NCBI GenBank assembly: GCA_965223545.1
Contig: OZ245006.1
Span: 7,008,001-7,072,000, forward strand
DNA length: 64,000 bases
Direction of reading: 5' to 3'
Source of the DNA: Planctomycetota bacterium
GTDB taxonomy: Bacteria; Planctomycetota; UBA1135; UBA2386
How positions within the stretch are numbered: position 1 is the stretch's first letter; each line of letters opens with the position of its first letter. Positions 1 through 64,000 of the stretch are shown here, piece by piece. The notes beneath the pieces were generated by a model. That model saw nothing but the letters and a program-made list of their open reading frames with translations. It did not search any database and was not told the origin of the DNA. The position numbers were made by a program, and so were the translations under genes.

Positions 1-650
1 AACACCTGCGGGTCGAACACGGAGTAGTCGTAGGCGCCGATCGAGTCGAGGTCGCGAATCAGGGGCTGCCGCGGTCCGCGGAGGATGCTGCCGCCAGGTG
101 CGCGCACGGCGGTGCCCTCGATCTCGGCCAGGCGGTCGCGCGCGCCAGCGGCGACCGCCGAGGCCACGCGCGGCAGCACCAGGTCGGACTCGCCGGTGAT
201 CAACGCGTCGAGCCCGGCAAAGCGATCGAGGACCAGTTCCGGCGCGGCCGTGGCCTGCAGGCCGCCGGCGACGTGCAGTGCCGTCGAGCGCACCCGCTGC
301 ATCAGCTCGTGGCCGTGCTGGATGTTGACGTACTCGCCCTCGCCGTGGATGTGCGAGGACAACGCCGCCCAGAACACGACGTCGGGCGCGAACGCGTCGA
401 TCGCCCCCTGCAGCGCCTCGCCGACCGGAGTGTCCGACCAGACGATGAAGCGCTCGTAGTCGGTCGGCCGGTACTGCTTGTTCAGCGTGTTGTAGCGGTT
501 CTCGTCCTGCGACCAGTCGCGGTAGAACGTCGCGTCGAACAGCCGCACCTCGTGCCCGGCGTCGCGCAGGGCGGCCGCATGGGCGGGGATCCAGATCGAG
601 GTGATGCCGCGGCCCCAGCGGTTGGGTTGAAGCAGCAGAACTCTGGCCAA
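1..650 (-). CDS. Cobalamin-binding radical SAM protein, N-terminal part (runs off the window)
   Basis: Manual translation from TTG at 650: MARVLLLQPNRWGRG...AALRDAGHEVRLFD...FAPDVV...VAGGLQAT...GESD...RDLDSIGAYDYSVF, typical of a B12-binding domain preceding a radical SAM core. The CxxxCxxC motif is not visible in the window. Confidence 0.75.
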   Translation of the reverse strand, partial: MARVLLLQPNRWGRGITSIWIPAHAAALRDAGHEVRLFDATFYRDWSQDENRYNTLNKQYRPTDYERFIVWSDTPVGEALQGAIDAFAPDVVFWAALSSHIHGEGEYVNIQHGHELMQRVRSTALHVAGGLQATAAPELVLDRFAGLDALITGESDLVLPRVASAVAAGARDRLAEIEGTAVRAPGGSILRGPRQPLIRDLDSIGAYDYSVFDPQV

Positions 651-766
651 GGTCGGTGTCCCGTCGGGGGGGGAAGGCCACCGGCGAGCGGTGGTTCACT
701 CCATGCCATCGGCAGTCGACGCGATCGCGCTTGAGAGGCAATCCCGCGCGGCGCGGGTCCGCGCCG

Positions 767-1948
767 TCAGCAGCGTTGGCCCGCGAGCGCGGCCAACAGC
801 CGCAGCTGGTCCCTGGCGACGGAGTCGGGATCGGCGTGCGCTTGCAGCCATGCGCGTCCGGCCGTGCCTTGCTCGGCGGCCGCGGTCGGATCGCGCAGCA
901 GGGACAGCGTGTGTGCGGCCAACCCGGCCTCGTCCTCGGCCACCAGCACGGGGGCGCCGTCGAGTCCGCGTTTGCCGAGGGCGTTGCAGACCACCGGCAG
1001 GCCGTGCGCCATCGCGGTCATCACCTTGATGCGGACGCCGCCGCCGGTGAACACCGGTGCAAGCAGCAGGCGGGCGTCTGCCAGCAGCTCGGTGAGCACC
1101 GGGCTGGGACCGCGGACGTGGACGCCGGCGCCGAGATCCTCGCCCAGGCGCTCGGGGGCACGCGTGCCGCAGATGTGGAGCTCGGCGTCGGGCATCCCGG
1201 ATCGCACGCGCGGCCAGACGCGGGTCGCGACGAAGCGCGCCGCGACCGCGTTCGGTGGGTGCACGAAGTGGCCGAGAAACACGGCCCGCGGCGGGGTGTC
1301 CGCTGGCCGCAGCGGGGTCGCCGGAATCGGCACGGCGGGCGGGCGCACGGCGACGGGTTGGCCGATGCGCGCTTGGATCGAGGCGGCGTCCACCTGGTTC
1401 AGCGCCTGCACGGCGGAGGCTGCTGGGTAGAGCCCCTCGACGAACGCCGCCCACAGCCGCGCGTCGCGGGCCCTGCCGATGCCGAGCGGCGCCGCCGCTG
1501 CCGGTTCGGGTGCACCGTCTTCGTGGTCGGTGAACAGGGTCGGCGTGCCGCAGAGGAACGGCAGGTACTGGGCCATCGGCGCGAACTCGACCAGAGCCCC
1601 GTCGATCTCACCGGCGGTCGCCGCGCGCCGCAAGGTGGAGGCGAGATCGGGAGACCACAGCTTGGCGGCGAGCAGCGGCGTGTGCCGCCAGAGCCGCAGC
1701 ATCTGCCACCGGTGCCGGGCCCGCGACCAGCCGCGCAGCTCGTGGGTGTGGCGGTGGGGGATCACCACGTGCCGGGCGCCGGGGCACTGGACGTTGCCGT
1801 GATCCTCGGGTGAGCGCAGCGCGTAGACGGTGACTGCGGCCTGCTCGGCGAGGGCGCGGACCAGTGTTCCCAACAGGACCCCGCCGCCGTGCGGCGCGTC
1901 GGGGTGCGGAGCAAAGGGAGTGACGACGGCGACCCGCACGCCGGCCAA
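767..1948 (-). CDS. Glycosyltransferase family 4 (GT-B)
   Basis: FLGHFVHPPN...WPRV...GGGVRIKVMTAMAHGLPVV motifs. Confidence 0.85.
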   Translation of the reverse strand: MAGVRVAVVTPFAPHPDAPHGGGVLLGTLVRALAEQAAVTVYALRSPEDHGNVQCPGARHVVIPHRHTHELRGWSRARHRWQMLRLWRHTPLLAAKLWSPDLASTLRRAATAGEIDGALVEFAPMAQYLPFLCGTPTLFTDHEDGAPEPAAAAPLGIGRARDARLWAAFVEGLYPAASAVQALNQVDAASIQARIGQPVAVRPPAVPIPATPLRPADTPPRAVFLGHFVHPPNAVAARFVATRVWPRVRSGMPDAELHICGTRAPERLGEDLGAGVHVRGPSPVLTELLADARLLLAPVFTGGGVRIKVMTAMAHGLPVVCNALGKRGLDGAPVLVAEDEAGLAAHTLSLLRDPTAAAEQGTAGRAWLQAHADPDSVARDQLRLLAALAGQRC

Positions 1949-2014
1949 GGGTACGAGCTGACCGGTGGAAGCGGTGGGGCGATCGGCGCGCTTTTCTCGC
2001 GCTGCCCGCGGGCG

Positions 2015-2425
2015 TCAGGTGGCGCGCTTGGCGGCCACCGAGCGCTCGATCAAGGTGTCCAGCACGTCGAGATCGATGTCCGCGAGCGAGCGCACGTAGA
2101 GGCAGGCCTTGCCGGTCTTGAACTTGCCGAGCCGCTTCAGCAGCGTGGCGTGCTCGCGAAAGCCGTCCATGATGTACAGGGTCAGGGCCTGCTTGCGCGG
2201 GGAGAACCCGGTCAAGAACCAGGTCCCCTCCCGGCCGCTGGCGTAGCGGTAGTCGCAGCTGCCGAAGCCGACGATCGCGGCACCCCACATCGCCGGTTTG
2301 GCGCCCGTGGCGGCGCGCATCATCTTGGCGACCGTCTTGCAGTCGCGGCGGCGGTCCGGGTCCTCGATCCCGTTGAGGAACGCCTGCACGCTGGCGGTGG
2401 TCTTGGTGGTCTTGAGTTCGGCCAT
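2015..2425 (-). CDS. DUF1801 (YdhG-like) protein
   Basis: MWGAAIVGFGS.YRYASGREG.W..GFSPRK..LTLY, LGKFKTGKACLY. Confidence 0.9.
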   Translation of the reverse strand: MAELKTTKTTASVQAFLNGIEDPDRRRDCKTVAKMMRAATGAKPAMWGAAIVGFGSCDYRYASGREGTWFLTGFSPRKQALTLYIMDGFREHATLLKRLGKFKTGKACLYVRSLADIDLDVLDTLIERSVAAKRAT

Positions 2426-2800
2426 GCGCTCAGAGCATACGCGCGGCCCCGGCCGGGTGGCTGGCCCGCCGATCGCTGTCGGCGCTCCGAGGTCGCGCGA
2501 GTGCGGGCAAGTCCGGGGGCCTTTCCGCCCCGAGATTCTGTCGGGGGCAACGCCTTGTCTCCGCCATGCGATCGCCGCAACTGGTACCTCAAAAGCCGCT
2601 TATGGCGTTGCCTCTCGGCGTGGGGCAGGCCGGTCGGCGCTGGCGCCGGCGCCGGGGTTTTGCCATAATGCCGCGCGCAACCGCCCCGGTGCCCGGCGGG
2701 CGTCCTCCTCCTGAGCCGCACCCCTGCGAACAATTGCCCGGGCTATTTTCCTCAAATCGATAAAACGCGGCCGCCGGCTCGCACCCGGCCCGGCAATCCC

Positions 2801-4414
2801 ATGGATCAGACTCTGAAGGCGCTCGTTCGGTACTTGGAGGAGGGAAAACCCGAGCTGAAGATCGCGGCGACCCAAGTGCTGGGGGAACTGGCGCCGAAGG
2901 ACGCGGCGGTCGCCAAGGCGCTGGCGGAGCGCCTGTCGCGCGAGGAGTCGTTCTTGACTCCGTTCGTGTTGGAGGCCCTGGGGCGGATCCACACGCCGGA
3001 ATCGGTCGCGGTGTTGGTCGAGCGGTTGCACGTCGGCGGCACCGTCGCCGAGCGCGTGACCCACTTGTTGACCCACATGGGCGGCGGCGTGGTCAAGGCG
3101 TTGGCACCGATGTTCGACGGGGCGGACGCCGAGCTGCGTGACCGAATCCTCAGCATCGTCGGCGGGCAGCGCGACAAGGACGCGGTGCAGTTCTTGCTGA
3201 AGGCGCTGCTGCACCACGATCCGGCGATCTCGGAGAAGGCCCGCGAGGTGATGGCGGTGCAGGTCGACGAGTTCGGCGAGAAGGAGCGCGCCGCGGTCAA
3301 GTCCGGCCTGGACAAGGCGCTCGCCGCCAACAAGGTGTCGTCGCTGACCCCGGTCGCGATCGCCGACGCGGTCGGCGTGTTGGGGCGGCTGGATGCCGCC
3401 GGTAGCCGCGCGACGCTGCTGCGGTTCGCCACGCCGAAGCACGAGGGTATCGTCCGCCAGGCCGCGCTGCGGGCACTGGAGGACGTTGCGCTGACCCCGG
3501 CGCAAGCGGCCACGGTGGTGTCGTACGTGAAGGAGGACGACATGACCCACGTCGTGCGGCCGGCGATGCAGGTGCTCGATGGCCGCACCGAGTGGAACGC
3601 GTCGGCTGGCGACACGCTCGGTCGCCTGCTCGACAGCGATAGCGAGGAGCGCGCACTGTTCGCTCTGCGTGCGCTGCGCGGGCGGCGCACCGAGGCGATG
3701 GCCAACCACTGCCTCAAGTTCTTGTTCGACGACGAGGCCGAGTTCCAGCGCGCTGCGGCCGAGGCCCTGGCCGCCAACTCCGCCGCGCTGAAGCCGCTGC
3801 TGAAGGCGCTGCAGGGTGAGCGCAGCGTCGACCGAGCGCGCCTGCTGAGCAGGCCGCTCGCCGCGCTGGCGGCCAAGCTGACCGCGGCGCAGCTGAAGAG
3901 CTTGATCGAGAAGACGGCCAAGCTGGTCACTGCCGGCGAGCCGATGGGCGACGTCTACCTGAGTGTCGTTGCCGCGGCACCGGACGGGCCCGGGCAGCTG
4001 GTCGACAAGGCGGTGCGGCTGCGGCGCGCGCGGCGCGTCGACGAGGCCCTCACCCTGATGATTCGGTTGGCGCAGCTCGACCGATTGCCGGACGAGGGGC
4101 GCTACCAAATCGGAGTGGCGCGGTTGATGGCCGATGCCGCGGAGAGCCGGCCCGCCGAGCGCAAGGAAGCCGGCGATGCGACGATGGGCTACTTCGCCCA
4201 CCTGATCCGGGCCGACTTTCCGCTGTTCGAGCGCCTGAAGAAAGAGGGGCAGCTGCGGCCGGAGGATCTCCTCCGGGTGGGACGGCACTTCGCCGAAGGC
4301 GTCGCTCAAGAGCGGCGCGTGGGCGGCCAGCTGCTGCACCTCGTGGCGCAAAAGCACGGCAAGCAGCGCGTCGGCGAGGAGGCCAAACTGATGCTGCGCA
4401 CCGAAGGGCTCTGA
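2801..4414 (+). CDS. HEAT/armadillo-repeat alpha-solenoid protein
   Basis: Repeated helical units (LEALGRI, VRQAALRAL, QRAAAEALA) and a natural codon pattern. Confidence 0.75.
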   Translation: MDQTLKALVRYLEEGKPELKIAATQVLGELAPKDAAVAKALAERLSREESFLTPFVLEALGRIHTPESVAVLVERLHVGGTVAERVTHLLTHMGGGVVKALAPMFDGADAELRDRILSIVGGQRDKDAVQFLLKALLHHDPAISEKAREVMAVQVDEFGEKERAAVKSGLDKALAANKVSSLTPVAIADAVGVLGRLDAAGSRATLLRFATPKHEGIVRQAALRALEDVALTPAQAATVVSYVKEDDMTHVVRPAMQVLDGRTEWNASAGDTLGRLLDSDSEERALFALRALRGRRTEAMANHCLKFLFDDEAEFQRAAAEALAANSAALKPLLKALQGERSVDRARLLSRPLAALAAKLTAAQLKSLIEKTAKLVTAGEPMGDVYLSVVAAAPDGPGQLVDKAVRLRRARRVDEALTLMIRLAQLDRLPDEGRYQIGVARLMADAAESRPAERKEAGDATMGYFAHLIRADFPLFERLKKEGQLRPEDLLRVGRHFAEGVAQERRVGGQLLHLVAQKHGKQRVGEEAKLMLRTEGL

Positions 4415-5192
4415 GCCTCCGGGTCCGCAAATCTTCGCGCGGCGAAAACCTTTCGGAAGGCTCGATGCCGCTGGAACTTCGACAACGCGGCTCCCGGAGG
4501 CTCGAAGACAACACTGGCCTCTGGGCTCAGCGCGGCCGCCGGCGACCGCCGGACCCGCGGCCGATGCTCGGGTCGCGGAATACTCCGTTCTTGGTTGCGG
4601 CCTCGGCCGCGCTGAGCCTCCGGCGCCTCGAATCTTCGAGCTTCGACAACATTTTCGAGGCGACGTCGCTGCCATGGCAACGTCGCCGCGGCGCCGGAGG
4701 CTCGGAGAGACAGTGCCTCCTGGCTCAGCGCGGCGGCGGATGTGTCAGGCCTTCCAAGCTGCTCCGGAAAAAGCGGCATCCGAGTCTGGTTGCGGCCGTG
4801 GCCGCGCTGAGCCTCAGGGTCCACAAATCTTCGCGCGGCGACAACCTTTCCGAAGGCTCGATGCCGCTGGAACTTCGACAACGCAGCTCCCGGAGGCTCG
4901 AAGACAACACTGGCGTCTGCGCTCAGCGCGGCCGGCCGGCAAAGTGGGAATCGCGGGCACTGCTACTGTCGCGGTGACACTCCGTCTTTGGTTGCAGCCC
5001 TGGCCGCGCTGAGCGTCCGGGGCCGAGAATCTTCGCGCGGCGACAACCTTTCCGAAGGCCGGTCGTCGTCAGGACTTCGATACTGCAACTCCCGGACGCT
5101 CGAAAGCAACACTGGCGTCTGCGCTCAGCGCGGCCGGCCGGCAAAGTGGGAATCGCGGGCACTGCTACTGTCGCGGTGACACTCCGTCTTTG
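4411..5192. repeat. Mosaic array of four ~200-bp structured repeat units (REPIN/BIME-like), left part of locus A
   Basis: (G)CTGAGC motif at 4411, 4611, 4806 and 5008; each unit is bounded by GGCCGCGCTGAGC...GCTCAGCGCGG(CC); homologous array at 55518-60300. Confidence 0.9.
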
Positions 5193-5207
5193 ATATCTCC
5201 TAAGTCA

Positions 5208-5213
5208 TGTCAA
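5208..5213 (-). promoter_or_regulatory. Outward-facing -35 box (TTGACA) completing a sigma70-like promoter on circularisation
   Basis: The joined ends give TTGACA-N17-TATGTG, with the -10-like hexamer at 7125-7130. Confidence 0.6.
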
Positions 5214-5255
5214 GGGGTTTTCGCTGGGGCTCGACATCGCGTGTGCACGGCTTGT

Positions 5256-6758
5256 TCAGGACTCTTCCACAAGACCAGGGAAGTGTTCTTGCATGAGATC
5301 ACCGATCGGGTGAGGTTGACGTGGGGATTCCACGGCCAGGCCTGTGGCGTCCATTGGGCGGCCACTCAAGTCCCTCGTCGTCGGAGTCCCCACTCGTCCC
5401 TGTCGCCGTTGGTCGCGCTCATGCCGCTGTGGCGCGACGATGCTGCGCGTGAACTTGGCTGCGATGAGCGCGCGCGCGGCAACCTTCGTGAGCTCGTTGC
5501 CGTCGGCGTCTCGCAGGACGTAGCGGACTTGCGTCGACGCCGGCTTGTCATCGGCGCGCTGGCTGTCGCGACGCTTCAGGAGGGCGTAGACGCGGCGCGC
5601 CATCTTGCCAGCCAATGCGATGAGGATGAGGTTGTGGTGATCACCTGCGGCGTAGCGGCGAGCGTAGTACGCCGCGAAATCCGGATCCCACTGGCGAGCG
5701 ACGTCAGCTGCTAGGTAGAGGTACTTCTTGAGTACTCGTTGGCCGGTTTTGGTGATTGGCATCGAGGGGTCGCTCATGCCCGTCTGCTTCCGGCGTGGAC
5801 ACAGTCCGCAGTAGCTCACGAACTTCTTGCCGTTCGAGAACCGCGCGATGTCGCCTACCAAGGCTTCGATGGCCGCAGCGATCGTGGGACCGACGCCGCG
5901 CAGTTGCTCGAGTGTTCGGTCAGGATCGACGCCCAGGTAGAGCTTCTTGATCTTTGCGTCGAGCTTGCGAACGTCCGTGTTCTTGCGCTCGATCTCATCC
6001 AGCTCGTACACCACATCCTCTTGGATGGCCTCGTAGTCGAACGGCATCTGCCCCGCAGCTCGCAGCTCAGCGTAGTACTCGGCGGCCTGTCGGCAGGACT
6101 CGAGCACGCGGTCGACCAAGCACGGGTCATGCGTTCCCTTGGATCGCTTCGTCAAGAAGCGCTCCAAGCGACTCTTCCCAAGGCCGACCGCTTTCACCGG
6201 ATCGACGTAGCGCCGCAGAAACCCCATCTTAGCGGCACTGAACTTCTCTGCCCCCAAGGCCTTCATGAGGCTGGGATTCGCCAGTACCAGTATCGCGTGC
6301 ACACGACGCTTGTGGTCGCTGAGCTCGCGCGCCAACCGCTCACGCCGCTTCACGAGTCGACGGATCGTCGTCTCGTCGGCAGTTGGAACACGCAGCTGGT
6401 GGACGCCCTTTGGATCCATCTGCGGCAGACGCGCAGCGGCCTCGGCGTCTACTACGTCGGTTTTGGTGTGCTTGCTATAGAACTTCCGCAGGTCGCTCAG
6501 CTTCTGTGGTTTGCTCACGTAGATCTGGAACCCTGCGGCGTTCACGTGCGCCGCGATGGGCAGCCACGCCAACCCCGTTGGTTCCATCACGAAGCTCACC
6601 GGACCCTCGGCACCTTCCTGTGCACGGCGCAGCAGAAGGTCAATACCCTCACGGCTGTTCTCGACTGAAAACGGTCTGCCCCGAGACTTCGCACCATCCA
6701 GAACGACGGCTCGGTGCTTGCTCCTCAAGCCGAGATCCAATCCAACGAATCGATTCAT
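5256..6758 (-). CDS. IS110-family DEDD recombinase/transposase, 500 aa
   Basis: GLDLG, MEPTG and KTDVVDA (DEDD); GVGPTIAA...RFSNGKKFVSYCGLCP...QTG Tnp domain; C-terminal extension. Confidence 0.95.
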   Translation of the reverse strand: MNRFVGLDLGLRSKHRAVVLDGAKSRGRPFSVENSREGIDLLLRRAQEGAEGPVSFVMEPTGLAWLPIAAHVNAAGFQIYVSKPQKLSDLRKFYSKHTKTDVVDAEAAARLPQMDPKGVHQLRVPTADETTIRRLVKRRERLARELSDHKRRVHAILVLANPSLMKALGAEKFSAAKMGFLRRYVDPVKAVGLGKSRLERFLTKRSKGTHDPCLVDRVLESCRQAAEYYAELRAAGQMPFDYEAIQEDVVYELDEIERKNTDVRKLDAKIKKLYLGVDPDRTLEQLRGVGPTIAAAIEALVGDIARFSNGKKFVSYCGLCPRRKQTGMSDPSMPITKTGQRVLKKYLYLAADVARQWDPDFAAYYARRYAAGDHHNLILIALAGKMARRVYALLKRRDSQRADDKPASTQVRYVLRDADGNELTKVAARALIAAKFTRSIVAPQRHERDQRRQGRVGTPTTRDLSGRPMDATGLAVESPRQPHPIGDLMQEHFPGLVEES

Positions 6759-6789
6759 GTCCCCTCCATGTTCAACGAGTGAGTGTCGA

Positions 6790-7115
6790 CGAGAGGACTC
6801 TCCCTACCCGCGCAGTCCGCCTGAGGAGGCGAGTCGCCAAAACGGTTCGTGTTTCGGGGCCGTGATTTCTCACGCCGCCAATCTCCTAAATCGGGTCCCC
6901 CACGCGGGAGGAGAGTCGCAGAACCAAATGAGGGGCCGCTCGAAGCGCCACCATTGCGGCAGATCGCGAAACCTCTCCGTCGCACGCCGGGGGACCCTAA
7001 GCTCTCTTGCGGCCGATGACCAGACTCCCGACACGACTCCTGCGGCTGCACCATCGCGCGAGTCTTCCACACCGCTACGGCGCGACGGGTGTGGAGAACT
7101 CTAGCTTCGCAGATC
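6790..7115 (-). ncRNA. Predicted bridge RNA of IS110 element 1 (boundaries approximate)
   Basis: Nested stems (6893-6900/6990-6997; CGTGA-GAAA-TCACG at 6861-6874). Loop segments match the target (6954-6960, 6922-6928) and the element ends (6881-6889, 6841-6846). Confidence 0.7.
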
Positions 7116-7132
7116 ATGGAACCACACATACC

Positions 7133-7167
7133 GTTGCGGCCCTGGCCGCGCTGAGCGTCCGGGGCCG
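7133..7167. repeat. Right remainder of repeat locus A
   Basis: GTTGCGGCCCTGGCCGCGCTGAGCGTCCGGGGCCG, nearly identical to 4991-5025. Confidence 0.9.
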
Positions 7168-7192
7168 CTCGCTCGCGAACGGCCCCCCTGCC

Positions 7193-7972
7193 TCACGCGA
7201 TTGCGGCTGCGGCTCCGGTGCGCACGGTTTGCGCTGCCAGCTGCGCGAACCCCGGCTGGCCCGGGCCGAGAAGGACGACCACGGTCGAGCCGAGTCCGAA
7301 TCGCCCGAGCTCGTCGCCGCGCACGACGTCTCCCGGCACCGCGCAGGTGCGCACCGTGTCCGACACGTTGAGGGCGGCGACCAGGACGACCGCTGCGGCG
7401 CGGCCGTCGGGCAGCCGGGCCTCGAGCACCAAGCGCTCGTTGCGGATGAACAGCTGGGGGATGCTGCGCACGGCGCCCGCATTCACCGGAAACAGGCCGC
7501 CGGGGACGTGGCGCTCGGCGACGATGCGGGCGTCGAACGGTGCGTGGATGCGGTGGTAGTCGCCCGGGGCGAGGTAGACCGTGGCCTGGGAGCCGCCGGC
7601 GAGCCGTTCGGCCAGCGCCGCGTCGGCGACCAGGTCGGCGACGGCGTAGTCGATCCCCTTGATCTGCTCGATGTGGCCCCCCTCGACCGGGCCGCAGGAC
7701 GCCAGCCGGCCGTCGGCGGGCCAGACCAGTGGAGTCGTGGCGATGGGCCGGGCACCGGCGCGCAGCGCCCGCTGGAAGAACGCGGCCAGCGATCGGTACT
7801 CCTCGGGCGGATGCTCGGCCTCCGCGAGCGCGGCGCCGTAGCGCCGGGCGAAGGCGCGGAACAGGGCGCCGCGCAGCCAACGCGGTAGCGGCAGGTTGGC
7901 GGCCACCCGCGTGGTGCGCGACAGCGCCACCTTCGGCAAGGCGGTGAGCAGCAGGCGGCGAAGGCGGGCCAC
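7193..7972 (-). CDS. psd: Phosphatidylserine decarboxylase
   Basis: PADG, QIKG, YLAPGDYHRIHAP, RNER and FGLGSTVV (LGST cleavage motif); GTG start inferred. Confidence 0.92.
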   Translation of the reverse strand: MARLRRLLLTALPKVALSRTTRVAANLPLPRWLRGALFRAFARRYGAALAEAEHPPEEYRSLAAFFQRALRAGARPIATTPLVWPADGRLASCGPVEGGHIEQIKGIDYAVADLVADAALAERLAGGSQATVYLAPGDYHRIHAPFDARIVAERHVPGGLFPVNAGAVRSIPQLFIRNERLVLEARLPDGRAAAVVLVAALNVSDTVRTCAVPGDVVRGDELGRFGLGSTVVVLLGPGQPGFAQLAAQTVRTGAAAAIA

Positions 7973-8052
7973 CGCCGGAGCGTCGCGTGGGCGGTGGGGT
8001 GCGTCAAGCTTGGCGCTTGTGTGGGTGTGGCGCAGGCCGGAGAATCGAGAGC

Positions 8053-8604
8053 ATGCGCAGCAGCTGGATCGTCGGTGGGGCGTGCTTCGCACAGCTCGCC
8101 GGGTGTGCGCCCGAGCCGCCGAAGCCGGTCGACGCCGATGCCCTCGTGCTCGAGCTCGGTGGACAGCACCGCCTGCTGTCCGAGGCCCTCGCGGCGGTCG
8201 CGCCGGGTGGCGCGCGGAAGCCGGCGCCCGCCGCCGCGCAGCCGAGCACTGGTGCGCCGCGCGAGGCCACCGCCGATCGGCGTCCCGCCGCGAGTGGCGC
8301 GGATCCGGCGGCCAATCGGGTGCCGGCCGAGTCCCCGCCGGGGCCGGACTCGGAGCCGGCGCAGGTGCCGGATTACGACGAGGTTGGAACGCCGGTAGAG
8401 AGTGCCGCGGCCGAGCCGCCGCCGGCGCCGATCGGTCCTCGCCGCGAGGTGAGTCTGGACGCCGGGCAGACCCTGTTCGAGCTGGCCCGGGTGCACCTAG
8501 GCGACGGCAACCGCTTCCACGAGCTGTTGGAACTCAACGGCTGGAGCGAGGCGCAGGCGCGGCGACTGCCGGTCGGCACCGTGGTGCAGCTACCGCCGCG
8601 CTGA
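8053..8604 (+). CDS. LysM-domain lipoprotein with Pro/Ala-rich linker
   Basis: Lipobox LAGC; C-terminal GQTLFELARVHLGDGNRFHELLELNG...LPVGTVVQLP. Confidence 0.75.
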   Translation: MRSSWIVGGACFAQLAGCAPEPPKPVDADALVLELGGQHRLLSEALAAVAPGGARKPAPAAAQPSTGAPREATADRRPAASGADPAANRVPAESPPGPDSEPAQVPDYDEVGTPVESAAAEPPPAPIGPRREVSLDAGQTLFELARVHLGDGNRFHELLELNGWSEAQARRLPVGTVVQLPPR

Positions 8605-10119
8605 CGGGGCGGCGCGCTTGACGGGCCGATCGAAGGCCGTGATCCACTCGGCCAGAGTAGTGGTGGTGGCGGGCCCCGACCAGGCGTAGCGCACGCGGTG
8701 GCCGCGGATGGTCCGCGCTGCGGTGAGCGAGGCCGGCCCTCCCTCCGGCGGCGGCGGCAGCGCCTCCAACCAGCGGTGCACCGTCGCCGCTTCGCTGGGC
8801 GTCACCACTTCGCAGACCAGCTCCAACGTCGGCGTGCACTGGATGCGCACGGTGGCGCCGCGCAGCGGGCGCAGAAAGCCGAGGGGTGCGGGCAGTCTGC
8901 CGCCCGCCGGCCAGGTCGCGGGTGCTTTCCAGCGCAGCGTGATGGCGGCGCGTTGGCCGCGGTCGAAGGGCGCCGGGATCGCGGCGTCCGCTGCCCGCGC
9001 CGCGCCGGCTTTGGCGGGGCCGAGGTGCAGCCAAGATCGCGCGACGCGCAGCCGGTGGCGCGGCAGAGACTCCGTCGTCAGCACCTCGCCATCGACGGTG
9101 CACGGGATGGCCTCGGCGCGCAGTCCCTCGTGGATGCGCGCGACGTCGAACGCGCCGTCGAGCCAGGCGTCGATGAACAGGGTGCGCTGTGGACCGACCT
9201 GCACGCCGGCGACGGTGCGACGGACCGACCACTGGCCGTAGCGCCGCGCCAGCTCGTGGCCGAGGAGGCACGGCCAGTCGGCGAGGGTGCGCGCGCCGGC
9301 CAGCATGGCGCGCGAGACGCTGCCGCCGGCATCGCGGATCTCCGCCGTCGTGCGCCGCAGCTCGGAATCGCGCAATGCGCGGCCGATCGGCGCCATCGGC
9401 GGCAACTCGGCGACATCGACGACGAGCAGGAGATCCATCTCTCCGCCGATGGCGCGCAGCCGGTCTGCCAGCGGCGGTGGCGCCGGGGTCGCCGCTGCCG
9501 GCGGCTCCGGCCCGCCGCGGCTGAACGCGAGCGCGAGGGCGGCCTGCGCCAGCCACGCAGGGGTGTCGGGCTCGGCGGCGACCTGCTCGGCGAGCTGGCG
9601 CAGCTCGCGGTGGTCGAGCTCCGCCAGCGCGGCCAGTGCGTGGTAGCGATCCAGATGGGACTTGTCGTGGTTGCCAGCCGGCATCGGGCTGCGCAGCAAC
9701 GCGACGGCGGCGGCGGGCGTGTCGATCCCGCGCGCCCGCAGCAGCAGGAACGGGTCCGTGGTGCCCAGTCCGCCACCGGGACCGGGAGCGAGCAGCACGA
9801 CGCCGGTGAAGGGGTGTCGCAGGGCGGATGCCAGGCGCCGCAATAGCAGCTGGTCGTCGCCCAACAGCGGGCCGAACAGGGGGTAGGGCGGGCTGCCCGG
9901 CTCTCCGCCGGAGGCGGGGTTGGGCAGGATCCCCAGGCTGCCGTTCTCGGTCTCGTGCCATTCGAGCGCGATCAGCGGGGGGGCGTCTCGCCAAGGCGAA
10001 TGCTGCGGCAGTGCGGTCGGGGCGATCGCGAGCGCGGCGGCGATCGTCGCCGATGGCAGGGCGAGGGGGCGCGGGCGGAGCACGGCCACGGCCAACGGTG
10101 CGGTCGCTGCCCGGTTCAT
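8590..10119 (-). CDS. Hypothetical exported protein
   Basis: C-terminal 509 aa of a long ORF; the ATG overlaps the upstream stop; signal-like N-terminus. Confidence 0.6.
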   Translation of the reverse strand: MNRAATAPLAVAVLRPRPLALPSATIAAALAIAPTALPQHSPWRDAPPLIALEWHETENGSLGILPNPASGGEPGSPPYPLFGPLLGDDQLLLRRLASALRHPFTGVVLLAPGPGGGLGTTDPFLLLRARGIDTPAAAVALLRSPMPAGNHDKSHLDRYHALAALAELDHRELRQLAEQVAAEPDTPAWLAQAALALAFSRGGPEPPAAATPAPPPLADRLRAIGGEMDLLLVVDVAELPPMAPIGRALRDSELRRTTAEIRDAGGSVSRAMLAGARTLADWPCLLGHELARRYGQWSVRRTVAGVQVGPQRTLFIDAWLDGAFDVARIHEGLRAEAIPCTVDGEVLTTESLPRHRLRVARSWLHLGPAKAGAARAADAAIPAPFDRGQRAAITLRWKAPATWPAGGRLPAPLGFLRPLRGATVRIQCTPTLELVCEVVTPSEAATVHRWLEALPPPPEGGPASLTAARTIRGHRVRYAWSGPATTTTLAEWITAFDRPVKRAAPSARR

Positions 10120-11882
10120 CGCCGGCGGCGGGTGAAGCGCCGCGGCGGGCTCTCCGCCGCGTCGTCGACGCCCTCGCCGGCGGCGCGGTCCGGCAAGCGG
10201 CGGACCTTCCACGACAGCTCGAGGTCGGTGGGGATCAAGGCCCAGTGCGCGTCGGAGAACGTCATGCGCTGCTCGGTGAACGCGAGCGACGCCCATTCGT
10301 AGGTGCCGAACAGCACGCGGCCTGCATCGGTGTACAGGTGTACGGTGTAGCGCCCACCTGGCGCGGAGCCGTCGGCGGCGCGCCAGCGGAGAGTGGGCGC
10401 GTCGACGAGCTCGGCGCCGTCCGCGGGTTCGACCAGTGTGATCGTGGCGCGGTGGTCGGGTGGCGGCGTCGCCAGGCCGCGGATCATCGACGCGCGTTCG
10501 CGTTCGACGTCGCCGGGGACGACCGCGAACGCGGGCGCGAAGTCGAAGCAGAGGATCGCAGCGGCGCCCAATGGCAGCATCGCCGCCGTGGTCAGGCCGA
10601 TCGCGGTTGTCCAACGTCGGGGCAACAGGGTGCCGGCGGCGGCGACGCCGCCACCGACGAGCACGGCGAGCGCGCCGGCGCCGGGAAACAGATAGCGGCC
10701 CTGCGGCTGGAAGAAGTCGATGTTGAAGCGGACCACCTGGGCGAAGACCAGGCCGACGGCGGCGACACTGAGCACCAGGGGGGTGCGGCGCGGGGTGAGG
10801 CGGCGGCCGCGCAGCAGCCAGCCGATTGCGGCGAGGGCGGCGGCAGCGGCAAAGGCGAAGTGCGCCGGCGCCGGCACCGGATGGCTGACCCAGCCCAGAT
10901 TGCCGACGAACGACTCGCCCAGCAGCGGGGCGAAGTTGCCGCCGAGCCATTGCCAGCGCATGCCGTCGGGCACCGCGTTGCTGGCGAACGCCGCGCGGTG
11001 CGCCGCCGTCGCCAGCGGATCGTCGTACAGCATCGCGTTGCGCGCGAAGAACCAGCCGGCGACCGCCGTGAATGCGCCGGCGCAGCACACCGCGCCCAGC
11101 GCGTGCGCGCGCCGCTGAGCGGGCGCGGTCCACAGCAGCCAGACAAACGCCACCGCGACCAGCGGCACGCAGAACAGAGCGGTCAGCTTGGTGATCACGG
11201 CCAGCCCGCAGCTCAGGCCGAGCGCGGTCGCCGTCCCGAGTCCGAGGCGCGGGCGGGACGCGGGGCGTGCCAGCGCGCGCGCCAGCAGCACCAGCGTCGC
11301 CGTGCACAGCGTCGTGGCGAGATTGCCGTTGTCGAGCACGCCGTGGGCAAACGACCACTGCGGCAGGCACGCCAGCAGGAGCGCGGCGATGCCGGCCGCG
11401 GTCGGACAGTCGGGCAGAACGCAGCGCGCCAGAGCGTAGGTCAGCCCGACACTGGCCACGCCGCAGAACACCGACAGCAGGCGCAGGATGCGCAGCGTCC
11501 AGATCTCCTCCGACACCGGTGCGACCTCGTCGTGACCGTGCTGCCAGTGCAGGGGCGACCCCGCGCCACCTTGCAGGATGTTGTCGGGGTTGCCGCGCCA
11601 GGAGGGCACGGTGTCGGCGGCGCCGAGCGCGTGCAGCATCGTCGCCAGCAGCGCGTAGTACAGCGGTGGGTGGTGGCCCAGAACGGCCTGCTCCCAGTCG
11701 GTGGCGCCGGCCTGCTGCGCGCTGCCCAGCACCAGCGGCAGCGCGCGCCGTTGGGCGACGAAGCACGCGTAGTAGGCGTGGTCGTTCTCGTCGGGACCCT
11801 CGAACGCGGGCGTGTGCAGCGCGTAGCCGACCGAGAGGCTCAGCTGCACCAGCAGGGCCAGCGCCAGCAGCCAGCGGCTCAC
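10116..11882 (-). CDS. GT-C (ArnT/PMT-like) membrane glycosyltransferase
   Basis: PAFEGPDENDH, HHPPLYY and QPQGRYLFP motifs; many TM segments. Confidence 0.8.
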   Translation of the reverse strand: MSRWLLALALLVQLSLSVGYALHTPAFEGPDENDHAYYACFVAQRRALPLVLGSAQQAGATDWEQAVLGHHPPLYYALLATMLHALGAADTVPSWRGNPDNILQGGAGSPLHWQHGHDEVAPVSEEIWTLRILRLLSVFCGVASVGLTYALARCVLPDCPTAAGIAALLLACLPQWSFAHGVLDNGNLATTLCTATLVLLARALARPASRPRLGLGTATALGLSCGLAVITKLTALFCVPLVAVAFVWLLWTAPAQRRAHALGAVCCAGAFTAVAGWFFARNAMLYDDPLATAAHRAAFASNAVPDGMRWQWLGGNFAPLLGESFVGNLGWVSHPVPAPAHFAFAAAAALAAIGWLLRGRRLTPRRTPLVLSVAAVGLVFAQVVRFNIDFFQPQGRYLFPGAGALAVLVGGGVAAAGTLLPRRWTTAIGLTTAAMLPLGAAAILCFDFAPAFAVVPGDVERERASMIRGLATPPPDHRATITLVEPADGAELVDAPTLRWRAADGSAPGGRYTVHLYTDAGRVLFGTYEWASLAFTEQRMTFSDAHWALIPTDLELSWKVRRLPDRAAGEGVDDAAESPPRRFTRRRR

Positions 11883-12628
11883 GGTGCCTCCGCCCGACGC
11901 GCCCAAGCCAGCAGGGAGACGCCGATCGGCAGGTCGCGCTTGACCAGCCAGTGGCGCTCGGCGCCGAACACGCGTTCGAGCGCGGTGTTGAGGCCGAAGC
12001 CGGGGACCGCGAGGTCGGAGTGGCCGCGCGCCACCGAGCGCCGCAGGAACGGACGCATCGCCAGGCGCACGCCGAGGATCGGGGGCAACAGGGCGGAGTT
12101 GAAGTAGGTGACCCGCTGCACCTCGAAGCCCGCGTTCGCCAGGTGGCGGCGCAGCTCGGTGCGCCGGTAGCGGCGGTGGTGGCCCGACAGCACGTCCTGC
12201 CGGCCCCAGAGCACGCGCAGCGCCGGCACCGACAGCAACAGGTGGCCGCCGGGGCGCAGCACCCGATGCCACGCGGCCAGGCTCGCCGCCTCGTCGGCGA
12301 GGTGTTCGAGGACGTCGAGGGCGCAGACGAGATCGAAGCTGCCCGGCCTGAGCGGTGGCGCCGCGGCGTCTCCACGCAGCACGTGGTCGGCGCCGCGCGC
12401 GCGGCAGTCGCGCAGTGACTCTGCGCTCAGGTCGAGCACTGTGACGCGACCCCGCGGCGCGAGCACCGGCAGGTTGACGCCCGAGCCCGGGCCGACGTCG
12501 AGGATCCGCGCGTTCTCGGCCAGCGGGGCATGCGCGTCGAGAAACGCCGCGAAGATCGCGCGCCGCGCGCGAAACCACCAGTGCTGCTCGCCCTGGCGCC
12601 GGTACTCTTCGTGGACGGATTCCCTCAC
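11879..12628 (-). CDS. Class I SAM-dependent methyltransferase
   Basis: HWWFRARR, ILDVGPGSG, ALDVLEH, LRPGG and HHRRY. Confidence 0.9.
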   Translation of the reverse strand: MRESVHEEYRRQGEQHWWFRARRAIFAAFLDAHAPLAENARILDVGPGSGVNLPVLAPRGRVTVLDLSAESLRDCRARGADHVLRGDAAAPPLRPGSFDLVCALDVLEHLADEAASLAAWHRVLRPGGHLLLSVPALRVLWGRQDVLSGHHRRYRRTELRRHLANAGFEVQRVTYFNSALLPPILGVRLAMRPFLRRSVARGHSDLAVPGFGLNTALERVFGAERHWLVKRDLPIGVSLLAWARRAEAP

Positions 12629-13392
12629 GGCGTCGGCTCGGCCTCGCGCGGCGCCGGCGCTGCGGTGGCCACCGGCGCGGCGGGCTTGCCGAAGTGGATG
12701 CGGAACCACATGCGGGCGACGGTCCACAGCGTGCGCGGGATGTGGCTGGCGCGCACCGTGGTGCGGCCGGCGGTGCGCGGATAGTGGCGCACGCCCTTCT
12801 CCACCGTGCGGAAGCCGAGCTTGGCGGTGCGCGCGACGAGCTCGGTGTCGACGAAGAAGTCGTCGCACTCGATAGTCATTGCCGCCAGCACGTCGCGTCG
12901 AAACAGCTTCCACGCGCAGTCGACGTCGCGCACTCTGACCCAGAACAGCACGCGCACCAAACGGTTGTAGATCCACGACAACAGACAGCGGGTCACCGAG
13001 TCGTAGCGGTAGACCCGGAAGCCGAAGACCGCGTCGGCGGAGTCGAGGAGCGGCACGGTGTCCTTGAGCTCGCGGATGTCGAACTGGTTGTCGGCGTCGG
13101 TGTAGAACACGTGCTCGCCGCGCGCGGCGCCGAAGCCGGTGGCCAGCGCGCGGCCGTAGCCGCGGTTGTGCTCGTGGCGGACCAGGCGGATGCGCGGCTC
13201 GGCGCCGGCCATGCTCTCGACGAGCTCCGCGGTGCGGTCGCGCGAGCCATCGTCGACGACGACGATCTCCCATTCGCGGAACGCGCCGGCGAGGAACGCC
13301 GCCGCGTCGGCGACTGCCTTCTCGATGCAGTCCTCTTCGTCGTAGGCGGGGAGGACGACCGAGATCGAGGCGCGGAACGGCGGCGCGGACAT
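12625..13392 (-). CDS. Glycosyltransferase family 2 (polyprenol-phosphate sugar synthase-like)
   Basis: VVLPAYDEE, VVDDGSRDRT, NRGYGRA and TDADNQF. Confidence 0.9.
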   Translation of the reverse strand: MSAPPFRASISVVLPAYDEEDCIEKAVADAAAFLAGAFREWEIVVVDDGSRDRTAELVESMAGAEPRIRLVRHEHNRGYGRALATGFGAARGEHVFYTDADNQFDIRELKDTVPLLDSADAVFGFRVYRYDSVTRCLLSWIYNRLVRVLFWVRVRDVDCAWKLFRRDVLAAMTIECDDFFVDTELVARTAKLGFRTVEKGVRHYPRTAGRTTVRASHIPRTLWTVARMWFRIHFGKPAAPVATAAPAPREAEPTP

Positions 13393-13484
13393 GGCTCGCA
13401 GAAGTCTACCTCGCCTGCGCGGCCACGCCGGCGCCATAATGCTCCCGACCGACTCCCCACTGGGTCTCCTCCTCGGATCCCGCG

Positions 13485-14066
13485 ATGAGTGCGCCCCCCG
13501 CGAAGCAGTTCCTCTCCGCCGACCAGCTCTTGGCCGATGCCTTTCGCCTTGGCGTGCAAGTGCTCGACAGTGGCTTCCGCCCGAGCTTCATCGTCGGCAT
13601 CTGGCGCGGGGGGACACCCGTGGGCATCGCCGTGCAGGAGCTGCTCGAGTACCGCGGAGTGACCACCGACCACATCGCGATCCGCACGTCGCTCTACCGC
13701 GGGATCGGTGACCGCCACGCCGAGACGCGCGTGCACGGACTGCAGTACGTGATCGACAACGTGGATGCGGAGGACGGCCTGCTGCTGGTCGACGACGTGT
13801 ACGACACCGGCTTGTCGATCGACGCCGTGATCCGTCACCTGGAGCGCGGTGCGCGGCGCAACACGCCGCGCGACATCCGGGTGGCGACGACCTACTACAA
13901 GCCGGACAACAACCGCACCGAGCGTGTGCCCGACTATTACGTGCACGAGACCGACCGGTGGCTGGTGTTCCCGCACGAGCTGCAGGACCTGACTCCGGCG
14001 GAGATTCTTCAGCACAAGCCTGCGCTGGCGCCGTTCGCCCGGCGCTGGCACGGCGGCACAGACTGA
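13485..14066 (+). CDS. Purine phosphoribosyltransferase (Hpt/Gpt-like)
   Basis: IWRGG, LLVDDVYDTG (PRPP-binding) and WLVFPHE. Confidence 0.85.
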   Translation: MSAPPAKQFLSADQLLADAFRLGVQVLDSGFRPSFIVGIWRGGTPVGIAVQELLEYRGVTTDHIAIRTSLYRGIGDRHAETRVHGLQYVIDNVDAEDGLLLVDDVYDTGLSIDAVIRHLERGARRNTPRDIRVATTYYKPDNNRTERVPDYYVHETDRWLVFPHELQDLTPAEILQHKPALAPFARRWHGGTD

Positions 14067-14079
14067 CGGCGGCCGCCCG

Positions 14080-15402
14080 TCAGCGGCGGCCGACCCCGTT
14101 GCGCAGCTTGCCGTCGTGTTCGAGCAGGCGCACATAAGCGCGGTTGAGCAGCCGTTCGCCGGAGCCGACGCAGGCGGGCGCCATCATCGGGTCGGCGCCG
14201 TAGCCGCCCTGCACGGCGGCCTCGATGGTGGGTAGGTACATGCTGTGGCCGTTGCAGTAGCCCAAGACCAACAGGTCGGGGCGCGCGGCGCGTTGGCGCA
14301 AGGTGACCGCATGCTGGCAAAACACCTCGCCCGAGATCGCAACCACGGCCAACGCGTCGCCGACGTTGGCCGTCGTGACCTCGGCGGGAATCCCGTCGGT
14401 GAACGTGCGCAGATAGCTCGCCACCAGCTCGGGAAAGAAGGCGGCGCGAAACGCGGCGCGGACGGCGGCGTTGGTGAAGTCGACGCGCGAGGGCAGCGAG
14501 AAGTGATCGGTGACCGCGCGCAGCCGTGGCCGCTGGGGCGGCCGCGGCTCGATGCCCTGCAAGAGCGCGAGAGTGTGCTCCGCGAGCTCCTCGCCGTAGG
14601 CGCGCGGGTCGCGGAACTCGCCCGTCGGGTCGGGGCTGAGGTCGCCCGCCGCCCCTTGCAAGAACAAACAGCCGCCGCCGTGCGCCGCCTCGACTGCCGC
14701 GCACAGGAAGCCCGGGTAGTCGGCCGAGAAGCGCGCGTCGCGCTCGGCGGTCATCACCGGGTGGGCGGCCCAGTTGACCAGCACCGCGATCGGTGCGCCG
14801 TCGGTCGTGCGATCGATCCGCACCGCGATCAGGCGGTCGTCGCGCGGCGCGTCCGCGCCCTTGGCGTGGCGGTTGCGGTTGAGGCCGAGCGCGGTGTGCG
14901 CGGTGCCGATCGCCGCCGGCGCGCGCGCGTCGTCGGCGGCGCCGATGACGGCGATCAGCAGTGCTGGCAGCCGTTCGGCGTAGTCGACGGCGTCGTCCAG
15001 CCGCGGGCGGCCGCAGCCCTCGGCGCTGTTCAGCTCGATCACCGGACCGTGGTGGGTGTGCGTGCCGGCGATCAGCACCGTGTCGATGCCGCGCGGCTGC
15101 AGTGCCGCGCGCACCTGCGACATCATCGCCGGCGTCGGGCCGCGGCCGAGGTCGGTGGCGACGATCGCCAGTCGGCGCGCGCCGGCGGCCAGCACCACCG
15201 CCCGCGCCCGCAGTGGAGTGAGCGTACCGAACGAGGGGGTGTCGCGTCGGTGGCCGTAGCCCCACATCGGAACCGCGGTCTCTGGCGTGATGTCTGCGCT
15301 GGCGTAGCCAGCGGAAAGGCCGTCCTGCGCCATCGTGGGCACGGCGGCGCCCAGCGCCAGCGCGGCGCACACAACCGATCTCGGCAGGCGGGTGCGCATC
15401 AT
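14080..15402 (-). CDS. Neutral/alkaline ceramidase-like exported hydrolase
   Basis: Signal peptide; ADITP, GTHTHHGP, NWAAHP, SADYPG and QGAAGD. Confidence 0.8.
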   Translation of the reverse strand: MMRTRLPRSVVCAALALGAAVPTMAQDGLSAGYASADITPETAVPMWGYGHRRDTPSFGTLTPLRARAVVLAAGARRLAIVATDLGRGPTPAMMSQVRAALQPRGIDTVLIAGTHTHHGPVIELNSAEGCGRPRLDDAVDYAERLPALLIAVIGAADDARAPAAIGTAHTALGLNRNRHAKGADAPRDDRLIAVRIDRTTDGAPIAVLVNWAAHPVMTAERDARFSADYPGFLCAAVEAAHGGGCLFLQGAAGDLSPDPTGEFRDPRAYGEELAEHTLALLQGIEPRPPQRPRLRAVTDHFSLPSRVDFTNAAVRAAFRAAFFPELVASYLRTFTDGIPAEVTTANVGDALAVVAISGEVFCQHAVTLRQRAARPDLLVLGYCNGHSMYLPTIEAAVQGGYGADPMMAPACVGSGERLLNRAYVRLLEHDGKLRNGVGRR

Positions 15403-16661
15403 CGGTTGGCCCGCCAGTGCTCGAGGATCGCATCGCCGATGGCCAAGGCCTTCTTGTCCATTGCGTTCGGCGTCATGTGACCGACGTCGACGAAGTGGTC
15501 GTTCTTGCCGGTGAACATCGCGTCGAGATCGACGAACACGACCTTGTCGCCCCAGCGCTTCACCATGGCGTTCACGACCTGGTTGCACTGGTGGATGTGC
15601 ACTTGCAGACCGGGGTTCTGGTTGGCATCGATGATGTGGGGCTGGGTCGTGACCACCGGTACGATGCCGCGTGCCCAGCTCAGCTCGACGACGGTGCGGA
15701 GGTTGTTGTGGTAGGGGATCAGCTCGGTGAGGTCGGAGTAGTCCGGCGGGTTCCGGTAGCCGCCCTTCTTGACAGCGGCGTGCTCCAGGAAGGCCCAGTC
15801 CGGTTCGCCGAATAGCTGGTGCGTCGCCCAGCGATAGAGCACGCTGCCGCGGATCAACAGCGCGTCGGGGATGTGCGGCTCCTCGAACGCCTTCAGTGCG
15901 TGGCTGTAGTCGCCGCGCGCCGGCGTGGCGCGATTGCGCGTCCGCGCGTCGTTCCAGGCGTGGTGGAAGACCACGTAGTCGGGCTCGAGGTCGGCGACGT
16001 TGAGCACGAAGTTCACCGTCGAGTGCGCCGAGGTGTACCAGCCCATGCCGAAGTTCAGCACCTCGAGGGGCGGCGTCTCCTCTCGTTTCGACAGCAGCCG
16101 CTGCATGCGCTGTGGGTAGCCGCGGGCGGTGGTCGAGCCGCCGAGGCAGGCGATGCGCAGCGTGCCCTTCTGCAGAGTCTCGGCGGGCGCCGGCCCCAGG
16201 AAACCGCGGTTGTTGAACGGCAGCAGCGTGCCGAGGGCCTCGTTGCCGTGCAGCGCGATTCCCGGCCGGCCGGTGAACTGCAGGAACGGGTGAGCCTGGT
16301 ACGCCATCAGATCGTGGTAGGTGCGCCGCGCCAGCAGGATGGTGTCCCGCTGCTGCTCCAGCGGCTGCGCGCGCAGCCACACGCGGACGCCGAGCTCGAT
16401 GCCGACCAGGGCTCCCAGCGAGACGGTCAACGCCGCGAGCGGCCCGCGCGCGGCCGACCGCGAGCGCCAGAGGAACAGGCCGAGGCCGGTGCAGGCGATT
16501 GCCAATAGCCAGAGGGGGAGGCGGTCCTCGGCGTGCAGGGGTTCGAGCGCCCACAGCCGCTCGGCCAGCGGCGGCGCAAACGTCGCGCCGGCGGCTATGG
16601 TCAGACCGCCGATCGCGGCCAGGGCTCGATGAAAAGAGGGGCGGGGATCGCGAGTCGGCAT
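15399..16661 (-). CDS. Membrane-anchored SGNH/GDSL hydrolase
   Basis: RIACLGGSTT, EVLNFG, HAWND and FVDVGHMT. Confidence 0.8.
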   Translation of the reverse strand: MPTRDPRPSFHRALAAIGGLTIAAGATFAPPLAERLWALEPLHAEDRLPLWLLAIACTGLGLFLWRSRSAARGPLAALTVSLGALVGIELGVRVWLRAQPLEQQRDTILLARRTYHDLMAYQAHPFLQFTGRPGIALHGNEALGTLLPFNNRGFLGPAPAETLQKGTLRIACLGGSTTARGYPQRMQRLLSKREETPPLEVLNFGMGWYTSAHSTVNFVLNVADLEPDYVVFHHAWNDARTRNRATPARGDYSHALKAFEEPHIPDALLIRGSVLYRWATHQLFGEPDWAFLEHAAVKKGGYRNPPDYSDLTELIPYHNNLRTVVELSWARGIVPVVTTQPHIIDANQNPGLQVHIHQCNQVVNAMVKRWGDKVVFVDLDAMFTGKNDHFVDVGHMTPNAMDKKALAIGDAILEHWRANR

Positions 16662-16734
16662 CGGCGGTCGGTCGGCGCGGCCACACTGTAGCGCGGCGCG
16701 CGTGCCTGCGCCCGCGGCCACTGCGGCGACCGCG

Positions 16735-17280
16735 TCAGCGGCCGCGGGCCTCGCGCGGCACCGGCAGGGTGCCCAACGACCTGCCGAGCGGCCCGTGCAT
16801 GGGCGTTTCGTCGACGTCGTCGCGCAGCACGCGCAGCATCGCGATCTCGTCGCAGCAGTGGAACTTCGGGCAGTTGAGGCAGTCGTTGAACACCTTGTGC
16901 GGCATGCTCTGGTGCTCGACGATGCCGAACCCCATGCGCTCGAAGAAACCGGGCACGTAGGTGAAGGCGAACAGCCGGGCGATGCCGAGCTCCAACGCCT
17001 CCTCGACGAGCTGCTCGACGATCGCGCGGCCGAGCCCCTTGCGCTGCACGTCGGGGTCGACTGCCAGCGAGCGGATCTCAGCGAGGTCGGACCACACCAC
17101 GTGCAGCGCGCCGCAGCCGGCGAACTCGCCGTCGACGGTGACGATGGCGTAGTCGCGGATGTTCTCGATGACCGAGGACGGCGAGCGCGGCAGCATCACC
17201 TGCCGCGCGGCGAGCTCGTTGACGAGGGTGAGGATGCGCGGGGCGTCGCGCACCGTCGCCTTGCGCACGGCCGTGCTCAT
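16735..17280 (-). CDS. argA: Short GNAT-type N-acetylglutamate synthase
   Basis: LAEIRSLAV...GLGRAIV...FFERMGF; last gene of the arg operon. Confidence 0.75.
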   Translation of the reverse strand: MSTAVRKATVRDAPRILTLVNELAARQVMLPRSPSSVIENIRDYAIVTVDGEFAGCGALHVVWSDLAEIRSLAVDPDVQRKGLGRAIVEQLVEEALELGIARLFAFTYVPGFFERMGFGIVEHQSMPHKVFNDCLNCPKFHCCDEIAMLRVLRDDVDETPMHGPLGRSLGTLPVPREARGR

Positions 17281-18707
17281 CGTTGGGCCTCCGCAGCCGC
17301 TTGCAGCTTGTTCTTCCAGCGGCGGGCGGCGGCGCGGACGCGGCTGGGGGCGGTGCCGCCGAGGCAGCGGCGCCGGCTCAAAACGCGGTCGAGGTCGAGC
17401 TCACGGGCGAGATCCGCGTCGAGCTGAGGCAGCAGGCGGGCGCGGTCTTCGGCGGGCAGCTCTTCGATCTCCACCCCCAGCTCGAGCGCGCGGCGGACCG
17501 CGTGGCCGGCCTGCTCGTGGGCGTCGCGGAAGGCGACCCCGCGGTGCACCAAGAGGTCGGCGACGTCGGTGGCGTTCTGGTAACTGGCCGCGGCCGCGGC
17601 GCGGCAGCGCTGCGGCGCGAAGCGAGCACCGCGGACCACGGTCGTGGTCACCGCCAAGCACGCGATGGTCGTGTCCAGCGCGTCGAACAGCGCTTCCTTG
17701 TCTTCCTGCAGGTCCTTGTTGTAGGCCAGTGGCAGTCCCTTGAGCAGCAGCTGCAGCGTGTGCAGCGCGGCGACGACGCGGCCGGCCTTGCCGCGCACCA
17801 GCTCGAGCGCGTCGGGGTTCTTCTTCTGCGGCATCAGGCTGCTGCCGGTGGCCACCGCATCCGAGAGTTCGAGGTAGCCGGCCTCCTGGCTGCAGAAGAA
17901 GATCCAATCCTCGGCGAGCCGCGACAGGTGCAGCATCACCATGCTGGCGACGAACGCCAGCTCGCAGCAGTGGTCGCGGTCGCTGACCGCATCGAGGCTG
18001 TTGGCGGCCGGGGCACGGAAGCCGAGCTGCTTGGCCAGCGCGCGGCGGTCGATCGAGAACGCCGTGCCGGCCAGGGCAGCGCAGCCAAGCGGGCAGGTGT
18101 CCATCCGCGCCGTGGCGTCGCGCAGCCGCTGCCGATCGCGGGCCAGCATCTCGACGTACGCCAGCGCGTGGTGGCCGGCCGTGATCGGCTGGGCGCGCTG
18201 CAGGTGCGTGTAGCCGGGCAGCGGCAGGGCCGCGTCGCGCTCGCCAAGGGCGGCGAGCGCGCGCATGCAGTCGGTCAGCGCCGCGTCGAGGTCGCGGGTC
18301 ACAGTGCGGAGATGGAGCTTGAGGTCGGTGGCGACCTGGTCGTTGCGCGAGCGGCCGGTGTGCAGCTTGCGGCCGAGGTCGCCGACCCGCGCCGTCAGCT
18401 CGGCTTCGACGAAGCTGTGCACGTCCTCGGCGCGGCTGTCGGCCAGCAGGGCTGGCTCCGCCGTGACCGCCGCGCCGATCGCGCGGAGCGCGCGCTGGAG
18501 CTTGACCACCTCGCCGCGGCCGAGCACACCGGCATCGCGCAGGGCGGCGGCCCACGCGGCGCTCGCCTCGAGCTCGGCGTCGAGCAAGCGGGCGTCGACC
18601 GCGAGGCTGCGATTGAACTCCTCGAAGAACGGGTCGAGGCGGCCGGCGAAGCGGCCGCCCCAGAGCTTGGCGGAGCCGGCGGGGTCGTCGTTGCGCGCGC
18701 GGGTCAT
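17277..18707 (-). CDS. argH: Argininosuccinate lyase
   Basis: KLWGGRF, GRSRNDQ, GYTHLQRAQP and TGSSLMPQKKNPD. Confidence 0.97.
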   Translation of the reverse strand: MTRARNDDPAGSAKLWGGRFAGRLDPFFEEFNRSLAVDARLLDAELEASAAWAAALRDAGVLGRGEVVKLQRALRAIGAAVTAEPALLADSRAEDVHSFVEAELTARVGDLGRKLHTGRSRNDQVATDLKLHLRTVTRDLDAALTDCMRALAALGERDAALPLPGYTHLQRAQPITAGHHALAYVEMLARDRQRLRDATARMDTCPLGCAALAGTAFSIDRRALAKQLGFRAPAANSLDAVSDRDHCCELAFVASMVMLHLSRLAEDWIFFCSQEAGYLELSDAVATGSSLMPQKKNPDALELVRGKAGRVVAALHTLQLLLKGLPLAYNKDLQEDKEALFDALDTTIACLAVTTTVVRGARFAPQRCRAAAAASYQNATDVADLLVHRGVAFRDAHEQAGHAVRRALELGVEIEELPAEDRARLLPQLDADLARELDLDRVLSRRRCLGGTAPSRVRAAARRWKNKLQAAAEAQR

Positions 18708-19933
18708 GGCGAGCCCTCTGCGTCGGCGGCGCCGTGCACCGCGGCGGCGACGCGTCCCGGCAGGCCGTAGAGCCGCACGAAGCCGGCGCTGTCCTTCTGG
18801 TCGTAGCCGGCGCTCTTGCCGAAGGTGGCGAGGTCCTCCGAGTAGAGCGACAGCGCGCTGTCCGCGCCCAGGGCGGTGGCGCGGCCCTTGAGCATCTCGA
18901 CCTGCACGGTGCCGGTGACCGGCCGCGCGATCTCGGCGAACAGCGCGTCGAGTGCGACGCGCGCCGGATGGAACCACCGCCCGCTGTAGACCAGATCGGC
19001 GTAGTCCGGCATCAGTCGCTCCGTCAGCCGGGCGGTATCGCGCTCCAGGGTCAGCGCGCGCAGCGCGCGCAGACCCTCGATCAACACGGTGCCCGCCGGC
19101 GTTTCGTACAGGCCGCGCGACTTCATCCCGACCAGGCGGTTTTCGACGATGTCGACGCGGCCGACCCCGTGCGCGGCGGCGCGCGCGTTGAGCCGCTCGA
19201 CGAGCGTCACGGCATCGCACTCTTCGCCGTCGAGCGCGACCGGCACGCCGTGCCGGTAGCCGATCTGCACGACCTCGGCGGTGTCCGGCGCGGCCCCCGG
19301 GTCGACGGTCAGCATCCAAGCATCGGCCGGCGGCGGCGCCGTCGGGTCCTCGATGCGACCGCCCTCGTGACTGATGTGCCAGAGGTTGCGGTCGCGGGAG
19401 TAGATCTTGGAGCGGCTCTGGGCCACCGGGATGTCGTGCGCGGCGGCGTAGTCCAGGGCGTCTTCGCGGCTCTCGATGTGCCAGTCGCGCCACGGCGCGA
19501 TGACCTCGAGGGTCGGCGCCAGCGCTTGGTAGCCGAGCTCGAACCGGACTTGGTCGTTGCCCTTGCCGGTGCAGCCGTGCGCCAGGGCGCCGGCGCCGAC
19601 CTCGCGGGCGTAGCGCACCTGCCCCTGCGCCAACACCGGCCGGGCCATGCTGGTGCCGAGCAGGTAGCGCCCCTCGTACACCGCCATCGCCCGCAAGCAC
19701 GGCCAGACGGCGTCCAGCAGGAAGGCGCTGCGCAGGTCCTCGACCCGGCACGAGGCCGCGCCGCTGCGCAGTGCCTTCTGCTCCAGGCCCTCGAGCTCTT
19801 CGGCGCCCTGGCCGACGTCGCCGGCGTAGCAGTGCACCTCCAAGCCGCGCTGCTCGCGCAGCCAGGGGATGATGATCGAGGTGTCGAGGCCGCCGGAGTA
19901 GGCGAGCACGACCTTCTTGTCGGCGCCGCTCAC
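18704..19933 (-). CDS. argG: Argininosuccinate synthase
   Basis: LAYSGGLDTS, HGCTGKGNDQVRF and GMKSRGLYETP. Confidence 0.97.
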   Translation of the reverse strand: MSGADKKVVLAYSGGLDTSIIIPWLREQRGLEVHCYAGDVGQGAEELEGLEQKALRSGAASCRVEDLRSAFLLDAVWPCLRAMAVYEGRYLLGTSMARPVLAQGQVRYAREVGAGALAHGCTGKGNDQVRFELGYQALAPTLEVIAPWRDWHIESREDALDYAAAHDIPVAQSRSKIYSRDRNLWHISHEGGRIEDPTAPPPADAWMLTVDPGAAPDTAEVVQIGYRHGVPVALDGEECDAVTLVERLNARAAAHGVGRVDIVENRLVGMKSRGLYETPAGTVLIEGLRALRALTLERDTARLTERLMPDYADLVYSGRWFHPARVALDALFAEIARPVTGTVQVEMLKGRATALGADSALSLYSEDLATFGKSAGYDQKDSAGFVRLYGLPGRVAAAVHGAADAEGSP

Positions 19934-20889
19934 GACCGCGCCTCTCCGCTGCCGAGCAGCAGCACCAGGATCGCCTTCTGCACGTGCAGACGGTTCTCGG
20001 CGGTGTCGAACACCGCCGAACGCGGGCTGTCGAGGACCGCGGCGGTGACCTCGGCGCCGCGGTGCGCCGGCAGGCAGTGCATGAACAGTGCCTCGCCCTT
20101 GGCGCACGCCATCAGCTCTTCGTTGACCTGATGGTGCTCGAAAGCGGCGTTGCGCTCCTCGATCTCACCCTCCTGCCCCATGCTCGCCCACACGTCGGTG
20201 TAGATCGCGTCGGCGTTGTGCACGGCGGCCTTTGGCTCGTGCTCGAGGACGAGCTCCGCGCCGCTGGTGCGCGCGGTGTGCATCGCCTCGTTGACGACTT
20301 TGGCGTTGGGCTCGTAGCCCTCGGGCGTGCACACGGTCATGTGCACGCCGAGTGCGGCGGCGGTGTAGATCAACGAGTGGCAGGTGTTGTTGCCGTCGCC
20401 GACGTAGACCAGCTTGCGGCCGCGGGCATCGCCCCACTTCTCGCTGAGGGTGAAGAAGTCGGTCAGCGCCTGGCAGGGGTGCAGGAAGTCGGTCAAGCCG
20501 TTGATGACGGGGATCGAGCAGTGTGCCGCGACCTCTTCGACCGCCTTGTGCTTGAAGGTCCGCAGCACGACGACGTCGACCCAGCGCTCGAGATTGCGGG
20601 CCACGTCGCGCAGCGCCTCGCGGCTGCCGATCCGCGCGTCGCGGTGGTCGAGGAACACGCAGCGTCCGCCGAGCTCCTGCATGCCGATGTCGAACGTGAA
20701 CCGCGTGCGCAGGCTGTCCTTCTCGAAGATCATCGCCAGGCGTTTTCGCGCCAGCAGGTCGGTGTAGTGGTCGCGGCCCTCCTTGAGCGCGCGCGCGGTG
20801 GCGAAGACGGTGTCGATGTCTTCAGCGGAGAGCTGGGCGACGGACAGCAGGTCCTTGTGCGGAAGGCGGCCGAAGGGCGACTGGCTCAT
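19930..20889 (-). CDS. argF: Ornithine carbamoyltransferase
   Basis: FEKDSLRTR, HPCQALTD, DVWASMG and HCLPAHRG. Confidence 0.95.
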   Translation of the reverse strand: MSQSPFGRLPHKDLLSVAQLSAEDIDTVFATARALKEGRDHYTDLLARKRLAMIFEKDSLRTRFTFDIGMQELGGRCVFLDHRDARIGSREALRDVARNLERWVDVVVLRTFKHKAVEEVAAHCSIPVINGLTDFLHPCQALTDFFTLSEKWGDARGRKLVYVGDGNNTCHSLIYTAAALGVHMTVCTPEGYEPNAKVVNEAMHTARTSGAELVLEHEPKAAVHNADAIYTDVWASMGQEGEIEERNAAFEHHQVNEELMACAKGEALFMHCLPAHRGAEVTAAVLDSPRSAVFDTAENRLHVQKAILVLLLGSGEARS

Positions 20890-22061
20890 GACGCGTTCTC
20901 TGGCAAGGCGGCGAGAGTGCCATCGAGGATGGCGAGGCCGCGGTCGATCTGTTCTGCGGTGATCACGTATGGGGGAAGGAAGCGCAGCACGTTGCCGGCG
21001 GTGGCATTGGCGACGACGCCGCGCTCCAGCAGCGTGCGCTGCACCGGGCCGGCGTCGCGGTCGAGCGCGATGCCCAGCATCAGGCCGCGGCCGCGCACCT
21101 CGTCGATGCAGGGGTGTTGCGCGGCGAGCCGCTCGAGGCCGCGCCGCAGCTGGGCTCCGCGTTCGACGACGGCGTCTTGCAGGCCACCTTCGAGCGCGGC
21201 CAAGAACACCGTCGCCGCGCGGCAGGCGAGCGGCCCGCCGCCGAAGGTCGAGCCGTGATCGCCGGGCTGCAGGACGTCGCGCAACGGCGCGGCGACGACG
21301 GTAGCGCTCAGCGGTAGGCCGGCGGCGAGCGGCTTGGCCAGGGTGGCGATGTCGGGGCGCACGTCGGCGTGCTCGGCGGCCAGGAAGGTGCCGGTGCGGC
21401 CGCAGCCGCTCTGCACCTCGTCGTGGATCAACACGGTGCCGGTGTCGTCACACAGTCGGCGTGCGGCCCGCAGGTAGTCGTCGGGCAACGGGCGGATCCC
21501 GCTCTCGCCCTGGATCGGCTCGAGGATCAGCGCGGCGGGAGCGGTGGCCAGGGCTTGCTCGAGCGCGGCCCGGTCGGCGAACGGCACGAAGTGGGTGTCC
21601 GGCACCAGCGGCGCGAAGGGCTCGCGGTACGGGGCGTGCGCGGTCACCGACAGGGCGCCCATGGTGCGGCCGTGGAAGCCGCCCTCCAGCGCGACGAACG
21701 CGGTGCGCTGCGGCGCGCCGCGCTGCCGCTGGTACTTGCGGGCGATCTTCAGGGCGGCCTCGTTGGCCTCGGCGCCGCTGTTGGCGAAGAACACCGCGGC
21801 CAGCCCGGTCAGTGCGGCCAGGCGATTGGCGACCGCCTCGCTGTACGGGTGCGGAAACAGGTTGCTGGTGTGGAGCAGCGCGCCGACTTGGTCGCGCAGC
21901 GCCTCGGTCAGCGCGGGATGGGCATGGCCGAGGGCGGAGACGGCGATGCCGCTGAAGAAGTCGAGCGCCTCGCCGCCGTCCGCGGTGCGCAGCACGGCGC
22001 CGTCGCCGGCGACGAAGGCGACTTTGGAGCGGACGTAGGTGGGCAGCACGTGCGGTTCCAT
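20886..22061 (-). CDS. argD: Acetylornithine aminotransferase
   Basis: NSGAEANEAA, FHGRT, EPIQGE, DEVQSG and HGSTFGG. Confidence 0.93.
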   Translation of the reverse strand: MEPHVLPTYVRSKVAFVAGDGAVLRTADGGEALDFFSGIAVSALGHAHPALTEALRDQVGALLHTSNLFPHPYSEAVANRLAALTGLAAVFFANSGAEANEAALKIARKYQRQRGAPQRTAFVALEGGFHGRTMGALSVTAHAPYREPFAPLVPDTHFVPFADRAALEQALATAPAALILEPIQGESGIRPLPDDYLRAARRLCDDTGTVLIHDEVQSGCGRTGTFLAAEHADVRPDIATLAKPLAAGLPLSATVVAAPLRDVLQPGDHGSTFGGGPLACRAATVFLAALEGGLQDAVVERGAQLRRGLERLAAQHPCIDEVRGRGLMLGIALDRDAGPVQRTLLERGVVANATAGNVLRFLPPYVITAEQIDRGLAILDGTLAALPENAS

Positions 22062-22094
22062 GGCGTAGAGCGGTCGTGGGGTCGGGAGCAGTCG

Positions 22095-22913
22095 TCAGGC
22101 GCGGTCGGTGGCCGAGGCGGCGGCGATGCGCGTTCCGCAGTCGGGGCGCAGTGCCCGAGCGATGGCGTCTTCGCCGTTGGCGCTGGCGATCACCACCAGC
22201 GCGACGCCGTGGATGGCGTGCGCGTCGCGCGCGGCGGCGATCTTGGGCAGCATGCCGCCGCGGATGACTCCGGTGCCCCGCAGCGCGTCTTCGCCGCGCG
22301 GATCGAGCTGGCGGACCGGCTGGCCGTCGCCGTCGAGGACGGCGTCGACGTCGCTCAAGAACAGCACGGCGTCGGCGTCGAGCGCCGCCGCCAGCGGACC
22401 GGCGGCCATGTCGGCGTTGATGTTGTAGAGCTGGTCGCGCGGGCCCGGCAATCCGGTTGCCAGCGGCGCGACGGTGGCGACCACCGGCACCAGCCTCGCC
22501 TGCCACAGCGAGCGCAGCAGGTGCGGCTCGACGCGGTGTACCGCGCCGACGTAGCCGAGGTCGGCGCCGCCGGGCCGGTGCACGCGCGCGGTCATGCAGG
22601 ACCCGTCGGCGCCGCACACCCCGACCGCGCCGACACCCGCCGCCGTCAGCGCGGCCACCAGCTGTTTGTTGACCTGGCCGGCCAACACCGCGGTGGCGAC
22701 CTCGGCGGTGGCGGCGTCGGTCACCCGCAGGCCGTCGACGTAGCGCTGCGGCAGGGCCAGACGGCCGGCCAGGGCACGGATCTGATTGCCGCCGCCGTGC
22801 ACCAGCAGCAGCTCGTGCCCGCGCGAGCGCGCGCCCGCGACCGCCCGCGCCAGGCAAGCCCGGGCCGCCGGTTGCTCCAGCTGGGCACCGCCGATCTTCA
22901 CGACCAGCCTCAT
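22095..22913 (-). CDS. argB: Acetylglutamate kinase
   Basis: VVKIGG, VHGGG, GLRVTD, NINAD and GGMLPK. Confidence 0.95.
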   Translation of the reverse strand: MRLVVKIGGAQLEQPAARACLARAVAGARSRGHELLLVHGGGNQIRALAGRLALPQRYVDGLRVTDAATAEVATAVLAGQVNKQLVAALTAAGVGAVGVCGADGSCMTARVHRPGGADLGYVGAVHRVEPHLLRSLWQARLVPVVATVAPLATGLPGPRDQLYNINADMAAGPLAAALDADAVLFLSDVDAVLDGDGQPVRQLDPRGEDALRGTGVIRGGMLPKIAAARDAHAIHGVALVVIASANGEDAIARALRPDCGTRIAAASATDRA

Positions 22914-23932
22914 GGTGACCCCGCCGGGCCGAGGCCCGCGCTCGTCAGTCCCATCGTCTCGGGCAGGCCGAGCAGCACGTTCAGGTTCTGCACCGCCTGG
23001 CCGGCGGCACCCTTGCCGAGGTTGTCGATCGCGGCGACGACCACCACGCGGTCGCCGGCATCGGCGGCGCCGATGTCGCAGAAGTTGGTGTGCTGCACGC
23101 GGTCGAGGCTGGGGGTGCCGGTCGGATAGACCCGCACGAAGGGCTCGGCGGCGTAGTGTTCGTCGAGGTGCGCCAGCATCGCCGCGGCGTCGACGCCCGG
23201 CGCCGGGGCCAAGTACAGCGTCGTCAACATGCCGCGGAACAGCGGCAGCAAGTGCGGCACGAACACGATGCGGTCGGTGCCGGCCCGGGCGTGGATCTCC
23301 GGCGTGTGGCGGTGCGTGCCGATGCCGTAGGCGCTGCAGTTGTCGTGCACATTGCCGTAGACCGTGCGCTCGCTCGGGGTCTTGCCGGCGCCGGAGACGC
23401 CGCTCTTGGCATCGGCGATGATCGGGACATCGGGGGCGAGGAGGTCGCTGTGCAACAGCGGCAGCAGCGGCAGGAGGATCGAGGTGGGGTAGCAGCCGGG
23501 GTTGGCGATCAAGCGGCCCCCTTTGACCGCGGTGCGGTAGTGCTCGGTCAGACCGTAGACGGCGTCGTCGAGCAGCTCTGGCGCGGCGTGCGGCTGGCCG
23601 TAGTGCGCGGCGTAGAGATCCGCATCGCGCAGGCGGAAATCGGCCGACAGGTCGACGACCTTGCAGTCGTGTTCGAGTGCCGCCCGCACCAGCGGCACCG
23701 CGGCGCCGTGCGGGGCGCAGACGATGGCGGCGTCCACGTACTGCAGGTCCGACAGCCGCAGGGGTTCGACCGCGGCATCGTACGGCAGGTCGGGTGGTGG
23801 TGGCGTGTAGTCGGTCCGCGCGGTGGTCGTCAGGTCGACCTGTACTCCGGGATGGCGGTGCAGCAGGCTGCGGACTTCGCGGCCGGTGTAACCGGAAGCG
23901 CCGACGATCGCGATGCGCGGGGTGCGCGTCAT
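22910..23932 (-). CDS. argC: N-acetyl-gamma-glutamyl-phosphate reductase
   Basis: [31 protein letters not shown] and [13 protein letters not shown]. Confidence 0.97.
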
Positions 23933-24381
23933 GCTGTCCTTCCCATGTGCGCGAGCTGCCGTTGCAGCTGCGTCGCCTGCCGCGTGCCCGTGCAGATCAC
24001 GAGGACCGTGTCGTCCCCGGCGATGGTGCCCAACACACCCGTCAGGGCGGCGCGGTCGAGGGCCAGTGCCAGCGGCTGGGCGCCGCCGGGCGGCGTGCGC
24101 AATACCAGCTGGTTGAGCGCCCGGGCGGCGGACAACAGCCACTCCTGCGTGCTGTGCCGCAAACCGGCGCGCGGGCCGCTCGGTGCCGGGCCGTCTTGCG
24201 GCAGCTCGTAGCCGTCGGGTCCCTTGCGCACGCCGAGCGCGCGCAGGTCGCGCGACAGCGTCGCCTGGTTGACGGCGTGGCCTTGGCGGGCGAGCCGCTC
24301 GCGCAGCTCGCCCTGGCTGTGCACGTGACCGCGCTGCAACAGGCTCTGGATGGCGTCGTGCCGCTGCTCTCGGCTGGGCAT
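23929..24381 (-). CDS. argR: Arginine repressor
   Basis: SQGEL...QATLSRDL w[11 protein letters not shown] arginine-binding motif. Confidence 0.95.
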
Positions 24382-24402
24382 GGAGGTGCGCGATCTTGCG
24401 CC

Positions 24403-24440
24403 AATTCACATTCTTATGCAAGTAAATGCATAAAATTGTG
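24403..24440. promoter_or_regulatory. ARG box(es), ArgR operator
   Basis: AT-rich patch containing the 18-bp palindrome TATGCAAGTAAATGCATA (24415-24432) directly upstream of argR. Confidence 0.75.
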
Positions 24441-24484
24441 TCAGCTGGCGCGCTGCCACGTGCCTGTCAAAGGGCGCGTGGGGG

Positions 24485-25642
24485 TCAACCGGGCCCCGGG
24501 ATTCGCAACCGCTCCCACGCGGCCGCGATCTCGCGGGCCGCCAGGCGATGCCCGGCGGCGTTGAAGTGGACGTCGAGGTAGAGGTGCTGTTGCGCGGCGG
24601 TCGCGCGGCGAAAGGCCGGCGTCAGATCCAGCATCGCCACGCCGTGTCGATCCCCCCAGGAGCGCAGCGCCTGGTTGGCCTTGTCGAGATCGAAGGTGGC
24701 GGCGTCGAGGCCGCAGCGGTCCACGACGATCTTCCAGAGGGCGGGGTGGTACTGGTACGGGCCCGGCAGCAGCACGACGAGCAGGGGAAGCTCGGCCTCC
24801 CGGCAAGCGCTTGCCAGGCGCTCGAGCTGCGCCGTCGTCGCGGCAAACGCGGCCTCGGCGCGCGGCGACCAAGTGCGGTCGAACATGGCGGCGCTGAACG
24901 CCGGGTCCCAGTCGAGCGCGGCGCAGAAACGCCGCTCCAGCTCCTGTTCGTCGGCGAGCGGGGCTCCGCCCAGGCCGCGCATCAGGAGCTGCACGGCGTG
25001 GCTGTGGATCACGACGGCGGCCTTGAGGGTGAGCCACCACGCCGGGTTGTCGCGGTCGACGGTGACGAGCACGCCGCTGCGCGCGGTCAACGTGCCGAAC
25101 TCCTCGGTGTGGTTGTCGCGAAAGTCGTTGCCCAAGTACAGCCCCAGAACGACCGCATCGGCGTCGAGCGCGGCGCGGTCGGCTTCGAGGAGGGCCGCCG
25201 CGTTGTGGGTGCCGTAGCCGGGTGCGCCGCAGTTGATCACCTCGACCGACCGGCCGCCCCGGGCGGCGAGTTCGGCGGCCAACAGCGCCGGATAGGCCTC
25301 GCCGGCCTCCACTCCGGAGCCGAAGCAGAACGAGTCGCCGAGTGCGGCGACGCGGAGGCCATCCGCCACAGCCGCCGTGCTCGGTGCGCTGCGGTAGCCG
25401 CGCGCGTCGACGCGGATCTCGATGTCGAAGTGCTCGGTGCGGTGTCGCGTGTCGATGCCCGGCCGCAGTCGATACTGCGTGTGCGGGTCGGAGATGAACA
25501 GATCGGGTGGGTAGCCGCCCGGCGGGGGCTCCCACAGCAGTCGCACCAGCAGCTCGCAGAGCAACAGTGCGGCGACGATCGCCGCGGTGGCGGTGAGCAG
25601 CCGGAGGCGCCGGCGCGGACGGGGAGCAGGTGGGGACGTCAT
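24485..25642 (-). CDS. SGNH/GDSL hydrolase
   Basis: ALGDSFCFG, INCGAPGYGT, YLGNDF and DVHFNAAGH. Confidence 0.85.
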   Translation of the reverse strand: MTSPPAPRPRRRLRLLTATAAIVAALLLCELLVRLLWEPPPGGYPPDLFISDPHTQYRLRPGIDTRHRTEHFDIEIRVDARGYRSAPSTAAVADGLRVAALGDSFCFGSGVEAGEAYPALLAAELAARGGRSVEVINCGAPGYGTHNAAALLEADRAALDADAVVLGLYLGNDFRDNHTEEFGTLTARSGVLVTVDRDNPAWWLTLKAAVVIHSHAVQLLMRGLGGAPLADEQELERRFCAALDWDPAFSAAMFDRTWSPRAEAAFAATTAQLERLASACREAELPLLVVLLPGPYQYHPALWKIVVDRCGLDAATFDLDKANQALRSWGDRHGVAMLDLTPAFRRATAAQQHLYLDVHFNAAGHRLAAREIAAAWERLRIPGPG

Positions 25643-25670
25643 CGACGGGCCGGGGCGCAGGGGGCGCGCC

Positions 25671-26330
25671 TCAGCCGCGCAGGTGGCGGTCGAAGTGGGC
25701 CAGCGTCTGCTGCCAGGCGTCGACCGCTGCGGCCTCGTGGTAGGCCTCGGGCCGCGTGTCGTTGAAGAACGCGTGGCCGGCACCGGGGTATACGGTCACG
25801 CTGGTGTCCGCGCCGGCAGCGGCCTGATCGGCCGCCCACGCCTGCGCATCGGGCACCGAGAAGAAGTCCTCGTGCTCGCCGAAAAAGACCCGCGTCGGCG
25901 CGCAGTCGCCGCTCACCGCGGCGCGGTCCGGCGGGAAGCCGTAGAACGCGCAGGCGGCGTCGACGCCGGCGTGCTTGGCAGCCAGCACGGTCAGCGCCCC
26001 GCCCATGCAAAAGCCGACCGCGCCGACCTTGGCGCAGCCGCGCGCGCGCAGCGCGGCCACCGCCCCACCGATCTCGGCCACCGCGCGGTCCCAGTCGAGC
26101 CCCTCCATCAGGTGCTGCGCTTCCTCGGCTTCTACCGTGCTCTTGCCGTGGTAGAGGTCGGGCGCCAGCGCGGCGTAGCCGACGCCGGCAAACCGCGCGC
26201 ACACGTCCTCGATGTGGGGCACCAGCCCCCACCATTCCTGGATGACGACGATCCCGGTGCCGGTCTCGGTGGTGGGAGTGGCGAGGTGCCCGGTTGCCGC
26301 GCCGTCGAGGAACTGGATCGTCTGGCTCAT
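25671..26330 (-). CDS. Dienelactone hydrolase family protein
   Basis: QEWWGL, GFCMGG and YPGAGHAFFND. Confidence 0.92.
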   Translation of the reverse strand: MSQTIQFLDGAATGHLATPTTETGTGIVVIQEWWGLVPHIEDVCARFAGVGYAALAPDLYHGKSTVEAEEAQHLMEGLDWDRAVAEIGGAVAALRARGCAKVGAVGFCMGGALTVLAAKHAGVDAACAFYGFPPDRAAVSGDCAPTRVFFGEHEDFFSVPDAQAWAADQAAAGADTSVTVYPGAGHAFFNDTRPEAYHEAAAVDAWQQTLAHFDRHLRG

Positions 26331-26349
26331 GGATCGACGTCTCGCAGGC

Positions 26350-27045
26350 TCAGTCGTTGTTGAGGCTGCCGAGCAGGTGCAGCAGGTTCTGGAACAGCAG
26401 GATGACGCTGACGAACAGAGCGATCGCCGCCGGTATGTGCGCCGTCGTCGGGTAGTGCCGGAGGATGCGGCTGGTGTCGTACAGGATGTAGCCGGAGAAC
26501 AGCAGCACGCCGGCGGCCGAGCCCCACAGACCGGTGTTGAAGCCGAACAGCCAACCCGCGATCGAGACGCCGATCAGGGCGAACAGTCCGATCGCCAGCG
26601 CGCCGCGCAGGAAGGAGAAGTCCCTGCCGCTGAGAAACACGAACGCGGTCAACCCGCTGAACACCAGGGTGGTCACCAGCGCGGCTTGGGTGAGGATGTT
26701 GGCACCCGTCGCTGCGTAGTAGAGCACCGGAGGCGCCAGCAACAGGCCGAACAAGACGGTGTAGGCGAAGTAGGCGACGACGTTGATCGGCGACTTCTCT
26801 GCCACCCGGTGCACGACGAAGCCCGCACCGAACAAGATCGCGATGAACAGGAGTGGGCCACCCCGGTAGATGTTGATCGCGAGTTCCTGCGCTTGCGGGA
26901 TGCTGGCCACGGCCCAGAGCGTCGCCGCGAAGCTGAAGATGCCGGCCAGCAGCCAAGAGTAGGTGCGTTGCAGGAAAGCGGCGCGTTCGTCCGCAGCAGC
27001 GCTGGCTGCGGCGACGTGGTGGAGGGAATGCGGGTTGTCGTGCAT
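26350..27045 (-). CDS. Bax inhibitor-1/YccA family membrane protein
   Basis: FLQRTY N-terminus, DFSFL and YILYDTSRI; about 7 TM segments. Confidence 0.9.
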   Translation of the reverse strand: MHDNPHSLHHVAAASAAADERAAFLQRTYSWLLAGIFSFAATLWAVASIPQAQELAINIYRGGPLLFIAILFGAGFVVHRVAEKSPINVVAYFAYTVLFGLLLAPPVLYYAATGANILTQAALVTTLVFSGLTAFVFLSGRDFSFLRGALAIGLFALIGVSIAGWLFGFNTGLWGSAAGVLLFSGYILYDTSRILRHYPTTAHIPAAIALFVSVILLFQNLLHLLGSLNND

Positions 27046-27238
27046 CGGTCGCCCTTGGATTCGGGGTTCTCCTATCGAAACTGCAGAAGTGCAAGATATG
27101 GCGTCCGCCCGCCAGTGCAACGACAACCCGCTGGCAGCGCGGGGTCGTGGTTCGGCGGAGGGCTGAGAACAGCGATTGCTTCAAGTCGGAGCGCGGTGCA
27201 CTCCGATCGCCTCGTCACACCTGGGAGTCGACAACGAC

Positions 27239-28339
27239 GTGACGCAACCTGAAGACTCGCCCGCCGTGGCGGTCGTCGATCGCCTGCTGCGCACCGCCTG
27301 TGCCCGCGGCGCCAGCGACTTGCACCTCGATCCGAGCGCGGACGGGGTCCGCGTGCGGTTGCGCTGCGATGGCGCCCTGCAGACCGTGGAGACCCTGCCG
27401 GCGGAGCTGGCGCCCCGGCTGGTCGGCCGCTGCAAGGCGCTGGCGGAGTTGCTGGTCTATCGCAGCGACGTGCCGCAGGAAGGGCGGGTCGACGCGGCGA
27501 GATCGGGAGTCGCGCGTGAGCTGCGCGTCGCCACGTATCCGACCGTCAGCGGCGAGCGCGTCGCGGTGCGGCTCGACAGTCGGGACGGCGCGCCGCGTCG
27601 GTTGGCCGAGCTGGGGCTCGACGCTGGCGTGGTGGAGGCGCTGTCGCTGGCCTTGGCGGCGCCCGACGGCGTCGTGCTGGTGACCGGGCCTTCGGGCAGT
27701 GGCAAGACGACGACGTTGTACTCCTGTCTGCTGCACCTGCTGGCGCAGTCGGAGGAACGCGCGTTGGTCAGCGTCGAGGACCCGGTCGAACGCCGGATCG
27801 ATGGCGTGGTGCAAACCGAGGTCGACGCCGTCGCCGGCCTGGACTTCTCCGGTGCCCTGCGCTCGCTCTTGCGGCAGGACCCCGACGTGATCCTGATTGG
27901 TGAAGTGCGGGACCCCGAAACCGCGCGCATCGCGCTCAAGGCCGGTCTCACCGGTCATCTCGTCCTGGCGACGGTGCACGCCAAGGGCGCCGCCGAGGTG
28001 TTCGCCCGCATGCTCGATCTGGGCGTCGAACCGTTCGCCCTGACGACCACGGTGCGCGGCGTACTGTCGCAGCGCCTGCTGCGCCGGCGTTGCCCGTGTG
28101 CCGGTGCCGGCTGTGGGCGCTGCCACGGCTCGGGCTACAGCGGGCGAATGCCGGTCGCCGAGTGGCTACCGATGCACGAGCCGCTGCGCGCGGCGGTACT
28201 GGCGCGCGCCGACGGCGAGGCCCTGGAGCACGCCGCGCGGCAGGGGGGAACCAGTGGGTTGCGGGAGGTCGCAGCCCGATGCGTGATGCGGGGCGAGACC
28301 GACACCAAGGAGGTGGAACGTGTCCTCGGCAGAAACTGA
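27239..28339 (+). CDS. GspE/PilB-type secretion ATPase lacking the N-terminal domain
   Basis: ASDLH, PQEGR, GPSGSGKTTT, EDPVE, LRQDPDVILIGEVRD, GHLV..TVH and a 4-Cys motif. Confidence 0.9.
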   Translation: MTQPEDSPAVAVVDRLLRTACARGASDLHLDPSADGVRVRLRCDGALQTVETLPAELAPRLVGRCKALAELLVYRSDVPQEGRVDAARSGVARELRVATYPTVSGERVAVRLDSRDGAPRRLAELGLDAGVVEALSLALAAPDGVVLVTGPSGSGKTTTLYSCLLHLLAQSEERALVSVEDPVERRIDGVVQTEVDAVAGLDFSGALRSLLRQDPDVILIGEVRDPETARIALKAGLTGHLVLATVHAKGAAEVFARMLDLGVEPFALTTTVRGVLSQRLLRRRCPCAGAGCGRCHGSGYSGRMPVAEWLPMHEPLRAAVLARADGEALEHAARQGGTSGLREVAARCVMRGETDTKEVERVLGRN

Positions 28340-29426
28340 GACCAAGACCGTCGAGTCGTTGGCAGGCGCGTCGGCCGGGCTGCCACCCGGACCCGGCCAG
28401 CCGCCGCGAGGTGAGCTGGCCCTGTTGCATCACAGCTTGGCCGAGTACTTCCGCAGCGGTCTACCACTGCCGCGCGCGTTGGCCGCGCTCGGCGCCGAGC
28501 TGCGCGGCGGGCGCTTGCGTTCGGCGTGCGCGCGCATCGCCGCCGATGTCGACGTTGGCACTCCGTTCGCCGAGGCCTACGCCCGCCACGGTGCGGTGTT
28601 CCCACCGGTGTACCGCGCGCTGGTCGAGGCCGGCCAGCGCGGTGGCGCGATGAGCGCGGTACTCGATGAGATCGCGTGCCACGCCAGCCTCGTCGAACGC
28701 GTGCGCCAGCAGCTGCGCCGCCAGCTGGAGGCGCCGTTGTGGGGGGCGGCGATGGTCATCGGCGTCGCCCTCTTCGTCGCCTGCTTCGTGGCGCCGCTGC
28801 CGCCGATCGAGGTTCTGATCGGCCCCTCCAATGGTGGTGGGTGGTCGGCGAGCGAGTTGTCACTACCCGTCGGTCTCGCCCTACTGGTCGCCGGCGCGCT
28901 CGTCGTGGTACTGTTTGCCTGGTTGCGCAGGCCACTCGACGCCGCGGGACCGGCCGGGCTGCGCTATCGCTTGCCGGTCTTGGGGCGCCTGCACGCGGAT
29001 GCCGCGGTGGCCGGCTTTGCCGCCACGGCGGCGCTGTTGCTGCGCCGGCGGATGCCGCTCGAGCGCGCGCTCGCATTGTGCGCCGAGACCGCCGCCGACG
29101 CCGGTGTCCGGGCCGCCGCCGGTCGCATGGCGGCCGCCGCCGGCAGCGGCGCGTCTGCGTCCGAGGCATTGGCGCGCGGCGGGCTCATCCCAGCGAGCCT
29201 GCTGTGGTTCGTCGATGCGGCCGCGGCCAGTGGGGGCGACGGTGCGGCGCGCGCGCTGGACGACATCGCCGCGCTCTACCGGCAGCGGGTCGAGCGCGCG
29301 GCCGAGCGCGCTGGGGTGTACGCAGTTCCTCTTCTGCAGCTCGCCGCCGGCGTCGTCGTCCTGGTGCTGGCGCTCGGTTATGCCTTCCCGGGCCTGCACT
29401 TGACCGGCGCGTTGTGGGGTTCGTGA
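28320..29426 (+). CDS. GspF/PilC-type inner-membrane platform protein
   Basis: SGLPLPRAL, FPPVYRALVEAGQRGG and LPVLGRL. Confidence 0.8.
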   Translation: MSSAETETKTVESLAGASAGLPPGPGQPPRGELALLHHSLAEYFRSGLPLPRALAALGAELRGGRLRSACARIAADVDVGTPFAEAYARHGAVFPPVYRALVEAGQRGGAMSAVLDEIACHASLVERVRQQLRRQLEAPLWGAAMVIGVALFVACFVAPLPPIEVLIGPSNGGGWSASELSLPVGLALLVAGALVVVLFAWLRRPLDAAGPAGLRYRLPVLGRLHADAAVAGFAATAALLLRRRMPLERALALCAETAADAGVRAAAGRMAAAAGSGASASEALARGGLIPASLLWFVDAAAASGGDGAARALDDIAALYRQRVERAAERAGVYAVPLLQLAAGVVVLVLALGYAFPGLHLTGALWGS

Positions 29427-30529
29427 TGAAGCTCGCCTTCGAGGGATGGATGGCGTGTGGGGCTCTCGCCGCGGGTGGGGTTCTGCTGGCGCGCAGTCTC
29501 GGTGCGTGGTGGGGGGCGCGCGCCAGCACGGAACTCGGCGGGCGCATTCTCGACTTGGTGGTGATCGCCACCAAGTGGCAGCAACCGCTGGCCCCGGTGC
29601 TGGCGCGAGCCGCGGGTGAGGCGCGCGGGGCGGCCAAGCGCCGGTTGACCGACGTTGCCGCTCGCCTGCAGGCGGGCGATGGGCTGGCCGACGCGCTGCA
29701 TGCCGGTGCGGGGCGCTGCTTTTCGGAGCCGACCCTCGCCGCGGTGCGCGCGGCCGAGGGGGGGCCACAGCTGGCGGGCGTCGTGCAGCGGCTCGCGGTG
29801 CAGCGCGATGCCGCCCAGGAAGTGCGCCACCGCGCGCTCTTGGCGGCGGGCTATCCGGCCATGGTGGCAGCCCTCCTGCTCGGCTTTCAGGTCTTGGGTG
29901 GACGGCTGCGGCCGCGACCGGACGCGTCGTTGCCGGCGTTCGAGTGGCCGCACGTGGCGATCTGGTTGGTCAGCATCGCTTTCTTGGCGGCTTGGCTCGG
30001 GCTCGCCCTCGGTCGCTTCACGCCGCAGCGCGGTTGGGCGGCGAGAGTGCGTGGGCTGTTCGCCGAGCGCGTGCCCGTGCTCGGACCGCGGTTGACGGAG
30101 CTGGGAGTCGCGCGCGCGCTCGATGCGGCGGGGGCGGCGATCGCCGCGGGCCAGCCACTCCCCGCTGCCTTGCGGGCGGCGGCTCCGGCCGCGGGTGCGC
30201 CCCGGCTCGAGGTCGGTCTGCGCACCGCCGCGGTGCGCCTCGCTGCGGGCGCCGACCTGGGGGCCGCGCTGGCGGGCGCTCCGCTGCCGCCGGCGGTGGC
30301 CGTCCGGCTCGCCGCCTACCAGGGCGACCGCGCCGGGCTCGCGCGCTTGTGCGGAGGCCTGGCAAGAGAGTTGCGCCGCCGACTGGCGGAAGGCTTCGAC
30401 GCGGTGCTGGGCTGGGCGCGGCCGTTGGCGGTGCTGGCCCTGGGCATCGTCGTCGCCCTCCAGCTGAGCGCGCTGCTGGGATGGTTGGACGCGGTGCGGT
30501 TGCGGCCGATGGAGAGGGCGCCATGGTGA
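29426..30529 (+). CDS. Second GspF/PilC-type protein
   Basis: GDGLADAL, AAEGGPQL, YPAMV and VPVLGP; ATG overlaps the previous stop. Confidence 0.75.
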   Translation: MKLAFEGWMACGALAAGGVLLARSLGAWWGARASTELGGRILDLVVIATKWQQPLAPVLARAAGEARGAAKRRLTDVAARLQAGDGLADALHAGAGRCFSEPTLAAVRAAEGGPQLAGVVQRLAVQRDAAQEVRHRALLAAGYPAMVAALLLGFQVLGGRLRPRPDASLPAFEWPHVAIWLVSIAFLAAWLGLALGRFTPQRGWAARVRGLFAERVPVLGPRLTELGVARALDAAGAAIAAGQPLPAALRAAAPAAGAPRLEVGLRTAAVRLAAGADLGAALAGAPLPPAVAVRLAAYQGDRAGLARLCGGLARELRRRLAEGFDAVLGWARPLAVLALGIVVALQLSALLGWLDAVRLRPMERAPW

Positions 30530-30924
30530 GAGCGAACCTGCGCGCGGGAATGGTCTTCGTCGAGCTGGTCTGCGCGATGGCCGTGCTCGGTGTGGTCTCG
30601 CTCGCGTTGAGCGGCAGTGGCTTCGAGCACGGTCGCGCCGCGGCGCGGGCGTTGCGGGGCGAGGTCGCGCTGCGGGCGGCCGAGGCCGAGCTGGAGGCGG
30701 TGCGGGCGGCCGGCACTCCGCCGGTCATCGGGGTCGATGAGCGGCCGGTCAGCCCGCCGGTGCGCGCTCGGTTGCCGGCGGCGCGGATCGTTCGCGACGT
30801 CACCGAGATCCGCCCCGGCCTGTATCGGATCGACGTGCGCGTTCGGTGGCGGGTTGCGGAAGCGGGCAGCGCGCGACAGCTCGAGCTGACGACGCTGTAT
30901 TGGGATCGGGGGAGTCGGTCATGA
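30523..30924 (+). CDS. Prepilin-type (pseudo)pilin, GspI/PilV-like
   Basis: RAG|MVFVELVCAM type III signal. Confidence 0.7.
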   Translation: MVRANLRAGMVFVELVCAMAVLGVVSLALSGSGFEHGRAAARALRGEVALRAAEAELEAVRAAGTPPVIGVDERPVSPPVRARLPAARIVRDVTEIRPGLYRIDVRVRWRVAEAGSARQLELTTLYWDRGSRS

Positions 30925-31379
30925 ACCGCGGGTTCACGGTCTTGGAGCTGATGGTTGCGGTGGCGTTGATCTCCTCGTTCTCCGTGATCTCGCTGTCGCT
31001 GTGGCACCGCGCGCACGACGAGCGGATCTGGGCGGAGCGCAGCCAGCGCGACGTGGTCGAGTGGCGCCGGGCGCTGGCCTCCCTCGCCGGGGATCTGCGC
31101 GCGGCGCACCGGGTCGCGCCGCGCAGCGGTGAGGGGCTGCGCATCGAGCGCGCGACCGGCGTGGTCGACTGGGAGGTGCGCGGCGGCAGCCTGTGTCGGA
31201 TCGAGGGCGGTGGGTCCCGGGAGATCGCCGGCCGCGTGCGGCGGTTCGAGGCGACCATCGGCAACGGACTGGTGCGCTGCGTGCTCTGGGGTCGCGGTCG
31301 GCGTCTACCGTCGTCTTCGGTTCCGCTCGAGCTCGTCATCGCGCCGCGTGGCTTCGGCGGAGGCAGCGATGGCGAGTGA
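30921..31379 (+). CDS. Prepilin-type (pseudo)pilin, GspJ/PilW-like
   Basis: NRG|FTVLELMVAVAL. Confidence 0.85.
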   Translation: MNRGFTVLELMVAVALISSFSVISLSLWHRAHDERIWAERSQRDVVEWRRALASLAGDLRAAHRVAPRSGEGLRIERATGVVDWEVRGGSLCRIEGGGSREIAGRVRRFEATIGNGLVRCVLWGRGRRLPSSSVPLELVIAPRGFGGGSDGE

Positions 31380-31770
31380 GCGCGGCCTCGCCTTGATCCC
31401 CGCGCTCGTCCTCGTGGTGGTCCTCGGCGGCACCATCGCCGCCCTGTCCGCCGGCAGCCGGCGCCTCGCGGCGGGAGACATCGACGCGGCCGCGGAAGTG
31501 CGCGCCCTGCAGGCGGCGGACGGCGGGTTGCAGCTGGCGCTCTGGGCCCTGTCGCGCGACGTCGACTTCGCCGGCGAGAGGCTGCAGATCGGTCTGTCGA
31601 CCGTGGAGGTCGTCGTCGAACGCGACGGTGGTGTGGTGCGGGTGCGCAGCCTGGCGCGCTGCTGGCCGCGCGGTGAGCACGCGCCGCCGCGCGCAGTGGG
31701 GGTGACGATGCGCGTCGTGTTCGGCGATGACGGGCGTCCACGCGGAGTCGGGTGGCGCCGCTTTCAGTGA
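31369..31770 (+). CDS. PilX/GspK-like minor pilin
   Basis: ERG|LALIPAL lacking E5; ALQAADGG motif. Confidence 0.7.
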   Translation: MASERGLALIPALVLVVVLGGTIAALSAGSRRLAAGDIDAAAEVRALQAADGGLQLALWALSRDVDFAGERLQIGLSTVEVVVERDGGVVRVRSLARCWPRGEHAPPRAVGVTMRVVFGDDGRPRGVGWRRFQ

Positions 31771-31804
31771 AGGCGAGCTGTCGATTCGCGCAGCGCCCGC
31801 GGTC

Positions 31805-32863
31805 TCACCTGCCGACCGCTTGGAACGACAGCAGCTCGATGCGCGGCGTCAGGTAGTCGTCGCGCATCGGTTCGGCCTGGCACAGGTCGGTGGTCAGGTA
31901 TTTCTTGTTGCTGTCGGCGAACACCGTGGCGACGTGCGCGCCGCGGCCCTGCGCCCGCGCCACCTTGACGGCGCCGATGAAGTTCGCGCCCGCGCTGATG
32001 CCGACCGCGAGGCCGAGCTGGCTGGCGAGCTTCTGCGCCATCGCGATCGCGTCGCCGTCCCACACGTCGACGATCTCGTCGAGGGCGGCGAGGTCGACGA
32101 TCGACGGCACGAACTCGTCGCTGATGCCTTGGATCCGGTGCTGGCCGACTTTGTGACCAGTGCGGAGGGTCGGCGAGTTCGCCGGCTCGAGGGGGTGTAC
32201 GGCAACGTCGGTGAACTGTTGCCGCAGCCAGCGGCCGGCGCCCATCACGGTGCCACCGGTGCCGACGCCGGCGACGAACGCGGTGGGGCGATGGCCGAGG
32301 GCGGCGAGCTGTCGGCCGATTTCGGGGCCCGTGGTCGAGAAGTGGGCCTCGATGTTGGCCGGGCTCTCGAACTGTCTCGGGTGGAAGACACCGACGCCGG
32401 CGGCGGCGAAGTCCTCGGCCCGCCGGATGGCGCCGACGAAGCCGCCTTCTTCGGCGGAGACCGGCACGACCGTCGCGCCGAAGCTGCGGATCAGCTGCAC
32501 GCGCTCGCGGCTCATCCAGTCGGGCATGTAGATGCGCACCGGATGGCCCAGCGCCCGGCCGATCGCGGCCAGCGAGATGCCGGTGTTGCCGCTGGTGGCC
32601 TCGACGATGACGTCGCCGGGGGCGATCTGCCCGTCGCGATAGGCGTCGGCGATGATGCGCAGCGCCATCCGGTCCTTGATGCTGCCGGTGAGGTTGGTGC
32701 TCTCCAGCTTGGCGTGGACGCACACCGGCGTGCCGTCCACCGTGCAATGGACCGCGAGCAGAGGGGTGTTGCCGACCAGGGCATGCAGCGCCTGCAGGCG
32801 CTTGCCGATCACCTCGGGGTTGGCGCAGCGGCTGCCGGGGCGCACTTCGGGGAACTCGGCCAT
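31805..32863 (-). CDS. cysK: PLP-dependent cysteine synthase family protein
   Basis: VGNTPL, KLESTNLTGSIKDR, EATSGNTG, GVGTGGT and HRIQGI. Confidence 0.85.
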   Translation of the reverse strand: MAEFPEVRPGSRCANPEVIGKRLQALHALVGNTPLLAVHCTVDGTPVCVHAKLESTNLTGSIKDRMALRIIADAYRDGQIAPGDVIVEATSGNTGISLAAIGRALGHPVRIYMPDWMSRERVQLIRSFGATVVPVSAEEGGFVGAIRRAEDFAAAGVGVFHPRQFESPANIEAHFSTTGPEIGRQLAALGHRPTAFVAGVGTGGTVMGAGRWLRQQFTDVAVHPLEPANSPTLRTGHKVGQHRIQGISDEFVPSIVDLAALDEIVDVWDGDAIAMAQKLASQLGLAVGISAGANFIGAVKVARAQGRGAHVATVFADSNKKYLTTDLCQAEPMRDDYLTPRIELLSFQAVGR

Positions 32864-32909
32864 GGTGGCCTTGAATGTCCGGCCGGGGTCCGGTCTTTCG
32901 CAGTGCTTC

Positions 32910-34154
32910 AGAACTGCAGCCCTTCCGTGGGCCTGGCTAGCTGAGAGACGCAGACCAAGACGTAACCGGAGCCCTCTTCCGAGTCACTGGAAGTGACGCA
33001 GGGCCAGCTGCGCAACGGTGCCCTTTTGGTCCCCCCGCGTTGTGTCCCGGAGGTCGCCGATGTTCGTTCCCCCGCGTTGCCCCAACTCAGCTTGCCCGCA
33101 CAACCGCAGCCCGCGGCCCGGCTTCTTCGTACGCCGTGGCTACTACTACCCCAAGTGCCGCGCCCAAGGCGTGCCGCGCTTCCGCTGCCGCCATTGCCGG
33201 CAGGGCTTCTCGCGGCAGACGTTCCGCATGGATTACCGCGACCACAAGCCCGACCGCAACGCCTGGATCGTCATGTTGCTCTGCTCTGGCCTGGGCCTGC
33301 GACAGACCGCACGCCTGGCCGGGCTCACGGCGCGCAACACCGAGATGAAGTTCCGCAAGATCGGTCGTCACGTCCGCCGCCTGAACAACAACTTACGGGG
33401 CGACCTCCCGGTGGGCTCGAGCTTGCAGTTCGACGAACTCGAGAGCTACGAGGGCCGCCGCAACACGCGGCCCCTGACGCTGCCTGTCCTGATCGAGCGC
33501 GGGAGCCGCTTCATCCTCGCAGCGCGGTCGGCCCCGATCCGCCCCGGTGGCCCCAAACCGACTGCGCGCCGGCGAGCGATAGAGGCCGACGCGCGGCGGT
33601 TTGGCCGGCGGCCGTCGCGGTCGCGCGCGGCAACGCGCAATGCGCTGTGCCGGGGCGCGCGCGCTTGCACTCGGTTGACCACCGTGTTGCTCGAAACGGA
33701 CGAGAAAACGACCTACTCAGGACTCGCGAGGGGCATTTTCGGCGCGCGGCTCGAGCACCGGCGAACACCGAGCACGCTGCCGCGCGAGACCTGGAACCCG
33801 CTGTTCGCGATCAACCATACCGAGGCAATGGCGCGCGACCTCAACGGTCGTCTGCGGCGCGAGTCCTGGCTGGTCAGCAAGAAGCGCTGTTTCCTCAACC
33901 TGCAGCTGCACATCTACATCGCGTACCGCAACTTCACGCGACCGCGCTTCAACTTCGACCGAGACACGCCGGCGATGCTGGTTGGCTGGCTGCCCCAGAA
34001 GTTGCGGCTGAACCAGGTGCTATCCTGGCGCCAGGACTGGGGCACGCGCAGCGGCCATCCGCTGGATCGAAACGCAAAACCGATCGAGAACTTCCTGAAG
34101 AGCTCTGCCTGAGTTTCTTGCGGCCGTGCCGGACCACGGAAGGGCTGCAGTTCG
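32910..34154 (+). mobile_element. IS1-like insertion sequence, 1245 bp
   Basis: Perfect 20-bp IR GAACTGCAGCCCTTCCGTGG (32911-32930 / 34134-34153); direct repeat CAGTGCTTC at 32901-32909 and 34155-34163. Confidence 0.88.
33060..34112 (+). CDS. Zn-ribbon/HTH/RNaseH-like transposase (IS1/IS1595-like)
   Basis: CPNSAC...RFRCRHC; HTH GLGLRQTARL; QFDELE and ETDEK acidic motifs; TPAM. Confidence 0.8.
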   Translation: MFVPPRCPNSACPHNRSPRPGFFVRRGYYYPKCRAQGVPRFRCRHCRQGFSRQTFRMDYRDHKPDRNAWIVMLLCSGLGLRQTARLAGLTARNTEMKFRKIGRHVRRLNNNLRGDLPVGSSLQFDELESYEGRRNTRPLTLPVLIERGSRFILAARSAPIRPGGPKPTARRRAIEADARRFGRRPSRSRAATRNALCRGARACTRLTTVLLETDEKTTYSGLARGIFGARLEHRRTPSTLPRETWNPLFAINHTEAMARDLNGRLRRESWLVSKKRCFLNLQLHIYIAYRNFTRPRFNFDRDTPAMLVGWLPQKLRLNQVLSWRQDWGTRSGHPLDRNAKPIENFLKSSA

Positions 34155-34237
34155 CAGTGCTTCCGTCGCGCTATTCTGAAAGAGCGCCAGAGCGAGCGCG
34201 TTGCCTAGAGGAGACGGCAGCGTGACGAGGAAGTGCG

Positions 34238-34699
34238 ATGACGTTCCACATGCTCTTGACGACCGACTTGTCGGATGAGTCCGCGCGCTGCTTCGCGCAG
34301 GCGGCGACCCTGGTGCAGCGCATGGGGGGCAAGATCACGCTGTTGCACGCGTTGCTCGAGCCGACCGTGATGTCGTCGGGGTTTCCGTCGCTGCCGGGCC
34401 ACACCGCGCAGAACCGCGAGGAGTACTTGGCCGAGGCGGGGCAGGCGATGGCGAGGCTACGGGCGCAGCTGCCGGTCGAGCTGGAGGTCGACCTCGAGAT
34501 CGCAGAAGGCATGACGGTGGCCGCGATCCTCGACGACTACGCGACCGCGCACGGTGTCGATGTGATCGCGATGGCGACGCACGGCCGGTCGGGCGTGCGC
34601 CGCGTGCTGATGGGCAGCGTGGCCGAGGCGCTGCTGCGCCGCACACACACGCCGATCCTGCTGTTCCCGCCGCCATCGGAGGCGAAGCAGAGCGGTTGA
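34238..34699 (+). CDS. Universal stress protein
   Basis: TDLSDES and DVIAMATHGRSGVRRVLMGSVAE. Confidence 0.93.
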   Translation: MTFHMLLTTDLSDESARCFAQAATLVQRMGGKITLLHALLEPTVMSSGFPSLPGHTAQNREEYLAEAGQAMARLRAQLPVELEVDLEIAEGMTVAAILDDYATAHGVDVIAMATHGRSGVRRVLMGSVAEALLRRTHTPILLFPPPSEAKQSG

Positions 34700-34747
34700 C
34701 ACGGAGTGCGCGCGGCCTTTTCGGCGATCGCTGGTAAGCTCGCCGCG

Positions 34748-35569
34748 ATGGTGCCCGCAGTCTTGTTCGTGCTCGCTACCGGCGCGGCGCTGGCCTGCGC
34801 CACCGCCGCCGGCCCCGGAGTCGGCCTGCTGCCGCCGGCAAAGCGACGGGCCTGGGCCGTCGCGGGCGTGCTGGCGCTCGCCGGGGTCGGCGTGGTGCTC
34901 GCGCGCTGGCCACTGACGAGTGTCGTGCACGAGCGGATCGCCATCGGCATCCTGGCGGTCGGAGCCGCGGCCTGTCTGCTCGGCGCCGCGCGTTCGGCGC
35001 GACCGCGCGGCGTCGGCGCCGCGGCAGTCGGCTTCGGCTTCGCGCTGGCGCTCGCTGGACTGGCGCAGGCCGTGGCCGTGGACGCGTTCGATCCCGGCGG
35101 AGACGCGGTGGAGCCGACCCTCGCGCAGGACGACCCGGGTGATCTGCTGCGGGCGCGGGCGGCGCAGCTGCAGCGCCGACTCGGTGAGGAGATCCCCGCC
35201 GCGCGGGGGCGCCTGCAGCAGCAGGTGGCCGAGGTCCGCGTGGCGCTGGGCGAGGCCAGCGAGGCCCAGCGCGTGCGTCTGCGCGACGAGTTGCGCGAGA
35301 TCGCCCGCACGCTGTTGGCACTCGACGTCGAGGAGCGCTCCACCGAGGAGCTGCGCCAGCGCGTCGCCCAGGAGCTGCGGCGGTTCGAGCGGCTGCGCGC
35401 GACCGAGCACCTCATCGAGGACGACCCCGAGCTGCGCGGCGAGCTGGAGCAGCTGGCCGCCGATGCCGGCCGGCGCCTCGGCGTCGCGGTCGATGGGCGG
35501 TTGGGCTCGGGCGCGATTGCCGAAGCGCGCGTCGACGCGCTGGTCGAGGAGTGGCTGGTCGGCCGTTGA
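34748..35569 (+). CDS. Hypothetical membrane protein with C-terminal coiled coil
   Basis: About 4 hydrophobic segments followed by E/R/L-rich heptads. Confidence 0.6.
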   Translation: MVPAVLFVLATGAALACATAAGPGVGLLPPAKRRAWAVAGVLALAGVGVVLARWPLTSVVHERIAIGILAVGAAACLLGAARSARPRGVGAAAVGFGFALALAGLAQAVAVDAFDPGGDAVEPTLAQDDPGDLLRARAAQLQRRLGEEIPAARGRLQQQVAEVRVALGEASEAQRVRLRDELREIARTLLALDVEERSTEELRQRVAQELRRFERLRATEHLIEDDPELRGELEQLAADAGRRLGVAVDGRLGSGAIAEARVDALVEEWLVGR

Positions 35570-35594
35570 GTCCGCCGCGGCGCGGCGCGCCGGG

Positions 35595-36689
35595 CTATGG
35601 CGTCCCGGCCGGTTCGGCCGGCAGCGCGTCGAGGGCCTTGCGCCGCATGCCGTAGGCCATCGCCGCGAGCGAGCGCAGCCGTTGGTCGCGCCGCGTCAGC
35701 TGGGCTGGCTCGTCGCGCACGCGGCGGTCGACCGTCTCGATCAGCTGCGCGCGGTCGTCGAACTCACGCAGGCGCGCGGCCAGCGCTTCGGGGTCGTCGT
35801 CCGCGTCGTTCCACAGGTAGTGGAAGCGCGGTAGCAGCTCGTCGTAGGGGGCCTGCACCAGGGGCTTGACCGAGACGAACGCCACCGCCGCGGCTTCGCG
35901 CATCGTGCGGTAGATCCGGTTCTGCAGGGTCGCGCGGCGGATCTGCTGATAGAGCAACTGCCGGCGGTGATTGGCGGGGATCGGCGACCGGTACGATCGG
36001 TCGTCGAGGATGCCCACCGCGAACGGGATCGCGTCCACGTCCGGCACCTGCAGGACCCGGCCGCTGTACCAGGCCTGATACAAGGACACGCCTTCGTAGA
36101 CGTTGGCGTCGAGATCGGCGTACAGGTGGCCCAAGTACGCGGAGATGGTGCGTTGGTCGGGCTCGTCGTCGAGGGCCGCGAGGATGGCGGCGATGGCCTC
36201 GTCGGTGCCCGGCGGAAACCCGTGCAGGAGGTTTTCGTAGGTCTCGGCGGCGGTGAGGCGCTCGGTCCGGCGCACGATCTCGCCGCGCTGCCAGTCGTAC
36301 CACACCGCGCGGTTCAGGTTGTCGAGCGGCGCCGGGTTGGGGAACCGCTGCGCGACGGCGTCGTGCGCGGGCGCGCCGCGGGGCACGAGCGATCGCGCCG
36401 GCGCCACGCCGGGCGCCCATTGCCCCGGGTCGTGGAACGGCGGCGATGTCGACAGGGGATACGACTCGAAGGTGCGCCGGTAGGAGACGATCGTCTGCAC
36501 GCGTTCGTCGTCGTCGAGGAGCACCTCGCGCTCGAGGCGGCGCACGATCGACGTGCGTTGCTCCTCGGGCAGAGCGCGAAACCGGGAGATCGGATCGCCG
36601 GGCTTGGCCGGTCGCTGGCACCAGACCGCCGCCGGAGCGAAGGCAACTGCCCCGGTGAGGGCGGCGGCAAAAGCGTGGGTGAGCGTCAT
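35595..36689 (-). CDS. Hypothetical exported protein
   Basis: Signal peptide and natural amino-acid composition; no family recognised. Confidence 0.7.
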   Translation of the reverse strand: MTLTHAFAAALTGAVAFAPAAVWCQRPAKPGDPISRFRALPEEQRTSIVRRLEREVLLDDDERVQTIVSYRRTFESYPLSTSPPFHDPGQWAPGVAPARSLVPRGAPAHDAVAQRFPNPAPLDNLNRAVWYDWQRGEIVRRTERLTAAETYENLLHGFPPGTDEAIAAILAALDDEPDQRTISAYLGHLYADLDANVYEGVSLYQAWYSGRVLQVPDVDAIPFAVGILDDRSYRSPIPANHRRQLLYQQIRRATLQNRIYRTMREAAAVAFVSVKPLVQAPYDELLPRFHYLWNDADDDPEALAARLREFDDRAQLIETVDRRVRDEPAQLTRRDQRLRSLAAMAYGMRRKALDALPAEPAGTP

Positions 36690-36999
36690 GCCGGATTGCG
36701 GGGGACTCTGCGATTATCGCAGGTGCGCATCGGAAACTCCCGTATGCGGCACTTGTCTTGGCGGGATGGTCGCGGGGCCATGGACGCTGGGTCGTCCGGG
36801 AGGCCGCCACAAAAATCTGGATCGCGCCGCGAAACCCGGCGACGAGCATCCTCTAGAACCGGGTGCTCGCGACGGAGTCGGACTCCCGAGTGGGCAACAA
36901 ACCTGCGAGGCTCTCCACCTAGGGGTACGGAGCACGGTGCTCTTGACCCCGGGGGCGAGGTGGAGAGCCTTCGTTTTATTTAACGACCACGCAGCGCGG

Positions 37000-37089
37000 G
37001 ACGTACGGAGTCAGGCTCGATTTTCTCGCTTGGCGGCGGTGCATCCGCACCGCCGCCAAGCGAGAAAATCGAGCCTGACTCCGTACGTC
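37000..37089. repeat. Perfect inverted repeat, 43-bp arms with a 4-nt loop
   Basis: GACGTACGGAGTCAGGCTCGATTTTCTCGCTTGGCGGCGGTGC-ATCC-exact reverse complement. Confidence 0.95.
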
Positions 37090-37096
37090 TGTTGCA

Positions 37097-37115
37097 AATG
37101 AGACGCAGTCTCATT
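37097..37115. promoter_or_regulatory. Fur-box-like operator
   Basis: AATGAGAC-GCA-GTCTCATT palindrome adjoining TTGCAA, 11 bp before the ATG. Confidence 0.6.
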
Positions 37116-37126
37116 ACAGGGCGTGG

Positions 37127-39331
37127 ATGCGAATCGCTGAGGCCCTCGGGGCGATCTGTGGGTGCGTGGCGCTGGCGGGGTCGGCTGTCCCCGCGCAAAC
37201 CCCTTCGAACGTGCAGCGGTCGAGCACCCTGATGGGCACCTCGCTCGAGATGCAAGTCGAGGGGCACACCAGAGATGCGGCGATCGCCGCTTCCGAGGCC
37301 GCGCTGCGTGCCTGTGAGCGCGTCGAGGCCCGCTGGTCGACGTGGCGCGAGGACAGCGTGCTGGCGCGGATCAACGCGGCGTCGGTCGGGGTGGCGGTGC
37401 CGCATGACGCGGCGTTTGGCGCCGTGCTGGACCGGCTGGAGCACATCGTAGTCGAGACCGGCGGGGCGTTCGACCCGGGCGTGGGAGCGTTGGTCGACGT
37501 CTGGCAGCTGCGCGCGCCGGGCGAGGCGCCGCGGCCGCCACTGGAGCTGTGCGCGGGGCTGGCGGAGGTCGGCTGGGCGCAGCTGCGCCGCCAGCCCGGC
37601 GCCGTGCAGCGCGCGGATGCCCGGCTGCGGCTGGAGGAGGGCGGGTTTGCCAAGGGGTTGGCCCTCGACGCCGCCATCGGTGTCCTGCGCGAGGCAGGGG
37701 TAGTGCGCGCCCGGCTGGACTTTGGCGGGCAGGTCGCGGTCCTCGGTGAGCATCGGGTCGGGCTGGCCCACCCGGACGAGCGAGGCGTGGCCCTGGCCGA
37801 TGTCGTGGTGCGCGGGGGGTCGCTCGCCACCGCTGGCAACTCCGAGCGCGGGGTGCAGCGGGGCGGCGCGCGGTGGGGCCATCTGCTCGATCCGCACACC
37901 GGTGAGCCGGTGGAGGACTTCGGCAGCGTCACGGTTTGGGCCGAGAGTGCGCTTCGCGCCGACGCGCTGGCGACGGCGCTGTTCGTCATGGGGCCCGACG
38001 CCGCGTTGGCGTGGGGCGCGGGCCGGCCCGGCGTCGAGGTGCTCGTCGCCCGGCGCGAGGATGGCGGTGCGGTGCGGGTCGAGACGACGCCGGGCTGGCC
38101 CGCGGACCGCGCCGCGAGCGCGCCGCAGGATCCCGATCTGGCGGCGCGGGTGCGGCGGCTGGAGCAGGAGAACCAGGAGCTGCGCGCGCGGCAGGCCGCG
38201 CTGGAGGAGGGCTTCGAAGAGCTGACGCTCGGCGACGTCGTCCGCCCGCTGGGGGCGCCGCGGCCCGGCCTGGGCGCCGCTGCCGCGAAGGTCTACGAAG
38301 CGGACGGTCTGTCGGTCGGCGGCTACGGCGAGCTCTTGTTCGAGCAGCGCTCGGGCGGCACCGACATCCTCGATGCATTGCGCACGGTGTTGTACGTCGG
38401 CTACCGGTTCGACGAGCGATTCTTGGTCAACACCGAGATCGAGCTCGAGCACGGTTCGACGTCGTCGAGCTCGGAGACGACGAGCAGCGGAGGCGAGGTC
38501 TCGCTCGAGTTCGGCTATCTGGATTGGCTGTGCTGCGAGGCGTTCAATCTCCGCGCCGGCATGCTGCTGGTGCCGGTCGGCCTGATCAACGAGCGTCACG
38601 AGCCGCTGGCGTTTCCCGCCGCGCACCGACCGCAGACCGAGACCCGCATCATCCCGAGCACCTGGCGCGAGCTGGGCTTTGGCGCGCACGGCACCGTCGC
38701 CGGCCTGTCGTACCGCGCTTATGTCGTGGGCGGCATGAGCGGCGAGCGTTTCTCGGCGGCGGGCCTGCGCGGCGGTCGGCAGAAGGGCAACCGCGCCGCC
38801 GCTGACAGCTTCGCCGGCGTGCTGCGCGTCGACTGGGAGCGTCCCGGCTGGACGTTGGGGGGGGCGGTCTACCACGGTGGGGCCGGCCAGGATCGCCGCG
38901 TCGGCGGGGCGCCGATCGACGAGCTCGATGTGACCTTGGCCGAGGTGCACACGGAGCTCATGTGGCGCGGACTCTGGCTGCGGGGACTGTACGCGCACGC
39001 CTGGGTGGACGGCGCGCGCGCGCTCAACGCGGCCACGGGTGCGGGGGTGGCGTCTCGACTCACCGGTCACTACGTCGAGCTGGGTTACGATCTGCTGGCG
39101 GCGATCGACGAGCAGTCGAACCAGGCGCTGTACCCGTTCTGCCGCTACGAGCGGATCGACACCCAGGCTGGGTTGCCGGCGGGTGCCTCGCGGGTGCCGG
39201 GACAGGCCGACACCGTCTGGACCGTGGGTTTGCACTACCGGCCGATCGACTCCGTCGTGCTGAAGGCGGACTACGAGCTGCACGACGACCGCGACGACCG
39301 CTTTTCCGTGGTGGTGGGCTATGCGTTCTGA
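37127..39331 (+). CDS. Fusion of ApbE flavin transferase and an outer-membrane beta-barrel porin
   Basis: MGT, GAFDPGVG, GFAKG, ATAGNSER, HLLDPHTG and ADALATALFVMG; then a coiled coil, GGYGE, EIELEHG and C-terminal GYAF. Confidence 0.85.
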   Translation: MRIAEALGAICGCVALAGSAVPAQTPSNVQRSSTLMGTSLEMQVEGHTRDAAIAASEAALRACERVEARWSTWREDSVLARINAASVGVAVPHDAAFGAVLDRLEHIVVETGGAFDPGVGALVDVWQLRAPGEAPRPPLELCAGLAEVGWAQLRRQPGAVQRADARLRLEEGGFAKGLALDAAIGVLREAGVVRARLDFGGQVAVLGEHRVGLAHPDERGVALADVVVRGGSLATAGNSERGVQRGGARWGHLLDPHTGEPVEDFGSVTVWAESALRADALATALFVMGPDAALAWGAGRPGVEVLVARREDGGAVRVETTPGWPADRAASAPQDPDLAARVRRLEQENQELRARQAALEEGFEELTLGDVVRPLGAPRPGLGAAAAKVYEADGLSVGGYGELLFEQRSGGTDILDALRTVLYVGYRFDERFLVNTEIELEHGSTSSSSETTSSGGEVSLEFGYLDWLCCEAFNLRAGMLLVPVGLINERHEPLAFPAAHRPQTETRIIPSTWRELGFGAHGTVAGLSYRAYVVGGMSGERFSAAGLRGGRQKGNRAAADSFAGVLRVDWERPGWTLGGAVYHGGAGQDRRVGGAPIDELDVTLAEVHTELMWRGLWLRGLYAHAWVDGARALNAATGAGVASRLTGHYVELGYDLLAAIDEQSNQALYPFCRYERIDTQAGLPAGASRVPGQADTVWTVGLHYRPIDSVVLKADYELHDDRDDRFSVVVGYAF

Positions 39332-39953
39332 GAAGCAGCACGGTTGGCGCCGCCATCGGCTGTGCTGGGCAGTGGTGGCGACAGTCCTCTTCGGCACGCC
39401 GGCAGCCAGCGCGCAGGCGCGGCTGAAGGTCGACGAGGCTCTGAAGCTGGCCTTTCCCGACGCTGAGGTGCGGCGGACGAGCGTGGTGCTCGACGACCGC
39501 CAGCGCGCCGCCGTGCGCGAGGCCGCCGGCACCGCGTTGCGCAGCAAGCTCGTGTTCCCCTACGTCGCCGAACGCGAGGGACGCCTCGTCGGCACCGCTT
39601 ACTTCGACGCGCACCGCGTGCGCACCAAGCGCGAGGTGCTGATGGTCGTCGTGACCCCGGCGCACACCATCGCGCGCATCGAAGTGGTCGCGTTTGCCGA
39701 GCCCGCCGAGTACTTGCCCGCCAAACCGTTCTACAGCCAGTTCGTCGGCGCCAAGCTGGGGCCGGAGCTCAGCCTCAAGCGCGGGATTCGCGGCGTGGCG
39801 GGCGCGACGCTGACCAGTCGGGCGACGCTGGAGGCAGCGCGCCGGGTGCTGGCGCTGCACCGCGTGTTGGCCGGCGAACCGCCGGAGCCGGGGGGCGGCG
39901 AGGGCGGCCCCGACCGCAGCCGTCCCGAGAGCGGGGGGAAGGCGCAGCGGTGA
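39321..39953 (+). CDS. FMN-binding (flavinylation substrate) protein
   Basis: Signal-like N-terminus; AFPDA, FAEP.EY and GVAGATLTS. Confidence 0.8.
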   Translation: MRSEKQHGWRRHRLCWAVVATVLFGTPAASAQARLKVDEALKLAFPDAEVRRTSVVLDDRQRAAVREAAGTALRSKLVFPYVAEREGRLVGTAYFDAHRVRTKREVLMVVVTPAHTIARIEVVAFAEPAEYLPAKPFYSQFVGAKLGPELSLKRGIRGVAGATLTSRATLEAARRVLALHRVLAGEPPEPGGGEGGPDRSRPESGGKAQR

Positions 39954-40531
39954 CGCGCGCTTGGGCGCTGTGCACGCACGCGGCCGTTGTCGCGGTCGGT
40001 GGCACCGGCCTGGTCTACGCGTGGATGCGCTATCTGTGCGCGCCCGCCGACGAGTTCGCGCTGACCAACCACCCCGCCGAGCCCGCATGGCAGGCGGCGC
40101 ACCTTTTGTCGGCGCCGCTCTTGCTGCTGCTGTTGGGTTGGCTCGGGGCCGTGCACGTCGCGCCGCGGCTGCGGTCGGTGGGCGGGCCGCGGCGGGGCAC
40201 CGGCTGGCTCCTCGTGGTCTTGGCCCCGCTGATGGTGTTCAGCGGCTACGGACTGCAGGTCGCGGTCGGCGAAGCACTGCGCGTCTTCTGCGTCTGGCTG
40301 CACGCGATCTCGAGCGGGCTCTGGTTGCTCGTCTATGGCCTGCACCTGACCGGCGGACGGCTGCCGGAGAGCGATCTCGAGGATTGGTCGCCGTCACTCG
40401 TGGCGCAGGGCCTCGACGGGATCCATGCTGGCGGCGCGCCAAGCGGGGTAGATGCCGAACACGACGCCGACGATGGCGGAGATGCTGAACGCCATCACCG
40501 GGTGCTGGATCAAGACGAGCGTGCGCAGTGA
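39950..40531 (+). CDS. His-rich 4-TM protein (cytochrome-b/DUF4405-like)
   Basis: Four hydrophobic segments carrying His residues; 3' end overlaps the convergent permease gene. Confidence 0.6.
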   Translation: MTRAWALCTHAAVVAVGGTGLVYAWMRYLCAPADEFALTNHPAEPAWQAAHLLSAPLLLLLLGWLGAVHVAPRLRSVGGPRRGTGWLLVVLAPLMVFSGYGLQVAVGEALRVFCVWLHAISSGLWLLVYGLHLTGGRLPESDLEDWSPSLVAQGLDGIHAGGAPSGVDAEHDADDGGDAERHHRVLDQDERAQ

Positions 40532-41653
40532 CGCGAAGTGCTCGACCGCGAACGGAATCGCCAAGCCCAGCGCGACACCGAGCAGGCCACCACAGCAGCT
40601 CAGCACCATGGTCTCGACCAAGAACTGCGAGACGATGTGCTTCTTCTTCGCGCCGAGTGCGCGCCGGATCCCGATCTCGCGCGTGCGTTCGGTCACCGTC
40701 GCCAGCATGACGTTCATGATGCCGATGCCGCCGACCAGCAGAGAGATGCCGGCGATCGAGGCCAGCACGATGCTCCAGATGCGCTGCTGCTCCTCGGCCT
40801 GGCGCAGCAGCTCGAGCGGCACCTTGTCGACCCAGTCCTTCTCGCGGTGCGATGCGTCGAGCAGGCCGCGCACGACGCGCGCGGTGTCCAGCACCTGGTC
40901 GGGGTGGCGGACGCGCACCACGATCTCGGCGAGCTCGACGTGCTTGATCTCGAAGGAACCGCCCGAACGGCGCACGTTGCGGTCGCCGAACCTGCTGCGC
41001 GACGTGGTCAGCGGCACGTAGACCGCTTCGTCCAGCGATGGCCCGAAGCCGCCGCTGACCCGGCCGAGGTAGTCCAGCACACCGACCACGGTGAAGCGCT
41101 CGCCCTCCGCGCTGATCGTCCTGCCCAACGGATCGACCAGCGGAAAGTGTCGCTGCGCGGCGATCGAACCCATCACCGCGATGTTGCTCTGGGTGGTCAG
41201 GTCGAGCGTCGAGAGCCACCGGCCGCGCTCGAGGTCGAGGCCGATGACGTCGTGGAACTCGGGCGTCGTGCCGATGACGATCCCCGGCGCAGGCTTGGTG
41301 ACGCCCGTGAGGTTCTTGGTGGTCTCGCGCACCGGCACCACCAGCTCGACCGCCGGCAGGGTGGCCGCGATCTGCGCGGCGTCGTTGTAGGTGAGCCCGA
41401 ACCGGCGTGCCTCCCACACGCTGGCGTTGTTGACCTCCGCCGGCGGCTCGACGGTGCGCACCAGGATGTTGTTCGAGCCCAGCGCCTTGATCTGCTCCTG
41501 CGCCTCGTAGCTGCCACCCTCGCCGATCGCCAGCATCGCGACCACCGAGGAGACGCCGAACAGCATGCCGAGCGTGGTCAGCGCCGCTCTCAGCTTGTGC
41601 AGCAGCAGACTCTTGATGCCGAACTGCACCATGCGCATCGATTCGCGCAGCAT
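40394..41653 (-). CDS. MacB-like ABC transporter permease
   Basis: LLVGGIGIMNVMLATVTERTREIGIRRALGA and YPAWRAASMDPVEALRHE. Confidence 0.93.
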   Translation of the reverse strand: MLRESMRMVQFGIKSLLLHKLRAALTTLGMLFGVSSVVAMLAIGEGGSYEAQEQIKALGSNNILVRTVEPPAEVNNASVWEARRFGLTYNDAAQIAATLPAVELVVPVRETTKNLTGVTKPAPGIVIGTTPEFHDVIGLDLERGRWLSTLDLTTQSNIAVMGSIAAQRHFPLVDPLGRTISAEGERFTVVGVLDYLGRVSGGFGPSLDEAVYVPLTTSRSRFGDRNVRRSGGSFEIKHVELAEIVVRVRHPDQVLDTARVVRGLLDASHREKDWVDKVPLELLRQAEEQQRIWSIVLASIAGISLLVGGIGIMNVMLATVTERTREIGIRRALGAKKKHIVSQFLVETMVLSCCGGLLGVALGLAIPFAVEHFASLRTLVLIQHPVMAFSISAIVGVVFGIYPAWRAASMDPVEALRHE

Positions 41654-42405
41654 CAGTGGTTTTCCTCGATGCGCTCGATCACGCCGTCCCGCAGCCAGAC
41701 CGTGCGCTCGGCGCGCTCGGCGACCTTGGGGTTGTGGGTGACCATCACGATCGTCACGCCCTCGTCCTGCAGCTCTGCGAGCAGTTGCAGAATCTCCTCT
41801 TCGGTGCGGCTGTCGAGATTGCCCGTGGCCTCGTCCGCCAACAAGAACAACGGGTCGTTCATCAGCGCCCGCGCGATCGCGACGCGTTGCTGCTGGCCGC
41901 CGGACAGCTCGCTCGGCCGGTGGTCCAGCCGTCCCTCCAGGCCGACGCGCGCTGCCAGCCGCTCGGCCTTGGCGCGCGACTCGGCGCCGATGCGGTCCTG
42001 GTAGAACAGCGGCACTTCGAGATTCTCGAGGACCGTGAGCTGCGGGATCAGATTGAACGACTGGAAGATGAAGCCGATCTGGGTGCCGCGTACCTCGGAC
42101 AGCCGGTCGTCGTCCAGCTCGGCGGTGTTGTGTCCGCCGAGCAGGTAGCGGCCGCCGGTGGGCCGGTCGAGGCAGCCGAGGATATTGAGCATGGTGCTCT
42201 TGCCCGAGCCGCTGCGCCCCATGATCGCCAGGTACTCGCCGCGGCAGATGCGGAGGTCGACTCCGTCGAGGGCGCGGACGACGTTGTCGCCCATGCGATA
42301 GTGGCGTTCGAGACCGATCAGCTCGACGATCGGCGGCGCGCCGTCACCGGCCGGCGGCACGGTGGAGGCGCCGGCGGTGGACGGGTCAGCGGCGTTCGTC
42401 GGCAC
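41653..42405 (-). CDS. ABC transporter ATP-binding protein (start uncertain)
   Basis: GRSGSGKST, LSGGQQQRVAIARAL and ADEATGNLD. Confidence 0.93.
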   Translation of the reverse strand: MPTNAADPSTAGASTVPPAGDGAPPIVELIGLERHYRMGDNVVRALDGVDLRICRGEYLAIMGRSGSGKSTMLNILGCLDRPTGGRYLLGGHNTAELDDDRLSEVRGTQIGFIFQSFNLIPQLTVLENLEVPLFYQDRIGAESRAKAERLAARVGLEGRLDHRPSELSGGQQQRVAIARALMNDPLFLLADEATGNLDSRTEEEILQLLAELQDEGVTIVMVTHNPKVAERAERTVWLRDGVIERIEENH

Positions 42406-44230
42406 CCTGCCCTCCGCGCGTGCGCTCGCCGTCGCCGCCGCGACGCCGCCCACCGAACCGGGCGCGCATTTCCTCGATCATCGCGTCGTAGGCCTCGCTG
42501 AGCTCGGGGTCCTGCTCGCGCGCAGTGGCGAACTCGTCCGACCGCCGCAGCGCGAACGGGCTCTCCTCGGCTTGCTTGGCCAGGTCGGGATACTTGCGCG
42601 CCAGCAGCTCTTGGAATGCGTCCGTCGCCGGGCCGCTCGGCATACCCCGACCGCCGCGCCGTTCGCCGCCGTCGGCCGACGACTCGACCGGCCGTCCGGC
42701 GAGCTCGGGACTGCCGTCGTCGACGGGCAGGCCGGCGCTGGGCGGCGGTTGTTCGAACTCGGGCTCGACCGCGCCCGGTGGCGGCGCCAGGTAGACCACG
42801 TCGTCCTCGTCGAGGCCGGCGACGATCTCGACGTAGGCGAGGTCGTGCAGACCGCGGTCGACGGGATGCGCGCGCGGTCCGGCGTCGGTGTGCAGCCACA
42901 CGTAGTTGACCCGCCCCTGCGTCTGCACGGCGTGGATCGGCACGAACAGCACGCCCTTCAGCTCGGCGACCAGGATCGTCACCGTCGCCGACATGCCGGG
43001 TTTGAGCAGGCGGTTGTCGCCATCGAGGTCGACCTGCGTCTTGTAGACCTTGAGGCTGTTGTTGCTCCAGCGCGAGCCCGAGTCCGCCACGGGGCTGACC
43101 CGGGTGACCTTGCCGCGGAACTCCAGCTGCTGGAACGCGTCGACCTTGATCTCGGCGCTCTGGTCGGGCTGAACCTTGTCGATGTCCGCCTCGTGCACCT
43201 TGAGCTGCGCCACCATCCGCGTCACGTCGGGGAGCTCGATCAGGGTCTGCCGCTCGCGCACGGTGGCGCCCTCCTCGACCACATCGCTCTGGCCGCGGCG
43301 GCCTTCTTCGGTGGCGTAGACCACCAGCCCCGCGGTCGGTGCGCGGATCACCGAGTTCTCGATCTGCTGGATCAGGTTCTGCAGGCGCTCGTACGCCAGC
43401 TCGTATTCCTTCTCCGAGGCGTCGAGGTCGGCCTCCGCCTGGGCGATGACCGCGTTGCCGCGGGCGATGACGCCCTCGAGCTCGGTCTTCGCCTCCATGA
43501 TCTGCTGATCGCGCTCGATGCGTACTTTGGGATGCTCGAACAGCTCCAGGATGTTGAGCTCGTTCTGCGCGACCCGCAGGTTCTTCTGCCGGCGCTGCAG
43601 CTCGATCTCGTCGCGCTCGAGGTCGTCCTTGGTGATGAAGCCGCGGTCGAACAGCTTGCGGCTCCACGCGAGCTTGTTCTCCGCCAGCTTGACCTCCGCG
43701 TTGGCCAGGTCGATGTCGGCGCGGGCCTCGATCAGGGCGGTTTCCTTCTCGCCCATGTCTCGGCTGCCGTCGGCATGCAATCGGCCGAGGAACTTCTCGA
43801 GCTCGATCTCCGCGATCCGCACCCGGTTCTCACCGCCGAGCTTGTCGGACTCGAACTCCTTGCGCCGGATCTCGAGCTCCTTGCGCGCCTGCAGCTGGTC
43901 GGCGTCGGCGCGGCTGACCTTGATCTCCTGCTCGGCGCGGCGCTCGAGTAGCTCGCTGGCGTCGAGCTCGACCAGCTTGTCGCCTTGCTGGACGAGCGAG
44001 CCCTCTTCGACCAAGAAGATGATGGTCGACTGTCCCTCCATCTCGCTCTTGATCCGCGTGCTCACCGCTGGCCGAATCTCCGCTTGCTCGGTCACCGAGA
44101 TGCTGAGGTCGCCCCGCGTGACGCGGTACAGGTCGGCGCGGTCGCCGGCCTCTTCACTCGACGCACAGCCGAACGCCAGGACCGCGCTCCCGAGCAGGAG
44201 GGGAAGGGGGTCGCGAGAAGGCCGTTTCAT
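42386..44230 (-). CDS. Efflux periplasmic adaptor (MFP) with long coiled coil
   Basis: Lipobox FGC; VEEGSLVQQGDKLVELD, IRAPTAG and LKPGMSA. Confidence 0.88.
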   Translation of the reverse strand: MKRPSRDPLPLLLGSAVLAFGCASSEEAGDRADLYRVTRGDLSISVTEQAEIRPAVSTRIKSEMEGQSTIIFLVEEGSLVQQGDKLVELDASELLERRAEQEIKVSRADADQLQARKELEIRRKEFESDKLGGENRVRIAEIELEKFLGRLHADGSRDMGEKETALIEARADIDLANAEVKLAENKLAWSRKLFDRGFITKDDLERDEIELQRRQKNLRVAQNELNILELFEHPKVRIERDQQIMEAKTELEGVIARGNAVIAQAEADLDASEKEYELAYERLQNLIQQIENSVIRAPTAGLVVYATEEGRRGQSDVVEEGATVRERQTLIELPDVTRMVAQLKVHEADIDKVQPDQSAEIKVDAFQQLEFRGKVTRVSPVADSGSRWSNNSLKVYKTQVDLDGDNRLLKPGMSATVTILVAELKGVLFVPIHAVQTQGRVNYVWLHTDAGPRAHPVDRGLHDLAYVEIVAGLDEDDVVYLAPPPGAVEPEFEQPPPSAGLPVDDGSPELAGRPVESSADGGERRGGRGMPSGPATDAFQELLARKYPDLAKQAEESPFALRRSDEFATAREQDPELSEAYDAMIEEMRARFGGRRRGGDGERTRGGQGADERR

Positions 44231-44260
44231 GGCGGTTCCAGGGGCAATGGGGGGGCAGCT

Positions 44261-45931
44261 TCAGGGGGCCGGTTCCGGCGCCTCCGCGGCCGAGGTCTCG
44301 GTGCCGCGGTAGGGTGCCAACGGTCCCCGCGGAAGCGGAAGAGATGGATCGTAACGCAAGCCGCTGGGCTCCAGGGCCAGGCCCTCGAGATCCCGCAGCA
44401 GCTCCAGCCGGGCAATTGCGTAATCGACGATCGCACCGGTGAGATTGAGCTTGGATGCCAACAGCTCCTCCTGCGCGTCGAGCAGCGCCAGGGTGTCGCC
44501 GCGGCCAGCCTGTAGGAACAGCTCGGCGCGCTCGAGCCGGGTTTCGGCCACCTCGAGCGCGGCGCGCTGGATGCGGTGGCTGTTGATGGTGCGCTCCACC
44601 GAGCGCAACGCGTCGCGGATCTCGGCGACGATCTCGTCCTCGGCCTGCTCGCGGCCGCGCATGGCGGCGTCGAGGCCGATCAGGGCCGAGCGGTAGGCGT
44701 TGCGCTCCGGCAGGCGGTCGAGGGCGAGGTCGAGGTCGAAGCCGACCGCCCAGCCGATGTTCTCCCAATCGAAGGAGAACGGCTTGCTCGGCTCGGTCGG
44801 CACGTCGATCACGGCTGAGAAATCCAGGATCGTGCGCAGCGCGTCCTCGGCGACCAACACGCGGCGGCCGGCGTCCTCGACTTCGTCGACGGACACGCGG
44901 TAGTCGAGCCGCCGGGCCAGCGCCAGCTGCGCAGCCCGCTCGGGCGCGAGCTCGACCGCGATCACCGGCATGTCGCGCAGCGTCTCCAGCTCGGCGGCGT
45001 CGAGCCCGAGCTCGACCGTCACCGGCAGCCCGAGCGTCAGCTTGAAGCGGTCGAGGGTGGACTGCAGCCGCGTCTGCGCGCTGTTGAGGCGGTCCTCGGC
45101 GTCGAACTCCTGGCTGCGCGCGCGGTCGAGGTCGATGCCGGCGAGCTGACCGGCCTCGACCAGGGCCTCGACGCGCTCGCGGTTCTTGCGCGTTCCGTCG
45201 AGGTTGGCGGTCTCGCTGGCCAGGTCGTCGATGTCCTGCAGCACGCGGTAGTAGTCGGCGACGATGCGCACCGAGAACGTGGCGCGGAAGCGCTCGAAGT
45301 CGCGCATCGAGTAGATCACGTCGCGCTCGGCCTGCGTCAGCGGCTCGCGCGCGATGCGGCGGCCGGAGCTGCGCATCAGCGGCTGGGTGATCGCCAGGCT
45401 CAGCAGCGAGGTGCCGTTGAAGCTGCCGCCGCTGACGAGGTTCTTGAGAAACGTGTTGACGAAGCTGGCGACGACGCGGCCGCCGGCTTCGGTGTTCTTC
45501 GAGGCGGTCAGGTCGTTGCGCAGGCCGAACACCGCGCTGTCGTCGCCGACCCCGCTGACCTCGGGGGCGCTGCTGAAGCCGAAACGCACGGCGAAGTCGT
45601 GCTGTTCGCGCGTCAGCGCGAGTGCCGCCAGGTAGAGCGACTCCTTCTGCCGCTGGAAATCCCGGCTGTTCTCGGCGGCGACGTCGAGGGCCTCGGGCAG
45701 GCTGAGCTGCACCGGGGTCGGGGACGCGATGAGCCGCTGCCGCAGGGTGTCGCTGGCGCGTTCGACCTGCATGCCGAGCGGCCGGCCGGTGACGTGCTCG
45801 GCGGCGACGTCCAGGATGTCGTAGACCTGGGCGTCGGCGTCGTCGCGGTAGTCCGCCGCCGAGCACGCGCCGAGTGCCAGCAGGACGGGGACGGAGAGGG
45901 GGCGTGCGCACAACGCCGGGGACGACGACAT
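44261..45931 (-). CDS. TolC-family outer-membrane lipoprotein
   Basis: LGAC lipobox; LSLPEAL..AAENS, ITQPL and LLDAQEELL. Confidence 0.85.
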   Translation of the reverse strand: MSSSPALCARPLSVPVLLALGACSAADYRDDADAQVYDILDVAAEHVTGRPLGMQVERASDTLRQRLIASPTPVQLSLPEALDVAAENSRDFQRQKESLYLAALALTREQHDFAVRFGFSSAPEVSGVGDDSAVFGLRNDLTASKNTEAGGRVVASFVNTFLKNLVSGGSFNGTSLLSLAITQPLMRSSGRRIAREPLTQAERDVIYSMRDFERFRATFSVRIVADYYRVLQDIDDLASETANLDGTRKNRERVEALVEAGQLAGIDLDRARSQEFDAEDRLNSAQTRLQSTLDRFKLTLGLPVTVELGLDAAELETLRDMPVIAVELAPERAAQLALARRLDYRVSVDEVEDAGRRVLVAEDALRTILDFSAVIDVPTEPSKPFSFDWENIGWAVGFDLDLALDRLPERNAYRSALIGLDAAMRGREQAEDEIVAEIRDALRSVERTINSHRIQRAALEVAETRLERAELFLQAGRGDTLALLDAQEELLASKLNLTGAIVDYAIARLELLRDLEGLALEPSGLRYDPSLPLPRGPLAPYRGTETSAAEAPEPAP

Positions 45932-46043
45932 CGTGGAGGATCTCTACGGCAAAGGGTCCGCCCCGCGCGAGCAGTTTTTGCAGGCAACCCGGGCGCGTGA
46001 CTCAGTAAGCTCGTCCGTTCTGGCGGTTTGTCACACGGGGGTA

Positions 46044-46694
46044 ATGACTGCGGTCCTGATCACGGCCGGTCCGACCCGGGAGCACCTGGACGACGTTCGA
46101 TTCCTGAGCAACGCGAGCAGCGGGCGGATGGGGTACGCCCTCGCCGCCGCCGCGCAGCGGGCGGGACACGACGTCGTCTTGGTGTCGGGCCCGACCCACT
46201 TGCCGGCGCCGCGCGGCGTGCGCACCGAGCACGTCGTCTCGGCGCTCGAGATGCAGGCCGCGGTGCAGCGCTGTCTGGAGCAGGATGCGTTGGTGTTCGG
46301 CGTCGCCGCGGTCGTCGACGCGCGGCCGCGGCAGCGCTGGCCGGGCAAGCCGCCGAAGGACGCGGTCAAAGGCCCGATCGAGCTGGTGCCCAATCCGGAC
46401 ATCATCGCCGGAGTGGCGGACGCCGGCCGGGCGCGCGCGGTCGTCGGCTTCGCGCTGCAGGCCGAGGGCGACGGCGGCCTCGAGGCGGCGCTCGCCCGCG
46501 GGCGGCAGAAGATGCAACAAAAGCGTCTCGACGCCATCGCGGTCAACACCGCGGCGGCGCTCGGGGCGGACCGCAGCGAGGTCTGGGTGCTGCGCGCGGA
46601 CGGCGGCGAGGAGCGCCTGCCGCCGCAGAGCAAGGACCTGACTGCGGCGCGGCTCTGTGAGTTGGGGATCGAGATATGGCAAGCGAAGCGGTAG
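46044..46694 (+). CDS. coaB: Phosphopantothenate-cysteine ligase (stand-alone CoaB domain)
   Basis: LITAGPTREHLDDVRFLSNASSGRMG, NPDII and VGFA. Confidence 0.85.
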   Translation: MTAVLITAGPTREHLDDVRFLSNASSGRMGYALAAAAQRAGHDVVLVSGPTHLPAPRGVRTEHVVSALEMQAAVQRCLEQDALVFGVAAVVDARPRQRWPGKPPKDAVKGPIELVPNPDIIAGVADAGRARAVVGFALQAEGDGGLEAALARGRQKMQQKRLDAIAVNTAAALGADRSEVWVLRADGGEERLPPQSKDLTAARLCELGIEIWQAKR

Positions 46695-49372
46695 CCCGGC
46701 GCAATCGGCGCCACTTCGTCCCCGTCGACGAGGCACCCGGGCCGGGGCTGTCGAGCCGCGCGCGCGAGGTGGTGGCGCTGCTGGTCATCGGCGTTTGCCT
46801 GTACTTGGTGTTGTCGCTGTCCACGTTCGTGCTACCGGCGCCGATGGAGACCGCCGTCCCGCGCGGCGGTCTGCGCAACACCGGCGGCGTCGTGGGGCAC
46901 TACCTGGCCCACGGTCTGCTGTTCGTCTTCGGCTTCGCCGCCTACTTGCTCGTCGGCTTCGGCCTCCTCTACGGGATGCTGCTGATCTTGCAGCGGCCGC
47001 TGCGGTCGCCGCAGCTGAAAGCGCTCGGCGCAGTCGCGTTCACCGCGTTGGTCGCACTCTTGTTGGCCGGGCCGAGCGGCTTGGCGGGGCTCTGCGACGC
47101 CGCGCCCTACGGGGCCGGCGGCCGGCTCGGCGCCAACCTGTCACCCAAGTTGCAGGCCGCGTTCGGCGGGGCGGGTCGGTTGCTGTTGCTGATCTTCGGC
47201 GCGCTGGTGTCGCTCATGCTGGCGACCGAGTGGCTGCTGACCGGCATGGTGCGAGAGGGGGTCGGTGGCGTGGGCGCCGGCGTCGGGCAGCTGCGCGCGC
47301 GATTGGCGGAGCGGCGTGGCGAGGCCGATGTGGCGGTAGCTGAGGACGAGGAGGAGCACGAGGGCGAAGACGAAGACGAAGACGAAGAGGACGAGGAAGA
47401 CGAGGCTGACGAGGAGGACGAGGAAGACGAAGACGAGGAATACGAAGAGGACGAGGAAGAGGAGGAAGACGAGGAGTACGAGGACGAAGACGAAGAAGAC
47501 GAGGAAGACGAAGAGGAAGGCGAGGAGGAAGATGATCCCGGCGACGTCGAGGAAACCGGCGAGGACGCCGACGGCGTGCCGGAACCCGCTGCCGAGGCGC
47601 CGCCGCCGGCGAAGCCGGCGCGCCGCCGGGCGGAGACGGGGCGCGCAGCCGCGGCGCGCTCCGGCGCCGCGCCCGCCCGGCGGGCGGTCCCGGTGCGCAA
47701 GCCGCAGCCCCGCCGGCGCAAGGGCCCGGCGATGCTCCCCTTCGTCGACGCCGACTACCCGTTCCCGCCCCACGAGCTGTTCCGCGAGCCGGTCGAGGTC
47801 GACGACTCGGCGGCGCGGTCGGTGATCGAGCAGAATGCCCGCGCCATCGAGCGGCGGCTGGGGTCGTTCAAGATCGGCGCAGCGGTGGTGGGGGTCAGCC
47901 AGGGGCCGGCGGTGACCCAGTACGAGCTCCGCCTAGAGGAGGGCATCAAGGTCAGCCGCATCAACAGCTACGAGGCCGACTTGGCGGCGGCGCTGCGCGC
48001 GGTCTCGGTGCGCGTGGTGGCGCCGATCCCGGGCCGCGACACGATCGGCATCGAAGTGCCGAACGAGGAGCGGCAGATGGTGGTCATGCGCGAGCTGCTC
48101 GACCTGTTCGGCCGCGCCGAAGACCAGGCGATCCCGTTGTTCCTCGGCAAGGACGTCGCCGGCGAGCCCATCGTCGAGGACCTGGCCCGCATGCCCCACT
48201 TGCTGATCGCCGGCACCACCGGGTCGGGCAAGTCGGTGTGCATCAACGCCATTTTGCTGTCCGTTTTGATGACGCGCACGCCGCGGCAGGTGCGGCTGGT
48301 GCTGATCGACCCCAAGATGGTCGAGCTGCAGCACTTCAAGGCGGTGCCCCACCTCGCGTGCGAGGTGGTGACCAACATGAAGAAGGCGCCCGGCGTGCTC
48401 GAGTGGGCGGTCGAGGAGATGGAGAAGCGCTACGCGCTGTTCAGCAGCGTCGGCGTCAACCACATCCGCTCCTACAACAAGCTCGGCCAGGCCGAGCTCG
48501 AGCGCCGGCTGCAACGACCGGTGGAGCCGGCCGACGTCACCCTGCCCTACCAAGTGGTGGTCATCGACGAGCTGGCCGATCTGATGGCCGTCGCGCACAA
48601 GGAGGTCGAGGAGTCGATCCAGCGCCTGGCGCAGAAGTCGCGGGCGGTGGGGCTGCACGTGATCCTGGCGACCCAGCGGCCGTCGACCGACGTCATCACC
48701 GGCGTGATCAAGGCCAACCTGCCGTGCCAGATCGCGTTCAAGGTCAACCGGAAGATCGACTCGCGGGTGATTCTCGACAGCAACGGCGCCGAGAAGCTGC
48801 TCGGGCACGGCGACATGCTCTACGTGCCGCCCGGTGCCCACCGCGTGCTGCGCGCGCAGGGTGCGTTCGTTTCGGACGAGGAGATGCTGGCAGTCGTGGC
48901 CTACCTCGAGCAGCACGGGCCGCCGCCCGCCTTCATCCCCGACTTGGTGCAGAGCAAGACCGGCAGCAAGCGGGGGCCGCGCGACCGCGACGACCTGTAC
49001 GACAAGGCTGCCGAGGTGGTTCTCGGCCAGCAGCGCGGCTCGGCGACCCTGCTGCAGCGCGCGCTGTCGGTGGGCTACACCCGGGCGACGCGGCTGCTGG
49101 AGATGATGGAGGAGGACGGCATCGTCGGGCCGTTCGTCGGCTCCAAGTCGCGTGACGTGCTGTTGACCCTGGAGGAGTGGCAGGAGCGCGAGGCCGCCAT
49201 CGAAGCCGAGATGGACGAGATGGACGCCGAAGACCAGGCCGGCGGGGGCGAGTGGTCGGACGGGGCGGAGGCCGCGGCCGACGACGAGGGCCTGGACGAG
49301 GATCCGGGCGCGGGCGACGAGCCCCCGTGGGAGCCCGCGGACGCCGGCGAATCCGCGCCGCGCGCGCCGTAG
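46676..49372 (+). CDS. ftsK: DNA translocase FtsK with acidic linker
   Basis: 4TM N-domain; PHLLIAGTTGSGKS, IDELADLM, ATQRPS and GAEKLLGHGDML; gamma domain. Confidence 0.96.
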   Translation: MASEAVARRNRRHFVPVDEAPGPGLSSRAREVVALLVIGVCLYLVLSLSTFVLPAPMETAVPRGGLRNTGGVVGHYLAHGLLFVFGFAAYLLVGFGLLYGMLLILQRPLRSPQLKALGAVAFTALVALLLAGPSGLAGLCDAAPYGAGGRLGANLSPKLQAAFGGAGRLLLLIFGALVSLMLATEWLLTGMVREGVGGVGAGVGQLRARLAERRGEADVAVAEDEEEHEGEDEDEDEEDEEDEADEEDEEDEDEEYEEDEEEEEDEEYEDEDEEDEEDEEEGEEEDDPGDVEETGEDADGVPEPAAEAPPPAKPARRRAETGRAAAARSGAAPARRAVPVRKPQPRRRKGPAMLPFVDADYPFPPHELFREPVEVDDSAARSVIEQNARAIERRLGSFKIGAAVVGVSQGPAVTQYELRLEEGIKVSRINSYEADLAAALRAVSVRVVAPIPGRDTIGIEVPNEERQMVVMRELLDLFGRAEDQAIPLFLGKDVAGEPIVEDLARMPHLLIAGTTGSGKSVCINAILLSVLMTRTPRQVRLVLIDPKMVELQHFKAVPHLACEVVTNMKKAPGVLEWAVEEMEKRYALFSSVGVNHIRSYNKLGQAELERRLQRPVEPADVTLPYQVVVIDELADLMAVAHKEVEESIQRLAQKSRAVGLHVILATQRPSTDVITGVIKANLPCQIAFKVNRKIDSRVILDSNGAEKLLGHGDMLYVPPGAHRVLRAQGAFVSDEEMLAVVAYLEQHGPPPAFIPDLVQSKTGSKRGPRDRDDLYDKAAEVVLGQQRGSATLLQRALSVGYTRATRLLEMMEEDGIVGPFVGSKSRDVLLTLEEWQEREAAIEAEMDEMDAEDQAGGGEWSDGAEAAADDEGLDEDPGAGDEPPWEPADAGESAPRAP

Positions 49373-49502
49373 CCCGACCCGCTCCGCGCCGTGTCACTGT
49401 TGCGGTGGCGCGCACGCGCCGCTACACTGCGCCGGCCGGCGGTAGTCCGCGCACGGTCAGAACAGCCGCGGAGCCGCTCTGGCACCTGCCTGGGAGGGCA
49501 AC

Positions 49503-51293
49503 ATGTCTGTGCAGACCTTCGCGGAGCCGGCGCGTGGCTCCAATCCTCGTCTGGGCTGGGCTTGGCCCATGCTCCCCGCCACGGTGGCGATGTTCTGCTT
49601 GACGTCGCTGATCTGCTACCACGTGTGGTGGGACGGCGCGGTCGAAGCCAGCGGCCTCTGGCAGTCGTTGACCGTCGGGATCTACCGATTCTTCGGCTTC
49701 GCGCCCGCCGTCGTGCTGTCGCTCATGGTGTTGGTGTGGAGCACCATCTGGTACGTCAGCGGCGCCATCGAGCGGCCGCTCGCACGCGTGCTCAAGGTGC
49801 TCGCGCTGACGCTGAGTCTGGCGATCGTCACCAGCCTGCGCGCCGACCCGTCCGAGGTCGTGCAGGGTGGCGTGATCGGCGAGTTCTTGGCCGTCCGGCT
49901 GCAGAGCGTGGTCGGGCACACGGTGAGCCTCGTGCTCATCGTGCCGGCCGTGGTGTGTTCGTTCCTGCTGGCGACGGACTTCCTGTTCCACCGCTACTTC
50001 GAGGACGCCACCGTGGACGGCGGCGAAGAGGCTGGTGTCGAGGCCGAGGCGGTTGCCGAGATGCAGGCGTTGCGGCTGGATGGTGCGGGTGCCGCCGTGC
50101 TGGAGCGTCCGGCGCCGGCGCGTCCGCAGGTGGTCGGTGCCGCCGGGGACGAGGAGGAGCGCGCCGAAGAACGTGCCGAAGAGGGCGCCGGCCAGGTCGA
50201 CCGGGAGGAGGCCCTCGGAGACGAGGACGAAGCCGCGGACGGAGACGCCGACGGCGTGATCGAGATGGCGGACGACTCGCCCTACCGGCGGCGCCGATGG
50301 CGCCGCTACGCGCACCTCGTCGTCGACTCGGAGCGGCTCCGCCGACACCCGCGCGGGGATGCCGACGACGAGGACGAGGCCAGCACTGGTGCACCGGCAG
50401 GGCTCGAACGAGAGCAAGCCACCGAGACGGTGACCGTGCTGGGGCGGCGCCGCGCGGCGGCCCTCGACCGGGACGTCGAGGACGTCGAAGACACCGACGA
50501 GCCGGTCGGGATCGCCGAGGTGGGCGAATTGGAGGAAGAGGAGACCGTCGTGCTGGCGGATGGCGATGCGACCGACAGTGAGCTCGGCGAGGGCGAGCTG
50601 GTTGAAGAGGAGCTCGAGGAAGACGTCGAGGACGAAGCCGAAGAGGCGGAAGGCGACGACTACGAGGACGAGGAGTACGAAGAGGAAGAGGACGAAGAGG
50701 AAGACGAGGACGTCGACGACGAGGACGAGGTCGACGAGGAAGACGAGGAAGAATACGAAGACGAAGAGGAAGCCGAAGAGGAAGGCGCCGAGGACGAGCA
50801 GGACGTCGAGCTGAGCTACGAAGAGGATGCCGAGGACGCGGATGAAGAAGACGCGGACGCGGACGACGAGGAGTACGAAGAGGACGAAGACGAGGAAGAG
50901 GCCGAAGTCGAGGACGAAGACGAGTACGAAGAGGACGCCACCGAAGAGGACGCCAGCGACGAGGACGACGTCGACGTCCCACAGGATCCGCGCGCCGGGG
51001 CCGGCACCCCGCGGACCGTCGAAGTGCCCAAGCCAGAGTGGCGCGTCGGTGGTCAGCCGGCCTCGCGGCAGGGCACGCTGTTCGAGGCCGCTGGCGAGGA
51101 CGCGGGGCTGCTGGAGGATGCCACCGACCTCGTCGTGAGCGCCCGGCGCGCCAGCGTTACCCTGCTCCAGCGCCGGCTTCGGCTGAGCTACGTCGATGCC
51201 CGCGATCTGTTGGATGCCCTGCGTGCGCGGGGCGTGGTGGGCGGCGAGCGCGGCGCCCCGCAGGGTGAGGTGCTGGTGGAGTCGGCCTCATAG
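49503..51293 (+). CDS. FtsK-like protein: TM domain + acidic region + gamma domain, no ATPase
   Basis: N-terminal TMs with GGVIGEFLA...LLATDFL; C-terminal LLEDATDLVVSARRASVTLLQRRLRLSY...GVVG; no Walker motifs. Confidence 0.8.
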   Translation: MSVQTFAEPARGSNPRLGWAWPMLPATVAMFCLTSLICYHVWWDGAVEASGLWQSLTVGIYRFFGFAPAVVLSLMVLVWSTIWYVSGAIERPLARVLKVLALTLSLAIVTSLRADPSEVVQGGVIGEFLAVRLQSVVGHTVSLVLIVPAVVCSFLLATDFLFHRYFEDATVDGGEEAGVEAEAVAEMQALRLDGAGAAVLERPAPARPQVVGAAGDEEERAEERAEEGAGQVDREEALGDEDEAADGDADGVIEMADDSPYRRRRWRRYAHLVVDSERLRRHPRGDADDEDEASTGAPAGLEREQATETVTVLGRRRAAALDRDVEDVEDTDEPVGIAEVGELEEEETVVLADGDATDSELGEGELVEEELEEDVEDEAEEAEGDDYEDEEYEEEEDEEEDEDVDDEDEVDEEDEEEYEDEEEAEEEGAEDEQDVELSYEEDAEDADEEDADADDEEYEEDEDEEEAEVEDEDEYEEDATEEDASDEDDVDVPQDPRAGAGTPRTVEVPKPEWRVGGQPASRQGTLFEAAGEDAGLLEDATDLVVSARRASVTLLQRRLRLSYVDARDLLDALRARGVVGGERGAPQGEVLVESAS

Positions 51294-51616
51294 CCGCCCG
51301 TCCGGCGGCGCACCGAGGGCATTGCCGGCGCGGCCGCGCGGAGATCCGGCGGCTTTGCCCGGCCGGTGGCGACTTTCTTGGCTGCCGGTTCTCGTTGTCC
51401 GGCAGTGGTTTGTCCCGGTCTCCACAAGTTGCTCAACTCTCGCCCACAGGGCACCGGCTTGTCTGCCATCGCCGATCGGCTACGACACAGAAGAACGGTG
51501 TTGCGCGCTCTCCGACACCGTCCGTCATGCCGCCGGTGGGCGCTGTTTGAGGCGGGCGGTGTGTGGGCGGAGTGGCGCTCAAGGTTGGGTGCTCCCCAGG
51601 TTGTCGAGGGTGGCGG

Positions 51617-52969
51617 ATGGTGGATTTCAGTGCGGGGCCCGAAGGGCGTGGTGTGCCGCGGAACATGGAGGCGGAGCGCTCGGTGCTGGGTGCGCTCATG
51701 CTGCACAGCTCGGCCGTGGCGGACGTCAGCCACGTCGTCAAACCGGAGGATTTTTACCATCCACCGCATCAGCTGATCTTCCGCGCCATCGTCGAGACCT
51801 ACGACCGTGCTTCGCACACGGACGTGATCTCGGTGGAGGAGGACCTCGACCGCAAGGGGGAGCTGGTCGAGGCGGGGGGGCGCGATGCCCTCCTCGACCT
51901 GGCGCAGTCCGTCGTGTCGGCGGCCGCGGTCAGCTACCACGCCGAGATCGTGCGCGAGAAGGCGATCGCGCGGCGGCTGCTGGAGACGTGTCTGGACCTG
52001 TCGCGCCGCGCCTACGAGAACAGCGCGACCCCCGCCGAGCTCCTCGATGAAGCCGAGCGGCGCATCTTCGAGATCGCCCGGGTCAAGACCGCGGCCGATG
52101 CTGCCTCGATCTCCGAGCTGATCCAGCAGACCTTCGACAAGCTGGAGAAGCTGCGCGACCGCGCAGGGCGGATCACCGGTGTGCCGAGCGAGTACTTCGA
52201 TCTCGACGACATGACGTCGGGTTTCCAGCCCGGCGAGCTGGTGATCCTGGCGGCGCGGCCGTCGATGGGCAAGACCTCGTTCGCGCTGAATCTCACCGAA
52301 CGCGCCTCGACGCGCGGCTACGGTGTCGCGCTGTTCAGCCTCGAGATGTCCAGCCAGCAAATCATCCAGAACATGCTGTGCGCGCGCGCCCAGATCGATG
52401 GCCAGGCGCTGCGGCGAGGCGCAATTACGGTCGATCAGCTGGCGCACCTGCAGGACATGGCGAGCGCTCTGTACGAGGCGCCGATCTTCATCGACGACAC
52501 CGCCGGCCTCACCGTCAGCGCGGTGCGGGCCAAGTGCCGGCGGCTGAAGCAGAAGCACGACATCAAGATGGTGGTGATCGACTACTTGCAGCTGCTGACC
52601 ACCGGCGGCAGAGTGGAGAGCCGACAGCAGGAGATCTCGACGATCTCCCGCACGTTGAAGGCGGTGGCGCGCGAACTCGAGGTGCCGGTCATCGCCCTTT
52701 CTCAGCTCAACCGCGACGTCGAGGCGCGCGACAACAACCGGCCGAGGATGAGCGATCTGCGCGAGTCGGGCGCCATCGAGCAGGACGCGGACGTGATCAT
52801 GCTGTTGCACCGCGAGGAGTACTTCAAACCGACCGAGGACAACCGCGGGCTGGCGCAGGTGATCATCGCCAAGCAGCGCAACGGCCCGACCGGAGAGGTG
52901 ACGTTGCGCTTCTTCCGGCAGTTCATGCGTTTCGAGAACTTCCAGCGCCGGCCGGAGCCGGTGGGTTAG
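51617..52969 (+). CDS. dnaB: Replicative DNA helicase
   Basis: EAERSVLG, AARPSMGKT, FSLEMS, IDYLQL, LRESGAIEQDAD and KQRNGPTG. Confidence 0.97.
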   Translation: MVDFSAGPEGRGVPRNMEAERSVLGALMLHSSAVADVSHVVKPEDFYHPPHQLIFRAIVETYDRASHTDVISVEEDLDRKGELVEAGGRDALLDLAQSVVSAAAVSYHAEIVREKAIARRLLETCLDLSRRAYENSATPAELLDEAERRIFEIARVKTAADAASISELIQQTFDKLEKLRDRAGRITGVPSEYFDLDDMTSGFQPGELVILAARPSMGKTSFALNLTERASTRGYGVALFSLEMSSQQIIQNMLCARAQIDGQALRRGAITVDQLAHLQDMASALYEAPIFIDDTAGLTVSAVRAKCRRLKQKHDIKMVVIDYLQLLTTGGRVESRQQEISTISRTLKAVARELEVPVIALSQLNRDVEARDNNRPRMSDLRESGAIEQDADVIMLLHREEYFKPTEDNRGLAQVIIAKQRNGPTGEVTLRFFRQFMRFENFQRRPEPVG

Positions 52970-52978
52970 AGATCGAGC

Positions 52979-55522
52979 ATGGCGCAGGTGGTGGGCGGGG
53001 CGTTCCTGCCGGCGCTCGGCTTGGCGATGGCGGTGCTGGGCGCGCCGCTTCGCGCGCAGCCGGTTCCTGCACAACCGACCCCGCCGGCGGCGGGCCAGCA
53101 GGATCCCCGCCAGCAGGTCGAGGGGCTGCCGATCCGCTCGATCCGCATCGAGGGGGCGCGCGACGAGGAGGCCGTCCGCCGCCTGTTCCAAACCAGGGTG
53201 GGTGAGCCGCTGCGGGGTGCGGTGGTCGCCGAGGATCTGCGCAATCTGTGGAAGCAGCAGCGCTACCAGGTGACCGCGTGGGCGGCACCGACGCCGGACG
53301 GCGGCGTGGCCGTCACCTTCGAGGTGGTCGAGCCGTTCAGCTACGAGAACGTCGAGTTCTTGGGCATGGAGCGCTACACCGAGCAGGAAGCGCGCCAGAT
53401 GATCGACATCATCGGCGCGCAGCGCACCACCAGCACCGATGCGGACGACCACCGGCGCATCCTGTTGCAGCGCTACCGGCGCGACGGCTACCACTACGTC
53501 AGCATCCAGCTCGAGAAGGACGAGGAGACCAGCACGCTGCGCTTCGTCATCGACGAGGGGCCCGAGGTCGTCGTCCGCGAGGTCCACATCATCGGCAACA
53601 CCGCGTTTCCGGCCGACGCGCTGTGGGGACCCGACCTGATCGGCGGCGCCGAGCTGGAGAGCAAGCCGGCCAACTTGATCCGCGGCGTGCCCTTCAGCGA
53701 GGAGGTCGTCGACGAGGACGTGCAGCGCTTGCAGTGGTTCTACCGGGCGCGCGGCTACCGGGATGCGCGCGCGTTCCTCGCCGCGGTCGAGTTCACGCAA
53801 GCCCAGGACGAGGTCGATCTGACCCTTCGCGTCATCGAAGGACCGCGCTACAAGGTGCGCAGCGTGTCCATCGAGCACTTCGACGGGCTCGAGCCGACGG
53901 CGGAGCACCTGTATCCGCCCGAAGAGATCCTCGCCCGGCTCCAGCTCAAGCCCGGCGACGATTACGACCGCGACCTCGTCAACCGCGACAAGCGCGAGAT
54001 CGAGCGCTACTACGGCGAGCGCGGCCATCCGATGCAGGGTCGCTACGGCGCGGCGCCGTTGGTCGACGCGTTCGAGTGGGCGACGCAGAACTGGATGCAG
54101 CCGCGGGAGACGTTCGTCGAAGGCGCCGCCGAGATCGACCTGGTCTATCAGATCGTCGAGGGGTCGCCCAAGACGCTGCGCGACGTCACCATTCGCGGCA
54201 ACACCGACACCCAGGACCGGGTGGTGCGGCGCCGCGTGCAGGTGCGGCCCGGCGAGCAGCTGGACCTGAGCCAGGTCGACCGCTCGATCCAGCTGCTGTC
54301 GTCGCTGCGCTACTTCAACGACCCCGACACTCTGGTCGGGCCGCGCTTCGAGCTGCGGCCGGTGAGTGGCTCGCCCGATGTCGTCGACCTCGAGATCGAG
54401 GTGGCGGAGGGTGACACCGGCTCCTTCATCTGGGGAGCCGGTGTCAGCACCGGCGCCGGCGTGCAGGCGCGGTTCCAGCTGACCAAGCGCAACTTCGACC
54501 TGTTCCGCCTGCCCAGCTCTCCGGGCCTGTTCACCCTGTTCGACGAGATCACCACCAACAAGGCCTTCCACGGCGCCGGCCAGGAGCTCGAGCTGCTGGC
54601 GGCGCCCGGTACCGAGATCAGCACGTTCCGGCTGTCGTTCTACGAGCCGGACTTGTTCCGCGATCACGTCGACACCATCGGGCTGCGCGTGCAGGGGTTT
54701 CGCAGCATCCGCATCCTCGACTCGTTCGACAGCGACTCGCGCGGCCTGATCGTCGGCCTGCAACGCAACTTCACCGAGTCGGTGTCCCTCGGCGTCTCGC
54801 TGCGGCAGGAAACCACCGAGGTCGAGAGCGTCGACGCCAACGCCCCGGGCATCGTCTTCGACGCCGAGGGCCAGACCGAGATCCGCAGCGGCGCCATCCA
54901 GCTGTCGCTCCGGGACCTCGACGACTTCTTGTTTCCCAGCACCGGGTACGACGTTCTCGCCAGCGCCGAGATCGCCGGCGGACTGCTCGGCGGCGAAGAG
55001 GATTTCTACAAGCTGCGGTTGCGCGGTGAGTGGTTCCACCGCCTGGCGGTCGACGAACTCGAGCGGCCGCACGTGCTGCACCTGCGGCAGGACTTCGAGT
55101 ACGGCCACGCCTACTCGAACACCGACGATCTGTTCCTGACCGAGCGCTTCTACATGGGCGGCACCAATCTCCGTGGCTTCGACCAGCGCCGCGCCGGCCC
55201 GACGCAGTTCGGCCGTCCCCTGGGCGGCGAGGCCATGCTGCTGCTGCGCTCCGAGTACCTGTTCCCGCTGGTGTCCACCAGACAACAGCGCGCCATCCGC
55301 GAGGTCGAGCTCCTGCGCGGCGTGGTGTTCGCCGACGCGGGCCTGCTCGGCACCGGCATCGACGACGCCAGCTTCGGCGAGCTGCGCGCCAGCGTCGGAT
55401 TCGGGTTGCGGATCCACGTGCCGATTCTCGGTGTCCCCATCGCCCTCGACTTCGGCTTCCCGATCTCCTACGAGGGCACCGACGACCGGCAGGTGTTCAG
55501 CTTCTCGCTTTCGTCGCGCTGA
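52979..55522 (+). CDS. bamA: Outer membrane protein assembly factor
   Basis: POTRA repeats (IDEGP, IRGNTDTQDRVVRR); ERFYMGG.NLRGF; PIALDFGFPI. Confidence 0.9.
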   Translation: MAQVVGGAFLPALGLAMAVLGAPLRAQPVPAQPTPPAAGQQDPRQQVEGLPIRSIRIEGARDEEAVRRLFQTRVGEPLRGAVVAEDLRNLWKQQRYQVTAWAAPTPDGGVAVTFEVVEPFSYENVEFLGMERYTEQEARQMIDIIGAQRTTSTDADDHRRILLQRYRRDGYHYVSIQLEKDEETSTLRFVIDEGPEVVVREVHIIGNTAFPADALWGPDLIGGAELESKPANLIRGVPFSEEVVDEDVQRLQWFYRARGYRDARAFLAAVEFTQAQDEVDLTLRVIEGPRYKVRSVSIEHFDGLEPTAEHLYPPEEILARLQLKPGDDYDRDLVNRDKREIERYYGERGHPMQGRYGAAPLVDAFEWATQNWMQPRETFVEGAAEIDLVYQIVEGSPKTLRDVTIRGNTDTQDRVVRRRVQVRPGEQLDLSQVDRSIQLLSSLRYFNDPDTLVGPRFELRPVSGSPDVVDLEIEVAEGDTGSFIWGAGVSTGAGVQARFQLTKRNFDLFRLPSSPGLFTLFDEITTNKAFHGAGQELELLAAPGTEISTFRLSFYEPDLFRDHVDTIGLRVQGFRSIRILDSFDSDSRGLIVGLQRNFTESVSLGVSLRQETTEVESVDANAPGIVFDAEGQTEIRSGAIQLSLRDLDDFLFPSTGYDVLASAEIAGGLLGGEEDFYKLRLRGEWFHRLAVDELERPHVLHLRQDFEYGHAYSNTDDLFLTERFYMGGTNLRGFDQRRAGPTQFGRPLGGEAMLLLRSEYLFPLVSTRQQRAIREVELLRGVVFADAGLLGTGIDDASFGELRASVGFGLRIHVPILGVPIALDFGFPISYEGTDDRQVFSFSLSSR

Positions 55523-55616
55523 GCGTCGGGGGCCGAGGATGTTCGAGCGGCGAGCGGCACAACCTGTCGGAAGGCTCGATGCCGCTGGAACTTCGACAAC
55601 GCAACTCCCGGAGGCT
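55518..55616. repeat. Left part of repeat locus B
   Basis: GCTGAGC...GAAGGCTCGATGCCGCTGGAACTTCGACAACGCAACTCCCGGAGGCT, homologous to 4806-4898. Confidence 0.9.
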
Positions 55617-55982
55617 TCCATGAGAGGGGCGATCCCGTCAACAGCTCTTTGTCTGTGGATCTGTTCTTCTTGAGAATCTGGGCGCCTTGGCGCCGCCCTG
55701 CGCGACAAGCTTCGGACTCCGCAGGCTTCCATACGCACTCTGATGGCCTCGTCCGAGACCGGTGCACGATGAGATCCGTCCGACCCGGCGCAGCTTTCTT
55801 CCATGAGAGGGGCGATCCCGTCAACAGCTCTTTGTCTGTGGATCTGTTCTTCTTGAGAATCTGGGCGCCTTGGCGCCGCCCTGCGCGACAAGCTTCGGAC
55901 TCCGCAGGCTTCCATACGCACTCTGATGGCCTCGTCCGAGACCGGTGCACGATGAGATCCGTCCGACCCGGCGCAGCTTTCT
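55615..55982. repeat. Exact tandem duplication, period 183 bp, of the IS right end
   Basis: 55615-55799 equals 55798-55982, overlapping at CT. Confidence 0.93.
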
Positions 55983-56080
55983 CGATAACGGCCTCGAGGG
56001 CCAAGCCTCCGGTCGCTGTCGCCGGGATCGGGCGGTGAGTCTTCAGCAGTGCAGGAGCGGCATCACGCCAGGTTCCTCCA
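55880..56080 (-). ncRNA. Predicted bridge/seek RNA of IS1111-type element 2 (boundaries approximate)
   Basis: Stem-enclosed loop with CCGGAGGCU (56004-56012) and UCGAG (55981-55985) matching the target; second loop with AUCUCAUC and AUGGAAG matching the circle junction. Confidence 0.75.
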
Positions 56081-57068
56081 CGGTATTCGGTTGGTTGGGG
56101 GTGGGGCGATCATGGTTGGGTCATACCGCGGTGTGGGCAGCTACGCGGTCGCTGTTGTGGAGTGGGTCGTAGACCAAGCCATGACGCCACAGCCGATGCA
56201 GCAGTAGCGCGAGCTTGCGGGCAACCGCGACCGCCGCGCGTTTCCTCGCGCCGCGGCCGCCGCGGGCGATCAGGCGTTGCCCGAAGCGCCGGAGGTCACA
56301 GTCCTTGCCGAACGGGCCGAGGATGTAGTGCGCACACTGCACCAGAAGCCGTCTCAGATAGCCGTCGCCAGCCTTGCTGATCGACAGCTCCGGATTGCTG
56401 TCGCCCGACGCGAAGCTCTTTGGGCACAAGCCGAGCCAGGAGCCCACGCGGCGGCTTTCGGCGAATCGTGTCGGATCCTCGATCGTCAGCACGAACGCGG
56501 TCGCTGTGACCGGCCCCACGCCGTTGACTTGCTGCACGACGGCGACCTCGGGGTATCGCTCGCGGCTCGCCTCGACGAGCGCCTTGTCGAGCTCGTCGAT
56601 CCGGCGGGACAGGTCGGCGATCAAGTCCAGCAGCGGCTCCGCCGCAGTGAGTAGCAGGACCGGCATGGACTCGCGAGCTCGCTTCGGGAACGCCGCGGTC
56701 GATGCCGACGGCAGCCGGACGCCGAAGCCCTTCGCCAGGCTCCGGACCTGCTGCACTGCCATCGTCCGCATCCTCACCAGCAGGTCGCGCGCACGAATGA
56801 CCGACAGGTCGGCCTGTGCCTGCTCGCTGCGGTGGTGGATCGTGCCGAGCAACTCGGGCATCCCTGCCTCCAGGCGAGCCAGGGTCTCGGCATCGCGCCG
56901 GTCGGTCTTGCGAGGATCCTTGGCGATCAGCTGCACTCGGCGCGGGTCCACGACGTGAACGTCGTAGCCCTCCGAGCGCAACCGCCGAGACATCCAGGCC
57001 GACTGCGAGCCGTAACTGTTCCGGCAACCACGTCTGCAAACGCTCGAGTCGTTCGCCACGATGCGGCC

Positions 57069-57398
57069 ATGTCGAAGCGAGCAAGTCGTCGCCGTGAGAT
57101 CCGGCAGGTTCTCGCGCTCCGCGAGCAGGAAGGGTTTTCGCTGCGTGCGCTCTCGGAGCGGTTCGGTATCCCGATCGGGACGCTGAGTTGGTGGTCGCAT
57201 CGGTTGCGATCGGAGGAGAGCACTGGGTTCGCGGAGGTCCGAGTCGTCGATCGCGATGGTCGGGGCCGGACGAGTAACGACGAGGGCGAGAGCTCGAGCC
57301 TTGTGCGGCTCAGGTTCCCGGCGGGCGTCGTCGCGGAGTTCGAGGGCGCGATTGCTCAAGACATCGCGTACCGCTTGCTGGACTCTGTGGCCGACTGA
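57069..57398 (+). CDS. tnpA: IS66 TnpA accessory HTH protein
   Basis: GFSLRALSERFGIPIGTLSWW...FAEVRV. Confidence 0.85.
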   Translation: MSKRASRRREIRQVLALREQEGFSLRALSERFGIPIGTLSWWSHRLRSEESTGFAEVRVVDRDGRGRTSNDEGESSSLVRLRFPAGVVAEFEGAIAQDIAYRLLDSVAD

Positions 57399-57811
57399 TG
57401 CTGGCCTTCCCAGCGGGCGTGCGCGTGTACGTCGCCAACGAGCCAACCGACATGAGGAAGTCGTTCGACGGGCTGAGCGCGATCGTCCAGCACAGCTTTC
57501 ATCGGGATCCGTTCGATGGCGACGTCTTCGCGTTCTTCAACCGGCGTCGCGATCGCGTGAAGATCTTGTTCTGGGATCGCAACGGTTTCTGGATCTCGAT
57601 GAAGCGACTCGAGCGCGGCACGTTTGACAGTTGGCGTCCCAAGAGCGGCGACGCCACACATGTCGAAGTCGAGCGCGCACAGCTCGTGATGTTGCTCGAA
57701 GGGATTGATCTGAAATCCGCCAAGTTTCGTCGGCATTACTCGCGCTCTGTTCGTATCAATGGTCGCGATGGGCGGTCGCAAGCAAACGGTCAACGTCGAC
57801 GCACTGGATGA
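57398..57811 (+). CDS. tnpB: IS66 accessory protein TnpB
   Basis: PTDMRKSFDGL, FFNRRRDRVKILFWD and KRLERGTF. Confidence 0.95.
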   Translation: MLAFPAGVRVYVANEPTDMRKSFDGLSAIVQHSFHRDPFDGDVFAFFNRRRDRVKILFWDRNGFWISMKRLERGTFDSWRPKSGDATHVEVERAQLVMLLEGIDLKSAKFRRHYSRSVRINGRDGRSQANGQRRRTG

Positions 57812-59381
57812 GGCGCAGCTACGTGCCTTGATCCCGGATCTGCTCACGCAGATCTCGTCGCTGAAGTCGCAGATGTCCGACCTTCAGCGCATGCTGTTCG
57901 GTCGCCGCTCGGAGAAGAGCCGCTACATCGACCCGCGACAGCTGCTGCCGTTCGCGCAAGAGGCTGTAGAGGAAGCGGGAGCCGACGCCAAGGCGGCCGA
58001 AGAAGAGGCCGAAGAGATCACCGTCCCCGAGCACAAGCGCAAGCGCACCAAGCGACGCAAGGACTTCCCAGAGCATCTTCCGCGGCAACGCTCCGTATTC
58101 ACGATCGAGGGCGAGGACCTGCTGTGCCCTTGCTGCGGCAACGGCCGTCGGGAGTTCGGCGAAGAGGTCTCGCAGGAGCTCGAGCGCATCGAGCTCTCGT
58201 TCGTCCACCAGATCGTGAGGAAGAAGTACTCCTGCGCGACCTGTCAGGGCTACGTCGTCGTCGCCGCGGGCCCCACCCGAGTCCTCGACAAAAGCATCCT
58301 CGGCCCCGGCTTCCTTGCGCAGATCATCTTCGACCGCTTTGCCAACCACATGCCGTACGCGCGGTTGGAGAAGAAGTACGCAGCCGAGGGGCTCAGCCTG
58401 TCGCGTAGCGTCCTATGCACTTCGGCGATGCGCTGTGCCGAGCTCCTGAAGCCCGTGTTCGATGCCCATGTCGAGCAAGTTCTCGAGAGCCTCGACACCT
58501 CCGTCCTGCAGGTGGACGACACCTACGGCAACCAGCGCAACGGCCGAAACCCCGGACAGAAAAAGATCCACGTGTGGGCGTGGCGCGATCAACACGCCGG
58601 GGTTTTCTACACCGCTACGGACTCACGCAATCGCGGCAGCCCCAAAGAGGTCTTGGGCGACCGCGGTGGTCGGTTGCAGTGCGATGGCCATGACTGCTAC
58701 AGCGATCTCGATCCAACCAGCATCGCGCGCATCGGATGCTGGGCACACCTTCGTCGCTACTTCGTGAATGCGCGGAAGCTCGGCGACTCGACCACGGAGA
58801 AGGCTCTGGGCTGGATCGGCAAGCTGTTCGCGATCGAGAGCGTCGCCAAGAAGGGCAAAGATGGTCGACCCTTCACGGATGACGAGCTGGTCGAGGTCCG
58901 TCAGCGCGACTCTCGCCCGATTGCGAACGCGCTCAAGGCTTGGCTCGAGCAGATGCACATCGACCAGCCGAGCCTCCCGAAGGGGCCGCTCATGGAGGGA
59001 GTTCGCTACGGGCTCAACCAGTGGCCTGCTCTCGAGCGCTTCCTGACCGATGGCCGCATCCGCGAGATCTCGAACAACGGTTGCGAGCGTGCTCTGCGTG
59101 CAGTCGTGATCGGCAAGAAGAACTGGCTCTTCTTCGGATCCGAGGACGGCACCCAAGCTTCACTCATCCTCTTGAGTCTCGTCCAGTCGTGTCGAGAGCA
59201 TGGCATCAGCCCGCTGCTCTACCTGCGGGATGTGCTTCACGCGATCTCGACCACTCCTGCCTCCCAGGTCGGTCAGCTGACTCCGCGTGGCTGGATGCTG
59301 GGACGGCAACGGCGTGCCCAGATCGCCAAAGCCGACAACGCGATCGACAACATCGTGCGTCAGTTGTTCGTGGGCTCGTAG
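57759..59381 (+). CDS. tnpC: IS66 DDE transposase
   Basis: FGRRSEK, Zn ribbon, LQVDDT, LQCDG, CWAHLRR and SNNGCERALR..IGKKNWLF. Confidence 0.95.
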   Translation: MVAMGGRKQTVNVDALDEAQLRALIPDLLTQISSLKSQMSDLQRMLFGRRSEKSRYIDPRQLLPFAQEAVEEAGADAKAAEEEAEEITVPEHKRKRTKRRKDFPEHLPRQRSVFTIEGEDLLCPCCGNGRREFGEEVSQELERIELSFVHQIVRKKYSCATCQGYVVVAAGPTRVLDKSILGPGFLAQIIFDRFANHMPYARLEKKYAAEGLSLSRSVLCTSAMRCAELLKPVFDAHVEQVLESLDTSVLQVDDTYGNQRNGRNPGQKKIHVWAWRDQHAGVFYTATDSRNRGSPKEVLGDRGGRLQCDGHDCYSDLDPTSIARIGCWAHLRRYFVNARKLGDSTTEKALGWIGKLFAIESVAKKGKDGRPFTDDELVEVRQRDSRPIANALKAWLEQMHIDQPSLPKGPLMEGVRYGLNQWPALERFLTDGRIREISNNGCERALRAVVIGKKNWLFFGSEDGTQASLILLSLVQSCREHGISPLLYLRDVLHAISTTPASQVGQLTPRGWMLGRQRRAQIAKADNAIDNIVRQLFVGS

Positions 59382-59772
59382 CCCAGCCAGCTACGGACGG
59401 TCACCGTCGTGGCCGGCGCCGGTGCCGACACCCGGTGGCCGAAGTTTCTGTTCATGCGCCGGTTCGGCGCGGCGCGAAGAACGTGCGTGCCGGAACAGTT
59501 ACTGCGAGCCGGCCTCGAGAGCGACTCTGGCGCCCGGGAAGTCGCTCAGCGCCTTCGAGAGCGCTGTCGGCGTCGTCGGGAAACTGCCCCGCGCAACGAC
59601 CGTCCGCGACGCGTCCAGTGCGCAGTAGTGGATGTTCCGATCGCCAATGTCGAGACCGATGGTCACGGGGGAGGTCTGAGCGGTAACTTTGGTCATGGGT
59701 CGATCTGCTCCTTTGATTTTGCAGCGCCATTGTGTGGCGACTGCGTCGGAGGGATCGACCCTCTCATCCCAT

Positions 59773-60300
59773 CTCGAAAGCAACACTGGCGTCTGCGCTC
59801 AGCGCGGCCGCCGGCGACCGCGGGACCCGCGACCGACGCTCGGGTCGCGGAATGCTTCGTGTTTGGTTGCGGCCTCGGCCGCGCTGAGCCTCCGGCGCCT
59901 CGAATCTTCGAGCTTCGACAACATTTTCGAGGCGACGCCGCTGACATGGCAACGTCGCCGCCGCGCCGGAGGCTCGGAGAGACAGTGCCTCCTGGCTCAG
60001 CGCGGCGGCGGATGTGTCCGGCCTTCCAATCCGCTCCGGCAAGAGCGGCATCCGAGTTTGGTTGCGGCCGTGGCCGCGCTGAGCCTCGGGGTCCGCAAAT
60101 CTTCGCGCGGCGACAACCTTTCGGAAGGCTCGATGCCGCTGGAACTTCGACAACGCAGCTCCCGGAGGCTCGAAGACAACACTGGCCTCCGGGCTCAGCG
60201 CGGCCGCCGGCGCCGGCGACCGCGGGACCCGCGACCGACGCTCGGGTCGCGGAATGCTCGGTGTTTGGTTGCGGCCTCGGCCGCGCTGAGCCTCGGGGTC
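59773..60300. repeat. Right part of repeat locus B (~2.5 units)
   Basis: GCTGAGC at 59883, 60078 and 60285; closely similar to 4500-4930. Confidence 0.92.
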
Positions 60301-60347
60301 AGCTGCCTGAGCTGCCGCGCTGAAGTGCGCGGGCGTCGCCATCCAAG

Positions 60348-62315
60348 CTAATGCGGTGAGACCTCAACAGAATCGAGTCGCCAGAGCCGACGCGCGGCAA
60401 CATTCGCGGTCGTCCACAAGCTGACCAACAACCGTGGATCATCTGGAAGGTCCTTTGGCAGTCGAGCCTCGATAGAGAACTCCCCGGTTGAAGGCAGCCG
60501 ACATGCCGAGATCTCCCGATCGCCAACCGAGAATCGGTTGATCCGCACGCTCACGTGCGCCCCCGGCAACCCCTGCGCCATGCCCCGAATCCGCAAGACG
60601 TCACTCGACACTGGCCGCCGCAGTATGACTCGCGCAAAAGCATCCTCGACCCAAAACCCGCGGTCGTCATCTTCGATACCCCACATCAGCTCCGGTCGTG
60701 GCGGTGCGCTGTTGCGGTCGAGTGCCGAGCGCAAATGGACACGCCCTTTCCGCCGCGCGAAGGTCAATGTCCAACGCGACGGGCGGCGATCAGGAAGATC
60801 GAACTCGTAGTCGTAGTTCGCTCGAAAGAACTTCGACGCAAAGTACGGCTCGAGACACCAGCGGGTATCCGAAGACATCTCTATGCCACCATCGGCACCT
60901 CGCCAATAACCGTGAGTAACAATGACATCGGGCAAGCGCGATAATACAAAATCGCGCGAGGCACGGAGCGCATCATGCAGCGGGTAGTACTTGTGTGTTC
61001 GAGCCACTTCGCGCTGACACAAGCCCATGATATCCAACACTGGGGCATCGACATGATACGCGACGTAGCCAAGTTCGCTGCAAGCATAGAGAGAGTCTCC
61101 CGATCCCAAGTCCTGGCGGAGACGATCGACTGCTTCGATGTACGCCAGGCTTGTCCCATCATCTCCGGGGCGGTGCTCTGCACCGTAGTCGATGTCGTAA
61201 ACTCCGATAGCAATAACCACCATCGGCAACCCGGCCAAGAGACGAACTTTGAACGTAGGTCCGTAGCGGTCAACCAACTCCTTGCCGATCCATGCGGCAC
61301 TGGCTACGACGAACGCGTGCGCCGGCGTCAGATAGCGAAATTGATCGGACGCATCCCCACCGGAGTACCATGCGACGAAGACGTGCAGGCTGCCAAAAGA
61401 ACAAATAACAAGCGGCGTCACGATATCGCGCACCTGGTCGGATGCGGGAGCCAGCAGTCTGCGTACTGCGATGCCTAGCAGCACCAGAATGCTGCCAAGA
61501 GAAACGGCCGTGGCGAGCCACCCTATCAAATTTGCGTATTCCGCCAAGTAGCCCCATCCGTCACGCCAAACACGTAGTGCACCCTTGACGAGATATGGGT
61601 TCGGTCGCACATCACCGAAGTAGACCTCCTTCCAGATCAGCAACGCCAAAACCAGGCCGGCAAAGAGCATCCCGCCAGGCAAAGCAAGCCACAACCATTT
61701 CCTGATATGGCTGTTGCGGCAGCAGTGCACTACGCCCCCAATGGCAAATGCCATTCCTACAGCCAGAACCCCCTCAGGGCGAGTGTTGAGCAAGAGGAAT
61801 CCGGTGACGCCGACGATTGCCCAGCATCGAGCCCGCTCTTTGACCGCCGCAACTGCTGTTGCCCGGGCCAACAGGACTACCAAGAGCACATAGAGCGGGG
61901 TTTCCAATCCACTCGTTACCCATACGCTCGACGCAGTTGACGCTCCGAGTCCTAGCACTACCCACACGAGGGAGTCCAAACCTTGCCCTCGAGAAAGCCA
62001 CCGACCGTTGGTCAGCGCGGCAATGGCAAGGATACTAGAGAGATGCGCAACAATTCCGATGCAATGCGCAACCACGACCGGTGACAGTCCCAGCCAGTAG
62101 CCCGGAACCAATAGCAAGACCCACAAGAGGTCAGAGTAACCTTCATCCGGAGGTCCTCCTGGATATGACACCAGCCCATGGCCTTCAGCCACGTTGCGGG
62201 CGTAACGAAAACAGATCCAGGAATCCTCGTACGTCCGCCCCCAAACTCGGGCCAAGTTGGCAAGCAGCGGCGTCGATGCTAGGGCAACTACGGCCAAGCG
62301 CAACGCGAGTGGCAT
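60348..62315 (-). CDS. Multi-TM GT-C-like glycosyltransferase (lower GC)
   Basis: EDSWICFRYARN..GHGL, EGYS, SGLETPL, TRPEG, GGD....RY and DIMGL. Confidence 0.75.
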   Translation of the reverse strand: MPLALRLAVVALASTPLLANLARVWGRTYEDSWICFRYARNVAEGHGLVSYPGGPPDEGYSDLLWVLLLVPGYWLGLSPVVVAHCIGIVAHLSSILAIAALTNGRWLSRGQGLDSLVWVVLGLGASTASSVWVTSGLETPLYVLLVVLLARATAVAAVKERARCWAIVGVTGFLLLNTRPEGVLAVGMAFAIGGVVHCCRNSHIRKWLWLALPGGMLFAGLVLALLIWKEVYFGDVRPNPYLVKGALRVWRDGWGYLAEYANLIGWLATAVSLGSILVLLGIAVRRLLAPASDQVRDIVTPLVICSFGSLHVFVAWYSGGDASDQFRYLTPAHAFVVASAAWIGKELVDRYGPTFKVRLLAGLPMVVIAIGVYDIDYGAEHRPGDDGTSLAYIEAVDRLRQDLGSGDSLYACSELGYVAYHVDAPVLDIMGLCQREVARTHKYYPLHDALRASRDFVLSRLPDVIVTHGYWRGADGGIEMSSDTRWCLEPYFASKFFRANYDYEFDLPDRRPSRWTLTFARRKGRVHLRSALDRNSAPPRPELMWGIEDDDRGFWVEDAFARVILRRPVSSDVLRIRGMAQGLPGAHVSVRINRFSVGDREISACRLPSTGEFSIEARLPKDLPDDPRLLVSLWTTANVAARRLWRLDSVEVSPH

Positions 62316-62407
62316 GACTATGGCGCTAACGTGTCAGGTTGGCCGGGAGGTGGGAGCGGACGGCGCGAGGCATGGCAAGTTCGGGGCCCGTCATAGTCAT
62401 CGCACCC
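62307..62407. mobile_element. Possible 101-bp MITE/IS scar
   Basis: Imperfect terminal IR GAGTGGCATGACTATGGC vs GGGTGCGATGACTATGAC (14/18); no TSD seen. Confidence 0.35.
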
Positions 62408-62517
62408 GATCCATCGCCGGGTCCAGGAGTCGGCATGGATGGCACCTGGGATCAGCACCGGCCTCGTTACTCCAACAAGCCCGGCAAACGCCTGCTCTAC
62501 GCCAAGCGGACTAGCAG

Positions 62518-63650
62518 CTACTGCTGCCATGTCGACACCGTGTCAACATCAAGCACCTGGCTCGGCCCACTCGACGTGCCCCGAATTCGCAAGACCACAT
62601 TAGCGGTGCTCGGGGACAGAGATACTCTCCAGCTGCCGACCGTGCCCAAGTAGCTCTGCCAAGTGCTTGCGCTCGGTGACAAGATCGATGGGCCTACAGT
62701 CAGTGTTCCTTCGCCACTCTGAGGGAGCTGGAACACCTCTAGGCGAACGTTTGCCATGTCAGATCTGACATAGAAGTTCACATAGAGGTCTTTGGCTGGG
62801 CTTACGGCGAATGCGCTAGACTTGACTCCCATATCTCCGGCGACTACCGAGGTCATGCGCGCAAACCATGAGTTCGAAGCCGGGGCCGCGCTTGAAGCAG
62901 TGAGCACGCCATCTGCGCCGCCGATACCGAACGGAGCCCAAGCAACGGGGATTCCTGACGACACGGTTTCCATATCTCCATTTGCCGCAATGCCATTAGC
63001 AACTGAAAGGCCTCCCAACGCATGCTTGGGGTCGCCCGGCTCTCCGACAACCCCCTCCCGACTCTGCCAGTTCGGAGCGAAATCCGAGTGGAACCAAATC
63101 GCGGTAAAGGGAACCGCGCGCGTCTGCGCTTCAGCCAACGTTCCCAGGATCCATGATTGCTGCGAAGCCTCCTCGGTCGGTGAGGTATTGGGGCAGGAAT
63201 TATTGGGGATGGTTGTACACGTCCCCGCAGCCCCGGTCCCCCGGCCATACTCGCCCAAGACAATTGTCGAATTGGGGAAGGATGCCTGCATACCCTGGAT
63301 CGCGGTGGCCATATTGGGGTTGATCCCAACCTCTCCGTTATTCATATGGAAGTCGGCGTAATCAAGCCTGCGGCCCTGCAGTTCCTGGGCGAGGTCAGGT
63401 GCATCCGGGCCAACCGCCAGAATCGAATTCCCTCTCTTGCCACGCGGAACTCCAGCGCCGTCGTAAACCGCGCGAATATAATCGCCAGCGATCGGGCCAC
63501 TTGCCCCAGCGAAGGCGTCGAAGTCCACGCTATACTCTGATTGGTAGTCGTAGTAAAGGACGCCATTTTGGGCAGGCGCGGCCTCCATTGCCTGCACAAT
63601 ACCACTTACCCAGGCAACTAAATCCGAAAGAAACGCGGCTTTTCCTGAGA
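62518..63650 (-). pseudogene. 5'-truncated glycoside hydrolase-like (TIM barrel) + CBM-like protein
   Basis: LDYADFH, IVLGEYG and EEASQQSW resemble clan GH-A; IAANGDME begins a CBM-like domain; no credible start codon. Confidence 0.5.
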
Positions 63651-64000
63651 AGGCAGGAGTCGACGTCGCTGTCCGGCATGCACCCGCAACGGAGCGTGTG
63701 CAGGCCCGCACCCTCGGCGTCGTGCAGGGTGATGGTTGCGCAGTGGCCCATCCGGAAGTTGCGCTCCACGGGACGCTTCGGCGCGTTCTTGCGCGGTCGG
63801 CCCACTCGACGCTTCTTGGGCTCCTCCATCGGCACGGACACGCGATCCACTGCCACGCTCATCGCGGCGGCCTGCTCCGGGGTGTCGGACACTGCGCAAA
63901 GCTGGTCCTCGATGTCCGTGTGTTCGCGCAGCCAGTGCTCGCCGACAAGGTGCGCGACGCACTCGAAGCTCGCTCGAGAGTACGGGAAACGACATCCTTG
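63650..64000 (-). pseudogene. ISKra4-like transposase fragment, 3'-truncated
   Basis: PYSRASFE...VAVDRVSVPMEEP...RNFRMGHCATITLHDAEG..LHTLRCG; family call is from recalled motif resemblance; the frame stops at 63530. Confidence 0.6.

Follow-up and report, generated by a model that had tools for sequence, protein, structure and literature searches.

Two IS110-family elements inserted at different positions of one repeat family in a Planctomycetota genome

The sharing of one repeat family by two IS110-family elements is not new. It has been known since 2006 from ISPpu9 and ISPpu10 of Pseudomonas putida KT2440, for which every copy is reported to lie in the same REP family, both elements using one position and both having a duplicated 2-base core (PMC1525189, PMC12288879). 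IS621 is described as having CT at both junctions, the T being almost invariant; cleavage of its top strand falls 3' of the core, and its excision is said to leave no scar (PMC11208160, PMC11208158, PMC13626964). The identical core is an IS621-like feature and not a family-wide one; ISEc21 is reported to lack a duplication (PMC11187229). The way in which IS110 elements leave a site is disputed in the published accounts, which describe either scarless excision or copy-out without rejoining of the target (PMC11208160, PMC11208158, PMC13626964; bioRxiv 10.1101/2025.10.25.684509). Half-match partial excision and top-strand copy-out have been reported for IS110 elements (bioRxiv 10.64898/2026.08.14.744561, bioRxiv 10.1101/2025.10.25.684509).

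The genome analyzed here likewise carries two different IS110-family elements, designated E1 and E2, on one repeat family. They differ from ISPpu9 and ISPpu10 in occupying two positions instead of one, in representing one IS110-group and one IS1111-group element, and in the non-identical cores of E1. The sharing of one repeat is expected as a known habit; what may be new is the joining of unequal cores and a recurrent 5-base scar, not the use of the repeat.

Two elements in the repeat arrays

The window, the whole stretch of 64,000 nucleotides that was analyzed, includes two repeat arrays, each interrupted by one element.

4412..7155, + strand: repeat array 1, four ~200-bp units with TGAG borders (4412, 4613, 4808, 5010, 7152)
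5193..7132, - strand: E1, IS110-group element of 1940 bp, 11 identical copies genome-wide
5256..6758, - strand: E1 recombinase, 500 aa, DEDD residues D8, E59, D101 and D104
55520..60290, + strand: repeat array 2, three units with TGAG borders (55520, 59885, 60080, 60287)
55617..59772, - strand: E2, IS1111-group element, damaged copy (intact form 1474 bp)
55620..55636, + strand: E2 right sub-terminal inverted repeat, separated from the core by 3 nt
56121..57011, - strand: E2 recombinase, C-terminal part
57012..59502, + strand: IS66 element in the E2 gene, 2.49 kb, tnpB and tnpC identified, 8-bp target duplication
59503..59696, - strand: E2 recombinase, N-terminal part
59751..59767, - strand: E2 left sub-terminal inverted repeat, separated from the core by 5 nt (7 nt including the core)

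Array 1 starts at the stop codon of a HEAT-repeat gene, and array 2 at that of an Omp85/BamA gene. Genome-wide, 55 of 83 arrays begin on the stop codon of a long open frame; the corresponding share of control TGAG sites is 18%. This agrees with the earlier description of the repeat as a safe harbour. E1 interrupts the fourth unit of array 1, between TTTG and GTTGCGGCC. E2 interrupts the first unit of array 2 at CCGGAGG-CT-CGA, with CT present on either side (55615-55616 and 59773-59774).

In all 11 genomic copies of E1 the junction lies between TTTG and GTTGCGGC, and 10 copies are within the repeat. The sole copy outside has the full 12-base motif with no repeat bases within 60 nt. About 421 GCCGCAACC sites exist, and all 11 copies are at CAAA (p about 3e-7). 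E2 is at CCGGAGG-CT-CGA in 4/4 copies genome-wide, all of them in the repeat, and a single repeat unit holds E1 and E2 together with 90 bp between them. The placement is not due to chance, because the repeat occupies only 0.38% of the chromosome, yet contains nearly all copies of both elements. The original prediction, that both arrays are split by IS110-type elements, each with a fixed insertion position and the E1 site differing from the E2 site, was confirmed at both junctions in the window and in every genomic copy. Copies lying mostly outside the repeat, or at variable positions, had been named as the contrary outcome, and the genome-wide search found the reverse.

The architectures also differ as predicted: E1 is of the IS110 type, with an upstream non-coding region and no long inverted repeats, and E2 is of the IS1111 type, with a downstream region and sub-terminal inverted repeats. 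The non-coding DNA of E1 comprises 374 bp 5' of the gene and 63 bp 3' of it, and its ends share at most 5-nt microhomology. The E1 protein matches the NCBIfam IS110 model NF033542 with 208.7 bits (cut-off 140) and contains a DEDD RuvC domain together with a Tnp domain (PF01548, PF02371). Its fold is IS621-like with a C-terminal extension. Thr is found within the G-P-S/TG motif, where the consensus of the alignment is Ser, the catalytic residue of most relatives; TG is given as a motif variant among IS1111-type enzymes (PMC11187229). The 11 identical copies suggest that E1 was recently active.

The E2 gene is broken by IS66 in the window, and three intact copies are found elsewhere in the genome. 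The protein read from an intact copy matches NCBIfam IS110 with 230.2 bits and has the DEDD and SG motifs. The sub-terminal repeats are 17 bp long (16/17 identical). Together with the left extension of 7 nt, core counted, which corresponds to the 7-bp rule given for IS1111-type elements (PMC11187229), and the downstream region with reversed guide order, they are features of IS1111. E2 resembles ISEc11, ISPa11 and ISKpn4 as reported (PMC11187229) in its sub-terminal repeats, in its predicted RNA 3' of the gene, in guides that run in the opposite order with respect to the gene, and in targeting a repeat; ISPa11 is described as sitting in REPs. It is unlike them in that its target is new, its end duplication stops within the DNA encoding its own guide, and its copy in the window is broken by IS66.

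Predicted guide RNAs and the source of their targets

Candidate RNAs were located in the long non-coding end of each element.

6815..7005, - strand: E1 predicted bridge RNA core 5' of the gene, with the target loop preceding the donor loop
6953..6960, - strand: E1 left target guide, identical over 7 nt to the left target, U facing the last core base; covariation
6922..6928, - strand: E1 right target guide, complementary to core + CAAA; covariation
6881..6889, - strand: E1 left donor guide, identical over 9 nt to the element's right end
6842..6850, - strand: E1 right donor guide, complementary to core + left end, allowing for wobble pairs and a single mismatch
55880..56045, - strand: E2 predicted seek/bridge RNA core, 3' of the gene
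56004..56012, - strand: E2 5' target guide, 9-nt identity to CCGGAGG-CT; covariation
55981..55985, - strand: E2 3' target guide, complementary to CT-CGA; covariation
55909..55929, - strand: E2 candidate donor guides (55923-55929 and 55909-55915)

The cognate guide pairs are present in the correct order and spacing, as happens in 0 of 2000 shuffles; crossed pairs are absent. Among eight E1-family elements, the left guide shows 42/48 guide-flank matches, equalled by 48 of 40320 pairings, and the right guide 31/32, equalled by 12 of 40320; these relatives are kin, four of the eight share one target, and with distinct targets only the tests become 1 of 24 and 1 of 120. Each E2-family test used six elements from as many genomes; the matches are 28/36 and 30/36, each the best of 720 pairings. 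The permutation tests cover the target guides, and the donor guides were located and compared by eye. The second E2 candidate donor guide is conserved alongside the conserved ends of the orthologues. When each non-coding region is folded whole, its minimum energy is no better than that of shuffled sequences (z -0.94 for E1 and -0.33 for E2), and the donor loops of the predicted RNAs give no clean fold.

RNA guidance of E1 and E2, as originally predicted, is well supported at the sequence level, because target and donor guides are present in each non-coding end and the target guides co-vary with the flanks of the orthologues. Fold and family agree with IS621 and ISCro4. Very probably, both E1 and E2 are bridge/seek-RNA recombinase elements with recent activity, which choose their sites by sequence through the following mechanism. 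Each element would circularize, the circle junction would provide a promoter, and the RNA would be expressed from the long non-coding end. The TTGACA of the E1 right end would fall 17 bp from the TATGTG of the left end in a circle, forming a putative junction promoter; circle junctions were not seen in the genome or in the contigs of three runs, which lose rare forms. The target loop would pair with 11-12 repeat bases and the donor loop with the joined ends, and the recombinase would join the top strands immediately 3' of the 2-base core. E1 would read the foot of a hairpin widespread in the phylum, and E2 the inner stem arm. The repeat would be common to both because it is abundant and lies at gene ends, where insertion is harmless.

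Recruitment by the hairpin structure of the repeat, or by a host protein on the hairpin, with the RNA match being secondary, is very unlikely to be the explanation. The presence of 10/11 E1 copies in the repeat, and of two E1 orthologues adjoining the same hairpin, would fit such recruitment, and a preference for clustered REPs beyond sequence has been proposed for ISPpu9 (PMC1525189, PMC12288879). However, of 95 free motifs, 92 have repeat arms close by in any case, so that one copy of 11 outside the repeat fits sequence alone; that copy is at a bare motif, and orthologues with other guides occupy other sequences.

The guides of E1 and E2 are certainly separate in origin, because the two proteins align across only 70 residues with 34% identity. 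It was predicted further that both guides evolved independently onto this repeat, and the part concerning E2 stands. E2 orthologues in five other genomes have different targets, even in the genome G018, which carries a homologous repeat; the E2 guide is therefore lineage-specific, E2 having probably been retargeted in this lineage. The part concerning E1 does not stand as well: two E1 orthologues from other samples (L085 and L088, 54-55% identity) have nearly the same guides and target. Since this target is common to these orthologues and the hairpin is present in 15 of 301 genomes of the phylum, it is more likely that E1 arrived already aimed at the hairpin. A search of 60 related genomes yielded no E1 relative with more than 36% identity, in agreement with E1 having arrived recently. 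In five hairpin-rich genomes, no relative was found at E 1e-40, and a one-mismatch search for E1-type left junctions gave control-level counts only. Thus, despite the different E2 guides in all five other genomes and the separate guide origins, the evolution of both guides within this lineage is unlikely.

The genome is a ready test bed for bridge recombinases, with two divergent enzyme-RNA pairs whose targets and donors are known, one repeat unit containing both sites, and orthologues that supply natural guide variants. Orthogonal pairs are named as a need by a 2026 review. The expectation that the two pairs of this genome, proposed to be orthogonal, could be read from the window is borne out for E1; for the E2 protein it is not, as the gene is broken there.

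Unequal cores, scars and a duplicated end

Three features went unnoticed in the first reading: the non-identical cores of E1, the 5-bp scars, and the 183-bp duplication in E2.

5193..5194, - strand: E1 donor-side core AT, junction letters
7133..7134, - strand: E1 target-side core AC (GT on the + strand), unlike the donor-side core
55617..55982, no strand assigned: perfect 183-bp tandem duplication at the E2 right end, beginning just after the end core

The E1 cores are AC on the left and AT on the right in 11/11 copies, differing from the identical cores of the IS621 type, and no E1 junction with an alternative core letter was found in this genome. In the E1 clade the left core is AC in five elements, GC in one and AT in two, and the right core is AT in 8/8; the cores are thus non-identical in 6/8 elements (target AC or GC, donor AT). 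The mismatch may be tolerated because both right guides have GU, which would pair with the target AC and form a G-T wobble with the donor AT, and the junctions would retain the top-strand letters. The unequal cores were considered as proof of top-strand-only transfer, and this was dropped. Either strand model yields such junctions, because the bottom strands of IS621 are reported to be cut elsewhere and its authors allow repair of mismatched bases (PMC11208160, PMC11208158, PMC13626964).

Two repeat copies bear one and the same 5-bp scar made of E1 end letters, and both retain the usual right-hand cut point. The 183-bp unit of E2 ends on CT inside the DNA encoding its own 3' target guide, at CT-CGA, a perfect match to that guide. 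The scar border and the duplication border recur in run X1, in which the 183-bp unit is a separate contig. The evidence comprises two sites for the scar and one for the duplication. Occasional half-matched reactions at a decoy core may have produced both. There is about an even chance that the E1 clade naturally recombines unequal cores and that its excision now and then shifts to a decoy core lying 5 bp within the element, so that a fixed scar remains and the target is destroyed.

Ordinary slippage at short microhomologies (TAT at the scar, CT at the duplication) is a rather improbable origin of these structures, although the scar site does have the 3-base microhomology and several repeat copies have deletions of the slippage type there. 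A search of 400 other phylum genomes did not reveal the scar motif, as slippage would allow, though the 60 related genomes searched with E1 gave no close E1 relative either. Against this, the two scars are in different unit subtypes and used the same one of 35 microhomologies of at least 3 bases, skipping longer ones, and both keep the right-hand cut point. The duplication begins exactly at the element end and stops at the perfect 3'-guide match, and half-match partial excisions of IS110 elements at recurrent positions have been reported (bioRxiv 10.64898/2026.08.14.744561).

A recombinase origin of the scars and the duplication would resemble the reported half-match and copy-out reactions in having one canonical and one non-canonical boundary, top-strand joining, and tandem by-products. 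Those reports describe circles and tandem repeats, whereas in this genome the reciprocal scar on the chromosome has become fixed on two occasions, at an identical base. E1 resembles IS621 and ISCro4 in its predicted upstream RNA, the LTG-RTG-LDG-RDG order, the REP-type target, the fold, and the putative promoter parts at the ends. It is unlike IS621 in the AC/AT cores, the two 5-bp scars, the 500-aa protein with a C-terminal extension, and Thr for Ser. No description was found of an element that joins unequal cores and leaves the same 5-bp scar twice, although the boundary tables of bridge-RNA studies may list unequal cores.

Design work with IS622 is reported to filter site pairs for an identical core. 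If the proposal on E1 is true, the identical-core rule in bridge-edit design is not general, and the range of programmable sites would grow with a natural clade in which AC or GC is joined to AT. The scars would then be a genomic record of past IS110 excision, and a reproducible E1 scar would be direct material for the dispute on excision. E2 would illustrate the corresponding risk: a half-match reaction using the very DNA that encodes its guide.

Nature of the repeat

The repeat has 161 arms in 105 clusters genome-wide and is high-copy, palindromic, extragenic and clustered, like REPs and BIMEs. It resembles the REP/BIME/REPIN sequences with RAYT as reported (PMC2817692, PMC8266576) in having more than 100 copies, hairpins, and composite tandem arrays at gene ends. 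The unit folds into nested hairpins (z -1.87). It is unlike those sequences in having ~200-bp units arranged head to tail and bounded by TGAG on each side, and in lacking a GTAG-type head: the hairpin foot is TTTGGTT ahead of GCGGCC, and not GT(A/G)G. The two full-length RAYT genes of this genome have no repeat arm within 1.5 kb and are flanked by a different repeat. In G018, the sole RAYT begins right after one unit, yet also bears the other repeat. A cognate RAYT between two inverted copies was found in neither genome. The repeat behaves like a BIME, but is not classed as a REP.

Rfam gave 0 matches across the window at the gathering score, and none of 12 multicopy weak Y1 matches is near any repeat arm on the arm list. 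A link to GxxExxY/PF13366 genes was not supported: none was found in this genome or G018, and the exact hairpin foot is absent from nine loci in three other genomes. E2 as the mobilizer of the repeat has low odds; its 5' guide fits the unit start, and its 3' guide mismatches the other border. The repeat is a TGAG-bounded element that lands at stop codons, a property overlooked in the first reading.

Two elements in one repeat family

Two arrays of a ~200-bp repeat bounded by TGAG are present in the window, and each is interrupted by one insertion, designated as E1 (IS110 group) and E2 (IS1111 group).

4412, 4613, 4808, 5010 and 7152: TGAG borders of array 1
5193-7132: E1, interrupting array 1 at TTTG|GTTGCGGCC
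55520, 59885, 60080 and 60287: TGAG borders of array 2
55617-59772: E2, interrupting array 2 at CCGGAGG-CT-CGA, with CT flanking both sides
57012-59502: IS66 element, breaking the E2 gene, with an 8-bp duplication

These junctions confirm the original prediction that both arrays are split, at two different positions. The predicted contrast in architecture was also found: E1 encodes a 500-aa IS110 protein and has a long non-coding region upstream of the gene, whereas E2 has sub-terminal repeats (17 bp, 16 identical) and its non-coding region is downstream. RNA location, upstream versus downstream, and reversed guide order distinguish IS110 from IS1111 in the available text of PMC11187229. The right end of the window's E2 carries a perfect 183-bp tandem duplication. 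In the E1 protein (5256-6758), Thr takes the place of the catalytic Ser, and ~60 conserved residues (400-460), modelled as helical, extend past the IS110 profile. About nine more copies of the IS66 element, full or broken, are present in the genome (97-100% identity). At 46676-51293, two adjacent FtsK-like genes each include long acidic low-complexity stretches; the second matched the membrane and gamma domains, with no motor domain match.

When all copies in the whole genome (G000) were mapped, as had been proposed, the junctions proved fixed. E1 is present in 11 copies with 100% identity, all at TTTG|GTTGCGGC, and E2 in four copies, three of them intact, all at CCCGGAGG-CT-CGAA. The repeat arms gave 161 matches in 105 clusters, and the repeat occupies 0.38% of the chromosome contig C1. 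Repeat bases lie within 60 nt of 10/11 E1 copies and 4/4 E2 copies, and a single unit (C1:6847540-6851047) contains both elements, 90 bp apart. Free 12-mer targets were observed 95 times for E1 (0.9 expected) and 61 times for E2 (4 expected). Because 92 of the 95 free E1 motifs are close to repeat arms, the E1 distribution is explained by sequence alone; the sole copy outside the repeat still has the full motif. One contig of sequencing run X6, from another study, links the E1 right end to a repeat copy.

Predicted guides and their origin

The following guides were predicted in the non-coding regions.

6953-6960: E1 left target guide, upstream region
6922-6928: E1 right target guide, upstream region
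6881-6889: E1 left donor guide, upstream region
6842-6850: E1 right donor guide, upstream region
56004-56012 and 55981-55985: E2 target guides, downstream region

The four E1 guides follow the IS621 order, with a long stem carrying the target guides at its tip, and candidate E2 donor guides are located behind the E2 target guides. Ordered target-guide pairs 10-50 nt apart were obtained in 0/2000 shuffles of the own region for each element. Crossed pairs (E1 versus E2) were looked for and were absent, with 1/2000 shuffles for each.

Among E2 orthologues (47-64% identity), the donor ends are kept, the flanks differ, and the guides track the flanks. The 3' guide shows 28/36 matches against a mean of 11.5 over the pairings (1/720), and the 5' guide, as the best of 7 offsets applied alike to every pairing, shows 30/36 against 19.5 (1/720). 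Each genome contributed a single element; L055, L057 and L060 (same-genome copies), L054 (no left flank) and L052 (no right flank) were left out. The E1 set consists of E1 and L082-L088 (50-56% identity), the eight with both ends parsed from 75 loci; L080, L081 and L090-L095, with an end missing or not parsed, are outside it. The left guide shows 42/48 matches (best of two registers; 48/40320 pairings) and the right guide 31/32 (12/40320 pairings), although these elements are kin, four of them with a common target, and distinct targets only give 1/24 and 1/120. Guide-flank agreement was recognized by eye in L063, L066, L068 and L069, while L089 is a misfit to the guide register. An RNA-guided mechanism is likely for both E1 and E2.

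The guides had been proposed to have evolved independently onto the repeat, which is half right. The two proteins can be aligned over 70 residues (34%), and thus their RNAs certainly arose separately; it is plausible that the putative enzyme/RNA pairs are orthogonal. A genome of another genus, G018, contains the homologous repeat (57 exact arms), and its three E2-like copies occupy different sequence matching their own guide. That they aim elsewhere despite the repeat argues for a retargeting of E2 within this lineage or in its ancestors. E1 most likely came into the lineage already aimed at the hairpin, judging from its orthologues L085 and L088, which have nearly identical guides and target; L088 adjoins the very hairpin used by E1. 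No close E1 relative was found among 60 related genomes searched. The hairpin pattern is present in 15/301 genomes of the phylum, with at most 43 copies outside G000 (reversed control 0-1), and is followed by AAA or AA in most cases. At G018:C6:738353-738428 (L040/L075), 14 bp remain of the left end of an E2-like element, joined to its right target at an array end, and the left end of another E2-like element lies 60 bp beyond.

Unequal cores, scars and end duplication

The core is the dinucleotide at the element/target junction. In gene direction, the empty E1 target has AC where the left and right guides overlap, and the junctions retain AC at the left and have AT at the right. In G000, AC is observed 11 times and AT never at left junctions, AT 11 times and AC never at right junctions, and AC 95 times and AT once at free targets. 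The right core is AT in 8/8 E1-clade elements, while the left core is AC in five, GC in one and AT in two, tracked by the guide dinucleotide. Duplicated GT was seen by eye in the more distant L066, L068 and L069. In IS621 the top-strand cut falls 3' of the core, whose second base hardly varies (PMC13626964, PMC11208158, available text). Given this cut, the E1 junctions are the expected product of top-strand joining of unequal cores. The GU of both right guides would pair with AC and, through wobble, with AT. The junctions are compatible with both the top-strand-only and the Holliday-junction models, as described in the available text of PMC11208158, and do not decide between them. Insertion of ISEc21 without duplication, reported in the accessible part of PMC11187229, could be the same phenomenon or a different one; no description of natural unequal cores was found in the literature searched.

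Two repeat copies (C1:537448-537464 and 611325-611341) contain five added letters precisely at the E1 site, which are E1 end letters. They belong to different unit subtypes, so the scars are probably independent events. At the joint, the right-hand cut is the usual one, and the left end is joined at an AT that lies 5 bp into the element; the E1 end regions offer 35 microhomologies of at least 3 bases, of which this is one. The 183-bp duplication of E2 stops at CT-CGA within DNA encoding its 3' guide, a perfect half target by construction. In run X1, the same scar joint is observed (743 to 2679 on locus L225, depth 30), and another contig covers exactly the 183-bp unit between both cores. This speaks against assembly error, with X1 possibly sharing the assembly's source rather than representing an independent population. 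Half-match partial excision was reported in a 2026 preprint (bioRxiv 10.64898/2026.08.14.744561, available text), which supports the mechanism and reduces the novelty of the by-products; no paper on IS110 excision footprints was found in the literature searched. With its unequal cores and recurrent scar, E1 is a variant that merits testing at the bench.

The repeat, its precedents and a third element

The array borders are sharp, with TGAG at 83/98 starts, T 85, G 88, A 84 and G 83 at the ends (n=89), and mixed bases outside both. At 55/83 starts, an open frame at least 150 codons long terminates on the border (control 18%). The repeat behaves as a non-autonomous element inserting at TGAG, and insertion at its own TGAG end would generate arrays. 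It is not classed as REP because it has no GTAG head and a different, second repeat family borders the two full-length RAYT genes of G000. The mobiliser could be guessed to be of the single-strand HUH type. The only Y1/RAYT gene of G018 (L157, G018:C2:1076485-1076875) starts 3 nt past the terminal TGAG of one unit of the studied repeat, by chance or as a hint at the mobiliser, and has the second family on both sides. A short Y1/RAYT-like open frame has 12 copies in G000:C1 (e.g., 1355010, 5691132) with near-identical surroundings. In some arrays (G000:C1:8049852-8051886, 349311-349581), an inverted junction joins the arm to the reversed inner stem at the GAGCCTCCGG border.

The central claim of two elements on one repeat holds, as a new case of a known habit. 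According to the available text of PMC1525189 and PMC12288879, ISPpu9 and ISPpu10 both target the P. putida REP at an identical position, and ISPa11 and IS621 likewise target REPs; E. coli palindromic units are used by IS621 and IS1397 alike (titles cited in PMC2817692). Unlike the former pair, E1 and E2 use two positions of one repeat. No case of an IS110-group and an IS1111-group element sharing one repeat at separate positions was found in the available texts of the literature searched, including further bridge/seekRNA and REP sources (PMC11208160, PMC13626964, PMC11208158, PMC13604230, PMC8266576) and preprints (bioRxiv 2025.10.25.684509, bioRxiv 2025.05.14.653916), and this pair is a small step beyond precedent.

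A third IS110-family element (~1648 bp, 461-aa frame) has 23 copies on G000:C1 (e.g., 518233, 3913985, 7726284) and none in the window. It is inserted at GGAGC-CAG-GCTCC, the centre of the second, palindromic repeat family (173 matches), in 22/23 copies, and the 23rd has the left half-site only; repeat-targeting is thus the rule in G000. A perfect 43-bp inverted doublet of the second family lies at 37000-37089 of the window. The RAYT genes in loci L001 and L002 are flanked by this family, and the flanks in L002 also hold two copies of the third element.

Follow-up and report, generated by a model that had tools for sequence, protein, structure and literature searches.

A predicted bridge RNA in an IS110-group element of a Planctomycetota bacterium and the apparently unmatched core between its donor and target

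We analysed a 64,000-nucleotide stretch of a Planctomycetota genome (the window) that carries an IS110-group element. The leader of this element, with a probability of about 0.8 in our estimate, encodes a bridge RNA that would work like that of IS621 without the need of a core common to donor and target. As first described, the bridge RNA follows a known layout and is ordinary in that respect; the noteworthy part is the unmatched core, which is found across a group of elements. The features are listed below with their window positions and the evidence used.

5193..7132, minus strand: IS110-group element, 1940 bp, without terminal duplication (11 identical copies with the same junctions; rejoined flanks; X3 contig)
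7133..7141, minus strand: left target with target core position AC (7134-7133) (GCCGCAAC ahead of 11/11 copies)
5189..5192, minus strand: right target CAAA (behind 11/11 copies)
4383..5182, no strand: host repeat array of ~200-bp units, the next unit split by the element (repeat analysis and 12-mer count)
5193..5201, minus strand: left donor site (7 nt) with donor core position AT (5194-5193) (junctions, guide pairing)
7124..7132, minus strand: right donor site, the element's first bases, containing a weak -10-like hexamer at 7125-7130 (guide pairing)
5208..5213, minus strand: -35 hexamer TTGACA, 17 nt from the -10-like hexamer after end joining (sequence; spacing in relatives)
5256..6758, minus strand: IS110 recombinase, 500 aa, with D8, E59, D101 and D104, and Thr326 at the place of IS621 Ser241 (PF01548 and PF02371; alignment columns; profile alignment to 8WT6)
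6827..7002, minus strand: predicted bridge RNA, ends approximate (match to model R1, with the window in its training set; 16/24 pairs with compensatory change)
6893..6999, minus strand: target-binding domain, outer stem 6990-6999/6893-6900 and inner stem 6973-6978/6910-6915 (sequence, consensus fold)
6953..6961, minus strand: left target guide, 9 nt, with 7 exact matches at 6954-6960, the last U wobbling with the target's last core pair (covariation with left flanks)
6932..6952, minus strand: target-loop inner hairpin (helix 4, 99% paired)
6922..6928, minus strand: right target guide (4 nt) and core/handshake positions (3 nt) (60/64 pairs with right flanks, 16 elements)
6881..6889, minus strand: left donor guide, conserved part 6881-6887 (5-7 of 7 matches to the right end, 16/16 elements)
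6856..6880, minus strand: donor-loop inner hairpin, with flanking motifs as in the target-loop hairpin (helix 5, 95% paired)
6841..6852, minus strand: right donor guide, ACC plus core/handshake GUU with discontinuous extension ACAC (flank comparison, pairing)

The host genome (8.1 Mb, 69.7% G+C) contains 11 copies of the element, all 100% identical, and their identity implies that the element would have been mobile recently. GCCGCAAC precedes and CAAA follows the element in every copy; the same 12-mer at 11/11 copies shows the site specificity of the IS110 group. The joined target 12-mer occurs 95 times in the genome against ~0.9 expected, and 94 of these occurrences lie inside a family of ~200-bp repeats. 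The repeat that harbours the element is REP-like. At nine of the 11 insertions the flanks were rejoined without gain or loss of a base, as an ungapped match to empty repeat copies; the remaining two are wholly or half outside the repeat. Between the copies at G000:C1:7271523-7273463 and 5135757-5137697, one has a one-sided repeat flank, which suggests a rearrangement at the element, and another sits at a bare 12-mer outside the repeat. A contig of sequencing run X3 joins 5192 to 7133, skipping exactly 1940 bases with 0 letters common to both sides; this empty-site contig could have come from a different copy of the repeat, and X3 possibly represents the source sample.

The left end (374 nt) is long and the right end (63 nt) short, as is usual for IS110 elements, and no arms at the element ends appeared among the 25 longest inverted repeats of at least 20 nt. 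When the ends are joined, a candidate promoter arises with a perfect -35 hexamer, a 17-nt spacer and a -10-like hexamer that agrees with the consensus at 3/6 positions; the linear form has no promoter. Nearly all relatives having a right end keep a spacing of 17; in the group with a CT core it is 16, together with TATAAT. Protein search (E up to 1e-40) gave 103 homologues, the best at 73% identity, and scans yielded 8 genome loci and 80 metagenome loci. Homologues were not found in 400 genomes of the phylum (single protein query) or in 90 genomes of the family (alignment A1 query), many of these genomes being fragmented. The viral contigs searched contained none, and a plasmid search returned 18 records, with 27-31% identity at the best places.

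The preliminary description had read four guide segments by eye, and GCCGCAA (6954-6960), UUUGGUU (6922-6928), UUAGGAGAU (6881-6889) and ACCGUU (6841-6846) all lie on the minus strand where it had put them, together with the stems 6893-6900/6990-6997 and GGAGAG 6973-6978/CUCUCC 6910-6915 and the hairpin 6861-6874. The proposed IS621-type layout in the left end of an IS110 element, target loop before donor loop, also held, with guides that co-vary with the flanks of homologues: there are two loops, each built as left guide, hairpin and right guide. When the 374-nt leader was shuffled 20,000 times with its dinucleotides preserved, the guide words turned up in 1.7%, 1.2%, 0.035% and 7.7% of the shuffles, and all of them together in none. 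That the bridge RNA is real is almost certain, and it would work like that of IS621. The predicted RNA had no Rfam match at E up to 1, and no solo bridge RNA copy beyond the 11 elements was seen among 150 scored candidates.

Some details of the first reading had to be amended. UUAGGAGAU is identical to element positions 5195-5203 as claimed, but these are not the tip of the element, since two more bases (5193-5194) follow. The 9-nt left donor match stands for the window element, whereas the conserved left donor guide is only 7 nt (AGGAGAU), the two additional matches being particular to this element. ACCGUU is complementary to 7130-7135, but not to donor sequence only: 7133-7135 are target and the other three bases element. 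Judged from the letters, the segment fits the insertion product (a half-target, half-element junction) and not the donor circle. Three bases of the right donor guide pair, the next two do not, and as many as four further ones do, which extends the guide to 6852. GCCGCAA and UUUGGUU do match the two target halves, but the AA that they were implied to have in common gave way to a register with a 9-nt left guide and a 2-nt core, AC in the target and AT in the donor. A shared AA core (two overlapping 7-mers) was discarded, as it would need AACCAAA at the right junction where TATCAAA stands in 11/11 copies; a one-base C core was likewise discarded, because it would add a base.

Two further observations concern this region. 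The left-target word (8 nt) recurs at 7007-7014, directly upstream of the predicted RNA, probably by chance. The hairpins of the target loop (6946-6953/6932-6938) and donor loop (6873-6880/6856-6862) are nearly alike in their flanking motifs, as if one loop of the bridge RNA had been derived by duplication of the other.

We compared the guides of homologues with the DNA beside each element. The RNA alignment consists of the window leader and 19 leader-bearing loci (41-58% protein identity). Near-duplicates (L014, L026, L020, L081, L031, L034), the cut locus L029 and all more distant loci were excluded, as were L035 (long insert, left end not found) and L012, L039 and L005 (matching leader not found). 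An RNA model built from the alignment matches the leader in 77/88 loci searched, plus the window. At L012:700-1182 a close homologue (58%) with an intact right end has no upstream bridge RNA, and its leader seems to have been replaced by other sequence. The ends of the relatives were placed by conserved end motifs in single metagenome copies, not by empty sites: left ends at the conserved GGTAT 290-400 nt ahead of the gene, and right ends 11 nt past the start of the conserved TTAGG (4 loci without right end).

The target guides of homologues track each element's own flanks, as the covariance check proposed earlier had called for. The left target guide scored 129 matches with its own left flank (70.2 ± 6.2 expected, n = 20), taking the best of three registers with the null under the same rule. 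The right target guide matched the right flank at 60/64 positions (26.4 ± 4.3 expected, n = 16), and the core guide fitted the last target base in 19/20 elements (7.9 expected); none of the three values was reached in 100,000 permutations. With a reduced set of 12 elements the scores were 80 vs. 41 (left) and 38 vs. 14.6 (right, 10 with a right end), neither reached in permutations, and 11/12 vs. 4.2 for the core guide (4 of 100,000 permutations). Because the right target guide matches four bases beyond the right end, the boundary set there is supported. The donor guides match the element ends in 16/16; covariation of right donor positions 6-9 is weak (40 vs. 34.3, p 0.011), the ends varying little. 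There were a few misfits: L023 fits neither core guide, the left flank of L028 matches at 3/8 and the right end of L014 is one base shorter. L014, L026, L027, L015 and L020 have 54-58% protein identity yet nearly the target of the window element, and their left guide is shifted one base relative to the scaffold.

The preliminary description would have been contradicted by guides that are base-paired in the fold. In the fold of the single sequence the target guides do pair, one with the other (mean unpaired probability ~0.2), whereas both are open in the consensus fold of 20 relatives. The target guides are partly self-complementary because they overlap on the core. Opening all four guides costs 9.4 kcal/mol, compared with 26.1 ± 6.2 for 300 random segment sets, of which 0/300 were as low. 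Single-sequence folding was set aside as an open-guide test, being misleading in the light of the consensus fold and the low opening cost. A scaffold with open guides (24 pairs) is 96.5% paired in the alignment, with changes on both sides in 16 pairs, and its pairing lies above that of every slid control and of each of the 500 shuffles; the structure itself comes from the same alignment, and two short invariant RNAalifold helices through the donor guides were omitted from it. The 20-element alignment contains no co-varying stem that closes the donor loop.

Numbered as in IS621, the target reads 7 + AC + CAAA, and the donor reads 7 + AT + GGT. A duplicated core is absent from all 11 copies and the junction overlap is zero, so that the core dinucleotide shared by donor and target in IS621-type systems is missing here. 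Among 16 relatives with both ends, the donor terminates in T in 14 regardless of the target base. Donor and target have the full 2-nt core in common in four (three AT, one AC) and the last core base alone in one (L023); the other 11 differ at the last base, and their target cores are AC, GC, CC, GG and TG. In 20/20 elements the two loops carry an identical letter as their first core-guide base, which is complementary to the last base of the target in 19/20. At core position 9 the guide forms a Watson-Crick pair with the target in 15 of 16 elements and with the donor in four (8 wobble, 4 mismatch), whereas the position 8 guide base forms one with the donor's A in 16/16. Distant relatives (27-30% identity) have a common CT core. 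In a tree of 26 proteins rooted on these CT-core relatives, there are 5 changes of the target base and 5 of the guide base, the direction of change depending on that root alone. The independent pairs were 4/4 concordant (p = 0.125), too few for significance, and the relatives are kin. No paper describing natural unmatched cores with a tracking donor-loop guide was found by title and abstract start, with most subscription papers, ISfinder and supplements outside the scope of that search.

The recombinase combines a DEDD RuvC-like domain with a PF02371 domain, as do IS110-group enzymes. Its predicted structure (pLDDT 88) has IS621 and ISCro4 as best fold matches, and differs from them in additional helices within the variable region and in an extended C terminus. 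At the column of IS621 Ser241, T is found in 22 and S in 47 of 69 aligned close relatives; the window element has Thr326, as counted on the printed profile alignment to 8WT6. Thr326 would be the likely nucleophile, and the literature search found no paper on a threonine nucleophile in such enzymes. A link between the threonine and the unmatched core was considered and dropped, as the Ser members L013-L018 are unmatched and the Thr members L019 and L022 matched.

How such an element could move may be sketched from published work. In IS621 both top strands are cut after position 9 and swapped (PMC11208158), and positions 6-9 leave one loop to pair with the other, perfect pre-exchange pairing blocking the exchange (PMC11208158; PMC13626964). 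Top-strand-only insertion has been reported for CazIS110-1 (10.1101/2025.10.25.684509) and single-strand copy-out for IS621 (10.64898/2026.08.31.748434), and matching cores would be unnecessary because of these modes. By analogy with the IS621 and CazIS110-1 work, the top strand of the window element would be copied out into a circle, whose joined ends would form the promoter (TTGACA, 17 nt) that drives the bridge RNA. The target loop would open the repeat site and the donor loop would hold the circle junction. Both top strands would be cut right after core position 9 and swapped, and the bottom strand would be completed later by replication or repair. The cores need not match in such a scheme, since it is the exchanged top strands that determine the product, the bottom strand being completed only afterwards; the junctions observed are exactly the products of a top-strand swap. 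The right guides of both loops carry the same core letter, complementary to target base 9, which wobbles (G) or does not pair (C) with the donor T. Since this letter fits the target and not the donor T, the donor loop would gain a pair and the target loop lose one at the exchange, and this may keep the complex from locking before the exchange. We infer that the core has here been turned into an extra handshake position.

Two empty repeat sites, G000:C1:611325-611341 (+) and 537448-537464 (-) (loci L093 and L092), carry GGTAT at the crossover. These are the first five bases of the element (left end) and the only recurring insert at the crossover; the two repeat copies are of different subtype. 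An insert of GGTAT would result from element deletion between the TAT in both ends, and the sites may be footprints of imprecise loss at this TAT microhomology or an assembly artefact. The footprint 17-mer was not found in 90 family genomes, many of them fragmented, and the literature search found no paper on such footprints.

Several other readings were weighed against insertion without a shared core. The element could be of the ordinary IS621 type with a hidden core, the circle taking AC from the left junction and the AT of the right end being restored otherwise. AAC followed by the left end is complementary to the right donor guide over its full length, and the shared cores of the 4/16 near relatives and of the distant CT group point the same way. 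Yet the right junctions have AT in 11/11 copies and AC in none, the terminal T in 14/16 relatives and the donor-tracking position 8 guide in 16/16 argue against it, and by the top-strand exchange described in PMC11208158 an AC circle would leave AC, not AT, at the right junction; we regard this reading as unlikely. Still less probable is a true target of the footprint form, a repeat site holding GGTAT, with a common TAT core and an element 5 bp shorter. Two such sites do exist, and the left guide with the following UGGU fits the longer site with one wobble. Against them stand 95 plain sites (GCCGCAACCAAA), the two insertions wholly or half outside the repeat, where the 17-mer would not pre-exist, the pairing of the right donor guide with GGTAT, and the GGTAT (also the end-placing motif) that begins the element in 20/20 aligned relatives with unrelated targets. 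The least credible reading is that the matches are due to chance or the guides locked in the fold. The target guides are ~80% paired in the predicted ensemble, but self-complementarity by design, through the core overlap, and the low opening cost speak against locked guides, and the consensus fold, scaffold covariation and guide-flank covariation refute both forms of the reading.

The alternative with the largest share, although still a minority one, is that the element moves mainly by direct strand transfer without a circle, as in the second pathway of CazIS110-1 or by seekRNA-like use of an RNA that has the target loop only. The donor-loop core guide would then match target bases because the donor loop reads the left junction of the inserted copy. 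Such transfer has been reported (10.1101/2025.10.25.684509), and the fit of the right donor guide is better at the left junction of an integrated copy than across the joined ends. Neither a circle joint nor guide variants were found in contigs of X3, X5 and X7; contigs drop rare forms, and the lack of a circle joint thus lends weak support and is not evidence of absence. Over the joined ends the -35 and -10-like hexamers stay 17 nt apart throughout the group, which argues for circles. Direct transfer and the circle route are compatible, and both predict the absence of a shared core. We retain the bridge RNA that acts without a common core as the main reading. Slightly better than even, in our view, are the chances of a wider claim: a widespread group of large (~500 aa) bridge recombinases with unmatched cores as the normal mode, in which the donor AT is constant, the target core varies (AC, GC, CC, GG, TG), one guide base in each loop is adjusted to the target, and threonine serves as the nucleophile in many members.

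The window also contains a second, unrelated IS110-like element (~55600-59780) in the same repeat family at another position, with three more genome copies. A multi-copy element of 2.5 kb at 57012-59502, IS66-like by eye, interrupts it, and a 183-bp tandem duplication (55615-55980) lies within its region. A perfect 43-bp inverted repeat with a 4-nt loop was seen at 37000-37089, and long repeats with a 9-15-nt period at 47267-47613 and 50225-50964 code for acidic low-complexity stretches.

At present bridge editing relies on a matching core to pair its sites, and natural insertion without one would widen the range of targetable sites. If the reading is true, bridge editors could be freed of the matching core and of the rule of T at position 9, and core-based mining would have skipped such enzymes or set their boundaries wrongly. 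Matching cores have served as a design filter, with CT or GT required in an orthogonal-sequence set (10.1101/2025.05.14.653916), and boundary calling treats the core as a repeated sequence (PMC11208160). A 2026 survey assigned a common core to core-less elements and discarded the remainder with imprecise boundaries (10.64898/2026.10.21.760802); elements without a called core are thus known to occur. The group may be under-sampled because mining pipelines define elements through a core. Insertion without duplication has long been noted (PMC11187229), so a missing duplication alone is not new, and circles from non-canonical boundaries have been reported (10.64898/2026.08.14.744561). Unmatched cores would also offer a genetic test in the dispute between two-strand Holliday-junction resolution and top-strand-only transfer, because they mark which strand's bases survive at each junction.

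Compared with IS621 and ISCro4 (IS622), as described in PMC11208160 and PMC11208158 (PDB 8WT6, 9T56), the window element shares the RuvC-DEDD and Tnp domains, a left-end RNA whose target loop precedes the donor loop, four guides that alternate between strands, a 7+2+4 target of REP type and a junction promoter (a candidate here). Its discontinuous right donor guide recalls that of IS621 (PMC11208160). The window recombinase is only ~20% identical to those enzymes and has 500 aa vs. ~326 aa. Unlike IS621, where a near-invariant T at target position 9 is read by Gly63 (PMC11208158), the window element has C (G or T in relatives); it lacks a shared core, its left donor guide pairs 7 bases and not 8, Thr stands at the Ser241 position and the donor loop has no co-varying closing stem. 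CazIS110-1 (10.1101/2025.10.25.684509) is likewise a multi-copy IS110 element with a two-loop RNA and a longer protein (Ser312 in CazIS110-1). Copy-out and insertion of the top strand, as in that element, would account for a tolerance of cores that do not match, and the word "core" is absent from the searched text of that report. As in the ISEc21/ISEc11 seekRNA systems (PMC11187229), insertion occurs without extra bases and the ends would abut in the circle; in those systems, as far as the available text goes, apparent duplications were assigned to the element and a donor-loop core guide that tracks the target is not described. ISPpu10 (10.64898/2026.03.19.712850) and ISPpu9 (PMC12288879) are also IS110 elements with a bridge RNA that target REP repeats. 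Unlike the window element, they are reported to recombine at a dinucleotide common to donor and target, CT in ISPpu10 and AG in ISPpu9.
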